The notes beneath the pieces are model-generated. The model saw only the letters and a list, made by a program, of their open reading frames with translations, had not been told where the DNA came from and searched no databases. This document shows, one piece after another, positions 1-64,000 of a stretch of DNA of 64,000 nucleotides. The stretch spans positions 59,482,408 to 59,546,407 of the forward strand of contig NC_068992.1 in assembly GCF_001194135.2 (NCBI RefSeq). Direction: 5' to 3'. This stretch comes from Octopus bimaculoides (taxonomy: Eukaryota). A program made the position numbers and the translations under genes. Numbering within the stretch: position 1 is the first letter of the stretch; each line of letters opens with the position of its first letter.

Positions 1-44
1 TAACTAATAAAGGTTCATTATTATTCGGCCATTACCAGCACAGC

Positions 45-75
<31 letters not shown>

Positions 76-499
76 CCATCACCACCACCACCATATATAT
101 ATATATATATATATGTGTTTGTGTGTGTGTGTGTGTCTGTGTGTGTGTGTGTGTGTGTTATTGTTTCCTTGCCTTGATATTGTGTGGTAATTGTAAGCGA
201 GTGTCACTATCATGCAAGTGGCACCCTTTGTTTCCAATCTTCCATGAAAACATGTCTGGTCATGGAATGATATACACGTTACTTGGAAAACAGGTGAGGG
301 TTGGCAACAGAAAGGGCATTCGACTGTAGAATATCTGCCTCAGCTAATTCCATCCAACCCATGCCAGCATAGAAAAGTGGATGTTCAAACAATACTGCTG
401 CTGCTGCAGATGATGATGATGATGATGATGATTGTATAGCCTTTCTCACAAAGAATCTCCTTATCTTGCTCCCTCACATACATTCTTTCTCTTTGTCTT

Positions 500-678
500 A
501 TTCATTTCTGTCTCTGTCTCTCTCTCTGCTTCTCTCTCTCTCTATCTCTCCATCAGATCTTCTTTCTTTAATCCTGTTCCTTTCTCTCTCTGTGTCTTTC
601 TCCCTCTCTCTGTCTTTATCTATCTCTCTCTCTCTCTGTCTTTCTCTGTCTGTCTATCTGTCTGTCTCTCTCTCTCTC

Positions 679-761
<83 letters not shown>

Positions 762-763
762 TA

Positions 764-800
<37 letters not shown>
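500..800. repeat. Compound (CT)n/(GTCT)n/(AT)n microsatellite
   Basis: Visible directly. Confidence 0.95.
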
Positions 801-801
<1 letters not shown>

Positions 802-1775
802 TTTTCTGCCTCTAATCCTGTTCCTTTTCTCCCCCACTCTCTCCCTCTCAGTCTTTCTATCCCTTGCACAGTTTTTCATTCTCTCTCTCATTCTCCCTCA
901 CATTATATCCCCTTCTCTCCTTGTGCTCATCCTTTCTCTCTTCCTCTCTCACTATATAAAAACACATATGTATAAAGAATAACCATATTTGATTATAAAC
1001 CATGACTCATTACTCCGCCATTAATCAAATAAAACTGCCCCCTACCATTTCTGGTTTCACTGGCATATTTTTTATTCCTTTTCTTTTTCCTCTTGATTTT
1101 GCCAGAAATATTTTTCAACTCTCTAACAATATATAACTCTAGCTATGTACCTTCCTAACTAGCCTACATTTCTATTTACTTATCATTCTACCTGCCCTAC
1201 TCACCTATCTACCTGCCTACCTATCCACCTACACACACACACAAACACACGTGCATATATAGATATGAATGTATGCATCATATATATGTCTATATACATG
1301 TGTGNNNNNNNNNNGGGTGCAGCTGTAGCCATGGGCACCGGTGTGGCTGTGTGGTAAGAAGCTCGCTTCCCAACCACATGGTTCTGGGTTCAGTCACATT
1401 GCATGGCACCTTGGGCAAGTGTCTTCTACTATAGCCTTGGGCCGACCAAAACCTTGTCAGTGGATTTGGTAGACGGAAACTGAAAGAAGCCCATTGTGTG
1501 TGTGTGTGTGTGTGTGCGTCTTTGTGTCTGTTTGTCCCCACACCATCGCTTGACAACTGATGTTGGGGGTGTTTATGTCCCTGTAACTTGGTTCAGCAAA
1601 ATACACTGATAGAATAAGTACTAGGTTTATAAAGAATAAGTATTGGGTGCGATTTGTTCAACTAAAATACTGCTGTTGTAATTGACAGAGAGCTATTATA
1701 GTGCCTTGTGTTACAGCAATCTGAAAATTTTGCTTTTCTTTGACTTTTCCTTTCTTCTTTTTGGCTTCATTACAG

Positions 1776-1906
1776 ACAATAAAATCAAAGAAGTGCCACC
1801 ATTCGATGGATCAGGATTCCATCATCTTACCACTCTCAAAATTGAAGGAAATAGAATTCAAAACATTAACGAGTTCAATATACCAAATCTGAAAATACTG
1901 CATCTT
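1776..1906 (+). CDS. LRRC23: LRRC23 copy A exon (131 nt)
   Basis: ttacag|AC AAT AAA ... CAT CTT|gtaagt; LRR motifs; paralogue of 60740-60870. Confidence 0.9.
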
Positions 1907-2102
1907 GTAAGTCATAGTTTCTTAATCTTTGCTCTTTGGCACCCCACGCCCCAGTATTTGACTGGTACTTTAGTTTATGAACTCTTCAAGGTTGGAAGGC
2001 AAAGCTGACATCAACAAGAGTTCAACTCGGAATGTGAAGGGTTAGAAGAAGTACCACAAGGTATTTTTTTTCCCAGTGCTCTAACAATTCTGTCACCCAC
2101 TC

Positions 2103-2148
<46 letters not shown>

Positions 2149-2368
2149 CATCGTCATCGTCATCATCATCATTTCTACTAAAGGTACAATGCTTGAAATT
2201 TTGCAGGAGGGGGCTAGTCGATTACATCAACCCCAGTGCTCAACTGGTACTTATTTCATTGACCCCCTCAAAAGGATGAAAGGCAAAGTCGACCTCGGCA
2301 GAATTTGAACTCAGAATGTAAAGAGGAATAATAATGATGATGACGATGATTACGATGGCGATGACGGT

Positions 2369-2413
<45 letters not shown>

Positions 2414-2420
2414 CACCACC

Positions 2421-2452
<32 letters not shown>

Positions 2453-2694
2453 CACAGTAATTTCACATAGTAAGGGAATTTCAGTCGATACCGATCAGAC
2501 AAATGGAGGTTTCTGAGTAGTTTTTGAGGCTTTTGCATCTCTTTACAGTCATGAGCTCTGAAATTTGGCAGAAGGGAGTAGTCAATTATGTCAATCCCAG
2601 TGCTCCACAGGTATATATTTCATTCACCCCTGAAAGGACAAAAGCAAAGTGAACCCCAGCAGAATTTTCATTACAATTACTGCTGCTCTTGCTT

Positions 2695-2789
<95 letters not shown>

Positions 2790-4041
2790 TGTTTTTTGAT
2801 TTTGGCACAAGGCCAGAAAATTTTAGGAGAGGTGTATAACCCTGCCAACTTGACATTGGTGGGATTTGAACTCAGAATATAAGGAGCCGGAAGAAATGCT
2901 ACAATGTAGTTTGTCTGACTCAGTAGGGTCTCTGTCAGCTCATTGTTTGATAATGATAATTTTGACAAAGACAATGACAATAATGGTGGTGGTGGTGGTG
3001 GTGGTGGTGGTGGCAGTGGTGGTGGCAGAAGAACAAGAAGAAGAACAACAACAACAGCAACAACAACAACGACAAGAACAATTGTTTGGAATTTATTTTT
3101 GTTTTTCATCACAATTTATTCAAGTGTCTGTCAGATATATGTATATATATATTTTTTTTTTCGCCATTTAAGTTTCCTTTCAAATGAAAGAAAAGGAAAT
3201 TTAGATACAAACTTCCTTGTATGAATTCAAATATGCTGTNNNNNNNNNNNNNNNNNNNNNNNNNNNNNNNNNNNNNNNNNNNNNNNNNNNNNNNNNNNNN
3301 NNNNNNNNNNNNNNNNNNNNNNNNNNNNNNNNNNNNNNNNNNNNNNNNNNNNNNNNNNNNNNNNNNNNNNNNNNNNNNNNNNNNNNNNNNNNNNNNNNNN
3401 NNNNNNNNNNNNNNNNNNNNNNNNNNNNNNNNNNNNNNNNNNNNNNNNNNNNNNNNNNNNNNNNNNNNNNNNNNNNNNNNNNNNNNNNNNNNNNNNNNNN
3501 NNNNNNNNNNNNNNNNNNNNNNNNNNNNNNNNNNNNNNNNNNNNNNNNNNNNNNNNNNNNNNNNNNNNNNNNNNNNNNNNNNNNNNNNNNNNNNNNNNNN
3601 NNNNNNNNNNNNNNNNNNNNNNNNNNNNNNNNNNNNNNNNNNNNNNNNNNNNNNNNNNNNNNNNNNNNNNNNNNNNNNNNNNNNNNNNNNNNNNNNNNNN
3701 NNNNNNNNNNNNNNNNNNNNNNNNNNNNNNNNNNNNNNNNNNNNNNNNNNNNNNNNNNNNNNNNNNNNNNNNNNNNNNNNNNNNNNNNNNNNNNNNNNNN
3801 NNNNNNNNNNNNNNNNNNNNNNNNNNNNNNNNNNNNNNNNNNNNNNNNNNNNNNNNNNNNNNNNNNNNNNNNNNNNNNNNNNNNNNNNNNNNNNNNNNNN
3901 NNNNNNNNNNNNNNNNNNNNNNNNNNNNNNNNNNNNNNNNNNNNNNNNNNNNNNNNNNNNNNNNNNNNNNNNNNNNNNNNNNNNNNNNNNNNNNNNNNNN
4001 NNNNNNNNNNNNNNNNNNNNNNNNNNNNNNNNNNNNNNNNN

Positions 4042-4089
<48 letters not shown>

Positions 4090-4755
4090 TGTGTCTGTGT
4101 TTTTCCCCCCAACATCGCTTGACAACCGATGGTGGTGTGTTAATGGGGCCAGCAGGTTCCCCTCTATATTAGTTTTATTAATTTCATATTCAAACAGATA
4201 TCAAACCAGATGAAAGATATGTGAAATAGCAAAGACCAGCTACAAGTACAATAGAGAACAGAAGAGACCTAATATTGAAACAAGCAGTAAAACAAAAAAT
4301 AGAATCCCTGTCCGTCCTGCTGCGCGCGTGTGTGTATTTGTGTGTGTGTATGTGTGTGCGTGTATGTGTATGTGCATGTGTCTATGTCTTGCTTGGGAGC
4401 CAATTAAGTTATGTTTTCTCAAAGATTCTGGAAGTATCATGGCTCTGTCTTTTACTGCTCAATAGAATGACAAAAGGTCAATAAGTATTTCACACTTATT
4501 ATTTAAGTATTTCCTGTCAGATTGTTAGGAGGATGAACACACTACTGTGTCTGCCTATCTCTCTATCCATTTGTCTATCTGTGTGCTTGTCTGTCCGTCT
4601 GTCTGTCTATTTTAGAGGAGGGGATTAGTCGATTACATCAACCCTGGTGTTTCACTGGTACTTAATTTATTGACCCCGAAAGATAAACAGCGCGTGACCT
4701 CGCAGGTGGGGTTCAGTTAGAATTTTCTTCAGGTCGAGTAGCCCATTCCACTCAA

Positions 4756-4789
<34 letters not shown>

Positions 4790-5660
4790 GTCTGTCTTTA
4801 TGTTCTGAGTTCAAATTCTGCTGAGGTTGACTTTACCTTTCATCCTTTTGGGGTCAATAAATTAAGTACCAGTGAAACACAGGGGTTGATGTAATCGACT
4901 AATCCCCTCCCCTAAAATTTCAAGGCTTTGTACCTTTAGTAAAAAGGATTATTATTAAGGTGGCGAGCTGGCAGAATTGTTAGCACGCCAGGTGAAATGC
5001 TTAGGGGCATTTCATTTGTCTCTTCACATTTTGAGTTCAAATTCTGCCGTGGTCATCTTTGCCCTTTATCCTTTTGGGATCAATAAAATAAGTACCAGTT
5101 GAGCACTGGAGTCGATGTCATTGATTTTCCCCCTTCTCTGAAATTGCTGGCCTTGTGACAAAATTTGAAACCATTACAACTACAACTACTACTACTACTA
5201 CTACTACTACTAACTTGGTTTCATATGATTGATTGTGAGAAAAAAACAGAAAATCCAAATGGAAAAAAAGATTAAATGAAAAATGTAAATCTCCTTTATG
5301 TAGGATTGAACCAGCAAATCTGTTGAACACAAGACTTTCTGGCTCTCTCTCTCTCTCTCTTGCTCATTCTATTACAATATCTCCTCCCCTCCACTTCCTC
5401 TGCTTTTCCTGTATAGTCATTCATCAAAAACCTCCACGGTGACCCACCGATACATGATAAACCAAGCCATAAGCTCCTTATCTTCCTAAAAACAGCCACA
5501 ATCCAAAGGTAAAGAATATACAACCAATATGAGATGCATGTCTCAAAACATTGATTTTATGCCATTTTTTTTTCTCACCTTCAGGAGTGGGTGTTATTCA
5601 TCATCATCATCATCATCCTCATCCTCCTCCTCCTCCTCCTCCTCATCATCATCATTATTA

Positions 5661-5718
<58 letters not shown>

Positions 5719-5819
5719 CCTTATTATTATTAGTCATATTATTAAAATCTTTCGCCCTGGTGGCAATAAAAGAAATCTTCATCATCATCATCATCATCAT
5801 TATTATTATTATTATTATT

Positions 5820-5891
<72 letters not shown>

Positions 5892-6885
5892 GTTGTTGTT
5901 ATTATTATTTTGGATGTCTTCCAAATAGTTTTGTTTTTTTATTAATTAATTACAAACTTAATCTGATTTCCCTCCTTTATCAAAAATAGTCGTCAGATTA
6001 CAGCAGACATCTTTTTAGTTATTATCGCTGTTATTTCTCAATTTTCATTGCTCTGCTATTATTGTTGTTGTTGTTGTCGTCGTCGTCATCACCATCGTCA
6101 TCACCATTATTATTGCTGTTGTTCTTGTTGTTATTATGCTGCTGTTATTTTGATAGCTAAGCAAAAAGCAAACGAAGAAAGAAACAATTATTCATGCAAC
6201 AATTTGAAATTCTTTTTCTGTCTTTGATATTTCAAGACTTCGTTTTCTCCTTGATTTGATTTTTCAAAGGAGAAAAAAAACAAAAAAAAAAACAAAAAAC
6301 AAAACAAAACAAAACNNNNNNNNNNNNNNNNNNNNNNNNNNNNNNNNNNNNNNNNNNNNNNNNNNNNNNNNNNNNNNNNNNNNNNNNNNNNNNNNNNNNN
6401 NNNNNNNNNNNNNNNNNNNNNNNNNNNNNNNNNNNNNNNNNNNNNNNNNNNNNNNNNNNNNNNNNNNNNNNNNNNNNNNNNNNNNNNNNNNNNNNNNNNN
6501 NNNNNNNNNNNNNNNNNNNNNNNNNNNNNNNNNNNNNNNNNNNNNNNNNNNNNNNNNNNNNNNNNNNNNNNNNNNNNNNNNNACCAAAACCTTGTGAGTA
6601 GATTCAGTTGACAGAAACTGAAAGAAGCCCATCATATCCTCACCATCATCATCATCATCATCATTTAATTCTGTTAGTGACAAGGATTGCACAGTTTGGC
6701 AGGAGGTGGTCAGCTGGAGAGCTGCCCAGGCTCCATCTCTCTGTTTTGGCCTGATTTTTATGGCTGGATGCCCTTCTTATGTCGACCATTTTACAGATTG
6801 TGCTGGGTACCTTTTACATGCCACCAGCATGGATGCACTTAGCTGGTACTGGCAGAAGTGCATTTTACTTGGCAGTATATATATG

Positions 6886-6967
<82 letters not shown>

Positions 6968-8626
6968 CCAGGCATGTGTCGTCAGTAATTACTCAGGAGA
7001 CGCAGTTGGTGACCTTTATGTATACACAAAAATAAGCGAAACACAACATGCGACTGAGTTGAAGGCAGATTTACTTCTGCCTTTATAGCACATAAAGAAA
7101 ATGGTGTTGTAGGAGTGTACACAGCATGTGTACTACAGCAGTACTATGCGTAGCTTAAATACTGAGATTGACAAATTATGCCTACCTAATCTAAAAAAAA
7201 ACATTTGCATTTTATGCATAATAATCAGAGCAACGTTCATAATTTTATTGAATTAGGCGCATATTTTGCCATAAAAGGAAAATGTTGCTATTGATCTATT
7301 TTAATCAAGATAAGCACTGCCTACTTTGCCTACCTAGGTAGCACATCCCTGATATATACACATATGTATATATATATACATACATACAAGATTCAATTGA
7401 ATAAGGTACTTAAAATTAAGGCACCTAGTCAGGTTGGAATAAAATGCACTCACAACAGTTTCTTTATGTGAATACCAACCTTGGTACAGAAGTGCTGGCA
7501 GAATGATATTCTGGTAATGCATGCAGTCAGTTTAACCTGACTGAGTATATAACCCACTCTCGAGCTATTCAGACATGAAAAATTTTATTAAATATACAGT
7601 TCATAATATATTACAGAACACACGAGGGGCATGTTCTGAGATGAAGGACAAGTGTCAATCCATGGATTAACACCGGTCCTTCAATTGTTTCTTATATGGG
7701 CAAGCGAAAGCGAAATCGTGATGGCACCTGTACCAGTAGATCACTAAGAGCACCGTCTGAGCGTGATCGTTGCCAGAGCACCAGCTGTCTGGCTTCCGTA
7801 CCGGGAGCATGTAAATAGCACCATTTGATCATGATCGTTACCAACGTCGCCCTCCTGGCACTTGTGCCAGTGGCATGTGAAAAGACATTCGAGCGAGTTT
7901 GTTGCCAGTGCTGCTGGACTGGCTCCTGTGCAGGTGGCACGTAAAATACACCATTTCGAGCGTGGCCATTACCAGTACCTCCTGACTGGCCTTCGTGCCG
8001 GTGGCACGTAAAAGCACCCACTACACTCTCAGAGTGGTTGGCGTTAGGAAGGGCATCCAGCTGTAGAAACTCTGCCAAATCAGATTGGAGCCTGGTGTAG
8101 CCATCTGGTTCACCAGTCCTCAGTCAAATCGTCCAACCCATGCTAGCATGGAAAGCAGACATAAAACGATGATGATGATATATCGTCAGTGAATCATAAA
8201 TCCGAAAAAGAAGTACACTCTAAGTTATAGAAGCAAAGTAGCTAGTTCGAGAATTTCTATAACAGATGAAAGTAGTAACTATACTGAGAAGTAATGTTTA
8301 ATTGCCACTTCAATATGGCTGCTCCATTGGAACTGACGTTACTGGGGTTAAAAATGGTAGTATTGTCAGTTCCTATGGAACAGCCTTATTGAAGTGACGA
8401 TTAAACATTACATCTATACACACACACACGTACACACACACACGACACACACACATATATATATATAGGAGTAGCTGTGTGGTAAGTCGCTTGCTTACCA
8501 ACCACATGGTTCTGGGTTCAGTCCCACTGCGTGGCACCTTGGGCAAGTGTCTTCTACTATAACCTTGGGCCGACCAAAGCCTTATGAGTGGATTTGGTTG
8601 ATGGAAACTGAAAGAAGCCCATCATA

Positions 8627-8658
<32 letters not shown>

Positions 8659-11600
8659 NNNNNNNNNNNNNNNNNNNNNNNNNNNNNNNNNNNNNNNNNN
8701 NNNNNNNNNNNNNNNNNNNNNNNNNNNNNNNNNNNNNNNNNNNNNNNNNNNNNNNNNNNNNNNNNNNNNNNNNNNNNNNNNNNNNNNNNNNNNNNNNNNN
8801 NNNNNNNNNNNNNNNNNNNNNNNNNNNNNNNNNNNNNNNNNNNNNNNNNNNNNNNNNNNNNNNNNNNNNNNNNNNNNNNNNNNNNNNNNNNNNNNNNNNN
8901 NNNNNNNNNNNNNNNNNNNNNNNNNNNNNNNNNNNNNNNNNNNNNNNNNNNNNNNNNNNNNNNNNNNNNNNNNNNNNNNNNNNNNNNNNNNNNNNNNNNN
9001 NNNNNNNNNNNNNTGTGTGTGTATATGTTTGTGTGTCTGTGTTTGTCCCCCCAACATCGCTTGACAACCGTTGCTGATGTGTTTACATCCCCGTAACTTG
9101 GCGGTTCGGCAAAAGAGACCGATAGAATAAGTACTAGGCTTCTAAAGAATAAGTCCTGGGGTCAATTTGCTCGACTAAAGGCGGTGCTCCAGCATGGCCG
9201 CAGTCAAATGACTGAAACAGGTAAAAGAGTAAAAGAGATATATAGATATAGGTATATAGATATGTATATATACACACATATACATATATATATATATATA
9301 TATATACAGGTGTGGTTATTTGGTGAATAGTTTGTTTCCTAAGGACATGGTTCTGGGTTCAGTCCCACTGCATGACAACTTGGGCAAGCATCTTCTACAG
9401 TAGCTCTGGACTGACCTAAGCCTTGTGAGGTGGATTTGGTAGACGAAAACGGAAAGACCGTCGTGTGTGTATGTGTGTGTGTGTGGGGGGGGTGCGCTTG
9501 TGTTATTTTGTCTCCTTGTCTTGATATCACTTCTTAGTTGTAAAAGAGATTGCAGAATCGTTAACACACCTGACAAAATTTTTAGCGGCATTTCTTCCGG
9601 CTTTACGTTCTGAGTTCAAATACTGCCGAGGCCTTCTTTGCATCTAATCCTTTCGGGGTTGATAAAATAAATACCAGTTGAGTACTGAGGTCAATGTAAA
9701 TCAACGAGTCCCTTCTCAAATGCCTCCAAACAGTTCAATAAAGTTGTCTCCCTTGAGATTAGCTTTTCACAAGTCGTCTCCCTTGTATTAAAACTCCTCT
9801 TGCACAATAATTTAAAAATCGATTTATACAATAGAGCCAACGTGGTTTCAATTCGTACTTGTAACCGTTGTGACGAAAATGTTACATCATCTCTTTTCTT
9901 AATTTCTTATACATTTTAATGCATCCTGAAATAAACTTACACTCGTGCAAGTATGGTTGCTAACGATGCTTAAATGTTATCATTATTCCTATACATACGA
10001 AGGCGGCGAGCCGGCAGAATCGTTAAGTATTCCGTCTGTCTTTACGTTCTGAGTTCAAATCCCGCCCGATGTCGACTCCGCCTTTCATCTTTTCAGGGTC
10101 GATAAATTAAGTACCAATTGCGTACTGGGGTCGGTCTAATCGATTGACCACCCTCCCCCCAAATTTTGGGCCTTCTGCCTAGAGTAGAAAAGAATCGTTA
10201 GCACACTGGGCGAAATGCTTAGCGGTATTTCGTCCGTCCTTACGTTCTGAGTTCAAATTCCGTCGAGGTCGACTTTGCCTTTCATTCTTTCTGGGTCGAT
10301 AAATAAAAGTATTATTACTATATATGCTGATGTTATTTTCTTTATTATATAATATACAAACAACGATTTTTATATTTATTGGAATACGACGCATATGACA
10401 CAAACATGGTGGAAGAAAGAAGGAAAAGGAGAAAAAAGGAAAAACATCAATTCAACACCAAGTACCTCAATTGGTTGCATACCACAAGGTTCAAGCTACA
10501 TGCTTCTCACCTTTAACCTTTGACCTCTGTCTTCCCTTCACTCCTATCCACACATTAATTCAGATTCTTGTATAAGATGTGCTTTTTATATATTCTTAAG
10601 TGTAAAAATTGCCATGCATCTAATGTGACTGTATTACAGATGGAATACCAAGTGTATGAATATAAGATGAAACATTAAATTTGTTTTTTCCTCAAAAGCA
10701 AGTAGGGTTTTTTTTTATGGGAATATGCATCTTAATTACTGGCACCTACAGTATTTTCATCTCCCAACTTTTATCTCCAGGCCCAGCCCATGTCAGTGTG
10801 AAAGACTGATGTTAAAAGATGACTTATGCTTAATCCATTTCTTTGTTGTCTATATTTGTAGGGTCAAAATAAGATTACAAGCACTGAATGGGTTCTGGAC
10901 CTGGTTAATTTAGAAGAACTGAAACTCAACAACAATTTAATTGAGAAAACTCATGGCTTTAACTCCAACATGACGAAACTGAAATACATTGACCTGAAGT
11001 AGGTTTTCTGTTGGACTATTTAGTCTTTTCATATTCTCTTACTTTTAAACTGTGGAAGCGCAATGGCCTAGTGGTTAGGGCAGCGGACTTGCGGTCATAG
11101 GATCGCGGTTTCGATTCCCAGACTGGGCGTTGTGAGTGTTTATTGAGCGAAAACAGCTAAAGCTCCACGAGGCTCTGGCAGGGGATGGTGGCGAACCCTG
11201 CTGTACTCTTTCACCACAACTGTCTCTCACTCTTACTTCCTGTTTCTGTTGTGCCTGAATATCCCCGAGAACTACGTTAAGGGTACACTTGCATGTTAAT
11301 TTCACAAGCAGGCTGTTCCGTTGATCGGATCAACTGGAACCCTCGACGTCGTAAGCGAAGGAGTGCCAACAACAACTTTTAAACTATGAAATATCAACAT
11401 TTTCCACACACACACACACACACGCACATGTGCACACATACACAGGGTTCTGACTGACACAGATATACCAAACACCTTTGACCTCCTTCTCACCTTTAAC
11501 CTTTGACCTCTGTCTTCCCTTCAGTCCCATCCACACATTAATTCAGATTCTTGATGTACAGTAATGTCTCAATATAGGAATCGTTAGTATGCCAGGCAAA

Positions 11601-14131
11601 ATGCTTAGCGCTATTTCGTCTGCCGCTACATTCTGAGTTAAAATTCCGCCGACGTCAACTTTGCCTTTCATGCTTTCGGGGTCGATTAAATAAGTACCAG
11701 TTACGCACTGGGGTCGATGTAATCGACTTAGTCCCTTTGTCTGTCATTGTTTGTCCCCTCTATGTTTAGCCCCTTGTGGGCAATAAAGAATTAGATATAG
11801 GAGTTAATCCGTTCCTGGAGAACACTTGTAAAGTGAAAGCTCATAAGTGAATTTTACTCTTTTACTTGTTTCAGTCATTTGACTGCAGCCATGCTGGAGC
11901 ACCGCCTTTATTACTGTATTTCCGTCACAGTTTTAACAAGAGTAAAGATTAAAATATTCAGATGGGAGATAAATGAATGCAAACAAAGATGAGGGGGTGG
12001 ATGGGGATGGGGGTAATCTTGTATTTTGATTTTTGACTGGTCAATAATTTATATTTAGATATGGGTTAAGTAGTTTGACCTTTGACCTCTTCCCCCTCCC
12101 CAAAAAATGTTTCATAGGCATAAGTATGACTATGTGATTAAGAACCTTGCTCTACAACCACGGGATCTAGTCAGTCTCATTTGCAAAATGAGCCCCCTTT
12201 AATTTTGCTTGGATTACTTTCAATTTTGGTGCATTGATGCAACTCTGAATTTTGATTAGGATCAACCAATTACTTTACCTCGTAAATTAAAGTATCTGAT
12301 GTTATTTGGAATTAAAGTTGGGAAAGTTGGGTAATTTTGTTGAATCAAATTACGTCAGTTGGATGTTTCTTATAAAATGTTCCGCATCAACAATTTTAAA
12401 TGTTCCAGCATTTTTGATATTTTTCCCTGTCCTCATATTTTTAAATATTCCATCATTAGCAATTAATTTTTATCTCTGTCATCTTATTATAAATGTTTTG
12501 TTTAACATTAATAATAATATTTTGCAAACATCAAGATTTATTTTCCTAATCAATACTGGTTTCAAATTTTAGCACAAGGCTAGCAATTCGAGGGGAGGGG
12601 GTAAATCAATTATCGTATTTCAATGTGTATATGGAATCCTATTTTTTTGCCAAAAATTAGGTTAAAAAAATACGAAAGTTTCTTATACATGGATAGTATT
12701 ATAATCTTTTACAAAACCTTTTTTTCCAAATATTAAGCCCCCCCCCCAAAAAAAAAATTGGGGGACTTCTTCCTTATACATATGAGGGTTTCGATTTGCT
12801 CAACTAAAGGCAGTGCTCCAGCATGGCCGCAGTCAAATGACTGACACAAGTAAAAGAGATAAAAGAATAAGATAGAAAAATAATAGTCTCAAGTATTGGG
12901 ACAGGGTCAGCCATTTTTTGAGGGGAGGGGTAAGGCAACTACATTGATCTAAGTACTTGACTAGTATTTATTTTATCGCCCCTGAAAGGCTAAAAAGCAA
13001 AGAATCTCAGTGGGATTTGAACCGAGTATGTAAAGATGGACAAAATCTGGTAAGCATTTCGTCCAGCATGCTAACAGTTCTGCCAGAAAAAATAATGATT
13101 TTCAATTTTAGCGCAAGGCCAGTAATTTTGTTTTTGGAGAAGGGGTTAAGTTGATTACATCGATCCCCAGTACGCAACTGGTACTTATTTTATTGACCCC
13201 CCAAAAGCATGAATGGCAAAGTTGGCCTCAGTGGGATTTGAACTCAGAACATGGAGATGAAGAAGATGCTGCTAAGCGTTTTGCTCGGTGTGCTAACGAT
13301 TCTGCCAGCTCACCGCCTTAACTTAGAAAAATAATAACATGTTTTTACAAATACACAAATGAGAAATTTGTTTTAATTTTATTTTAAGGTAATAAATATG
13401 TTTCTTTTGATGATTAGTATTTATTTCATCTCTCTTCCTTTCTTTCTCTTTCTGTCTCAATCTCTCTCTCTTTCCCTTTCTCTCTCTCTCTTTCTCTCCC
13501 TTTTTCTCTCTCTGTCTCTTTCTCTCTCTGTCTCTTTCTCTCTCTTTTTCTCTCTCTCTCTGTCTCCCTTTCTATCTCTCTCTCTCTGTCTCTGTGTCTC
13601 TTTCGTTCTCTGTCTGTCTGTCTGTCTGTCTCTTTCTCTCTCTCTGTCTCCCTTTCTCTCTATCTGTCTCTTTCATTCCCTGTCTGTCTGTCTCTTTCTC
13701 TCTTTGCCTCTCTCTCTCTCTTACTATTTCCCCCTCTGCCTCTCTCTTTCTCTCTCACTCTCCTTTTCTCTCCTTCTTTCTCTCATTCCCCCCATTCTCC
13801 CCCTCTTCTTCCATTCAGAGAGAATAAAATTGCCCAGTACTATGATCTGAGCCAAATGTCTACTTTGCCACAACTGAACTCCTTGATGTTGAATGGTAAG
13901 TCCCTATATCTCACTTGTTATTGCATCACAAACCAAGACCTTCAATAGGTTTAGCCAAACAAATCAATCCCCTTTCACCAGTACCTATTTATAAGCCTGG
14001 TACTTAGTCTATTAGTCTATTTCTGCTGAACTACCAAGTTGCAGGGACGTTAACAAACCAACACCTGTTGCCAAAAGATGGTTAGGGAACCAATACAAGC
14101 ACATACGCGCATATACATACATAAATACACA

Positions 14132-14169
<38 letters not shown>

Positions 14170-14918
14170 NNNNNNNNNNNNNNNNNNNNNNNNNNNNNNN
14201 NNNNNNNNNNNNNNNNNNNNNNNNNNNNNNNNNNNNNNNNNNNNNNNNNNNNNNNNNNNNNNNNNNNNNNNNNNNNNNNNNNNNNNNNNNNNNNNNNNNN
14301 NNNNNNNNNNNNNNNNNNNNNNNNNNNNNNNNNNNATTCCAGCAGCTCTTACTTCTTTGGAGTAGTGTGCACATATATTTTGAAACATATGTAGGAATTA
14401 AAGGAACTATTGTTTATATGCGTTTTGCTCCATTTATTATTTTTATTCATATCTACTCAAAATACATCACTTTAACTTGGTATTTCTACCTATAAAACGG
14501 GTGTGATATCCCAGTTTTTGTGTGATTTTTGCTACCCATGGTAACTATTAACATATTTACATTGTCAAAGTTTTTTCAACCGAGATAATATTAATATGCA
14601 CATAAATTATATATATATATATATATCTATATATACACTAAGCAGATGTGCACAAAGTACAAACATTGCTAGAAATAGCAGCCAGTAAGCTATTGGCGCT
14701 ACGTAGAGCTTCACTGAATGTTTACAGGCAGAGATGTTTGTGGGCTGTGAACATAGGAAAATTCTGTCTTACCTTTATGGAGACCGTTAGAGGAATGAAG
14801 GATATTTCTAGCAATGATCGTACTTCATGTACATCTGCTTTGTATATTTATAATTCTCCCTTTTATGGTGCTTTATTTTTGCTGGCTAGTAATATTATTT
14901 TTAATAATATTTATATTT

Positions 14919-14958
<40 letters not shown>

Positions 14959-16510
14959 TCGTTCTGGTCTAACGACCCTCCATGCTTGTTTTGTTCAGTT
15001 TCCTTGTATGTCTCCATTGTCATGTTTTTGTTCCCAACTTTGACCCTCCATAGATCCTAAATTTTATTTTAGAATTTATGGCAGCAACTGTCTTTGAAGA
15101 CTCATATTGTTGGTATTATCCATCATCATCATCATCATCATCGTTTAACGTCCGCCTTCCATGCTAGCATGGGTTGGATGATTTGACTGAGGAGTGGTGT
15201 AACCAGATGGCTACACTAGGCTCCAATCTGATTTGGCAGAGTTTCTACAGCTGGATGCCCTTCCTAACGCCAACCACTCCGAGAGTGTAGTGGGTGCTTT
15301 TATGTGCCACCTGCACGAAGGCCAGTCGGGCGGTACTGGCAATGGCCACGCTCAAAATGGTGTATTTTATGTGACACCTGCACAGGAGCCAGTTCGGCGG
15401 CACTGGCAACGATCTCACTTGAATGTCTTTACACGTGCCATCCGGCACAAGTGCCAGGAAGGCAATGCTGGGCACAGGTACCATTGACGGTTTCGCTTTC
15501 GCGTGCCCCAATAGGTCTTCGCAAGCTGAGGGTCATATATATATATATATATATATAATATAAAAAATATATAAATATATGCATATATACATACATATAT
15601 GTACATACCTACATATATATGTATATATACATGCATATATGGGTACAGGACATCAAAAAAACGTTAAACACAATGAGAAGCAAAAACATAGAAAATGAAC
15701 TTTTTTTGAACAACGAAAAAAACAGAGAAACGAGACATGCAACATAAAGAATATACCCCTTCATCAGTTGTCCCTGTTTCATCTACTCCGTGTTTCAAAG
15801 GTAATATATGTATGGGCTTCTTTCAGTTTCTGTCTACCATGTCTGTTCACAAGTCTTTGGTTGACCCAAGTTTATATTAGAAGGCACTTGTTCAAGGTGT
15901 CATGCAGTGGGGCTGAAACTGGAATCATATGGTTCAGACGCAAACTGCTTACTACATATTTTTCTCAAAAATATTTTACTTGCTTATTTTCGGAATCCAG
16001 AAAATCCTATATCTCAGGATGGCGACTACCGTGTTGAAATTCTGAGCATCTTAAAGACTCTCACAGTCTTGGATGAAGAAGAATTTACAGACGAAGATCA
16101 TGCAGAAGTAAGGGACATTGCCAAGCAGCGCCATAATTCTGAGGTACTGTGGTTCTTTTAAGCCTGTGATTGATAATATTTTCCAAACAGAATTCTTCTA
16201 TTGTTATTTAGTTCAAAGATTAGTTGTCAAATGACTGGTTGATAAGGTGATGTGGTAAAGAGAGAGAGAGAGAGGGAGAGAGGGAAGGAGAGAGAGAAAG
16301 AAGAAAGAGAGATGGTGTGATGTGTCAGAGGGAGAGAGAGTAAGAGAGAAAGAGAAAGACGGAGACAGAGCCTGAGAAAGAAAGATAAACAAAAATAAAT
16401 AGAGAGAGAGAAAGAGAGAAGAGATGACAAAATTTTAGAGAGACAATTGTCAGAGAGGGATATAACAAAATGTAAGAAGGATATGAGAAGCCACCAGAGA
16501 GAGAGAGAGA

Positions 16511-16559
<49 letters not shown>

Positions 16560-18284
16560 GTACAATAACCATGTCATGTCTATTTTTATAAATCCTCCTC
16601 ATCATTATCATTTAGCATCCATTTTCCATACTGGCATGGGTTGTATGGTTTGGTTTGACAGTAGCTGGCCAACTGGAGAGCTGTACCAGGCTCCAGTTGT
16701 CTGGTTTCACTGGGTTTCTATGGCTGGATGCCCTTCTTAATGCCAGCCACTTTACAGAGTGTACCGGGTGTGCTTATGTGCCACCAACATGGGCGTTTTG
16801 TACATGGCACCAGCATGTAAAATAATAAAGGTTTTTGATTTAGTCATAAGGGAACTATTTTGAGGGGAGGGGCTAGTTGATTGCATCAATCCCTCTACTT
16901 TGGCTTAGTGGTTAGAGCGTTGAGCTCTAATCATGAGGTAGTGAGTTTGATTCCTGGGCTGTGTGTTGTGTTCTGTTCTTGAGCAAGACACTTTATTTCA
17001 CGTTGCTCCAGTTCACACAGCTGTAGAAATGAGTTGTGGCGTCACTGGTGCCAGGCTCTCAAGAATTAAGTAAGCAAACAGGAAAAATAATCCAGAATCC
17101 TTGTCTGGTACCTGATCGATCCCAATGGTAGTCATGGAATGAGAAAGTGGGTGTGTGGGCCGTGTTTGTATTGCTGTGTGGGTCGTCTGCATTGGGAACA
17201 GGGGCAGTTTTTCTCTATGAAGGCCTTTTTTAGTCTATCCATTGATATAGTATCTTTACGATCATTAAGGTCTATAGAGAAAAATTTATCCGTGTATGAA
17301 AGAAAACAGAAAGGACCTGTATACAGTGCTGTTAACAGAGGTTTAACAACATTGTTGTGCACAAAAATGTGAGTCCAAGAAGTAAAGCTTCCTTCAAGGC
17401 AGAGCTAGAAATGCAATTGTTTAGTAGGTAAGAGGTTTTAAACAGGAGCGATATATTCAAAATTGGTGAAACTAAAAATTGTTGAGGATAAATTAGATTT
17501 ATTATTGTTACTGAATATGCTGGTGTTATCTAATTCCTGAATGGTTTTGCTGTCGTTTATGTAGTTTGATTCCTTTATTTATCAGTTTCTACTAAGATAG
17601 AGATGTGAGTAAAATTAATAATAGAGGAACAAAAACAAAACTTTGGAAACAGCAACGCTCCCATAACTTACATGGAAACCATGAGCATACTTTCAAGGGA
17701 GATAATCAGAGAAAGACTTGAAAGTCAATGTAAGAGCGTAATACTTCATGTAAAGTTAAGTAAATATAACAAATAATCCAGAATCCTTGTCCGGTACTGG
17801 ATTGATCCCAAAATCGAATTAAGTTTGTGCCAGTCATAAGGCCAAACATCCCTGAAAGTTTCATCCGAATCCATGCAGCAGACAAACAAACAAACACAAC
17901 TGAAAACAATACCTCCGTCTTCGCTAAGGCGAAGGTAATAATTCTTTCTATTATAGACTCAAGGTCTGAAATTTTGGGGAAGGAGACTAGTCGATTACAT
18001 CGACCCCAGTATGCAACTGGTACTTAGTTTATCAACCCTGAAAAGATGAAAGGCAAAGTCAACCTTGGCGGAATTTAAACTCAGAATGTAAAGACGGGCA
18101 AAATGCTATAAAGCATTTTGCCCGGTATACTAATAATTCTGCCCACTCGCTGCCTTACATAATTATAATACTAATAATAATGATGGTGATAATGATAATA
18201 ATGATAAATTAAAATAATAACAATAACGATGATAATTCTGCTTTCTTTATTCAGCTGGTACCAAATGAAGGAAATCCTTCCTAG
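1776..18284 (+). CDS. LRRC23: Leucine-rich repeat protein 23-like, copy A (3' part; upstream exons lie before the window). Exons 1776-1906, 10862-10998, 13819-13895, 16001-16143, 18255-18284
   Basis: GT-AG exons join in frame to ..NKIKEVPPFDGSGFHHLTTLKIEGNRIQNINEFNIPNLKILHL-GQNKITSTEWVLDLVNLEELKLNNNLIEKTHGFNSNMTKLKYIDLK-ENKIAQYYDLSQMSTLPQLNSLMLN-ENPISQDGDYRVEILSILKTLTVLDEEEFTDEDHAEVRDIAKQRHNSE-LVPNEGNPS*. LRR repeats plus LRRcap and acidic tail match my recollection of human LRRC23. It ends after the LRRcap with no guanylate kinase domain, so not LRGUK. Every exon has a same-length counterpart in copy B. Confidence 0.88.
2100..3080. repeat. Cluster of trinucleotide microsatellites (AAT, CAT, GAC, CAC, CTA, GGT, AAC) interleaved with family B SINE fragments
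   Basis: Visible directly; source of the homopolymer ORFs in the track. Confidence 0.92.
5595..5910. repeat. Compound (CAT)n/(CCT)n/(TAT)n microsatellite
   Basis: Visible directly. Confidence 0.95.
7705..8178 (+). mobile_element. Retroposon family C ((GAT)n tail, internal repeats of about 60 bp), long copy
   Basis: GGCACGTAAAA repeats, AGGAAGGGCATCCAGCTGTAGAAAC core, palindrome CCATGCTAGCATGG, (GAT)n tail; long copies also at 15120-15525(-) and 38355-38775; many short young copies. Confidence 0.82.
8291..8411. repeat. Imperfect 53-bp-arm hairpin
   Basis: Arms 8291-8343 and 8359-8411, 46/53 Watson-Crick pairs, 15-nt loop. Confidence 0.85.
8468..9237 (+). mobile_element. Family A SINE spanning an assembly gap
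   Basis: Head before the gap, tail after it. Confidence 0.8.
10862..10998 (+). CDS. LRRC23: LRRC23 copy A exon (137 nt)
   Basis: tttgtag|GGT CAA AAT ... CTG AA|gtaggt; paralogue of 55780-55916. Confidence 0.9.
11052..11374 (+). mobile_element. tRNA-derived SINE (family D) with target-site duplication
   Basis: A box (TGGCCTAGTGG) and B box (GGTTTCGATTCC) head, (CAA)n tail, 11-bp TSD ACTTTTAAACT at 11041-51 and 11375-85; other copies at 37199-37529, about 53330-53680 and about 61615-61925 (all -). Confidence 0.88.
13435..13810. repeat. (CT)n/(GTCT)n tract ending at the LRRC23-A splice acceptor
   Basis: About 370-nt pyrimidine tract immediately upstream of exon 13819. Confidence 0.92.
13819..13895 (+). 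CDS. LRRC23: LRRC23 copy A exon (77 nt)
   Basis: ccattcag|A GAG AAT ... AAT G|gtaagt; paralogue of 53753-53829. Confidence 0.88.
14336..14610 (+). mobile_element. Hammerhead-bearing AT-rich repeat, copy 2 (5' part lost in assembly gap)
   Basis: Direct-orientation match to 63277-63560, including the 3' half of the hammerhead (tgcacatatattttGAAAcatatgTAggaa, 14368-14397). Confidence 0.55.
16001..16143 (+). CDS. LRRC23: LRRC23 copy A exon (143 nt, LRRcap)
   Basis: atccag|AA AAT CCT ... TCT GAG|gtactg; NPIxxxxDYRVEIL LRRcap motif; paralogue of 52800-52942. Confidence 0.88.
16255..16558. repeat. (GA)n-rich tract
   Basis: Visible directly. Confidence 0.92.
17200..17362 (-). mobile_element. Gypsy LTR-retrotransposon integrase C-terminal fragment
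   Basis: VVKPLLTALYTGPFCFLSYTDKFFSIDLNDRKDTISMDRLKKAF resembles the Gypsy integrase tail (RKPLxPPYxGPY...KxFTIDxNGRxDTVSIDRLKPA); no LTRs seen. Confidence 0.68.
17706..17941 (-). mobile_element. Non-autonomous DNA repeat, DINE-1/Helentron-associated (HINE)-like
   Basis: Minus strand begins TTATTACCTTCGCC-hairpin-GGAGGTA then (GTTT)n; same family as 36144-36480 (+), with related fragments at 17085-17125 and 59812-60005. Superfamily assignment is tentative. Confidence 0.45.
18255..18284 (+). CDS. LRRC23: LRRC23 copy A terminal coding exon (LVPNEGNPS*)
   Basis: ctttctttattcag|CTG...TCC TAG; phase 0; same length and PS* ending as 51802-51831; following 3'UTR aligns loosely with copy B. Confidence 0.72.
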   Translation: MVPNEGNPS

Positions 18285-18544
18285 TCCACTTGTCTGGCTG
18301 GCACCAAGCCACTTCACTGATGGCACCAAATACAACTCCAGGAATGTTTCTGTCGTATTTATATTGTATTGATAAGATATTGATCTAATATTGATACAAT
18401 ATTGCTGTGAATATTAAAGTTATATTGATGTGTTGATTTAAAACTGAAATAAATAATGTTGATATAATATTTGTGCTTTTATAATGTAATACTTATGAAA
18501 TATTGTTGTGACATTGGTGTAATATTGATGCAATATTATTTTTG

Positions 18545-18555
18545 AATAAAATAAA
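18545..18555 (+). promoter_or_regulatory. Candidate polyadenylation signal(s) of LRRC23 copy A
   Basis: Overlapping AATAAA hexamers about 260 nt after the stop; another AATAAA at 18448-18453. Confidence 0.45.
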
Positions 18556-18779
18556 GGGGTTTAGTTCCTCTGTTGTGTCCTAAGCCCAAACTTTGTTTAT
18601 TTGCAATTTGTTATTTGTTGTAGTCTTGTTCTGTTTTTATTCATTTATTTTTATCATCACAGTTAAATTCAAGTATAACCACTACAGAGCAGGACAGGGT
18701 GGACTGGAGACTTAAAGACTTGAACCTTTGTTCTCCTGCTCAGATATTAGCAGTGCCAAACGCTCTTGTCCAATGTGTC

Positions 18780-19230
18780 CACAACTCATACAAGTCTGTT
18801 TAGGACTTCAGACTTGCAACTAATGCAGCTGTGAATCTCATTTCCGAGACAAGTGGTTCTAGTCTGTAGCTGTGAGACTTGGACACTGTCCAGAGCTTCA
18901 CAGGACTATGGGTTACCATTGGTCAGATTTTGTATCTGATCAACAACTCTGTTCAGAAACTGGGATGCATCTTCTTACTTGTATGATTTGGGAGTGCCAG
19001 CTCAGACGGTTTTATCTGTTGCTCAATTTTCTAAGTTGAACCCTACTTACTGTGGATCTGGCTGGGCTGATGGCTTGTCTTGGTCAACCACATACCACAT
19101 GGTCATGACAGACGAAGAAGTATCTTGTGGAGATGGGGACTGATTAAGACTCTGTTCAACGGGTTGCCTGGGAAGACCCAGGAATATACGGACAAATGGC
19201 AAAGTGTTGCAAAGGGGGCATGCATACATG
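18780..19230 (+). mobile_element. RTE-clade LINE 3' remnant
   Basis: Broken frames give CETWTL, LHRTMGYHWSDFVSDQQL...QLR and RPxTxW-like segments typical of the RTE RT C-terminus. Confidence 0.58.
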
Positions 19231-19508
19231 TTTGACCAAACAGTCAAGCTGTTATTCGTGTATCTTTTGTTTCAGTCGTTGGACTGCAGCCATGCTGAAG
19301 GATTTTAGCTGAACAAATTGACCCTGGTACTTATTTATGTTTTAAAACTAGTATTTATTCTATTGGTCATTTTTGTTGACCTGCTAAGTTATAATGTTGG
19401 GTGTCAAGCAGTGGTGGCAGACAAACATGACACAGACACAAAGGCACATGTATATTTACATATATGCATATATATATATATGTGTATACATATCTATATC
19501 TATATATC

Positions 19509-19542
<34 letters not shown>

Positions 19543-21193
19543 TATATAAACATAATTAAGGGATCAGCAACAGTTGCTTCACCACATACCGAAGTTCAGA
19601 AATAGCAGCTAAAGTGCTAAAACTCCAACAGATAGCAATAACTAAGACTGGTTAGTTTCGTTGTTTTTTCTTCTTGTTTTGCCTTTGTGAGTTACAAGTA
19701 TTGCNNNNNNNNNNNNNNNNNNNNNNNNNNNNNNNNNNNNNNNNNNNNNNNNNNNNNNNNNNNNNNNNNNNNNNNNNNNNNNNNNNNNNNNNNNNNNNNN
19801 NNNNNNNNNNNNNNNNNNNNNNNNNNNNNNNNNNNNNNNNNNNNNNNNNNNNNNNNNNNNNNNNNNNNNNNNNNNNNNNNNNNNNNNNNNNNNNNNNNNN
19901 NNNNNNNNNNNNNNNNNNNNNNNNNNNNNNNNNNNNNNNNNNNNNNNNNNNNNNNNNNNNNNNNNNNNNNNNNNNNNNNNNNNNNNNNNNNNNNNNNNNN
20001 NNNNNNNNNNNNNNNNNNNNNNNNNNNNNNNNNNNNNNNNNNNNNNNNNNNNNNNNNNNNNNNNNNNNNNNNNNNNNNNNNNNNNNNNNNNNNNNNNNNN
20101 NNNNNNNTATATATATATATATATATATATATGGTGGTGGTGGTGGTGTTTGTGTTTGTATGTGTGTGCAAATTTGTTTTTATTACCTACAGGTTACACA
20201 ACATGTAGATTCACATACTTTATCTTGCAAGGGTTAACAATACATCTTAGTGTGACCTTAATTTAAGACTGATTGTTATGGTGGTGGTAGTGGTGGAAGT
20301 GTAGGGGTAACACATATTTTAAACTGACGTTAATTTAATACGGCTGTCTGTTAGTTGGAGGGAGGAATTTCACTTTGTGTGTGTTGCATAAAAGTTTCTT
20401 TGTGGAACTCTTTGACCTTTTTCATATAAAATAGACAGAACTGTGAAATTGAAACCAAATTAAAAACCAATTTCAAATGAAAAAAATATTGCCATTATGA
20501 GAGGAAAATCTTAATACGTGTTTTGTGGTGAAGATTAACTGCTTTAAGTCATTTCTTGTCAGAACATGTTCTCAGCACAATAACTCTCTTTTTATAAGTA
20601 TCATAATTTCTAGTATAAAAATCAATATTTAAAGTAGCAGATTTAATAGTTCACTGGTTAAAGCACTAGTCTTGTAAGCCAGTGGTTGTAATCCTCATTG
20701 GGGAACTTCTGTTGGAATTTAATTTTTAGGTGTAGGCATGCCCATGTGGTTAAGAAGCTTGATTANNNNNNNNNNNNNNNNNNNNNNNNNNNNNNNNNNN
20801 NNNNNNNNNNNNNNNNNNNNNNNNNNNNNNNNNNNNNNNNNNNNNNNNNNNNNNNNNNNNNNNNNNNNNNNNNNNNNNNNNNNNNNNNNNNNNNNNNNNN
20901 NNNNNNNNNNNNNNNNNNNNNNNNNNNNNNNNNNNNNNNNNNNNNNNNNNNNNNNNNNNNNNNNNNNNNNNNNNNNNNNNNNNNNNNNNNNNNNNNNNNN
21001 NNNNNNNNNNNNNNNNNNNNNNNNNNNNNNNNNNNNNNNNNNNNNNNNNNNNNNNNNNNNNNNNNNNNNNNNNNNNNNNNNNNNNNNNNNNNNNNNNNNN
21101 NNNNNNNNNNNNNNNNNNNNNNNNNNNNNNNNNNNNNNNNNNNNNNNNNNNNNNNNNNNNNNNNNNNNNNNNNNNNNNNNNNNNNNNNNNATA

Positions 21194-22190
21194 TTGGGTC
21201 ATCCCATAAATAGTGTTTTTTTTTATACTTTAATTTTTCAAAATTAAGATAAACAAAGTTCCTTTTTTAATCTAAAATATACTCTCCTTCATTTTCTACA
21301 ATGCTCTTCCATCTATCTGGTAGACTTACAAGGTCTCTCTTCCAAAATTCACTTGTCTGTGATGAAAAATACTCCTCCAGTACTGTTCTGACCTCGTCTA
21401 CAGAATTCATATTTTTTCCATCCAGATGATTTTGAAGACTGCAGAATAAATGATAATCAGATGGGGCAATGTCTGGTGAATATGGTGGGTGGGACATTAT
21501 TTCCCATTCGAACTGCTCCAGCCTTTGGAATGTCATCCTCGCTATATGTGGCTGAGCATTATCCTGACAGAAGAACACCTTTCGTCTTGAAACCAAAGAC
21601 GCTCATTTTTTTTCTATCACTGACCGAAGCCACTCAAGTTGCTTGCAGTAGGTCTCCTTTGTTATCGTTTTGGTTTGGGTTTAAAAGTACAAAGTGGACT
21701 AAACCTTTCATATCCCACCAAACAGATAACAACACCTTACATGGGTGAAGACCTTCTTTAGCCTGGGGTGCCAGTGTTTCTCCTTTCCCTACCCACTGTC
21801 TTCATTGCTTGACATTTTGATAGGGAACCCATTTCTCATCACCAGTCACTATTCTGTCCAAAATGGTTTCATTTGTGAGACGTGACAGCAAAGAAGAGCA
21901 CACATTCACTCTGTGTGTGCGATTAGACTTGGAAAGTTTGTGAGGAACTCATTAACCCAATTTGTTGGCTTTTCCAACGGTATGTAGGTGTTGATGAATG
22001 GTTGAATGACCAAATCTAAGCTTCTCTGCTAGTTCTTCAATAGTTACAGTGGGATTTTGTTCCACCAGGTTTTGCAGGACATTCTTGTCAAGTCCTACAG
22101 ATCTTTCAGGATGAGGGTTGTGTTCTAGGCTGTAGTTTCCAGCTTGGAAAGAGCATGGACACGCGAAGCCAAAACTGGCTGACATTTAAG
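21194..22190 (-). mobile_element. Degraded mariner (DD34D) DNA transposon
   Basis: Transposase remnants on -: HTH, VPHKL, IVTGDEKW, LHPxKVLLSVWWD, DNAQPH and HPPYSPDIAPSDYHLF with 34 residues between the catalytic Asp; stops and a frameshift; TA+TTGGGTCATCCCATAAAT TIR-like end at 21192; other end not recognisable. Confidence 0.92.
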
Positions 22191-22577
22191 CAATGTCATT
22201 TTTCCTGTTATGTAGTGGTGTTGCAAAATTTGACTTGTGCATATTGATTTTCATTATGTCCTTTATATTGTAACAAAATTTCATGCATTTCATGACTGAA
22301 AACAGAAAACATGAATGGGACAATAACAACCCTCCATCACTCTATGCAATATGATGACTAACGACAGGACGAGAGAAGAAAAACATGACACAAATACAAA
22401 CAGTATAATATATAAACCCATACTTAAGATGGAAAGAGAGAAAAAAAGTAAATAAATGTATAAAAAACAGCTAAAGGACATGGATGAAAATAGTGTCATA
22501 AGCAGTGCCCCAGCATGGCCACAGCTCATGAGTTGAAACTGGATTAAAAAAAAAATATATATATATATATATGTGTA

Positions 22578-22608
<31 letters not shown>

Positions 22609-23373
22609 TTGTGTGCCTGTGTTTGTCCCCCCCACCCCAACATCTCTTGACAACCGATTCTAGTGTGTTCACGTCCCCGTAACTTAGCGGTTCGGCAAAA
22701 GAGACCGATAGAATAAGTACTAGGCACCCAAAGAATAAGTCCTGGGGTCGATTTGCTCGACAAAAGGCGGTGCTCCAGCATGGCCACAGTCAAATGACTG
22801 AAACAAGTAAAAGAGANNNNNNNNNNNNNNNNNNNNNNNNNNNNNNNNNNNNNNNNNNNNNNNNNNNNNNNNNNNNNNNNNNNNNNNNNNNNNNNNNNNN
22901 NNNNNNNNNNNNNNNNNNNNNNNNNNNNNNNNNNNNNNNNNNNNNNNNNNNNNNNNNNNNNNNNNNNNNNNNNNNNNNNNNNNNNNNNNNNNNNNNNNNN
23001 NNNNNNNNNNNNNNNNNNNNNNNNNNNNNNNNNNNNNNNNNNNNNNNNNNNNNNNNNNNNNNNNNNNNNNNNNNNNNNNNNNNNNNNNNNNNNNNNNNNN
23101 NNNNNNNNNNNNNNNNNNNNNNNNNNNNNNNNNNNNNNNNNNNNNNNNNNNNNNNNNNNNNNNNNNNATATATGTAGAGAGTTTTTGAAGTGATGTACAG
23201 ATATTGTATATTGAGAATAATATTGTCTCAGTGCATTGTGCACGCTTGCACTATGCAATTTGAGGCCTATTTAGTTTCTATTATGAGAATGTGAAATGAC
23301 CATAGTACAGACAGAGCATAGAGGGAGATAACTCTAAGTGTTCTTCCTGTTTGTTGTGAAAGTGGTGCTAACA

Positions 23374-23493
23374 ATGGAAGAAGTGGAAGACCCGTGTCTC
23401 TCTGACCAAGATTTCACAAAACAACTTGAGAAATGTGTTTGTATTTTGAAAAAAGCTGGCACCGACAACGAAAAGCTGGCTGCACTAATGATG
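23374..23493 (+). CDS. NCDN: NCDN exon 1
   Basis: acaATG GAA...ATG ATG|gtttgt; MEEVEDPCLSDQDFTKQLEKCVCILKKAGTDNEKLAALMM. Confidence 0.85.
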
Positions 23494-25395
23494 GTTTGTA
23501 GGGACATCTTTTATGTACATTATATATCGAGCTTCGCTCTTTTTTTTCTTTCTTTTTGTCATACTGCTTTCATCTTTCCTAATTATGATTAAATTTATTG
23601 AATTGAAGTAAATAAAAATATTCAGGTAAATTTTACAATCTTAGAAGTATACCTGTGTGAAGTCTGTCGCGTATACTAGATAGTATAAGTATTTGTTGCA
23701 TTGTAATCCATTCATTTGGTGTAAATTCCCTTGTTTACATTGTGTCGGCGCACATGTAGTCGAGTCGAATGAAACCTTACAGTAAAAACTAAATGATTGT
23801 ATATAAAAAAGATTATTTGTTACTAATTTTGTATCATAATTTGTTGTCTCGGATCATCTGCGGTTTCTAAGTTTGCCAAACAACTTTGTAATTCCGAGTT
23901 CGATGCCACTTCGCGATACCTTTACGAGTGAAATTTCGTAGATGATTCCTGCCGTTTGTTACAGAATACTTGAGTAAATCTATGATTATTTCATATGATG
24001 ACATTATTATTACAATACTATTTTCGTAGTTATTTTATTAGTGATTCTAGGAACCTAAAAAATAAGTGTCGCAGTATTTTTTCACCAGTTAAAATATGTT
24101 TTAGCGGACAAAACATCGTCATAGTAATCATTCAAGTTTTCATGTTCCCACGCTCAAGATCTCAATATGCTTATNNNNNNNNNNNNNNNNNNNNNNNNNN
24201 NNNNNNNNNNNNNNNNNNNNNNNNNNNNNNNNNNNNNNNNNNNNNNNNNNNNNNNNNNNNNNNNNNNNNNNNNNNNNNNNNNNNNNNNNNNNNNNNNNNN
24301 NNNNNNNNNNNNNNNNNNNNNNNNNNNNNNNNNNNNNNNNNNNNNNNNNNNNNNNNNNNNNNNNNNNNNNNNNNNNNNNNNNNNNNNNNNNNNNNNNNNN
24401 NNNNNNNNNNNNNNNNNNNNNNNNNNNNNNNNNNNNNNNNNNNNNNNNNNNNNNNNNNNNNNNNNNNNNNNNNNNNNNNNNNNNNNNNNNNNNNNNNNNN
24501 NNNNNNNNNNNNNNNNNNNNNNNNNNNNNNNNNNNNNNNNNNNNNNNNNNNNNNNNNNNNNNNNNNNNNNNNNNNNNNNNNNNNNNNNNNNNNNNNNNNN
24601 NNNNNNNNNNNNNNNNNNNNNNNNNNNNNNNNNNNNNNNNNNNNNNNNNNNNNNNNNNNNNNNNNNNNNNNNNNNNNNNNNNNNNNNNNNNNNNNNNNNN
24701 NNNNNNNNNNNNNNNNNNNNNNNNNNNNNNNNNNNNNNNNNNNNNNNNNNNNNNNNNNNNNNNNNNNNNNNNNNNNNNNNNNNNNNNNNNNNNNNNNNNN
24801 NNNNNNNNNNNNNNNNNNNNNNNNNNNNNNNNNNNNNNNNNNNNNNNNNNNNNNNNNNNNNNNNNNNNNNNNNNNNNNNNNNNNNNNNNNNNNNNNNNNN
24901 NNNNNNNNNNNNNNNNNNNNNNNNNNNNNNNNNNNNNNNNNNNNNNNNNNNNNNNNNNNNNNNNNNNNNNNNNTGAAGAAAATAATATATAAAAAAAAAT
25001 AATATATAAAAAAATAACTATACCAATACATTATATTGTCTTTGAGCTTTTGCAGTTCAATGGTAGTTCATGTATATAATGGTTGGAAAAATAAGGATGC
25101 ATGAGAGCTGAGAGTTGTGTTAGGTTTAAAAAAAGGGTTAAAAGTTTGTGTTAAGCAGGAAGTGTGGTGTCAAAACAGGAAGTGTGTGTAAGGGGAGACA
25201 AATGTTTCAGTCATTAGACTGTGGCTATGCTGGAGCACTGCTTTGAAGAAATCTTAGTCAAATGAATTGATCCCAGTACTTAATTTTTTGCTAAGCTTGG
25301 TACTTATCCCGTCTCTTTTTTAAACCACTAAGTTACAGGAATATAAACAAACCAACACCAGTTATCGAGCAGCAGTGGGGGACAAACCTGGCACG

Positions 25396-25430
<35 letters not shown>

Positions 25431-28400
25431 CTATATAGATATATACAATGAGCTTCTTTCAGTTTCCATCTATCAAATCCACTCACAAGGCTCATTCTGA
25501 GGCTATAATGAAAGACACTTGCCCAAGGTACCATGCAGTAGGACTGAACCTGGAACCACATGGTTGGGAAGCAAGCTTCTTACCATACAGCCATGCCTGC
25601 GCCTTTATATATAAAACCAGTGCAAAAGGGGAGGGACTGAAGTGAGTGGACACGAGTAGAGGCGGGGGTGTTAGGAGGCTGTGTTGTGGGGGAAGGGATT
25701 TGACGGATACATTGTGTGCAGGTAGGTTAGTGAAGATGTGAAGTGAGAGTGGTAGGTAGAGGGGGATGAGAAATAGAGGGAGTGGTGAACATGGGTGGAG
25801 GTGTTTGGGTTATGATGGTATGTGGCACAGCTGGTTGTGTCATGATCTGAACCAGTCTTTATTTGAAGTTCCTGTTTTTCTTGGTATGGTTAAAGGACCA
25901 TGTCTTCCTGTACATTTTGGCAAGATTTCTTCAGCTGGATTCCCTTTCTAACACCAAACAATTACAGGGTGTACTGGATGCATTTAATGTGGCAGCGGTG
26001 CTAGAGAAGCTGCCTTGTTGCCTGTCAGACCAAAGAGTTCTCTTTGGATTATATCTTCTCAGTTCTATATTCTTTTGTTTTATATTTTAGGTAACCAAAC
26101 TGATCAAGGCTGACAAATGTAATTTGCAGGCGCAAAAAATACTCTTTGATGCAATTGGATTCAAGTTTCTTGTTCGGCTGCTGCGTACAGGTAAGACAAC
26201 ACACAAACATCTCTGTTAATTGTTAATTATTAAATGGCTTGTAGTTAAGAAGTTCTCTTCCCATCCAAGTGAGTTTGTGTTCAGTCTCATTGCAAGGCAC
26301 CTTGAGCAAGTGTCTTCTACTAAAGCTCCAGGCTGACTAAAGCCTTGTGAGTGGACCTGGTAGATGGAAACTAAAAGAAGCCTATTGTATATGTGTGTGT
26401 GTAGGTAGGTATTTCCTGTCTTCTGTCTGGCGATGGAGAAGCATTACTTTGCTCGGAAACATTTGAGGGTTAGTGACAGGAAGGGCATCCAGCCATAGAA
26501 AATCTGCTTCAATAAATTCTCTGCAATCTGTGCAAGCATAGAAAAAATTGGACATTAAATGATGATGATGATATACATGTTTGCATGAACTTATATTTAC
26601 CACTTGTCTGCACATCCATTTCACTCACTTGTAAATGGTATTATTTGCTTGCAGCTCACTATGGAAGCATGTTTAGGTTTCTTGACATGTGAAAACTTTG
26701 TAAAGAAAAGGTTTGCTTTGAACACGTTTGTTTCCAGTTCTTCATATAAGCATAACTGGGCTCTTTGTTCTTTGATAGATTAGGAAATTATTACCTCACT
26801 TGGTAATAAGTGGTGGATGGGAACAAAAAGGGCAACTGGCGATAGAAAACTCTCCCCAACATTTGTCTAACCCATGCAAACATAGAAAAATAGTAGTTAA
26901 AACCATGATGATGCATGTGTAAATGTCTGTTAAGCCTGATGTAGGGCCAGTGGTTATCTCGATTTTCATAGTGTGACACATCACTGTTGTTTAGCATCTG
27001 TTTTCCATTCTGGCATGGGTTGGACGGTTTGACAGGAGCTAGCAAGCCAGAAGACTTCACCAAGATACTGCCCTAGATACTTTATATGAAGGTTTCATTA
27101 GATTCCTACAACTCCATGGGTTACATAGATCTCTATTTGGCTGTGTGGTAAGAAGTTTGCTTCCCAAACACATGGTTCTGGGTTCAGTCTCACTGTGTCA
27201 TAACACTTTGGACAAGTGCTTTCTACTATAGCCCTAGGTCAATCAAAACTTTGTGTGTGAATCTGATAGACGGAAACCGAAAGAAGCTTGCCTCTGTGTG
27301 TGTTTGATGAGTGAGTGTCTGTTTGTATCTCCTTGTCCTGACATTGCATGATAGTTGTAAAATGATTGTCACTGTCATACAAGCTGTTTCGTTCATTTCC
27401 AATATTCTGCAGGCCTTGTGCTAAAATGTGAACATGTCTGGCCATGGGAAAACATTGCTTTGTTTCGAAACAGTCGAGGGTTGGCAACAGGAAAGGCATC
27501 TAGCCAAAGAAAATCTGTCTCAATAAACTCTGTCTGATCCATACAAGCATGAAAAAGTGGATGTTAAAACAATGATTATTTTATAATTTCATTCTAGGTT
27601 TACTCTCATCTCTGACGTTTATATTTTCAGCTAAAGTACCTGAAGGATGCAATAACTACATCTATAAGTCTTTGTCTCTCACCATTCTCTCCAGTTTCTC
27701 TGGATTACAAGAAGTGGTAAGTCTCTGTTAGTGTTACTATATTATGTGGGGGGTTTTTTGTCCTCTTCCCCCTAAGTTGTACTGTATGTATATCTATGTA
27801 TTGTTGATATTTTGTCCTAATATTTAGGACATGAAGAATGGTATAGCTCTTATTTTAAAGTGCAAACTTCATGACTATAATTGTAAATTTTATTCACCAT
27901 TCAGTGAAAACCCCTTTTATATCTTAAAGATTCTCAATGCTAAATTTGTAGATGATAATGGTAATAATAATAATAATGATAATAATAATAATGGTTTCAA
28001 ATTTTGGCACAAGGCCAGCAGTTCCAGGGAAAGGAGTAAGTTTAATTGCATCAACCCCTGTGCTCAACTGGAACTTATTTTATCAACCCTGAAAGGATGA
28101 AAGACAAAGTTGACCTAAGCAGAATTTGAACTCAGAATGTAAAGATGGAGAAAATGCTTGGCATGCTAACTTGTTGCCTTTAATCCTTTCTACTATAGGC
28201 ACAAGGCTCGATATTTTGTGCGAGGGGGGATAGTCGAGTGCATCAACCCCCAGTGCTTAACTGGTACATATTTCATTGACCTTGATAGGGCAAAAGGTAA
28301 ATTTAGCCTTGGCGGGATTTGAACTAAAAAATGCTTAGTAGTGTTTTGTCCGACATGCTACTGATTCTCCCAGTTCACCACTTAATAATAATAATAATAA

Positions 28401-31400
28401 TTTCTGACATAGGCACAAAGGTCAGAAGTTTGTGGGGAATTGCAACCCCTGAAAGGTGAAGCCGAACTCTTACAATTCTGAACCCTTGTATCTATCTATG
28501 TAAGATAAGAACTAATACAGGAATTACGTGAATGTCTTTTGTTGCCCTATTTCTGTCTTTTAATTCCAGAAGGAAGATCCTCGGATGTTGACCTCTGTCC
28601 CACTCATTTTAGATGTCCTCGTCTCTTGTCTCAAGTAAGTGATATATTTTATTTTACTCACACACCCATTCATCCTCCCCACTGGCTCACTCAACTTCTC
28701 CAGTACCCAGTACACTTACTGAGAACCCCCCCCCCCACTTCCCTTTCACATTTACATCTCTCTCTTTCTACCTCAGGCAATCAAGTTTCCCCTCTAATGC
28801 AAGACTCTGCTTTCTGTCCCTCAGTACTACAACCCCCACCTCAGTCGAGGAGGGCCTTGTCTTGCAAGTTACTTGGTGGCCTCACTGATGCTGGTGCCAC
28901 TTAAAGAAAAAACACCCTATAGACTCTGTTGGCATTAGGAAGAGCATCTAGCCATAGAAACCATGCCAAAGCAGACTTCAGGGTTTGGTGCACCCCTCTG
29001 GTTTGCCAGCTCTTGTCAAATTGTCCAGCCCATGTCAGCAAGCATAGAAAACCGATGTTAAATTATGATGATGATAAGCAGTCCTCCCTCCAACAACCCT
29101 ACTTTGTCACCACCATTACCACCACCACCACTAGTAACTTACTATATTTCTGTTTACCACCACTACCACCATGTCTTTCCCACCACCATGAACCACACAT
29201 CTGTTTATCACCATCTATGGTATATTTATATGAGTGTGTGTGTATGTGTATACACACACATACATACACCAGATTTCTATACATGCTATCCTGTCAAATA
29301 CTTTCTCCATGTCAATGAAGGCCATAGTGTTATATATCTATTTCTGTATATATTCCATTGTAATTGTAATGGTAGAAAAGTTTTGTGTTATAAATTTCTT
29401 TCACACAGTATCGAACAAACACAGGATGACAACGAACTGACAGAAGGAGAGTTCAAATCCATGATTGACAGTTGCTACGACTGTTTAACAGCTGTTTGTA
29501 TGACAGACAAAGGAAGGACGGTTTTAATCGACTCCAGATCTGTGTCTCAGTTGTGCACCTGCTACATACATGCAACATACGGTACAGTAGTGAGAGTTTC
29601 AACTTTTATATACAAGGTGGTATCAAAAAGTTCCCAGACTAGTTCTGCAGCGTGCCAACAGATGGCAGCACATGGTTGTGTGTGCAGTGGGAGCTAGCAG
29701 CGATCCATGTGAGGCAGTGTGATGTGAGACATTGCTGTGTTAACTTCACAAGATGTGAAATTTGTGTTTTTGTGATCACATGTATGCTGCAGTCTGTGAT
29801 TTTGTTATAGGTAGGAAGTTGGAACAAAGAGCCAACGTGAAATTTTGTGTTAGACTTGGGAAGTCTGCTACAGAGACATTGAGCATGCTTCGGCAAACTT
29901 ACAGCAACAAGGCAATAGGTTGCATGCAATGTTTTGAGTGGCTTGGAGGCTTCAAAGGCAGAAGAACATCTCTGGAAAATGATGAATGGTCTAGAAGATC
30001 TGCCATGAGCATCGTCCCTGGAAATGTGGAGAAAATTCACCAGCTTGTGTTTGAGAATCGTCAGAGGACAATCAGTGATGTTACTGATGTTGTTGGTCTG
30101 TTGTATGGGTCTGTGCGGGCAATCCTAATGTCTGGATTCTTCACAACGACAATGCACCCTGTTACCGGGCTCTCTTCACTCATAAGTTTCTTGCCAAAAC
30201 CAACATAGTACCACTTCTGCACTTGACCCATTCACCAGATTTAACACCTGCAGACTTCCAACTCTTCCCCAAGATGAAAATGCAGCTCAAAGCTCACCAT
30301 CTTAACACTGTTGTTGAGATCAAGTGCAAATTACAGAACGTCCTCGACTCACTTACAAAAGATGTCTTCCTGGATTCTAAAAGTGGCAGAAATGCTGGGA
30401 CCAGTGTATTGTTGCTCAAGGTGACTATTTTGAAGGAGTTGATGTTAAAACTTAGCTAAAATAAGTTATTTTTTTAATAAAGATAACTAGTCCGGGAACT
30501 CTTTGATACCACCTCATAGATCTGTGGATATGTGTTTCTGTTTATGTGCCTTTGTACCTGTGTATGTGTTTATCTGTGTGTGCCTCTATATCTGTGTATG
30601 TGTCTCTGAGTGTATGTGTATTTGTCTCTATCTCTCTGTGGTATGAGTCTATGTCTGTATGTGTATATGTGTTCTCTCCGTATGTGCTTCTATATTTGTG
30701 TGTGTATATACCTGTATATCTGTGTGTATCTTTTATCATTTTATCCTTTTCTTGTTTCAGTCATTTAACTTTTTCATCATCACCTCCTCCCCTCTTAAAA
30801 GTTTTTGTCTTGCATGTACTTGGTAACCCTGTCAGGACAGGTGCCACTTAAAAGCATCCAGTCCACACTCTTGGAGTGGTTGGTGTTTGGAAGGGCATCC
30901 AGCTGTAAAGACCTTGCCAAAACTGACCTTGCCTGTGCTTGTGCCACATAAAAGCACTAAGTCTGCTCTCTTGATGTTAGGAAGGACATCTAGCTGTAAA
31001 AATCCTGCCATAACAATCACAGAAGTCTGGTGCAGGCTTTGGCCTGGCTGGCTCTTATGGTACCGTCCCACCCATGCATGGAACATGGATGTTAAATGAT
31101 GATGATGATATATGACATACAGACACAAACATGTACACAAAGACAGACACACATACACATAACAGCACATACATACAAATAGAGAGGCATACACATAGAT
31201 GCATACACATAGATGCATACACATACATGTGAGCGGGCTGTTTAGCTTAATTGTAGAGTACTCAGCTGGTATGTGAGGGCTACAGGTTCAACTTCCGTAG
31301 CTGCCTGCTGGCAACATTTTATTGGCTTAGCTGTAGCTGTGTGGGAAGAAGCTTGCTTCTCAACAACGTGGTTTTGAGTTTAATCCCATTACATGGCATC

Positions 31401-34400
31401 TTGAGGAAGTGTCCTCTACTATAACCTCGAGCTGAGCAAAGCCTTATGAGTGGATTTGGTAGATGGAAACTGAAAGAAGCCCATCATATATATGTGTGTG
31501 TTTGTGTATGTGTGTTTGTCCCCCCCCCCCATTGGCATTTGCCAAAAGAGACCAAAAGAATAAGTACTAGGCTTAAAAATTAAAACCCCTCAAGGCAGTG
31601 CCCCAGCATGACCACAGTCAAATAGCTGAAACAAATAAAAGAATAAAAGAATCAGTGATTATGGTTAATAGCTCTAATAGGTTTGTTCTTAAAAATTTAT
31701 TTCAAAACATTTTTTATTGCTTTCCTTGTACAGGTAACCACCGAGCTTTGGTTATAATCCAGCAGATTATCTCAACAAATGGTGCTGAAGTTTGGACAAA
31801 GAATATGAAAGGTCTCCAAGAGTTACTGGGTTATTTAGGAGAGAATTTCTCCCGCTCAAAAGTAAGTCAATGCAAATATATGTAAGTATGTGTGCGTGTA
31901 CCTTTGTCTTGATATCATGTGATGGTTGTAAACGAGCATCACCATCATACAAGTGATGTTATTTCCAGTCTTCCACAAAGAATAAGCTTGGCTATGGTGA
32001 AATATTATTTTGCTTAGAAACAGATGAGGGCAGGTGACAGCAAGGGCATCCAGCCATAAAAGAAAAATCTGCCTCAATAAACTCCGTCCGGTTCATATAA
32101 GCACGGAGAAGTGTTTGTTAAATGGTATAATGGTCTTGTTTCAGTTTCCATCTACCGAATCTACTCACGACACTTTTATCAGCCTGGGACTATAGTAGAA
32201 GACACTTGAACAAAGTGCCATGGAGCAGGACTTAGCCTGATGCCATGTGATTGAGAATATCTGATATTCACCATTTCTTCTCTGCCTTAAGCTTTGAGTG
32301 ATCAAATTAATCTGTCAAATGTAATACTTTTTTTATTCAGATTGTTTTGGATTAATTATGCATTATATCTCATAGCTTCAGAACTTTGATGTGGTGTATT
32401 TTTAGAACAACAATGAAATGAAATTATTATTATTATTATTTTTTTTTTTTTTTTGCAGGAAGTTGACAAATTCCAGTTTTGTGATATTCTTGCCAGTGTA
32501 TTCACCAGTGTCTCAAAGGTTTGTATTACGGATTGTGGTTTTCCTTCTCAATATTTCTAAAACCATTACTACACAGGGAGATTGAACTGGGGATCTTATG
32601 ATTACAAAGCAAACTTCTTAATCATTCAACCATGTTGTGTCCCATATTCAAGGATGGCATCATCACTTTTTTTTTATCATTTAATGTCTGAGTTGGATGG
32701 AATCTGTTGAGACGAAGCAGGATGCCCTTCCTGTCACCAATCCTCACCTGTTTCTAAGACAGGCAGTATTTCCTCATGACCAGACATGTTTTCATGGATG
32801 ACGGGAAACAAGGGACACTATTTGTATGGCGCTGCTGCTTGTTTATAGCTATCACACAATGTCAAGACAAGGAGATGTAGGTTCTAGTCCCATTGGCAGC
32901 CTTTGATTTTTGTTTCTCTCTAAAACTGATTTTTAACTCAATATTTACACGCTATCATTTATAGCTTTATTTGCTTCAAGATCCACCGTCCCCCAAAAAA
33001 GATCTATTTCATGTTCTCTTGAAGTTTATTAATTTCTTATGACATCAACATACAATTTTCATTGGTAAGAATAAAATTTCTAGAATAGAAAAAATTGAAA
33101 AATTGCTTTGGTCTAATGGTAGAACATCTGTCATGTCTACAGTGGGAGGTGGGTTCAAATCCTATAGGCTGCCTACAACTTTTTTATCCAAACGAGTTTT
33201 TTAACCTAATTCTTCTAATAATTACATGCTGTTGTTTATAACTTTATCTGCTTTGAGATTCACCATTCCAAAAAAAGAATATATTGTTATTGTTGTTTAG
33301 GACCAAATTCCAGCAGGTAACTTCAGTTGGCAGAAAAATATTCCCCAAGGATTTATGGATTTGATTAAGTCACGTCTAGGTTTGTAAACCATTTTCTCTA
33401 CTTTTAATCTTTTAACGCTAAAAGTATTTTTTACCATAAATGTGACGTTCCTTATTATACAACCACAACATTGATTTTACAGAAGATTTGTTTCCAAGAC
33501 TTTCCAAACAAGTGGTGGTCATTTTGGTCAACACACACTAAATTAAACAAATATTAAATTTACATAAATAATCAAATGAAATACAGGTACGTTAATATAA
33601 ATCAGTGGTTACCAAAATTTTTCGGGCTGCCACCTGCCTTGACACCCAGGCCACTTTCCTAGTGACCCCACCCCAATTAACCATCACAAACTTAGATCTC
33701 TTTCTGCAGCCAATTCAAAGCAACTGTATTTCACAAATAAAACCTAACCTAATGAACCCATTATTTTGTTGTTTTTACATAAATCACTATTCCCTTATCA
33801 CCCCAGTTTTTACATAAATCACTACCTTATTATCACCCCATTTGTTTTCAACATCCCCTTGGAACTTTCCACTGCCCCCAGGAGGGCAATACCGCCCACT
33901 TTAGGAACCACTAATATAAATGATACAAGTTTATTGATGCTGTATTGTACAAGGTACTGTTAAACAGAGCTGTTCAGTCAATTAGTCTGGTGGCCATGGG
34001 AGTTTGAAGTTCCTGTTTGTAAATTGGTGCAGATTATTAAGAGGTTCCAAACCATCAATGTTTGGAAAGTTGATGTTGTACTAGGATTTGTATCTCTCTA
34101 TCATTTCTGTCATAGTTTTTACATCCATTTTTGCCTATGCTAGCTTGAATCAGACGTGTCTTCTGATAATGTTCTATGATCAGATACATTTCCTTACACC
34201 AAAATTTACTCAGTGGTCCAATCATTTATTAGCTTCTGGATGTGTGGTTAAGAAGCTTGTTTTTTCCCAAATATGTGGTTTTCGGTTCAGTTTGATTGCA
34301 CTGCAATTTGGGTAAGGGTCTTGCTACTATAGCTCTGGGCCGACCAAAACCTTGCGAGTGGATCTGGTCGACAAACACGAAAAGAAGTCCATCACACACA

Positions 34401-37400
34401 CACACACATATATGTGTGTGTAAATATATATATATATACTGTAGATCAGATAAACAAGCACAGGTGTGGCTGTGTGGGAAGAAGCTTACTTCCCAACCAC
34501 ATGGTTCCAGGTTCAGTCCCACTGTGGGATACCTTGGGCAAGCATCTTCTACTATTATCTTGGGCTGACCAAAGCCTTGTGAGTGGATTTGGTAGATGGA
34601 AACTGCAAGAAGCCCGTCGTGTATGTATATATATGTATATGTATGTGTTTGTGTGTCTGTTTGTCCCCCCAACATCGCTTGACAACCAATGCTAGTGTGT
34701 TTACATCCCCCGTAACTTAGCGATTCGGTAAAAGAGACCGATAGAATAAGTACTAGGCTTACAAAGAATAAGTCCTGGGATTAATTTGCTCGACTAAAGG
34801 CGGTGCTCCAGCATGGCCACAGTCAAATGGCTAAAACAAATAAAAGAGTATATAAATAAAGGTTTCTTTTAGTTTCCATCTACCCAATTCACACAAAGGC
34901 TTTGTTGTCCTGGGGCTATAGTAGAAAACATTTACCCAATGTTCCAATTTGTGGGACTGAACTTGAAGCCATACTCTAATCATTGATTGGAAAATATGAC
35001 TCTCCGTGGTTGCTTGATATCCTAGAAATAACAGCCGTACATCCCGAGTATCATATACTTGTATCTCAGTTTTTAAAAAATATTTTTTGGTAAGTGTTAC
35101 TAAATTATTTCCCTATATTTTCAGAACAGAAGCAAAGGGAATCGGTATTAATGCTAATCTCTGTGATTGTTGAGAGTTTAGGACCAGAATTTTTGCTGCC
35201 TCCAAATCTCCCTGATGCAAAACCATTTCTTTTAGCCATAAACCTGAATTCAGTGGAAGTTGGAATGATCATTCCATTTTCTCCTTTGGGACAGGTAAAT
35301 ATAATTAACATTTTGACTGTTTCTTTTCGATATAGAATGATGGGACACAGGGGCCAGTGAAGGATGAGAGTGACAGGGTGAGAGGAGTGAGGGAAATGGA
35401 AGGAAAGTAAGAGTGAAAACTGAGGAAGATGATAGAAAATGTGATGAGGACAAGGGAGCTGATAATAAAAGGGGATGGAGAGAATAGAGTAGAATGGAGA
35501 AGATGGGAAATAAGAGCCAGTGCTGAATGTTGTGAAGAGAAATGGGATGAAATGGTTGTGTCAATAAAATTGTGCATAAAGTATATAAAATGCATTAAGT
35601 AACCATATTCCAATTTCCTTCACTTTTCAATGATTAGCAGAGGAGCGACCATCTTTTGATACAGACTCAATACAGGCCAAGCTTTCAGGTTTTATGGATC
35701 AAGTTTTCAGAAATAACCCAATAGGTTTACTATTCATGGGTCCTGCTACTTTACCATTGTGCTACTTCATTCACTTTCTTGTAACTCTGGGTATCCTCTG
35801 ACACATCCTCACCATCACTTTCTTTCTTTTCCATCTGGGGTAACTGTATATCTCTCTGCAACAAGACACCTATTCCTATCCCTCTAACCTACTTTAGCTC
35901 CTCGTTGCCTAGCATAAAGCCACCTCCCTCAATACTACACCTGTTTCAGTCAAGGAGTTCTTGTTTGGCAAGTTACTTGATATCTTCAGTAGTGCCGGTG
36001 CCACGTAAAAAGCAGCCAGTACACTCTGCAAAGTGATTGACATTAGAAAGGGGACCCAGCCACAAACCATGCCAAAGCGGATGTTAGAGCTTGATATAAT
36101 AACCCTATAGTATTCAAATGATTTTGTCAAATGTAATGATTATTTATTACCTCCGCCGAGGAAGGAGGTTATGTTTTCATCGGCGTTGGTTTGTCCGTCT
36201 TTCTGCAAAATAACTCAAAAAGTTGTGAACGCTATTTGATGAAACTTGCAGGAAAAGTTGGTAACAATACAAAGAACAGATGATGAAATATGGTAGTGAT
36301 CCGGGAATTTTTATGGATTCTTGAAGGATTTTTCATTTGTTATATTTACTTTACATAAATTATTGTTATGTTCTTTGATTATCTCCCTTGAAAACACATT
36401 CATCGTTTCCACATAACCTATGGTGGTGTTGCTGTTTCCAAAGTTTATTTTCGTTTCTCTATTAGTAATTTTATTTGCGTTGTGTGTGTATCAGTCAAGT
36501 TTTAGGTAATTGTTGTTTCTTTTTAGTTGTATGGTGAAACNNNNNNNNNNNNNNNNNNNNNNNNNNNNNNNNNNNNNNNNNNNNNNNNNNNNNNNNNNNN
36601 NNNNNNNNNNNNNNNNNNNNNNNNNNNNNNNNNNNNNNNNNNNNNNNNNNNNNNNNNNNNNNNNNNNNNNNNNNNNNNNNNNNNNNNNNNNNNNNNNNNN
36701 NNNNNNNNNNNNNNNNNNNNNNNNNNNNNNNNNNNNNNNNNNNNNNNNNNNNNNNNNNNNNNNNNNNNNNNNNNNNNNNNNNNNNNNNNNNNNNNNNNNN
36801 NNNNNNNNNNNNNNNNNNNNNNNNNNNNNNNNNNNNNNNNNNNNNNNNNNNNNNNNNNNNNNNNNNNNNNNNNNNNNNNNNNNNNNNNNNNNNNNNNNNN
36901 NNNNNNNNNNNNNNNNNNNNNNNNNNNNNNNNNNNNNNNNNNNNNNNNNNNNNNNNNNNNNNNNNNNNNNNNNNNNNNNNNNNNNNNNNNNNNNNNNNNN
37001 NNNNNNNNNNNNNNNNNNNNNNNNNNNNNNNNNNNNNNNNNNNNNNNNNNNNNNNNNNNNNNNNNNNNNNNNNNNNNNNNNNNNNNNNNNNNNNNNNNNN
37101 NNNNNNNNNNNNNNNNNNNNNNNNNNNNNNNNNNNNNNNNNNNNNNNNNNNNNNNNNNNNNNNNNNNNNNNNNNNNNNNNNNNNNNNNNNNNNNNNNNGG
37201 AACAGCCTGCTCGTGAAATTAATGTGCAAGTGGCTGAGCACTCCACAGACACGTGTACCCTTAACGTAGTTCTCGGGGAGATTCAGCGTGACACAGTGTG
37301 ACAAGGCTGACCCCTTGAATTACAGGCACAACAGAAACAGGAAGTAAGAGTGAGAGAAAGTTGTGGTGAAGGAGTACAGCAGGGTTCACCACCATCCCCT

Positions 37401-38239
37401 GCCGGAGCCTTGTGGAGCTTTTAGGTGTTTTCGCTCAATAAACACTCACAACGCCCGGTCTGGGAATCGAAACCGAGATCCTATGACCGTGAGTCCGCTG
37501 CCCTAACCACTGGGCCATCGCGCCTCCACTATTACTATTAGGGAAAAGAAAAAATGAAATCTGGAAAGAAGTGAGTGTCCTGTCATGATTATAATTATCG
37601 TCACCACCACCACTATCATCATCACCACCACCATCTTCACCACCACTACCACCACCACCACCACCACCACCACCATCTCCATCACCACCATTACCATCTT
37701 CAGCGTCATCTTTGCATCTACTGTTTCCATGCTGGCATGAGTTGACCAGTATGTTGGTCAACTCGTTGCATGATAGTTGTAAGCAAGTGTCACCATCATG
37801 CAAGCAGTGTCCTTCGTTTCCAAACTTCCATGAAAAATCATGTTTAGCCATGCAGAAATATTACTCTGCTTGGAAACAAGTAAGGTTGGTGACAGGAAAG
37901 GCATCCTGCCATAGAAAATCTGCCTCAATAAACTCAACCTATGCAAGCATGGAAAAGATGTTAAACTGATGATGATGATATTTTGAAGTATGTTTAATGA
38001 TGTTTCTTAATTACTATTCTAGGTTCGTGAGAAATCAAACCAGTTGTCAGCTTATTTCAGCCTTATTGAGAACACAATCAAATTTTTGGTGAGCGGTGAA
38101 GAAGGACCACCATTTGACCCAAGCCAAATAATTCAACTCTATTCCATCCTCACAGAGACACTGAAGTGTGTGATCCTTTTCCTGCAAGAGATAACTAAAT
38201 CTTTACAGTCATTCCAGGTGTGTATATAAATGATCATAT

Positions 38240-38298
<59 letters not shown>

Positions 38299-38309
38299 TA
38301 TCATATACA

Positions 38310-38347
<38 letters not shown>

Positions 38348-41300
38348 AGTGAAATCGAAATCAAACCAAATTCGATGACAGGCACCTGTGCCAGTGGAGC
38401 GCTAACAGCACCATCTGAGCATGATCATTGCCAGAGCAGGTGCCTGGCTTCTGTGCCGGTGGCACGTAAAAAGCACCATTTGAGCGTGATCGTTACCAGT
38501 GTCGCCTTACTGGCACTTGTGCTGGTGGCACGTGAAAAAACATTCAAGCGAGGTCGTTGCCAGTGCCGCTGGACTGGCTCCTGTGTAGGTGACACGTAAA
38601 GTACACCATTTGAGTGTGGCCGTTGCCAGTACCGCCTCACTGGCCCTCATGCTGGTGGCATGTAAAAGCACCTACTACACTTTCATAGTGGTTGGCGTTA
38701 GGAAGGGCATCCAGCTGTATAAACTCTGCCAGATCAGATTGGAGCCTGGTGCAGCCATCCGGTTTCACCAGTCCTTAGTCAAAGATTGGGAATAAATAAA
38801 TTAGAATCCTGTCAACTCAGCTGTCTTCGAAATTTTCTCACGTAGTTATTTATAATAAATTTACTGTTTGTGACACAGCATGATGTACGAAAACCATTAT
38901 CTCCCTTGGATTATATTTCTCTGTCTTCTGTTGTGGACGTTCAAATTTCCATTGTTCAGGAAACTGAGATTGAGCTTGATTTATATAGCAAACAGTGTAT
39001 GCTGCTTATTAAGGCTAAACTACATGTCATCATCATTCTCATCGTTTTAAGATTCAAAATTCAAATCCCACTTGAAAGGAATAAGATTTCAAGACAGAAG
39101 AAATACCAGAGAATGCAATGATGCAGCTGGTTGCTGTCCCAAATAGGTGAATTCCAGGAATGCTTCCATCAATGGCTGGATAAAGAATATGGGTGCAGAA
39201 TGGGATTACTTCAAAGGAGAGTAAATGCTGAATTGATATGTGTTGTAATTTTCTTGTTATTGTACCAATTCCTATACTTTTTGATCAGACTTTGTATATA
39301 TGTATATATATATATATATATATTTGACATTGCAGGCTACTGACCCTCTGCTGCAAGCTTGCATCCGATTGGTTGGTGTGTGGATGAAAGAAGATAGTGA
39401 AGCTCTCTGTGATGAAATCCATGATCTGGTGCCAATGTTACTGACATTTAGGTAAAAATCTATTTTATCGTTGCTCTCATTTCTTACCATTGTCATCATG
39501 AATGATTGCATCTTTGTCTGCTGTTTCCTTGGTGCCCTCATCGAATATCACTAATATTTGTATATCATTTTGTTGAACCAACAATAGAGTTTCTTTGTTG
39601 TAATTTGACCTACTGGAAACAGCAGCCTAATCTCCCTTGAATCATATCCTACTGTTTTAAATAAGGGAACTGGTGTTGCCATCCGGTTTCACCAGTCCTC
39701 AGTCAAATCGTCCAACCCATGCTAGCATGGAAAGCGGACGTTAAACGACGATGATGATGATGATGATGATGAAAAGCATTTGAGATGCAGTTATAGCTGT
39801 GTGGTTAAAACGTTTGTTTCTCAGCTGCTTGGTTTTGAGTTCAGTTCCACTGCATGGCACCTTGTGCAAACATCATCTTTAGTCCTGTGTAGACTCTGAG
39901 TGGTTTTGGTTGATGTTAACCGAAAAAAAAGCGTGTGTGTTGTGTAGTGATAAGTGTCAACACATGAAACTCTCAGACCATGAGTCACTCTTTGCTTCTA
40001 CTAAATATTAATAAATATATACATATAGGCACAGGAGTGGCTGTGTGGTAAGTAGCTTGCTTACCAACCACATGGTTCAATATATATATATATCATCATC
40101 ATCGTTTAACGTCCGCTTTCCATGCTAGCATGGGTTGGACGATTTGACTGAAGACTGGTGATCCAGATGGCTACACCAGGCTCCAATCTGATTTGGCAGA
40201 GTTTCTAAAATATATATATATACAGAGACAGATGATACATTAGAAAAATGTAGATCTAGATATACTTCTAAAAAGACTGGGTGGTCAAATTTGGAACATC
40301 TGTAGTGATAGGTGTGCATGGATAGGATTGACCTAGGGATGAATAACAACAAAATGAGGCAATGAGAGAATTAGTTTGCTAGAAATTGCAATCAAATGCC
40401 CCTTTAAGAAAAAGATTGGCTGGATACATTAGATAATGCAGTAGTAAATATAGAATGTCTGATAAAAAGGGCTGGAGGGATGGTTATAGTTGGAAAGTCT
40501 GTAATCATAGATCTGCTCAATGAGAACTGACCAGCCTCTAAGAATCATCATTATCTCTTTAAGAAATCGGTTGCTGTGTGGTTAAGAAACTCTCTTTGCA
40601 AGCATGTGGTTTCGAGTTCAGTCCCCCTGAATGGTAGCTTGGCCAAGTGTCTTCTACTACAGCCCTGGGATGACCAATACCTTGTGAGTGAATTTGGTTG
40701 ATGGAAACTGTGTTGAAGCCTATCATGTGTATGCGTTTGTGTTTGTCCTCCTACTGTCACTGTTGGTTTGTTTATGTCTCTAACTTAGCAGTTCAAGAAA
40801 AAGATATTGATAGAATAAGTACCACAATTTATGACATATATAGAGGTGCTGGGGTTGATTTGTTTGACTAAACTCTTCAAGGTAGTACTCCAGCATGGTC
40901 GCAGTCCAATGACTGAAGCAAGTAAAAGATGAAACATAAAAATGTAAAGAAGTAAAAATCTGAGAAGGTGAAAGGTCATCAGGAAACATCTTATTCCGTT
41001 CTATTTTCAGTAAAAACCTCCTTTGTACGGATGAGGTCGAGAACCCTGTGGTCAGCTGTTCAGGTGTTTTGTCCCCTTTGTTTGAAGGGTTCTGTCAGCT
41101 TGCCTCCGACACCAAGGGCAGGGAACAGCTACTACAACATGAGGCCTACGTCCCAGTCGGTCAATATTTGTTACATGCTCTCAGTCAGTTTCCTGAGACA
41201 GACGCTAACATCCTGGTAAGTTCTTTTTGTCAATGTTATTTTTGAATAATAATATCCCTCCCTCTTTTCCACTCACTGTTCCTGGGAGGGTCATGAGCGA

Positions 41301-44300
41301 GTCCTAAGACACCTCCTCCATGGGGTCCCATCAGAAGCAACTATCATTATACTTTGTGGTTGGATTCCCAAACTTGACCGACTTAGACCATAGATATTAT
41401 CCAATCATCTCATTCTTGGTCTACTCTTCGGTCTCCGGTCAGTTGGCTCAGCTTGAAGAATTCATCATGTAATTCTTACCTGTGACATTCTAATCACATG
41501 TCAATAGTACCGGAGCTGTGACCTTTCAATGTGGAAAAGTAGCAGCTCAACCTAGAGAGACTCACCCTGCTGAATAATATTACTCCAGAGGTCCTTTGAA
41601 GGGACCCCATTTAGGCCACTTGTATTCGTGATTGTAGCTTTTAATTTTGCACAAGGCCAGAAGTTTTGAGGGGAGGGAGCAAGTCCTTAACATCAACACC
41701 AATATTTGGCTAGTACTTTATTTCGTCGACCTCAGAGGTCTGAAAGACAAGATTAACCTCTGGGGCTAATTTCCTTCACTAAAATGACCTCAGAGGTGAA
41801 TGGCAAGATTGACCTTGGCTTAATCTATTTGACTAAAACCCTCCAAGGTGGTACTCCAGCATGGCTGTTGTCCAATGATTGAAATAAATTAAAGAATATA
41901 AATAATCTCTCAGGAGACAGGACACAAACTCTGTGGTCCCATGATGCATGTTCAGTTTTTCTTTAAAATTTCCTGTGTTATGAACTTTTACAGCTTCCTA
42001 CTTCTTTGCAAATGTCATGACTGTCAGGCAAAACTTTCCATGGCTCACAGCATCTGCTTTCGCAGTGGGATCATTGGCCCTTGTTATGGAGGATCATCCA
42101 GATTTGGGATCATCTTTGGTAGATGTTCTTCCAAATTTGAAATGCTTGTATCACAGGTGTTGCGTTCAGCCCCACGTTGTGGTACATTGACCAAGTGTCT
42201 TCTTCAACCAAAACCTTGTGAGTAGATTTGGTAGACAGAAACTGAAAGAAGCCCATTGCATATATGTGTGCATGTACATGCACAAGCGTGTGTGTTACTG
42301 TCTCCTTGCTTAGATTTTGCATAATAGCTGTAGACAAATGTCTGCTTTCCATGCTGGCATGGGTTAGATGGTTTGACTGGAACTGGTAAGCTGGGGAGCT
42401 ACATCAGGTTCAAATCTGATTTAGCAGTTTTTCTACAGCTGGATGCCCTTCCTAATGCCAACCACTCCAAGAGTGTAGTGGGTGCCTTTTATGTGCCATT
42501 ATATGACACTGGGAGCCATGTCCTTCATTTTCAATTTTACCATGTAAGCATGTCTAACCATTGAGAAATATTACTGTACTTGGAAATGTGTGAGGGTTGA
42601 TGGCAGGAAGGGCATCCAGTCATAGAAAATCCACTTAAGCAAATTCCATACAGCACATGTAAGTATGGAAAAGTATGACGAGGAAGACGAAGATGAAGAA
42701 TAAATAGATCCAGATGTTCCTAACAGTTAAGACTTCTAAATATCCCAATATTATTGTTGTTATTTCCAGCTGTGTGTGGAGACCCTCTGTGACCTTTTGC
42801 TTCAACTCACCGAGACAGATACATGTTTTATTGACTCAGACTCTATATATGTTAGTTTATTCAACAGAATCTCAGAAGTTCTTCACCAAATTGGTAAGTA
42901 TTCAGCAAATTTCTTGTCATTCTTGTTATAGTTTTGAGAGAAAATGAAATATTAATCACCATCTTTGATGGTATGTAAGGTGCCCTTTTTTACCCTTAAA
43001 AATTTCACGCAAAATCACCTCAAGTCTTATATGCAAAGTTAAGCTTCCCATGGGTTTTAACCTATTAGCATTTAAACTGGTTATATCCAGCCCCATATAT
43101 TCCACTTCTTTTATGTTCAAACTGGCCTGATTTGATCTCTCACACCTACCCTACAATGCCATTCTAAAATATACAATCACATCATTGTAATCTTAAGATC
43201 ATCATCATCATCATCATCGTTTTGGACGATTTGACTGAGGACTGGTGAAACCAGATGGCTACACCAGGCTCCAATCTGATTTGGCAGGGTTTCTACAGCT
43301 GGATGCCCTTCCTAACGCCAACCACTCAGAGAGTGTAGTGGGTGCTTTTACGTGTCACCCGCACGAAGGCCAGTCAGGCGGTACTGGCAACGGCCATGCT
43401 CAAAATGGTGCATTTCATGTGCCACCCGCACGAAAAAAAAAAAAAAAAGTGTGTTTGTGTTTATCTATTTTAATTGTTATTCCTTCATGTTTCAGTTTTC
43501 AAAAGTGAATGTCTCAATGTAGTTGCTGTGATGTCCCTTCTTGGCCTAACACTATTCAATTCACATCATATAACAAGAGGTAAGCCATCTACTTATCTAA
43601 ATGCTCTAAATGCTCCAGTCATTTTAACTATTGTCCAAGTCCATGTGTAACAAAATAAAAATAAAGAAATTGGTCTTGGTCAGAATTTTTTGACGAAGGA
43701 TGCTAAACTTATCAGGTGAGATGGCACAGGACCGAGATACCTCACACCTTGCTGTACTCAAGAAGACCCGTACTCTGCAGCAGAAGTGTTAAGACTGATC
43801 CCTCTGGTGGTGAAAAGCACTTGTGATGGTGCGACGTAAAAGCGCCCATGCAGTGCCACACAAAAGCACCCGTGTAGTGTCATGTAAAAGTGCCTGTGTG
43901 ACGTCACATAAAGGCACCTGTGTGGTACCATGTAAAAGCACCAGTGCAGTGTCACATAGACGTGCTTGTGGGGTGCCATGTAAAAGCACCCAGCGCATTC
44001 TTTAAAGTGGTTGGCATTAAGAAGGGCATCCAGCCGTAGAAACCCTGCCAAATCAGAGTGGAATCTGGTGCAGCTTGCCAGTTCTAGTCAAAACCGTCCA
44101 ACCCATGCCAGCATGGACAATGAATGTTAAATGATGAAATATTCATTTGTTTGATCAACCGAATGACCCACTCATTGAATTAACATATAAATGGCTGAGT
44201 ATTCCAATGATAGATATTTTCTTCTTGGAAAAATGTTTCTTTTGTTTTGTAGAAGTGGAAGAAGTGAAACAGAAGACGTTATTAAAGTCAACAATAACGT

Positions 44301-47300
44301 TCCTAAGTAGGGCCCACCTTTTAGACTCTCAGCGGAACCGGAAAGAAAAAGTGCTGGTCATCAACGAAGAATACCAGGTTCATTGGGATTCTGTGTCAGG
44401 TTATTGGCTGTCAACTATGAAAGGTAATCATGACTTCCTTTTGAGAATTGTTCTGTGTTTTCTGAGTCCTTGCTGCTGTTTGTTTTGTCTACCCTCAGAC
44501 TGGATGGCCATGTATCTCCTTTACAATAGCACATCTGTTTCTGTCCACATTCTCTCTCTCTCTCTCACTGGGTAACCATGTTCCTCCTTTATAGCAAGAC
44601 ACCTGTTTCTGCCTCTCTGTCTCTCTCGAACTTTTTTTCATCTGACAGATCACCTCCTCCAACCCCCCCCCTCTCCTCTCAAAAGGATCTTTGTCTTGCT
44701 AGTTACTTGGTGACCCTGCCAATGTTGGTACCATGAAAAAGCATCCAGTCCTCACTGTAAAGTGGTTAGTATTTGGAAGGGCATCCAGCTCCCCCAAAAA
44801 AAAAGCCATGCCAAAATGGACACAGAAGTCTGGTGCAGGCTCCTGCCTGGTCAGCTCCTGTCAACCTGTCCAACCCATGCCAGCATTGGAAGATGGACGT
44901 TAAACGATGATGGTGGTGGTAAAATAACTAATTCTTCTGTATGTCTTGATTCAACTCCTTTGCTCTGTTGCTTCAGATAAAATTTCTATCCATCTCTTCC
45001 AGTGCTGACCAAATGTATCCAGAATCACCCACAGCTGACCACTACAGTGTTATTACAAACTGGCTGGATCCCTCGATTGTTAAAACTACTTGTTGATGTC
45101 CAGAGTAAGTATCCTTCATTCATTTCATTTGATGCAATGTGTGTGTGTGTGTGTATGAAAATAATGAGTCCTACAAAAAGTGTTTTGTTTCATCTGGATA
45201 TTTTATTAAAAGCAATGTTTCTCAAAGTTTTCTAATACATATTAAAACATTCAGTCCTAACACAGTTCTTTCTTCAAGTGGTCTAACCATGCTCCTCTGA
45301 GCTGGTAGCCCCACGAGTTACTCTGAGTGAGTCATTGTGGTAGTATTGATATTTCACCACTTCCATGATAACCAACGTTACTTTTTATTTGAGTGTAAGT
45401 TTGAAAGCTGAGTCAACAGAAACGAGTTATGACTGGACGAAATCTCCAGGCTGTTTAAATGTACAAATCTCTGATATCCAAGAGGTTAAAAGTGTCTGCT
45501 GAAGGGTGCCCAGGAGTCACGACCTCAAAGCATCCAGCCCCTTTAGAGTGTAAGATGTTAAGGACTGAAATGCTTGCCTGATGGGGTTTCTTCTCCGAAG
45601 ACCTTCTGCTGTTCAACTCTCTTGAGAGTTTATTACACTATATATGTGTGTGTATGTTTTTGTATATGTATTTTTTTTTTTTTTTGTGCGGGTGGCACAT
45701 GAAATGCACCATTTTGAGCGTGGCCGTTGCCAGTACTGCCTGACTGGCCTTTGTGCGGGTGACACGTAAAAGCACCCACTACACTCTCTGAGTGGTTGGC
45801 ATTAGGAAGGGCATCCAGCTGTAGAAACTCTGCCAAATCAGATTGGAGCCTGGTGTAGCCATCTGGTTTCACCAGTCCTCAGTCAAATCGTCCAACCCAT
45901 GCTAGCATGGAAAGCGGACGTTAAACGACGACGACGACAACATACACATGTTTGTAAATATATATGTATATATATATATAATAATAAGATGAGAGTATAG
46001 AAAGGTAATTAATAAATTATTATTTATTAATTAAAGAATTGACAAACATCCCTTACAGCAGTTTCAATTCAGGCTCTCAGAAAATTAATTAATTAAATCA
46101 AAAATTATATGAAAGTCGAATCTCTTCAGAGGTAGATAAAGGTATACACAGTAGGTGTTCAATTTCCTCATATTGAGTAAACAACTGCAAACCTATATAT
46201 ATATATATATATATATATAAGCATGTAAAAACCACTATCCAAACGTGTCCAATACCAGTGCTGCCTGACTAGCCCCCATGCTGGTGGCATGTAAAAAGCA
46301 CCCACTACAATCTCAGAGTGGTTGGCGTTAGGAAGGGCATCCAGCTGTAGAAACATTGCCAGATCAGATTGGAGCCTGGTGCAGCCTCCTGGTTTGCCAG
46401 TCCCCAGCATGGAAAACAGACATTAAATGATGATGATGGTAAGAAACTGCACTGGAATTAAAAGAAATTATACAAAACTGAGCTAACCCAAACGAAGGAC
46501 TATTGAAAGTATATGCTATTATAAAAAGCAAGGATATATTATTGCTGGGAAGCGCTCCTCCGCTCACTTTTATAAATTTGCTGTGTTGCTTAGAAAGTTT
46601 TGCACACTCCTACTTGACCTTACTTTCTCATTATTAAGAGTCCCTCCTTTCAACAAAATGCAGCACTCCTTTATTTCTTTGTTTCTCTTTCAATGTAATT
46701 TTTTCCTCCTCTGCTTCCTCTTGACTTCATTTTCTTCCTATCCTTCTCATCTTTAGTAATATTGTTGTTGTCTTCAAAAACCCATTTTGTTTTACTTTCT
46801 TTTCTCTAGAGATCAGTGTTCATGTGGATTATAGCAGTGCCTACCTGAACCTACTGTATGCCCTGATCATCACCAAGGAAGCTAGAACTGTGATAATCGA
46901 TAACTGTGGAGCTGAAGTGGCCAAGTAAGTTAAACACTAACACTGTTCTCTTCATCTTCATCATCATCATCATCATCATCGTTTAACGTCCGCTTTCCAT
47001 GCTAGCATGGGTTGGACGATTTGACTGAGGACTGGTGAAACCGGATGGCAACACCAGGCTCCAGTCTGATTTGGCAGAGTTTCTACAGCTGGATGCCCTT
47101 CCTAACGCCAACCACTCAGAGAGTGTAGTGGGTGCTTTTACGTGTCTTGTTGTTATGAAATGATGGATGATAACGAATAGCCAATACTTGATAATATATT
47201 ACCCATTTTTATCATGGGAACAGGCATGGCTGTGTGGTTAAGAAGTTAGCTTCTTGATCATAGGGTACTGGGTTCATCCCTATTGCATGACACCTTGGGC

Positions 47301-48326
47301 AAGTATCTTCTATTATAGCCCTGGTCTGACCAAGGCCTTGTGAGTGGATTTGGTAGATGGAAACTGAAAGAAGCTTGTCATTTGTGGGTGTGTATGTGTC
47401 CGTCCTTGACTTGATGTGGTGTAATGTCATAAATGAATGTCATTCATTTCTGTTATTTTGTGAAAACCTGTCTGGTCATGGGGAAATATTACTTTGGCTG
47501 GAAACAGATGAGGGTTGGTGACAGGAACAGCATCCGTCCATACAAAATCTGCCTCAATGAACTCTGACCCATGCAAGCACTGAAAAGTGGACATTAAAGT
47601 GATGATGATACAACTTATTGTGGTTCTGTGCTGGTTCAGGTATGTAATGTATAGAGATGATGATGATGACTGGGTAATAAAAAAAAGGTGTCAGGTGATC
47701 CAAATGGGAAGAATTTGTGGAAGAGGAAGACATAGGAAGATGATTAAGGTGAGGGAACTAATATTAGGAGGCTGACCCTCACAAAAACATTGACAAAGAA
47801 TCCACAATAAGTTGCAAGATGCTGTAGTGGAGAAGAACTGCCCATCGCATGCAAGTGTGGAAAACAGGCATGAAGGAGGAGGAGAGGAAGAAGAAGAAGA
47901 AGAGGATGATGGTGATAATGACCATCATCATCATCATTATCAAGGGTGGTGAGCTGGTAGAATCGTTAGCGTGCCGGCTGAAATGCTTAGCGGTATTTCG
48001 TTTGCCGTTACGTTCTGAGTTCAAATTCCGCCGAGGTTGAATTTGCCTTTCATCCTTTCGGGGTCGATAAATTAAGTACCAGTTACGCACTGGGGTCGAT
48101 GTAATCGACTTAATCCCTTTGCCTGTCCTTGTTTGTCCCTTCTGTGTTTAGCCCCTTGTGGGCAATAAAAAAAAATAAAACAAATAAGAATCGTTAGCAT
48201 GCTGGGTGAAATGCTTAGCGGCATTTCGTCTGTCTTTAAATTCTGAGTTCAAATTCTGCCAAGGGTAACTTTGCCTTTCATGGTTTTGGAGTCAATAAAA
48301 TAAGTACCATTTAATATTTGTGTGTG

Positions 48327-48357
<31 letters not shown>

Positions 48358-49174
48358 GCGCATACATGATGGGCTTCTTTCAGCAGTTTCCCTCTACCAA
48401 ATCCACTCACAAGAACCATGTGCTTGGGAAGCGAGCTTCTTACCACATGTACAGAATTTTATAATGGCTGTGCAGTTAAGGAGTTTGTTTTGCAACCACA
48501 TGGTTTCAAGTTCAGTTCCACTGTGTGGCACCACGAACAAGTGTCTTCTTTTATAGCCCTGGGCTAACCAAAGCTTTGTGAGTGAGTTTAGTAGATAGAA
48601 ACAGAAAGGAACCTGCCATATGTATGTTTGTGTGTGTGTGTATGCATTTATCACCCCACTGCTTAACACTTCTGTCGGTGTATTTATGTCACCGTGACTT
48701 AGCGGTTCAGCAAAAGAGACAGATAGAATAAGTACCAGATTTTTAAAAAATAAGTATTGCGATTGATTTGACTAAAACCCTTCAAGGTGTTGCCCCAGAA
48801 TGGCCAAGTGCAGTTACTGAAACAAATAAAAAAGTTTTTTTTTTTTGAAATTTTTATAGTATTTTTTTTTTTAGAATATATTGCTTCTAAGTATCATCAT
48901 CATCATCATCATCATCATCACTGTTTTACGTCCACTTTTCCTTCCTTGCATGAGTTAGAAGTTTATTGAAGTAGATTTTTTTATGGGCAGATGTCCTTCC
49001 TCTCGCCAGCCCCTACTTGTTTCCACATGACTGGACATGTATGAAATTTTGAAATATAATTCTTTCATGTGTGATATTATGAAATAATCTTTGAAATGCT
49101 GAAAACATTCTTCAATTTTCATTTGCAGGAAATTTAACCATTCTGAGTTGTGTGATGTTCTGTCTGTCACTTGA
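23374..49174 (+). CDS. NCDN: Neurochondrin (norbin), complete: 18 coding exons, 2139 nt, 712 aa
   Basis: All introns GT-AG with consistent phases. Translation shows neurochondrin motifs recalled from the human protein: LxxAxxDNEKLAALMMVTKLIKA, FDAIGFKFLVRLL, SMIDSCYDCLTAV, DKFQFCDIL, ACIRLVGVWMKEDSEAL, LFEGFCQL, TITFLSRAH, GWIPRLLKLL. Length is close to the human protein (about 730 aa). Confidence 0.95.
26091..26190 (+). CDS. NCDN: NCDN exon 2
   Basis: ttttag|VTKLIKADKCNLQAQKILFDAIGFKFLVRLLRT|gtaaga. Confidence 0.93.
27135..27575 (+). mobile_element. SINE with family A head and (GAT)n-type tail
   Basis: Family A head joined to a ...GGAAAGGCATC...CATGAAAAAGTGGATGTTAAA tail; similar copies at 120-430, 26230-26570, 47215-47610. 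Confidence 0.75.
27631..27716 (+). CDS. NCDN: NCDN exon 3
   Basis: tttcag|(A)KVPEGCNNYIYKSLSLTILSSFSGLQEV|gtaagt. Confidence 0.9.
28570..28634 (+). CDS. NCDN: NCDN exon 4
   Basis: ttccag|KEDPRMLTSVPLILDVLVSCL|gtaagt; supplies the required phase 0 to phase 2 bridge. Confidence 0.85.
29409..29581 (+). CDS. NCDN: NCDN exon 5
   Basis: cacag|IEQTQDD...SMIDSCYDCLTAV...IHATY G|gtacag. Confidence 0.92.
29613..30516 (+). mobile_element. Internally deleted mariner element (irritans/Hsmar2-like), both TIRs intact
   Basis: 32-bp TIRs (CAAGGTGGTATCAAAAAGTTCCCAGACTAGTT / rc TGAGGTGGTATCAAAGAGTTCCCGGACTAGTT), TA flanks at 29611-12 and 30517-18; transposase N-terminus LEQRANVKFCVRLGKSATET and C-terminal SPDLTPADFQLFPKMK; central catalytic region deleted. 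Confidence 0.9.
31734..31861 (+). CDS. NCDN: NCDN exon 6
   Basis: gtacag|(G)NHRALVIIQQII...LGENFSRSK|gtaagt. Confidence 0.9.
32459..32518 (+). CDS. NCDN: NCDN exon 7
   Basis: ttgcag|EVDKFQFCDILASVFTSVSK|gtttgt. Confidence 0.88.
33301..33379 (+). CDS. NCDN: NCDN exon 8
   Basis: gtttag|DQIPAGNFSWQKNIPQGFMDLIKSRL G|gtttgt. Confidence 0.83.
33603..33913. mobile_element. hAT-type non-autonomous element (MITE), 311 bp
   Basis: Imperfect TIRs CAGTGGTTACCAAA / rc TAGTGGTTCCTAAA; perfect 8-bp TSD ATATAAAT at 33595-33602 and 33914-33921; internal tandem duplication of about 35 bp. Confidence 0.82.
34459..34850 (+). mobile_element. Family A SINE (preceded by a second head at about 34235-34400)
   Basis: Same head, core and tail as 56191-56600. 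Confidence 0.82.
35125..35294 (+). CDS. NCDN: NCDN exon 9
   Basis: tttcag|(E)QKQRESVLMLIS...NSVEVGMIIPFSPLGQ|gtaaat. Confidence 0.9.
36144..36480 (+). mobile_element. Non-autonomous DNA repeat, HINE-like
   Basis: TTATTACCTCCGCCGAGGAAGGAGGTTATGTTTT with ACCTCC/GGAGGT stem, followed by GTTTGTCCGTC. Confidence 0.45.
37199..37529 (-). mobile_element. tRNA-derived SINE (family D)
   Basis: Same head and body as 11052-11374; 3' end runs into a gap. Confidence 0.85.
38023..38217 (+). CDS. NCDN: NCDN exon 10
   Basis: ttctag|VREKSNQLSAYFSLIE...ILFLQEITKSLQSFQ|gtgtgt. Confidence 0.9.
39336..39451 (+). CDS. NCDN: NCDN exon 11
   Basis: ttgcag|ATDPLLQACIRLVGVWMKEDSEALCDEIHDLVPMLLTF|gtaaaa. Confidence 0.93.
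41011..41215 (+). CDS. NCDN: NCDN exon 12
   Basis: tttcag|(S)KNLLCTDEV...LFEGFCQLASDTKGREQLL...DANIL|gtaagt. Confidence 0.9.
41285..41620 (-). mobile_element. RTE-clade (Rex3-like) LINE 3' remnant
   Basis: Minus strand RPKSRPRMR*LDNIYGLSRSSLGIQP...VASDGTPWRRCL resembles GRPRTRWxDxI...LGIxP...W. Confidence 0.55.
42770..42893 (+). CDS. NCDN: NCDN exon 13
   Basis: ttccag|LCVETLCDLLLQLTE...RISEVLHQI G|gtaagt. Confidence 0.88.
43201..43448 (-). mobile_element. Family C copy X (young, truncated, oligo-A junction)
   Basis: 97% identical in reverse complement to 45671-45895. Confidence 0.85.
43496..43579 (+). CDS. NCDN: NCDN exon 14
   Basis: tttcag|(V)FKSECLNVVAVMSLLGLTLFNSHHITR G|gtaagc. Confidence 0.88.
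43808..43991 (+). repeat. 24-bp minisatellite (about 7.5 units) inside a family C element
   Basis: Units of the type agtgccacgtaaaagcacccgtgt, diverged mainly at CpG. Confidence 0.8.
44253..44423 (+). CDS. NCDN: NCDN exon 15
   Basis: ttgtag|(E)VEEVKQ...TITFLSRAH...EYQVHWDSVSGYWLSTMK G|gtaatc. Confidence 0.92.
45003..45104 (+). CDS. NCDN: NCDN exon 16
   Basis: ttccag|(V)LTKCIQNHPQLTTTVLLQTGWIPRLLKLLVDVQ A|gtaagt. Confidence 0.9.
45671..45938 (+). mobile_element. Family C copy Y (young, truncated, oligo-T junction)
   Basis: Inverted partner of 43222-43448. Confidence 0.85.
46051..46133 (-). ncRNA. Degenerate minimal type I hammerhead ribozyme, candidate
   Basis: Minus strand reads ccu CUGAAGA gauucg...ugaauu GAAA cugcug UA agg; 3-bp helix I, 6-bp helix II, helix III one base from the palindrome ACAGCUGU. 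Confidence 0.45.
46810..46924 (+). CDS. NCDN: NCDN exon 17
   Basis: ctctag|(K)ISVHVDYSSAYLNLLYALIITKEARTVIIDNCGAEVA|gtaagt. Confidence 0.88.
47945..48175 (+). mobile_element. tRNA-derived SINE (family B), full length
   Basis: GGTGAGCTGGTAGAATCGTTAGC head, GAGTTCAAATTCC B box, GCCTTTCATCCTTTCGGGGTCGATAAATTAAGTACC core; copies at 4958-5170, 10003-10305, 11580-11792, 13110-13320(-), 17950-18160(-), 57753-58005, 59530-59745(-). Confidence 0.85.
49129..49174 (+). CDS. NCDN: NCDN exon 18 (terminal)
   Basis: ttgcag|(K)KFNHSELCDVLSVT*; resembles the C-terminal helix of NCDN; AATAAA at 49384-49389. Confidence 0.8.
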
Positions 49175-50064
49175 AGACAATGGAATCGACCCTATTAAAT
49201 CATCATGGTCACTATAATCACCTGTTAACGAACATTTTGATTTTGGTGGTGTCATTTAAAGATTTCTCCAAGTCTGTAGACTTTGCTTCTATGGCAGACA
49301 AGAAAACCACAGAGTTCCTTTGAGTGACTAAGTACAAGAGGACTGAAAAATTATTGTCACCTTTTTGTTCTCATTGTTTGATAAATAAAAAATATTAATT
49401 AAATGGTTAATGAAACTGTCTGTTTCTTTCAGTGGGCGAGTGTGAATGTTTTTTATATCTTCATCATCGTTTAACGTCTGTTGTCCATGCTGGCATGGGT
49501 TGCAGGTTGACCAGGAATGGTAAGCTGAGGTTCTGCAAGAGACTCCAGTCTGATTTGGCATGGTTTCTATGGCTGGATGCCCTTCCTAAGTCTAACCACT
49601 CCAAGAATGTAATGGGTGCTTTTACGTGCCTGTTGTATGGCACCTAATCATCATAATCATTTAGCATCCACTTTTCCATGCTTGCATGGATCAGACTGAG
49701 TTTATTTGAGGCACATTTATGGCTGGATGCTCTTCCTTACACCAATCCTCACTTTTTTTCTAAGCATGGTAATATTTCTTCATGGCCAGACATGTTCTTG
49801 GCGAATAAGGGAAATGAACGACTCTGCTTGTTGGACAGTGACACTCGTTTACTGCTTTCATGCAATGTGAAAAGAAGAAGACACACAAACACATACACAC
49901 ACAACAGGCTTCTTTCAGTTTCTGTCTACCAAATCCACTCACTAGGTTTTGGTCAGTCTGAGACTATCATAGAAAACACTTGTCCAAGGAGCCTTGCAGT
50001 AAGACTGAACCCGGAACCATACAGTTGGGAAGTGAACGTCTTACCATACAGCGCAGCTGCTGAG

Positions 50065-50400
50065 GCCCCCATCGGTCATGACTGACCATGGGATTGCACC
50101 TAGAATGTTACTCTTCCAAGCACAAGTCCGGGCAAGGTTGTTTTATGGAAGACCAGCAGTCACCCATGCATACTAGCCTGCCCTCTCCATGCCACCAGTG
50201 TTATCCAAGGGAAAGGCAAAGGGGCCGATACAGCTTGGCACCAGTGATGCTACAACTCATTTCTACAGATGAGTGAACTGGAGCAATGTGAAATAAAGTG
50301 TCTTGCTCAAGAACACAACACATAGCCCGGTCCGGGATTCAAACTCACAACCTCACGATTGTAAGCTCGACGCTCTAATCACAGAGCCATGCGCCTTCAC
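50065..50400 (-). mobile_element. tRNA-derived SINE (family F)
   Basis: Minus-strand head GTGAAGGCGCATGGCTCTGTGATTAGAGCG...GAGTTTGAATCCC and CTTGAGCAAGACACTTTATTTCAC core; related pieces at 16900-17055(+) and 53040-53285(-). Confidence 0.7.
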
Positions 50401-50431
50401 AGCTCAGCTATGAATATGCATATGCATACAT

Positions 50432-50462
<31 letters not shown>

Positions 50463-51801
50463 TACCAGGGGTTGTTCTTTTATATCACATGGATATATCT
50501 CTGTTAAGGGCCAAAGGAAATTAACATCAGAAAAGATTGGACTTCATTTATATTTGATATTTACCTTTGACGTACTTCTGGAGAAAGACAATGAGTATGC
50601 CTGTATGAGGTTAAGTAACATGCTAGAAAAGGCTGTCACATCTTATTCAAAACACATTGTCTTAAAATAGGAAGAACACAGTAGATAATGTAATCTCGCC
50701 CTATGTGTAGACATGACATACATGCTCAAGTGTGGTTCTCTGGTAACCATGTCGTTTTGAGTTTCATCTCATTGTGTGGCATCTTGGGCAAGTATTTTCT
50801 GTAATCTATGCCTGACTAATTTCTTTTGTGTGAAATTGGTTTATGGAAATTGTATACAAACCTATTGTTATCATCATCATCATCATCATTGTTTAATGTC
50901 CGTTGTTATATATGTTGGTGTGTGTGTATAAATTCACAAGGAAAAGATTCACAGTGACTTTAGAATTTTGGCTCACTCTCTTTAAGCAAACTGATTTACT
51001 ATGGCTCTTTTTGACTTTGGTAAGTTGCTTTTCATGTTTTTTGGTAGGTGGACAGTGCGAAGATAAGACATGATGTAGGTAAGTGGGACATAGTCATGTA
51101 GGAAGCGAAGAACTAAAGAGAATAAGAGAATAGGGGAAAGCATGTGGTTGATAGTAAAATAGGTGAAGAGATTTATTTTGGTTTGATGCAGGAATTTTAT
51201 CATTGCTTAGCATTCAGTCAGGTCTGAAAGTAATGGTGTACATGTATATAAGATGGGCTGACATATAGTTTCTATTTGTTGCTCACAAGTCATTGACTCA
51301 CTCAAGGCTATAATAGTAAAAGAAACTTGCCCAAGGTGTCAAACCTTGGGTAATGAACCTGAAGCCACATAGTCACAAAGCAAAATTCCATATCGATACA
51401 GCTGTAGTTATACCTAAACAAAATATGGGACTCTCAGAGAGGACAGGAAATACTTTGGCATTCAAGTTAGTACAAACAATAAAAGCTACAAAGTTACACA
51501 AAAAAAATATATTAAAAAGCAAACGATGCAATACTGCAGCATGTTAAGAAGTATAATGGTATTAAAGTATAAAAACCAATTCAAGAAGAAAGTCTGTCTA
51601 TTGCGTTCAGAAGAATATCGTATAATGTTGCATTTTTTATCATAGAAATATTACAGCAATATTTCACAGATATTATATTGATATGATATCAATAATACAC
51701 CTTTGTAACTTCTTTATGTTATAGGAATGCCTGATCATTGGTTGCTGGATTTGTGTTTACTGTCCTCACTCAAGTGGTGTACAGTTGTCTGGACAGGTGA
51801 G

Positions 51802-51831
51802 CTATGATGGTGTTTCCTCTTTCTGTGTATT
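51802..51831 (-). CDS. LRRC23: LRRC23 copy B terminal coding exon (NTQKEETPS*)
   Basis: ttttctctttccag|AAT...TCA TAG; mirrors 18255-18284. Confidence 0.75.
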   Translation of the reverse strand, partial: NTQKEETPS

Positions 51832-52324
51832 CTGGAAAGAGAAAATAACATTGCTATTGAGTGAGGGAGCAGTGCATACCACAATCTACCCACCATGACT
51901 ATCCATCTGATAAGGGTACACTGAACACATGCATCACAACCATATATGCATGACATGGAAATATCATATCAAGATAAACAGTGCATGACTTTACAAAGCC
52001 AAGAGGAGAGCGGAGATTTATTCACATCTAAAACTTTTTATTAAAAGTTTTCTGCAACATATATAACAATGACCAACATATGTTTCTACTGCACCAACTT
52101 CACATTGCTCTGTACGCAATTATGCATCCTAGGCACTGCAGTTTCCTCAAGGGTCCGTCATTTATGATGGTTTCAAAGTGAATTAAATCAAACAAGTTAC
52201 CTGCATTGGCATTCAGTTGAAGGTGATAGTATTACTTTTTAAATCGTATTGAATTCTGGTCTTATAATCACCTCTACTGATATTACAGTTGAATCGTGTT
52301 TTCAAAATGTTTATTCAGATTACA

Positions 52325-52358
<34 letters not shown>

Positions 52359-55300
52359 AGTCTTTGAAACGCCAGTGTTATAATGGTGGCAGCTGATGAA
52401 GGAAATGTCCTCTATGTGGCCTGTGTGTTTTCTGTACTCTGTTTACCATTTTGTCCATGTTTTTTTGCAACGTCATGTACCCAGATATGCATCTATATAT
52501 ACATGTAGATCAAGGTATGTACATACATGTACATATATATGCATATACTCATATATTATTTATATATATATATATATATTGCCATGTTTCTCTGTCTTTC
52601 TTACATCATATATGTCATCTCTTTGATACCTTGGTACCTTTCTATGTCTCTCTTTGAGACATTGTAACATTTCCTTCACCCTTTGACATCTTGCTGTGTA
52701 AAACAGTTATTGAAAAGTCTCTCACATCACAAGAACTGAGTGATGGTCAGAAAGGGAAGTGTTGGTGTTTGTAAGTCATACAAATATCGTAGAACGTACC
52801 TGAGCCTCTTGGCGCTCTTTTGAAACCTCATTAGCTTCATTTCTCTCTTCCTCCGTGACTTCAGAGTAATTCAATGTGAAAAGAGTTGTCAAGAAGCTAA
52901 GAACTTCAACGCGGAAATCTGCTTCTTTAGTGATTGGATTATCTGGATTTAAAAATGTTAATTAAAAAAAAAAAAAAACTGTGTATCAGCATGGCCACAG
53001 TCAAATGACTGAAACATGTAAAAATACATTAGAGTAAAGACACTCTTTGGTCACGAACGACCATGGGATTGCACCTAGGAAGTTATCCTTCAGACAAGGT
53101 TGTTTATGGAAGACCAAATGGTTGTGTTGCACATAAGCTCTCTCCTTCCATCAAACCGACATTGCTTGTACAGGTGCATGATGCACCACATGTCAGGTTT
53201 TGTTCAAGAAAACCACATGTCACCCGATCCAGGAATTGGACCCATGATCTCACAATCACGAGTGCAACGTCTTAGAAAGTAGGCCACATAGCCTTATACC
53301 AGTAATTATTATACTGTAGTTATTGATGCAGTTCATTACAAAGTGACCGTGACTGGCTCTCTGTCACTTACAATGACAAGGGTTCCAGTTGATCCGATTA
53401 ACAGAAAAGCCTGCTTGTGAAATTAACGTGCAAGTGGCTGAGTATTCCACAGATACACACGCCCTTAACATAGTTCCCAGGTAGGTTCAGTGCGACACAG
53501 AATGTGACAAGGCTGGCCCTTTGAAATACAGGTACTATTCATTTTTGCCAGCTGAGAGAACTGGAGCAACGTGAAATAAAGTGTCTTGCTCAAGGACACA
53601 ACATGTCACCAGGAATCGAACTCATGACCTTATGATTATGAGTAAACATCCATAATCACTAAGCCACATGCCTTCACCCATTGCAAAGTACAACGACATT
53701 GTCTCTGTAAATATTGCCAATATGATTATAAGTCGTGAGATGTGAGACTTACCGGCCAGCAACAAAACAGTAAGAGCTGGTAGACAGGCGAGTTTTTCTA
53801 TTTCGCAAAACTCCTCAATGACATTCTCTCTGAAATAGAGGAAGGAAAATGGACAGAATGCAAAGTGATGGCTATAAATTGCTCAATGTTTGAATATTTA
53901 ACCCTTTAACATTCAGATTATTGTCAAAAGTAATGCTTATTTATTCACAGGATCTTTGTCTTCCAAGTTACTTGGTGACCCTGTCAGTACTGGTGCCACT
54001 TAAAAAAAAAGCATTCAGTCTACGCTGTAAAGTGGTTGGCATTTGGAAGGGCAATCAGCTGTAGAAACCATGCCGAAACTGATCTCGCCTTTGCTGGTGC
54101 CATGTAAAAAGCACTGAGTCCACTCTGCAAGGGGGGGGGGGGGTTCAAGTTAGGAAGGGCATCCAGCCACAAAAAAAAAGAACCCATGCCAAAACAGATG
54201 CTGAAGCATGGTGCAGTCTTCTGCTCGGCCAGTTCCTGTCAAATCATCCAACCCATGGAAACAGCATGGAACACACAGATGTCTAGTGATGATGATGATG
54301 ATGATGTAACTTCACCATGCATTATTTTGTAGCTTTAAGATTTCAATGATGTGATTGTTTATTTCTATAAACACTGTATGTGTTAGAGGCCGAGTCTGGT
54401 CAGTTTGAGCATAAAATCAGGTGCAATATTTTGGTCTGATATGGTTGGTTTAAATGCTAACGGGTTAAAATGTGATGATAGTAAAATTGTTAATGTTAGA
54501 ATCAACATATCATCATCAACATTTAACGTTCGTTTTCCAAGCTGGTTTGGGTTGGACAGCTTGACAGGAACTGACAAGGCCAGGGGCTGCACCAAGTTCC
54601 ACAGTCGGTTTTGGCTTGTTTTCTATGGCTTGATATAATCGTTAATTAACACTGGCATATTTTAAAATATGTTGACAGCAAATTGCTAATTTGTGACATT
54701 TAAAATACAACGTGATGGGAGGAAAATGTTAATGCTGAACATTGAAAAGAAAAATTAGCAAAACATAATTTATTTAGTTATAATACCAACAAATATTAAA
54801 CCATTACAAGGCATGAGCTAGCAGAATCATACATAAGGTGCCATGCAGTGAGAGTGAACCAGGAACCATGTGGTTGGGAAGCAAACTTCTCACCACACAA
54901 CCACACCTGCACCTAAAATGTTACCTAAGGTAACATTATACTAACTCTTAATGATGGTGTATTAAGTTGTAATACTAACAGTACTAACAGTTAACTCATT
55001 TTCTCATGAAATCACATGATCTGTGACATCTGTTGTTTGGTGTCAATCACTGCCACTTTGCCAATCAGGAAATTCTGATTTTGTTTTGGACTTCATTGAA
55101 AGGAACAACGATGCATGGGGGGATGTAACAACAAGTCGAAATGTGTAACTCTTTTGTTACCATATTTCTCTTGAAGTAGACTGGTTTTGTTTCAATTAAT
55201 TTTGAAAATAACGAAGCTTTAAGTAAAATAGCTTTATCCTTATAAAGCTGGTTTTTGGAACATGAATTAAGATGGAAATTTGATGGACGGTTTTAATTTA

Positions 55301-58300
55301 GATCATTTTCAACAAGAAGTTAGTATCCTAGGAGTAGGGGAGGTTTCGGGTTGGTTGGTATCAAAAGAGTTAAACATTCTATTTAAAATCGGAATATAGT
55401 AGTAGATAAACTGAAACTTTTTTTTTTTTTTTGGTGAAGATCAACGGTCAAACTGCTTGGACCAATATATATATTGACCGGTCTAAAATTATAATACAAA
55501 TTCCTCTTGCCTTCTCTTTGTTTGCTTCCATTTATTTCCCATATGAATATTTTAGTCTTTACTCTTGATAAAATTGTGATGGAAATACATCAAGAATATA
55601 TGAATCAATGTGTGGCTGGGGTTGAAGGGAAGACAGAGGTCAGAGGTCAAAGGCGAGAAGGAGGAGATCAAAGGTGTTTGGTATGATATGTGTGTGTAAG
55701 ATGTTGATATTAATAGTATAAAAGTAGGAGAATATAAACAGACAAATCAATAAACTAGATAGTTTAAAAGAAAACCTACTTCAGGTCAATGTATTTCAGT
55801 TTTTTCATGTCCTTATTAAATCCATCAAGTTTGTCTATAGAATTGTTGTTGATTTCAAAGACTTCTAAATTAACCAGATTTGAAATCCACTGAAGATCTG
55901 TCATCTTATTATAACCCTACAAAAACAGACAACAAAGGAATGGATTAAACACAATTATCTTTTAACAACCATCTGGAGATAAAGGTTGGGAGATGAAAAT
56001 ACTGTTTGCCACTATATAGGATGCACTTTCACAGAAGACAAACCCCAAAGTTTTTGGTGGAAAAAAGTTAACCCTTGAGCATTTAAACTGACCATATTGG
56101 GCTCAAATATTCTACCTTTTTTACGGAGAAAATGACTAAATCTGGCCTCTCAAACCTATTCTGCAATTTAGTTCTAAAAATAAACAATCAGGCGCAGGAG
56201 TGGTTGTGTGGTAAGTTGCTTGCTTACCAACCACATGGTCCCAGGTTCAGTCCGACTGCGTGGCACCTTGGGCAAGTATCTTCTACTATAGCCTCGGGCT
56301 GACTAAAGCTTTGTGAGTGGATTTGGGAGATGGAAATTCGAAGAAGCCTGTCGTATATATATATATATATATATGTATATATGTGTGTGTGTGTATATAT
56401 GTTTGTATGTCTGTTTGTCCCCCCAGTTTGGCAACCAATGCTGGTATGTTTAGGTCCCTGTAACTTAGCGGATCGGCAAAAGAGACTGATAGAATAAGTA
56501 CTAGGCTTACAAAGAATAAGCTCTGGGGTCGATTTGCTCGACAATAAAGGCGGTGCTTCAGCATGGCCACAGTCAAATGACTGAAACAAGTAAAAGAGTA
56601 AACACATCATTGAAATTTCAAAGCTATGAGATAATAAGGCATGATTAATTCAAAGCAATTTGAATAAATAAATAGATATTACATTTGACAGAATAATATG
56701 AGTGCTAAAGGGTTAATGTTTTATCATACACTCATACACTAGGTATCACACCTTTAATACAGTTGCATTAGATGCATGGCAATTTTTTGTTGTTTAAGAA
56801 TAAAGACATGCATGTCTTACACACCAGCATGTACAGTAATAATAATAATAATCTTTCTTTCTTTGGGTAACATGTTCAGAATTTGGGGCACAGGCGATTC
56901 TCCGTTCTTTATTTTCTGTAACAATTCCATTTCCTGATGTTTAATGCCCATTTCATTCCAACCAGTCCGTCATGCTTGACAGCCATATCATCCTTTGCCT
57001 TCCTCTGCTTCTTTTCCCTTCATTACTAAATTCTCTGGGTCCACTTTCCTCATCACATGATCAAGAAATCTCAGTTGCTTTGTCCTCATCTCACAAAGAA
57101 GATCTCTTTTTATAACAGCTAGGGGTCATCACTTCTTCATTAAACACTTTGTCCGTCCATGCTATCTTCAATATCCTCCTTGAGAACCACATTTCACAGC
57201 TCTCCAAGTACTTTCTCATTTCTGATGCTATAGATCATGCCCCACTGCCATACATTAACACATGATGATGAGGATGATAATGATGATGATCATCGTTATC
57301 ATCAATATTTAATGCCCATCTTCCATGCATGCATGGGTAGGATGGTTGGTAGGAGCCAGCCAGGTAGAAAAACTACCCTAGGCTACTGTTTTGGCAGGGT
57401 TTTTATGACTGGATGCCCTCCCTAACACAAACCACTGAGCAGAGGGGACTTAGTGCTTTTTACGTGGCACTACCCTAGGCTACTGTGTCTGTTTTGGCAT
57501 GGTTTTTACAGCTGGATGCCCTTCCAAATGCCAACCACTTTACAGTGTGGACTAGATGCTTTTTACATGGCACCAGCACTCGCAGGGCCACCAAGTAACT
57601 TGCAACACAAGGAGTTATGAGATGAGCAGGGACATTTGAGGAGAGGAATATAGAATTCAATATACAGATATTTGCCATGTAATAAAGGTGTCAAGCTCGC
57701 AGAATCGTTTCTGTGCTGGACAAAATGCTTAGCAGAATTTCTTCTAACTTTAGACGAGCCTTCTAACTAAAGCAGCGAGCTGGCAGAAACATTAGCACGC
57801 CGGGCGAAATGCTTAGCGGTATTTCGTCTGCTACTACATTCTGAGTTCAAATTCCACCGAGGTCGACTTTGCCTTTCATCCTTTCGGGGTCGATTAAATA
57901 AGTACTAGTTAGTTACACACTGGGGTCGATATAATCGACTTAATCCGTTTGTCTGACCTTGTTTGTCCCCTCTGTGTGTAGCCCCTTGTGGGCAATAAAG
58001 AAATAAGAATTTCTTCTAACTTTATGTTCTGTGTTAAAATGCCACTAGGGATCAATAAACACAGGGGTCAATGTAATCGACTTACTCACTCCACAAAATT
58101 GCTGGCCTTGTGCCAAAACCTGAGGCCAAGGTTTGCTATATAAATACTAAACACTTTCCTTTGCAGTTTCTATTAATTGAACAGTATTTTTAACATTTAC
58201 TCTCTTAATCCTTTTGTGTTCAGATTACTTCTGTGAAATGCTAATGCTTATTTATTCACATTGTATTGAATTAATCATGAAATTATCTTGTAGCTTAAAG

Positions 58301-59764
58301 ATTTCAATGATGTGATTGCTTGTTTTTAGAATGACAATGTAGGGTAGGTTGAAAAGGCTGTATCTGATCAGTGTGAACATAAAACAGGTAGAATATTTTG
58401 GCTGGATATTATTCTGTTGACTTTTATGCTTATTTGTTTACATTGTTTTAAATTACTCATTCATTATCTTTTTTTGCATTGAGATTTCGATGTTGTCATC
58501 ATCTTCATCATCATTATCAAGCATTTTAAATCTGGGTTTTGTCCCCGTTAACGAGGGTGGCCAGATCTACCTTAATGCCATAGCAACTGCTCTCACACCA
58601 TCTTGCCGAAGCATGCTCAATGTCTCAGTAGCAGACTTTCCAAGTTTAATGCAAAATTTTGTGTTGGCTCTTAGTTCTAACTTCCTGTCCATGACAAAAA
58701 TCGTAGACTATAGCATACATGTGATTAGAAAGACACAAATCTCACAAAATGCAAAGTAAACACAGCAATGTCACTCAGCACACTGCCTCTCATGAAGGTC
58801 ACTGCTAGCTCTCATTGTACAGGCAACCATGTGCTGCCATCTGTTGGTGTGCTACAGAACTAGTCCAGGAACTTTTTGATACCACCTCGTATATGTATAA
58901 GTCAACCTATCTTGTTTGACTGTAAATTTTGGCCTGAAAAATTCAGCTTGTATGCTGTTTTAACACAATGTTACAAACCTGCGTGTGATACTTGAATGCA
59001 AGCAGATAACATGAAGCCTATTTGTGGATTTTTATTTTAAGTGTTATTAATTCCTTTTGCAAAATAGAACAAAATAAGAAATGTTTAAAAAAGAAACAAC
59101 AAACATACAAACAAAGAAAATGGAAATAATTTTGTCTTAAAAATATAAAACAAGAAAATGAAATTTTGAAATATGAAAGCTAGAAAAAGAATTTCAAATT
59201 GTTGCAAGAAAAGTTTCTTTTGATCTGTTTTTCCGTATTTATCAAAATAACAACATGATGATGATGATAATAATAATAATAATAATAATAATAATAGTGA
59301 TTTCTTGAATATTAATAAAAATAGTTGTGCTATAAGAAAGTCTAAAAACTGTAAGAAATAGCTGCAATGATACAAAAAATTTTGCTGTAATCTGACTATT
59401 TTTGATAAAGGAGGGATTAAGATTAAGTTTATAATTAATTAATAAAAAAACTATCTGGAAGACATCCAAAATAATAATAACAATACTGCTATTACTCCTC
59501 CTCCTTCTCCTACTCCTACTACTACTACTAATGGTTTCAAATTTTGCCACAAGGGCAGCAGTTTTAGGGGAGGGGATGAGTTGATCACATCGACTCCAGT
59601 GTTCAACTGGTACTTCATTCATTGACTCTGAAAGGATGAAAGGCAAAGTGGACCTTGGAGGAATTTAAGTTCAGAATGTGATGGCAGACGAGATACTGCT
59701 AAGCATTTTGCCTGGTGTGCTAACGATTTTGCCAGCTTGCCGACTTAATAATAATAATAATAAC

Positions 59765-59818
<54 letters not shown>

Positions 59819-62061
59819 GGCACTCAGAGAGCGCAAATCTCCACCAAAGCAACACCAATGTCCTCTCAACGGTTAGCCAGAGATGATTTTTAAAATGAGA
59901 ATATCTGAAATAAACTCGACTGCTCTCACAAACGAGAATACTAAAAATGAACTCGATTGCTCTCGAAAATTAAGTAAAAGAAAAAAAACAGAAAAATAAT
60001 CCACAGTCCACCACCACCTCCTCCCCTTCACCACCACCACTACCCCTTTCCTTCTCTCACCACTCTAACTCTGCCTCATCCTCCAAACATTTTATGCAAT
60101 TCTCTCTCCCCAAAACAACAGGAGCCTCTTTTGCCACTTTTTTTTATCTGTCAGAAAAAGCAACTGAATCTCTTTAAGCAAATGAATGCAGAAACACACA
60201 TGTCTTACGATCCAATGGTGTCATTCACAGTCCAATATGTGTTCTCAAACATATCTAGGAAGAGAATTTTCTCCTGGGACTATTTCTGCAGTGGAAGGTC
60301 TTCTTGTGTCCAAATGCACTTGAACATGTAAAATATGACTACGCAAATAAATAAAGATATATAGGCGCAGAAATGGCTGTGTGGTTAAGAAGCTTACTTT
60401 CCAACCATGTGGTTTTAAGATCAATCCCATTGAACAGTACCTTCTATTATAGCCCTGGGTTGACCAAAGTCTTGTGAGTGGATTTGTTAAGCAGAAACTG
60501 AAAGAAGCCCATCGTGTATTTAAATATATATTACATATATGCATGTGTGTCTTTGTGTTTTGATGTGTTTATGCCAGGCTTTGTAAAAGAAGTACTGGGA
60601 TCAATTTGTTTGACTAAAAACCCATTAAGGCAATGCTCTGGCATGGCCACAGTTCAATGACTGAAACAAGTAAAATATAAAAGATATATATTTTGGTAAA
60701 ATTTGAATCAAAGTCAGACATTTAGAAATTATGACTCACAAGAGAAAGTGACGTTAGACTTGGTAAATTGATATCTTTGATGGTTTCAATAGCATTCTCT
60801 TGGAGTTTGAGAACGGTAAGTTTAGAGTATGTCTCTTCATTCAATTGTGATAGTTCCTTGATTTTGTTGGCTGGAACAGAGTCAAAAACAAAGAAATGTC
60901 AACAAGCAGCAATGTTAGGGATAAAAATCCAAAATTACAGGTAAAAACTCAATTAAAATCAATTTATTAAAAATTAAAATTAAATTAAGTTTCACAGTAT
61001 TAAATATAAATATATAGTTTTAGGGAAAAGAACCAAGGTTCATGAACTCATCGATGAAAATCCACTGTCACATATAGAAAAATTAATAAGTAAAAGCACA
61101 ATAAATGAGTATAATATAATATCATATCTTAATCTTATGATATTTACTTTGTATTATATTATACTTATTTATTGTGCTTTTAATTATTAATTTTTCTATA
61201 TGTGACAGTGGATTTTCATCGATGAGTTCATGAACCTTGGTTCTTTTCTCTAANNNNNNNNNNNNNNNNNNNNNNNNNNNNNNNNNNNNNNNNNNNNNNN
61301 NNNNNNNNNNNNNNNNNNNNNNNNNNNNNNNNNNNNNNNNNNNNNNNNNNNNNNNNNNNNNNNNNNNNNNNNNNNNNNNNNNNNNNNNNNNNNNNNNNNN
61401 NNNNNNNNNNNNNNNNNNNNNNNNNNNNNNNNNNNNNNNNNNNNNNNNNNNNNNNNNNNNNNNNNNNNNNNNNNNNNNNNNNNNNNNNNNNNNNNNNNNN
61501 NNNNNNNNNNNNNNNATATATATATATATATAAAATGCATATATATATATTATATATATATAATATACATATATGTATATATATATAAGATACATATATA
61601 TATTAACTGGTACTCAGTTGGTTACGGTGACAAGGGTTCCAGTTGATCTGATCATCCGCCAGCTTGTGAAATAAATGTGCAGCAAGTGGCTGAGCACTCC
61701 ACAGACACGTGTACCCTTAATGTAGTTCTCAGGAAGATTCAGCATGACACAGAGTGTGACAAGGCTGGCCCTTTGAATTTACAGGTACTCCTCATTTTTG
61801 CCAGCTGAGTGGACTGGAGCAATGTGAAATAAAGTGTCTTGTCCAAGGACACAATGTGTTGGCAGGAACTGAACTCATGACCTTATGATTGTAAGCTGAA
61901 TACCCTGACCACTTAGTCACGCACCTTGGCGTTAGGAAGGGCATCCAGCTGTAGAAACTCTGCCAAATCAGACTGGAGCCTGGTGTTGCCATCCGGTTTC
62001 ACCAGTCCTCAGTCAAATCGTCCAACCCATGCTAGCATGGAAAGCGGACGTTAAACGATGA

Positions 62062-62099
<38 letters not shown>

Positions 62100-62926
62100 G
62101 ACATATAAGATAGGTATGGCCAGTCTATTTGGTTACTCTGGGTTTCAGGTCCATAAACTGCTTAGCTTTACAACATTTCTCTTGACCCTAAATCCGTTGA
62201 CCTATGGCCTCTCTAGGAAATGGAGGAAGAAAAGACTTTATTATTCTGTCAACAACAAGGGATCATCTCCCTTTGATGACTATTTGTAATTGACCCTGTT
62301 GGCCTGTGGATCCCAGGATGCCAGCAAGAAATTCCTGAAATGCAAGCAGGGTGTGAAGATTTCTGTCTGGGAGTTGAGGATGCTCCCTGGGTCGAGGAAG
62401 TTTTTTATTTGGACAGTTTGACAGGAGCGGCTTTGTTTGCATCCCTGTAACTTAGCAGTCTGGCAAAAGTGATTGATAGTATAAGTACTAGACTGATGAG
62501 GGGTGGTGGTGGGAGATTTGATTGATTAAATCATTTAAGGAGGAGGTTGGTGCCCTGTCCAGCATGGCTGCAGTCCAATGACTGAAACAAGTAAAAAGTA
62601 AAAGACAAATGGTAAAGGATACAAACATTTGACACCAAAGTTGTCCTCACAGAAATAAGGTATACTTACTACTGAGGTCTATATGTCTGACAAGGGGGTG
62701 TGACAGTCCCTCAGAAATGTTCTCGATCTTGTTATTACTCAAGGAAATGTATTGTAAAAAAGGATGTGGTTTAATGTCCACCTCTTCAATGATGTTTTTG
62801 TCTGCTTTCAGAGACAACAGATTTGGTAAGAAGTCTAAAGGGCTTAAACTGGATAACTGATTGTTGCTCACATCAACAATTCTCAAATGAATATATCTCT
62901 CAAGAATGCATATGTTGGTTAGCTCC
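51802..62926 (-). CDS. LRRC23: Leucine-rich repeat protein 23-like, copy B (5' exons lie beyond the window end). Exons 62926-62670, 60870-60740, 55916-55780, 53829-53753, 52942-52800, 51831-51802
   Basis: Minus-strand GT-AG exons join in frame to ELTNICILERYIHLRIVDVSNNQLSSLSPLDFLPNLLSLKADKN...SHPLVRHIDLS-TNKIKELSQLNEETYSKLTVLKLQENAIETIKDINLPSLTSLSL-GYNKMTDLQWISNLVNLEVFEINNNSIDKLDGFNKDMKKLKYIDLK-ENVIEEFCEIEKLACLPALTVLLLA-DNPITKEADFRVEVLSFLTTLFTLNYSEVTEEERNEANEVSKERQEAQ-NTQKEETPS*. The YIHLRxVDxSxN...LSPL...LLxLKADxN segment matches LRRC23 as I recall it. No stops or frameshifts. Confidence 0.9.
52800..52942 (-). CDS. LRRC23: LRRC23 copy B exon (143 nt, LRRcap)
   Basis: aatccag|AT AAT CCA ... 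GCT CAG|gtacgt. Confidence 0.88.
53753..53829 (-). CDS. LRRC23: LRRC23 copy B exon (77 nt)
   Basis: tatttcag|A GAG AAT GTC ... GCC G|gtaagt. Confidence 0.88.
53902..54464. mobile_element. TTAA-flanked (piggyBac-like) MITE with nested SINE
   Basis: TTAA|CCCTTTAACATT...AATGCTAACGGG|TTAA; SINE inserted at about 53950-54305. Confidence 0.7.
55149..55369. mobile_element. Second TTAA-type MITE family
   Basis: (G)TAA|CTCTTTTGTTACC...GGTATCAAAAGAG|TTAA terminal inverted repeats. Confidence 0.6.
55780..55916 (-). CDS. LRRC23: LRRC23 copy B exon (137 nt)
   Basis: tttgtag|GGT TAT AAT ... CTG AA|gtaggt. Confidence 0.9.
56072..56712. mobile_element. TTAA-flanked (piggyBac-like) MITE, same family, with nested full-length SINE
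   Basis: TTAA|CCCTTGAGCATT...GTGCTAAAGGG|TTAA; SINE at 56191-56600; further partial copies at about 43067-43200 and 58205-58410. Confidence 0.72.
56191..56600 (+). mobile_element. tRNA-derived SINE (family A, OK/OR-type octopus SINE), full length
   Basis: GGCGCAGGAGTGGTTGTGTGGTAAG head, CCTTGGGCAAG core, internal (TA/TG)n, tail ...GACTGAAACAAGTAAAAGAG; more than 15 related copies, e.g. 1338-1670, 8468-9237, 31325-31650, 34459-34850, 40570-40930, 48460-48830, 60362-60685. Confidence 0.85.
56950..57255 (-). mobile_element. RTE-clade LINE RT C-terminal remnant
   Basis: Minus strand YGSGA*S...LESCEMWFSRRILKIAWTDKVFNEEV...QLRFLDHVMRK...KRSRGRQRMIWL. Confidence 0.72.
57753..58005 (+). mobile_element. 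Family B SINE nested inside an older family B copy
   Basis: 19-bp TSD AGAATTTCTTCTAACTTTA at 57734-52 and 58006-24. Confidence 0.82.
58570..58889 (-). mobile_element. Truncated second copy of the same mariner family (5' end only)
   Basis: TA+CGAGGTGGTATCAAAAAGTTCC TIR, same subterminal region, and ATG GAC AGG AAG TTA GAA (MDRKLELRANTKFC). Confidence 0.88.
60740..60870 (-). CDS. LRRC23: LRRC23 copy B exon (131 nt)
   Basis: gttccag|CC AAC AAA ... TCT CTT|gtgagt. Confidence 0.9.
61020..61253. repeat. Long near-perfect inverted repeat (foldback)
   Basis: Arms 61020-61121 and 61152-61253, about 102 bp with about 4 differences, 30-nt spacer. Confidence 0.9.
62670..62926 (-). CDS. LRRC23: LRRC23 copy B exon (257 nt)
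   Basis: ttgccag|G GAG CTA ... CTC AGT A|gtaagt on the minus strand; 85 codons of LRR repeats. Confidence 0.92.
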
Positions 62927-63204
62927 CTGGCAAATAAAAATAAGAACACATGAACATTATATACACACATACATGCGCACAACATTTAGGTGCAGGTGTG
63001 GTTGTGCGTGAAGGGGTTTACTTACCGACAACATGGCGTAGTGGTTAAGGGCACAGGCTACTAACCCCAACATGGTTCTGAGTTCAGTCTCTGTGTGGCA
63101 CCTTGGGCAAGTGTCTTCTACTATAGCCCTGAACTGACCAAAGCCTTACAATTGGATTTCGTAGACAGAAACTGAAACAAGACCATTTTGTGTGTGTGTG
63201 TGTG

Positions 63205-63565
63205 TATATACGTAACCTTATCATTTCGCATTTGTTTTGCTTCTATATGTTGGTTCCCTGACGATGAATATATGTGCAGTTCCAGTACCTCTTACTTCTT
63301 TGGAGTAGAGTGCACATATATTTTGAAACATATGTAGGAATTAAAGGAACTTTTGTTTATATGCGTTTTGCTCCATTTATTATTATTATTATTCATATCT
63401 ACTCAAAATGCATCACTTTAACTTGGTATTTATGCCTATAAAACGGGTGTGATATCCTGTTTTTTTTTGTGTAATTTTTGCTACCCATGGTAACTATTAA
63501 CATATTTACATTGTCAAGGTTTTTTAAAATCAAGATAATAATAATATATACATAAATTTGTATAT
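63205..63565 (+). mobile_element. Hammerhead-bearing AT-rich repeat (Penelope pseudo-LTR-like), copy 1
   Basis: About 90% identical over about 270 nt to 14336-14610; contains the hammerhead; flanked by (TG)n and (TA)n. Confidence 0.55.
63254..63340 (+). ncRNA. Minimal type I hammerhead ribozyme (Penelope-like element type), candidate
   Basis: Helix I UUCC 63254-57 / GGAA 63337-40; core CUGACGA 63258-64; 13-bp helix II 63266-78 / 63311-23; GAAA 63325-28; palindromic helix III ACAUAUGU 63328-35; cleavage triplet GUA. Confidence 0.72.
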
Positions 63566-64000
63566 ATATATATATATATATAAATGTACTGCTCTGTGAT
63601 AGAAAGATCAACAAAAAGGTACTCCATCTGGTGAGGGATAAATATTATTTATTTAAAGGACACAATACATATCTTTAAGTGCTACTAATAGTTCCATATT
63701 TTGAGAAATATCTCAAGCATATACATCAGGCACTGCTAAATCACGGGGACGTAACCATACCAACATCAGTTGTCAAGTGATGGTTGGGGGGACAAACACA
63801 GATGCAAAGACACACACACACACAACAGGCTTCTTTCAGGTTCCGTCTACCAAATCTACTCACAAGGCTTTGGTTGGCCCAAGGCTATAGCAGGAGACAC
63901 TTTCCCATGGTGCCATACTGTAGGACTGAACCCAGAACCATGTGGTCGAGAAGCAAGCTTCTTACCACACAGCTACGCCTGCACATACATATAGATCGGA

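What the first reader, a model, noticed from the sequence alone, without database searches (positions are those of the whole stretch)
1776..62926. Two divergent LRRC23 paralogues in inverted orientation bracket neurochondrin
Seen: copy A (+) and copy B (-) have five matching exons of identical length (131, 137, 77, 143, 30 nt), identical phases and intact frames, arranged as LRRC23-A > NCDN > < LRRC23-B. By hand count only about 73 of 170 aligned residues (43%) are identical, so this is not an assembly duplicate or allele. Established: LRRC23 is an axonemal radial-spoke (RS3) protein needed for sperm motility and is normally single-copy. Inference: a lineage-specific inverted duplication produced two functional radial-spoke LRR proteins, possibly specialised for sperm versus somatic cilia. 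Copy B has no ORF-track signal beyond one exon, so it could easily be unannotated or fragmented.
Basis: partly seen in the sequence, partly recalled or inferred. Interest (0 to 1): 0.85.

Follow-up and report, generated by a model that had tools for sequence, protein, structure and literature searches.

The report
Octopus LRRC23 gene pair flanking neurochondrin
Octopus bimaculoides carries two old, divergent but intact copies of the cilia and sperm-tail gene LRRC23, facing each other across the neurochondrin gene; both are already annotated in public databases, and this is an ordinary lineage-specific gene duplication whose functional meaning is untested.

Summary
Copy A (+) and copy B (-) each have exons of 131, 137, 77, 143 and 30 nt with canonical AG/GT sites, matching phases and open frames. 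They are 43% identical over 171 residues. Neurochondrin (+) lies between them. No exon is within 275 nt of an assembly gap.

The same A> NCDN> <B order is present in the independent chromosome-scale assemblies of O. vulgaris and O. sinensis, so mis-scaffolding, haplotigs and alleles are excluded. Both copies best match LRRC23, the radial-spoke-3 head protein, by sequence and predicted fold. Together with the one Argonauta gene found they form a 99%-supported octopod clade inside LRRC23, apart from LRGUK.

The duplication is old: dS(A,B) is about 1.2, against 0.17-0.20 between Octopus species. Both copies keep full reading frames in three species. Argonauta's gene sits in the B position, so B is probably the parental locus.

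Two corrections. Both genes are already annotated as LRRC23 (XP_014769222.1, XP_014769221.1). The 131/137/77 exon lengths are ancestral, since bivalves share them. Sperm-versus-cilia specialisation is untested. This is a real but ordinary lineage-specific duplicate of modest interest.

The parts
1776..1906 (+). LRRC23 copy A, coding exon 4 of 8 (131 nt). Exons 1-3 lie upstream of the window.
   Evidence: AG/GT boundaries and frame. The spliced product is 100% identical to XP_014769222.1 / P0003.
10862..10998 (+). LRRC23 copy A, exon 5 (137 nt)
13819..13895 (+). LRRC23 copy A, exon 6 (77 nt)
16001..16143 (+). LRRC23 copy A, exon 7 (143 nt; LRR cap and acidic helix)
18255..18284 (+). LRRC23 copy A, last coding exon (27 nt plus TAG; LVPNEGNPS*)
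23374..45235 (+). Neurochondrin (NCDN) coding region; ends are approximate and exons were not individually delimited
   Evidence: Pfam PF05536 at 81.5 bits. Pieces at about 23.4, 29.4, 38.1 and 41.1 kb match profile positions 5-30, 114-158, 320-361 and 429-466 in order.
62670..62926 (-). LRRC23 copy B, exon 3 (257 nt)
   Evidence: 100% identical to XP_014769221.1 / P0001.
60740..60870 (-). LRRC23 copy B, exon 4 (131 nt)
55780..55916 (-). LRRC23 copy B, exon 5 (137 nt)
53753..53829 (-). LRRC23 copy B, exon 6 (77 nt)
52800..52942 (-). LRRC23 copy B, exon 7 (143 nt)
51802..51831 (-). LRRC23 copy B, last coding exon (27 nt plus TAG; NTQKEETPS*)
63920..63941 (-). First coding exon of the RefSeq model of copy B (MVLGSVL, then Q split across the junction; donor GTATGG). 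It lies inside a SINE-like repeat and is probably not the ancestral start.
   Evidence: O. vulgaris and O. sinensis B have a normal 64-residue N-terminus encoded by two exons 2.4-6.6 kb upstream of exon 3, which would lie beyond the window end.
10697..10861 (+). Intron flank upstream of A exon 5. It is 81-84% identical to the flank of B exon 5 (55917-56046, - strand), which is more than the exon itself (68-73%).

Best explanation
The window is from Octopus bimaculoides. It contains the 3' five exons of one LRRC23 gene (A, + strand), the whole neurochondrin gene (+), and six exons of a second LRRC23 gene (B, - strand).

Shown:
- A and B are true paralogues of the axonemal radial-spoke-3 head protein LRRC23.
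- They arose by a duplication in the octopod lineage, long before O. bimaculoides split from O. vulgaris/sinensis.
- Both have been kept as intact 8-exon genes in all three Octopus genomes, in the same A> NCDN> <B order.

Inferred:
- B is the copy at the parental locus. The one LRRC23 gene found in Argonauta is also tail-to-tail with NCDN, and B is closer to other animals' LRRC23 in sequence (40-42% versus 36-38% identity to bivalves) and has a short acidic N-terminal tail (41 aa, against 57-75 aa in other animals).
- A is the derived copy. It was placed on the other side of NCDN either by an inverted duplication, or by a tandem duplication followed by inversion of NCDN plus the proximal copy. 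It then roughly doubled its acidic N-terminal tail, to 133-155 aa with net charge -36 to -42.
- Both products most likely still work as LRRC23 does in mammals. There, two LRRC23 molecules per RS3 head each clamp a different adenylate-kinase domain of AK9 with an N-terminal beta-hairpin and the LRR surface, and present acidic tails to the central apparatus.
- The two octopus proteins have probably divided that job, either between cell types (sperm flagellum versus epithelial cilia) or between the two non-equivalent sites in one RS3 head. Which of these applies is not known.
For: Identity of the genes:
- The best PDB sequence matches for both copies are LRRC23 chains: B at 2.5e-48 and A at 4e-28, with LRGUK next at 4e-19 and 6e-13.
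- AlphaFold models of A and of the full-length B orthologue best match the LRRC23 chains of mouse RS3 (9d2f_B and 9d2f_C) and of bovine sperm (9fqr_Xm), with TM 0.89-0.93 normalised to the target.
- Both carry RefSeq names 'LRRC23'.

Lineage specificity:
- In the NJ tree the octopod clade (A from two species, B from two species, Argonauta) has 99% bootstrap inside LRRC23, and LRGUK falls outside.
- No third Octopus LRRC23 was found, even with a profile containing bivalve sequences or in the exhaustive representative search.
- A, B and Argonauta share a one-codon insertion (257-nt versus 254-nt exon).

Age and retention:
- dS(A,B) is 1.17 and dN 0.40 in O. vulgaris. Orthologue dS is 0.17-0.20.
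- Complete 8-exon models translate exactly in O. vulgaris and O. sinensis for both copies.

Synteny:
- The same gene order is present in O. vulgaris and O. sinensis.
- The Argonauta gene is convergent with NCDN, about 1 kb apart.

Acidic tail lengths.

Mechanism in mammals: two LRRC23 per RS3 head bind AK9 (bioRxiv 10.1101/2025.05.19.654877). LRRC23 loss removes the RS3 head, and the C-terminus is needed for flagellar localisation (PMC10721216).
Against: - No expression, proteomic or localisation data for either copy were reachable, so 'functional' rests on intact frames and dN/dS alone.
- Between-species dN/dS is high. A is 0.71 (bootstrap 0.40-1.3, on only 171 codons). B is 0.51 (0.31-0.94). 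Relaxed constraint on A cannot be excluded.
- Timing relative to Argonauta is unresolved. NJ gives A+B 75% versus B+Argonauta 24%, and informative quartet sites split 3/4/2.
- I could not see the far side of NCDN in Argonauta, so an A-type copy there is not excluded.
- No squid, cuttlefish or Nautilus LRRC23 was retrieved, so 'octopod-specific' could in fact be 'coleoid' or 'cephalopod'.
- The O. bimaculoides B models lack the N-terminal hairpin region. The window ends before the place where those exons should lie.
Confidence: 0.8

Rival explanations
1. Assembly artefact: the minus-strand copy is a mis-oriented or mis-placed contig, an uncollapsed haplotig or an allele in a gap-rich Illumina scaffold.
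For: The window has 11 N runs. Five of them lie between the last coding exon of A and the last coding exon of B, three in the A-NCDN spacer and two inside NCDN.
Against: The copies are only 43% identical in protein and 63% in DNA. Each has its own orthologue at 81-83% protein identity in other species. The same A> NCDN> <B order is found on single chromosome-scale records of O. vulgaris and O. sinensis. NCDN pieces are collinear across the gaps.
Confidence: 0.01
2. One copy, most likely A or the N-terminally truncated O. bimaculoides B, is a decaying or non-functional duplicate rather than a working radial-spoke protein.
For: dN/dS between species is 0.71 for A, with an interval that includes 1. 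Both O. bimaculoides B models start in SINE-derived sequence and lack the region that forms the AK9-binding hairpin in mouse. All octopod LRRC23 branches are very long compared with other animals.
Against: Since a duplication with dS about 1.2, both copies have kept eight exons, all splice sites and uninterrupted frames in three species. dN/dS between A and B is about 0.34. Both fold confidently as LRRC23: pLDDT is above 85 over most of the LRR domain (only the loop of the N-terminal hairpin is lower) and TM is about 0.9. O. vulgaris and O. sinensis B have a complete N-terminus.
Confidence: 0.06
3. The duplication is much older than octopods (stem coleoid or stem cephalopod), so it is not an Octopus or octopod novelty. 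Under this reading Argonauta has simply lost copy A, or it is unannotated there.
For: dS(A,B) is near saturation. Argonauta's gene sits in the B position and groups with B in 24% of bootstraps. Quartet sites do not resolve the order. No decapodiform or Nautilus sequences were available to test it.
Against: NJ favours A+B over B+Argonauta by 75% to 24%. A is closer to B (distance 0.80-0.93) than either is to Argonauta (1.07-1.26). Only one Argonauta LRRC23 surfaced in a search whose profile included both A and B.
Confidence: 0.25
4. One copy belongs to a different ancient LRR family (LRGUK, PPP1R7/SDS22, DRC3) and only resembles LRRC23 through generic LRR similarity.
For: All these families share SDS22-type LRRs and an LRR cap, and they appear lower in the same hit lists.
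Against: Both copies score 30-95 bits higher against LRRC23 than against the next family, over an end-to-end collinear alignment. They share LRRC23's 8-exon structure with bivalve LRRC23. They sit inside the LRRC23 clade with LRGUK as outgroup.
Confidence: 0.01

Closest known systems
Mammalian LRRC23 (radial spoke 3 head subunit; PDB 9d2f chains B/C, 9fqr chain Xm)
   Same: Same architecture: acidic N-terminal tail, a short helix and beta-hairpin, SDS22-type LRRs, an LRR cap and a C-terminal acidic helix. Identity is 38-41% in the structural alignments. Predicted-fold TM is about 0.9.
   Different: The octopus has two genes instead of one. Both are on very long branches. A has a tail about twice as long and B a shorter one. 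Axonemal location and AK9/RSPH9 binding are not shown for either.
Tetrahymena Lrrc23A / Lrrc23B (PMC12399478)
   Same: This is an independent case of two LRRC23 paralogues in one genome. Both are proposed as RS3-head components and they differ in their acidic tails.
   Different: It is a ciliate-specific duplication unrelated to the octopus one. The Tetrahymena proteins have proteomic and proximity-labelling support, whereas the octopus pair has none.
Bivalve LRRC23 (Potamilus, Solemya; single gene found in each)
   Same: Same 8 coding exons with identical 131/137/77-nt exons and phases. Identity to A and B is 36-42%.
   Different: Only one copy was found per species. There is no NCDN within 10 kb. 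These sequences evolve slowly (distance to the hemichordate is 0.43-0.52, against about 1.2 for the octopus copies). Their equivalent exons are 254, 113 and 155 nt, against 257, 110 and 143 nt in Octopus.
LRGUK (leucine-rich repeat and guanylate kinase domain protein)
   Same: Its LRR domain is the next-best relative.
   Different: It scores much lower (72 versus 168 bits for B). It carries a guanylate kinase domain that is absent here, and it is the outgroup in the tree.

Membership tests
LRRC23 | The closest characterised relative by sequence is LRRC23, over the whole LRR and cap region, clearly ahead of other SDS22-type LRR families | tested here: met
   B scores 167.8 bits (2.5e-48) against LRRC23 versus 72.3 bits against LRGUK. 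A, as a 162-aa fragment, scores 101.5 bits versus 54.1 bits against PPP1R7.
LRRC23 | Falls inside the LRRC23 clade in a gene tree that has LRGUK as outgroup | tested here: met
   NJ on 245 columns and 23 sequences: the octopod clade has 99% bootstrap and sits within LRRC23. This is a distance method only; no ML tree was made.
LRRC23 | Domain architecture: acidic disordered N-terminus, helix plus beta-hairpin, LRR solenoid, LRR cap, C-terminal acidic helix | tested here: met
   Alignments A1 and A6. The AlphaFold models show strands at 42-45/56-60 (B orthologue) and 134-139/147-152 (A) before the LRRs, and a long C-terminal helix. The O. bimaculoides B models lack the N-terminal part.
LRRC23 | Predicted fold superposes on experimentally determined LRRC23 in RS3 | tested here: met
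   The top three Foldseek hits for both models are 9d2f_B, 9d2f_C and 9fqr_Xm, with TM (target-normalised) 0.89-0.93 and E of 1e-17 to 1e-19.
LRRC23 | Gene structure shared with undisputed LRRC23 orthologues | tested here: met
   All have 8 coding exons. The 131/137/77-nt exons are identical in length in both Octopus copies, in Argonauta and in two bivalves.
LRRC23 | Located in the radial spoke 3 head of motile axonemes; binds AK9 and RSPH9; loss removes the RS3 head | not testable with these tools
   Known for mouse, human and bovine (PMC10721216; bioRxiv 10.1101/2025.05.19.654877). There are no data for octopus.
Lineage-specific retained gene duplicate (paralogue pair) | Each copy has its own orthologue in related species, at conserved positions | tested here: met
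   A orthologues are XP_029643750.1 and CAI9731312.1. B orthologues are XP_029643796.1 and CAI9731314.1. Order and orientation are the same.
Lineage-specific retained gene duplicate (paralogue pair) | Both copies are under purifying selection | tested here: inconclusive
   dN/dS between A and B is about 0.34. For B between species it is 0.51 (0.31-0.94). For A between species it is 0.71 (0.40-1.3), so the interval includes 1.
Lineage-specific retained gene duplicate (paralogue pair) | Both copies are transcribed, with distinct expression or distinct structural roles | not testable with these tools
   No transcript-derived copies appear in the collection for these proteins (sources listed). No paper mentions them.

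The most novel reading that the evidence does not exclude
The two octopus LRRC23 paralogues may have partitioned the two structurally non-equivalent LRRC23 positions of a single RS3 head, each gating a different AK9 adenylate-kinase domain. One would carry a long acidic tail and the other a short one. This would make octopus a natural heteromeric version of a complex that is homomeric in mammals, and a convergent parallel to Tetrahymena Lrrc23A/B. Alternatively, they may build distinct sperm-type and cilia-type RS3 heads.
Probability: 0.2. Interest if true: 0.5.

Novelty: new member of a known kind. Interest (0 to 1): 0.3.

Why it matters
LRRC23 is required for the RS3 head and for sperm motility in mouse and human. 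The RS3 head holds two LRRC23 molecules in different environments.

An animal lineage that keeps two strongly diverged LRRC23 genes, with very different acidic tails, could show whether those two positions, or sperm versus epithelial axonemes, place different demands on the protein.

It also shows that octopod LRRC23 evolves far faster than the near-static gene of corals, bivalves and hemichordates, which may reflect reproductive-protein evolution.

Beyond that, this is a routine retained duplicate. Both genes already carry correct names in RefSeq and UniProt. The practical gain is a note that the O. bimaculoides model of copy B has a doubtful N-terminus.

Tried and rejected
- RNA-structure explanation for the conserved intron flanks of the 137-nt exon. 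Folding z-scores are -0.1 and -0.6, and the consensus structure has a weak covariation term. Rejected as unsupported.
- Dispersed-repeat explanation for the same flanks. They occur only at the two paralogous sites in the window. Rejected. A separate downstream block (A 11440-11560) has a local 97% copy at 10503-10570.
- Recent gene conversion in O. bimaculoides. A paralogue-specific 24-nt indel and paralogue-specific substitutions are shared across species. Rejected. An older conversion remains possible.
- Search for a third, 'canonical' slow-evolving LRRC23 in Octopus. None was found.
- Search for squid or Nautilus LRRC23. None was retrieved. The word-indexed searches and the top-150 list of the exhaustive search returned only Octopus and Argonauta among cephalopods.
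- NCDN linkage in bivalves. Absent within 10 kb, which is uninformative.
- Exon-length synapomorphies (110 and 143 nt) as evidence that A and B exclude Argonauta. They are equally parsimonious on both topologies, so I did not use them.
- My first A-versus-B dN/dS calculation was out of frame. It was corrected.
- Pfam on the mariner-like ORFs gave only sub-threshold HTH hits.


Full report
**Source and gaps.** The window is Octopus bimaculoides: spliced products from both strands are 100% identical to RefSeq proteins of that species. It contains 11 runs of N. I tested these first, as the scan's note asked. Every N run lies in an intron or between genes. The closest exon-to-gap distance is 275 nt. 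The concatenated exons align end to end, without gaps, to mouse and bovine LRRC23. No coding exon is therefore hidden in a gap, and only intron lengths are uncertain.

**The observation.**
- Copy A (+) has exons at 1776-1906, 10862-10998, 13819-13895, 16001-16143 and 18255-18284.
- Copy B (-) has exons at 60740-60870, 55780-55916, 53753-53829, 52800-52942 and 51802-51831, plus an upstream 257-nt exon at 62670-62926.
- The lengths are 131/137/77/143/30 in both copies. All internal junctions are AG...GT, phases are the same and the frames are open.
- Between the two copies lies neurochondrin on the + strand. Pfam PF05536 scores 81.5 bits against a cut-off of 22. Four pieces match the profile in ascending order across two gaps.

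**What the two genes are.**
- By sequence, both copies hit the LRRC23 chains of the bovine sperm and mouse respiratory-cilia RS3 structures far better than any other LRR protein. B scores 2.5e-48 against 3.8e-19 for LRGUK. The 162-aa fragment of A scores 4.2e-28 against 1.7e-13 for PPP1R7.
- AlphaFold models of full-length A and of the full-length B orthologue are confident over the LRR domain. Their three best PDB fold matches are the LRRC23 chains 9d2f_B, 9d2f_C and 9fqr_Xm, with target-normalised TM of 0.89-0.93.
- In an NJ tree with LRGUK as outgroup, Octopus A (two species), Octopus B (two species) and the one LRRC23 found in Argonauta hians form a clade with 99% bootstrap inside LRRC23.
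- The refutation condition 'one copy belongs to another LRR family' is not met.

**Already annotated.**
- Copy A is XP_014769222.1 / A0A0L8HUR9 (413 aa). Copy B is XP_014769221.1 (265 aa) / A0A0L8HUT1 (272 aa). Both are named LRRC23.
- Orthologues exist in O. sinensis (A XP_029643750.1, B XP_029643796.1) and in O. vulgaris (A CAI9731312.1, B CAI9731314.1).
'Fragmented' is half right. Both O. bimaculoides B models begin with short peptides encoded in SINE-like repeat sequence (for example 63920-63941). The O. vulgaris and O. sinensis B proteins are 323 aa with a normal N-terminus, encoded by two exons 2.4-6.6 kb upstream of the 257-nt exon. That position lies beyond the window's end.

**Not an assembly artefact.** These are independent chromosome-scale assemblies.
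- On O. vulgaris chromosome OX597825.1, A lies at 72.979-73.026 Mb (+), NCDN at 73.032-73.058 Mb (+) and B at 73.061-73.082 Mb (-).
- O. sinensis CM016870.1 shows the mirror image.

**Gene structure.**
- Exact spliced models were rebuilt for five cephalopod and two bivalve genes, and all translate exactly. All have eight coding exons.
- The 131/137/77-nt exons are identical in length in Octopus A, Octopus B, Argonauta and both bivalves. These lengths are ancestral to molluscan LRRC23 and say nothing specific about A versus B.
- The 257-nt exon (254 nt in bivalves) is shared by A, B and Argonauta. The 110-nt and 143-nt exons are shared only by Octopus A and B. That pattern is equally parsimonious on either placement of Argonauta.

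**Age and selection.**
- Between O. bimaculoides and O. sinensis/vulgaris, dS is 0.17-0.20. dN/dS is 0.71 for A (bootstrap 0.40-1.3, 171 codons) and 0.51 for B (0.31-0.94, 257 codons).
- Between A and B over 285 gaplessly aligned codons in O. vulgaris, dS is 1.17, dN is 0.40 and the ratio is about 0.34. In O. bimaculoides dS is 0.94 over 171 codons.
- The duplication is thus at least about six times older than the species split. Both copies have kept complete frames and splice sites since then, which argues against a pseudogene.
- All octopod LRRC23 branches are very long. Distances to the hemichordate are about 1.2 for the octopus copies, against 0.27-0.5 among the coral, hemichordate and bivalve sequences themselves. 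This is lineage-wide acceleration.

**Which copy is parental, and when.**
- Argonauta's gene is convergent with NCDN, about 1 kb away. This is the B arrangement.
- B is also the more conservative copy. It is 40-42% identical to bivalves against 36-38% for A, and it has 6 unique changes against 13 for A in the quartet analysis.
- I therefore infer that B holds the parental position and A is the derived copy.
- Whether Argonauta split before the duplication (NJ 75%) or after it (24%) is unresolved, and informative sites split 3/4/2.
- I could not read the far side of NCDN in Argonauta. No decapodiform or Nautilus LRRC23 was retrievable. 'Octopod lineage' is as precise as the evidence allows.
- Bivalve LRRC23 has no NCDN within 10 kb.

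**Likely function (inferred).**
- In mouse, the RS3 head contains one AK9, two AK7 and two LRRC23. Each LRRC23 inserts an N-terminal beta-hairpin into a different AK9 catalytic domain, and the head presents an acidic surface to the central apparatus (bioRxiv 10.1101/2025.05.19.654877).
- Loss or C-terminal truncation of LRRC23 removes the RS3 head and causes asthenozoospermia (PMC10721216).
- Tetrahymena has two LRRC23 paralogues, both proposed as RS3-head components (PMC12399478).
- Both octopus proteins keep the hairpin region, the LRRs, the cap and the C-terminal helix. They differ markedly in the acidic N-terminal tail: A has 133-155 aa with net charge -36 to -42, and B has 41 aa with net charge -19. 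Other animals have 57-75 aa.
- The most likely reading is that both are RS3-head subunits that have divided the ancestral role.
- Nothing here tests that. No transcript-derived sequences or papers on these genes were found.

**An unexplained detail.**
- The intron sequence flanking the 137-nt exon is more alike between paralogues than the exon is. The upstream 165 nt are 81-84% identical, against 68-73% for the exon.
- Collinear blocks continue about 350 nt downstream in B, interrupted in A by insertions.
- It is not a dispersed repeat. It predates the species split, because a 24-nt indel specific to one paralogue is shared across species. It is not alignable in Argonauta, and it does not fold better than shuffled sequence.
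- With dS(A,B) about 1.2, neutral intron sequence should be unalignable.
- Either an old local gene conversion between the inverted copies or constraint on splicing signals (the donor is the weak GTAGGT in all copies) could explain it.

**Verdict.** The core interpretation is supported: a lineage-specific inverted pair of intact LRRC23 paralogues around NCDN. The functional specialisation is untested. The 'unannotated' suggestion is wrong. This is a new instance of a familiar kind of event, of modest interest.

Noticed in passing
window 10697-10861 and 10999-12095 (+) versus 55433-56046 (-): Intron sequence flanking the 137-nt exon is more conserved between the two paralogues (81-84% upstream, 73-84% downstream) than the exon itself (68-73%). 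This is despite coding dS of about 1.2. The pattern is conserved across three Octopus species in both paralogues and absent in Argonauta. There is no RNA-structure signal.
   Followed up: partly
window 63920-63941 (-), and beyond the window end: Both public O. bimaculoides models of copy B (XP_014769221.1 and A0A0L8HUT1) start with peptides encoded in SINE-like repeats. They lack the roughly 64 N-terminal residues present in O. vulgaris and O. sinensis B. The true 5' exons probably lie outside the window or in unassembled sequence.
   Followed up: partly
proteins P0003, P0008, P0214 (copy A exon 1, upstream of the window): Copy A has an acidic N-terminal tail of 133-155 aa (net charge -36 to -42). 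This is about twice the length seen in other animals' LRRC23. Copy B's tail is shorter than usual (41 aa).
   Followed up: partly
tree (all octopod LRRC23): Octopod LRRC23 genes sit on very long branches compared with the slowly evolving gene of corals, hemichordates and bivalves. Between-species dN/dS is 0.5-0.7. This points to lineage-wide acceleration of an otherwise conserved axonemal protein.
   Followed up: partly
window 21267-21596 and 21952-22185 (-); 29762-30459 (+); a related fragment near 58570-58707 (-): Remnants of mariner/Mos1-type transposases. One has a PPYSPDIAPSDYHLF-type catalytic motif and HTH pieces. Pfam HTH_48 scores 21.2 bits, just under its cut-off. They lie in the A-NCDN spacer, in an NCDN intron, and in the intron between the 131-nt and 137-nt exons of copy B.
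   Followed up: partly
window 31235-31308 (+) and 33975-34065 (+): There is a tRNA-Thr(GGT)-like sequence (Rfam tRNA 36.6 bits, ARAGORN) and a tRNA-Ser(TGA)-like sequence (ARAGORN only) inside NCDN introns. They may be tRNA genes or tRNA-derived SINE heads.
   Followed up: no
e.g. window 15132-15384 versus 45685-45937 (92%); 8005-8179 versus 46969-47144 (95%); 1340-1584 versus 63743-63979 (83%): There are many copies of a few SINE-like families on both strands in all introns and spacers. They dominate any self-comparison of the window and create long spurious ORFs.
   Followed up: no
window 10503-10570 versus 11440-11560 (+): There is a 97% identical local duplication within the introns flanking exon 5 of copy A. 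It corresponds to a single block in copy B (55586-55701).
   Followed up: no
L003 (Argonauta hians BAAFZT010000048.1), 10001-29884: The Argonauta LRRC23 gene is compact (9.9 kb, against 19-47 kb in Octopus). It lies about 1 kb from NCDN, tail to tail.
   Followed up: partly
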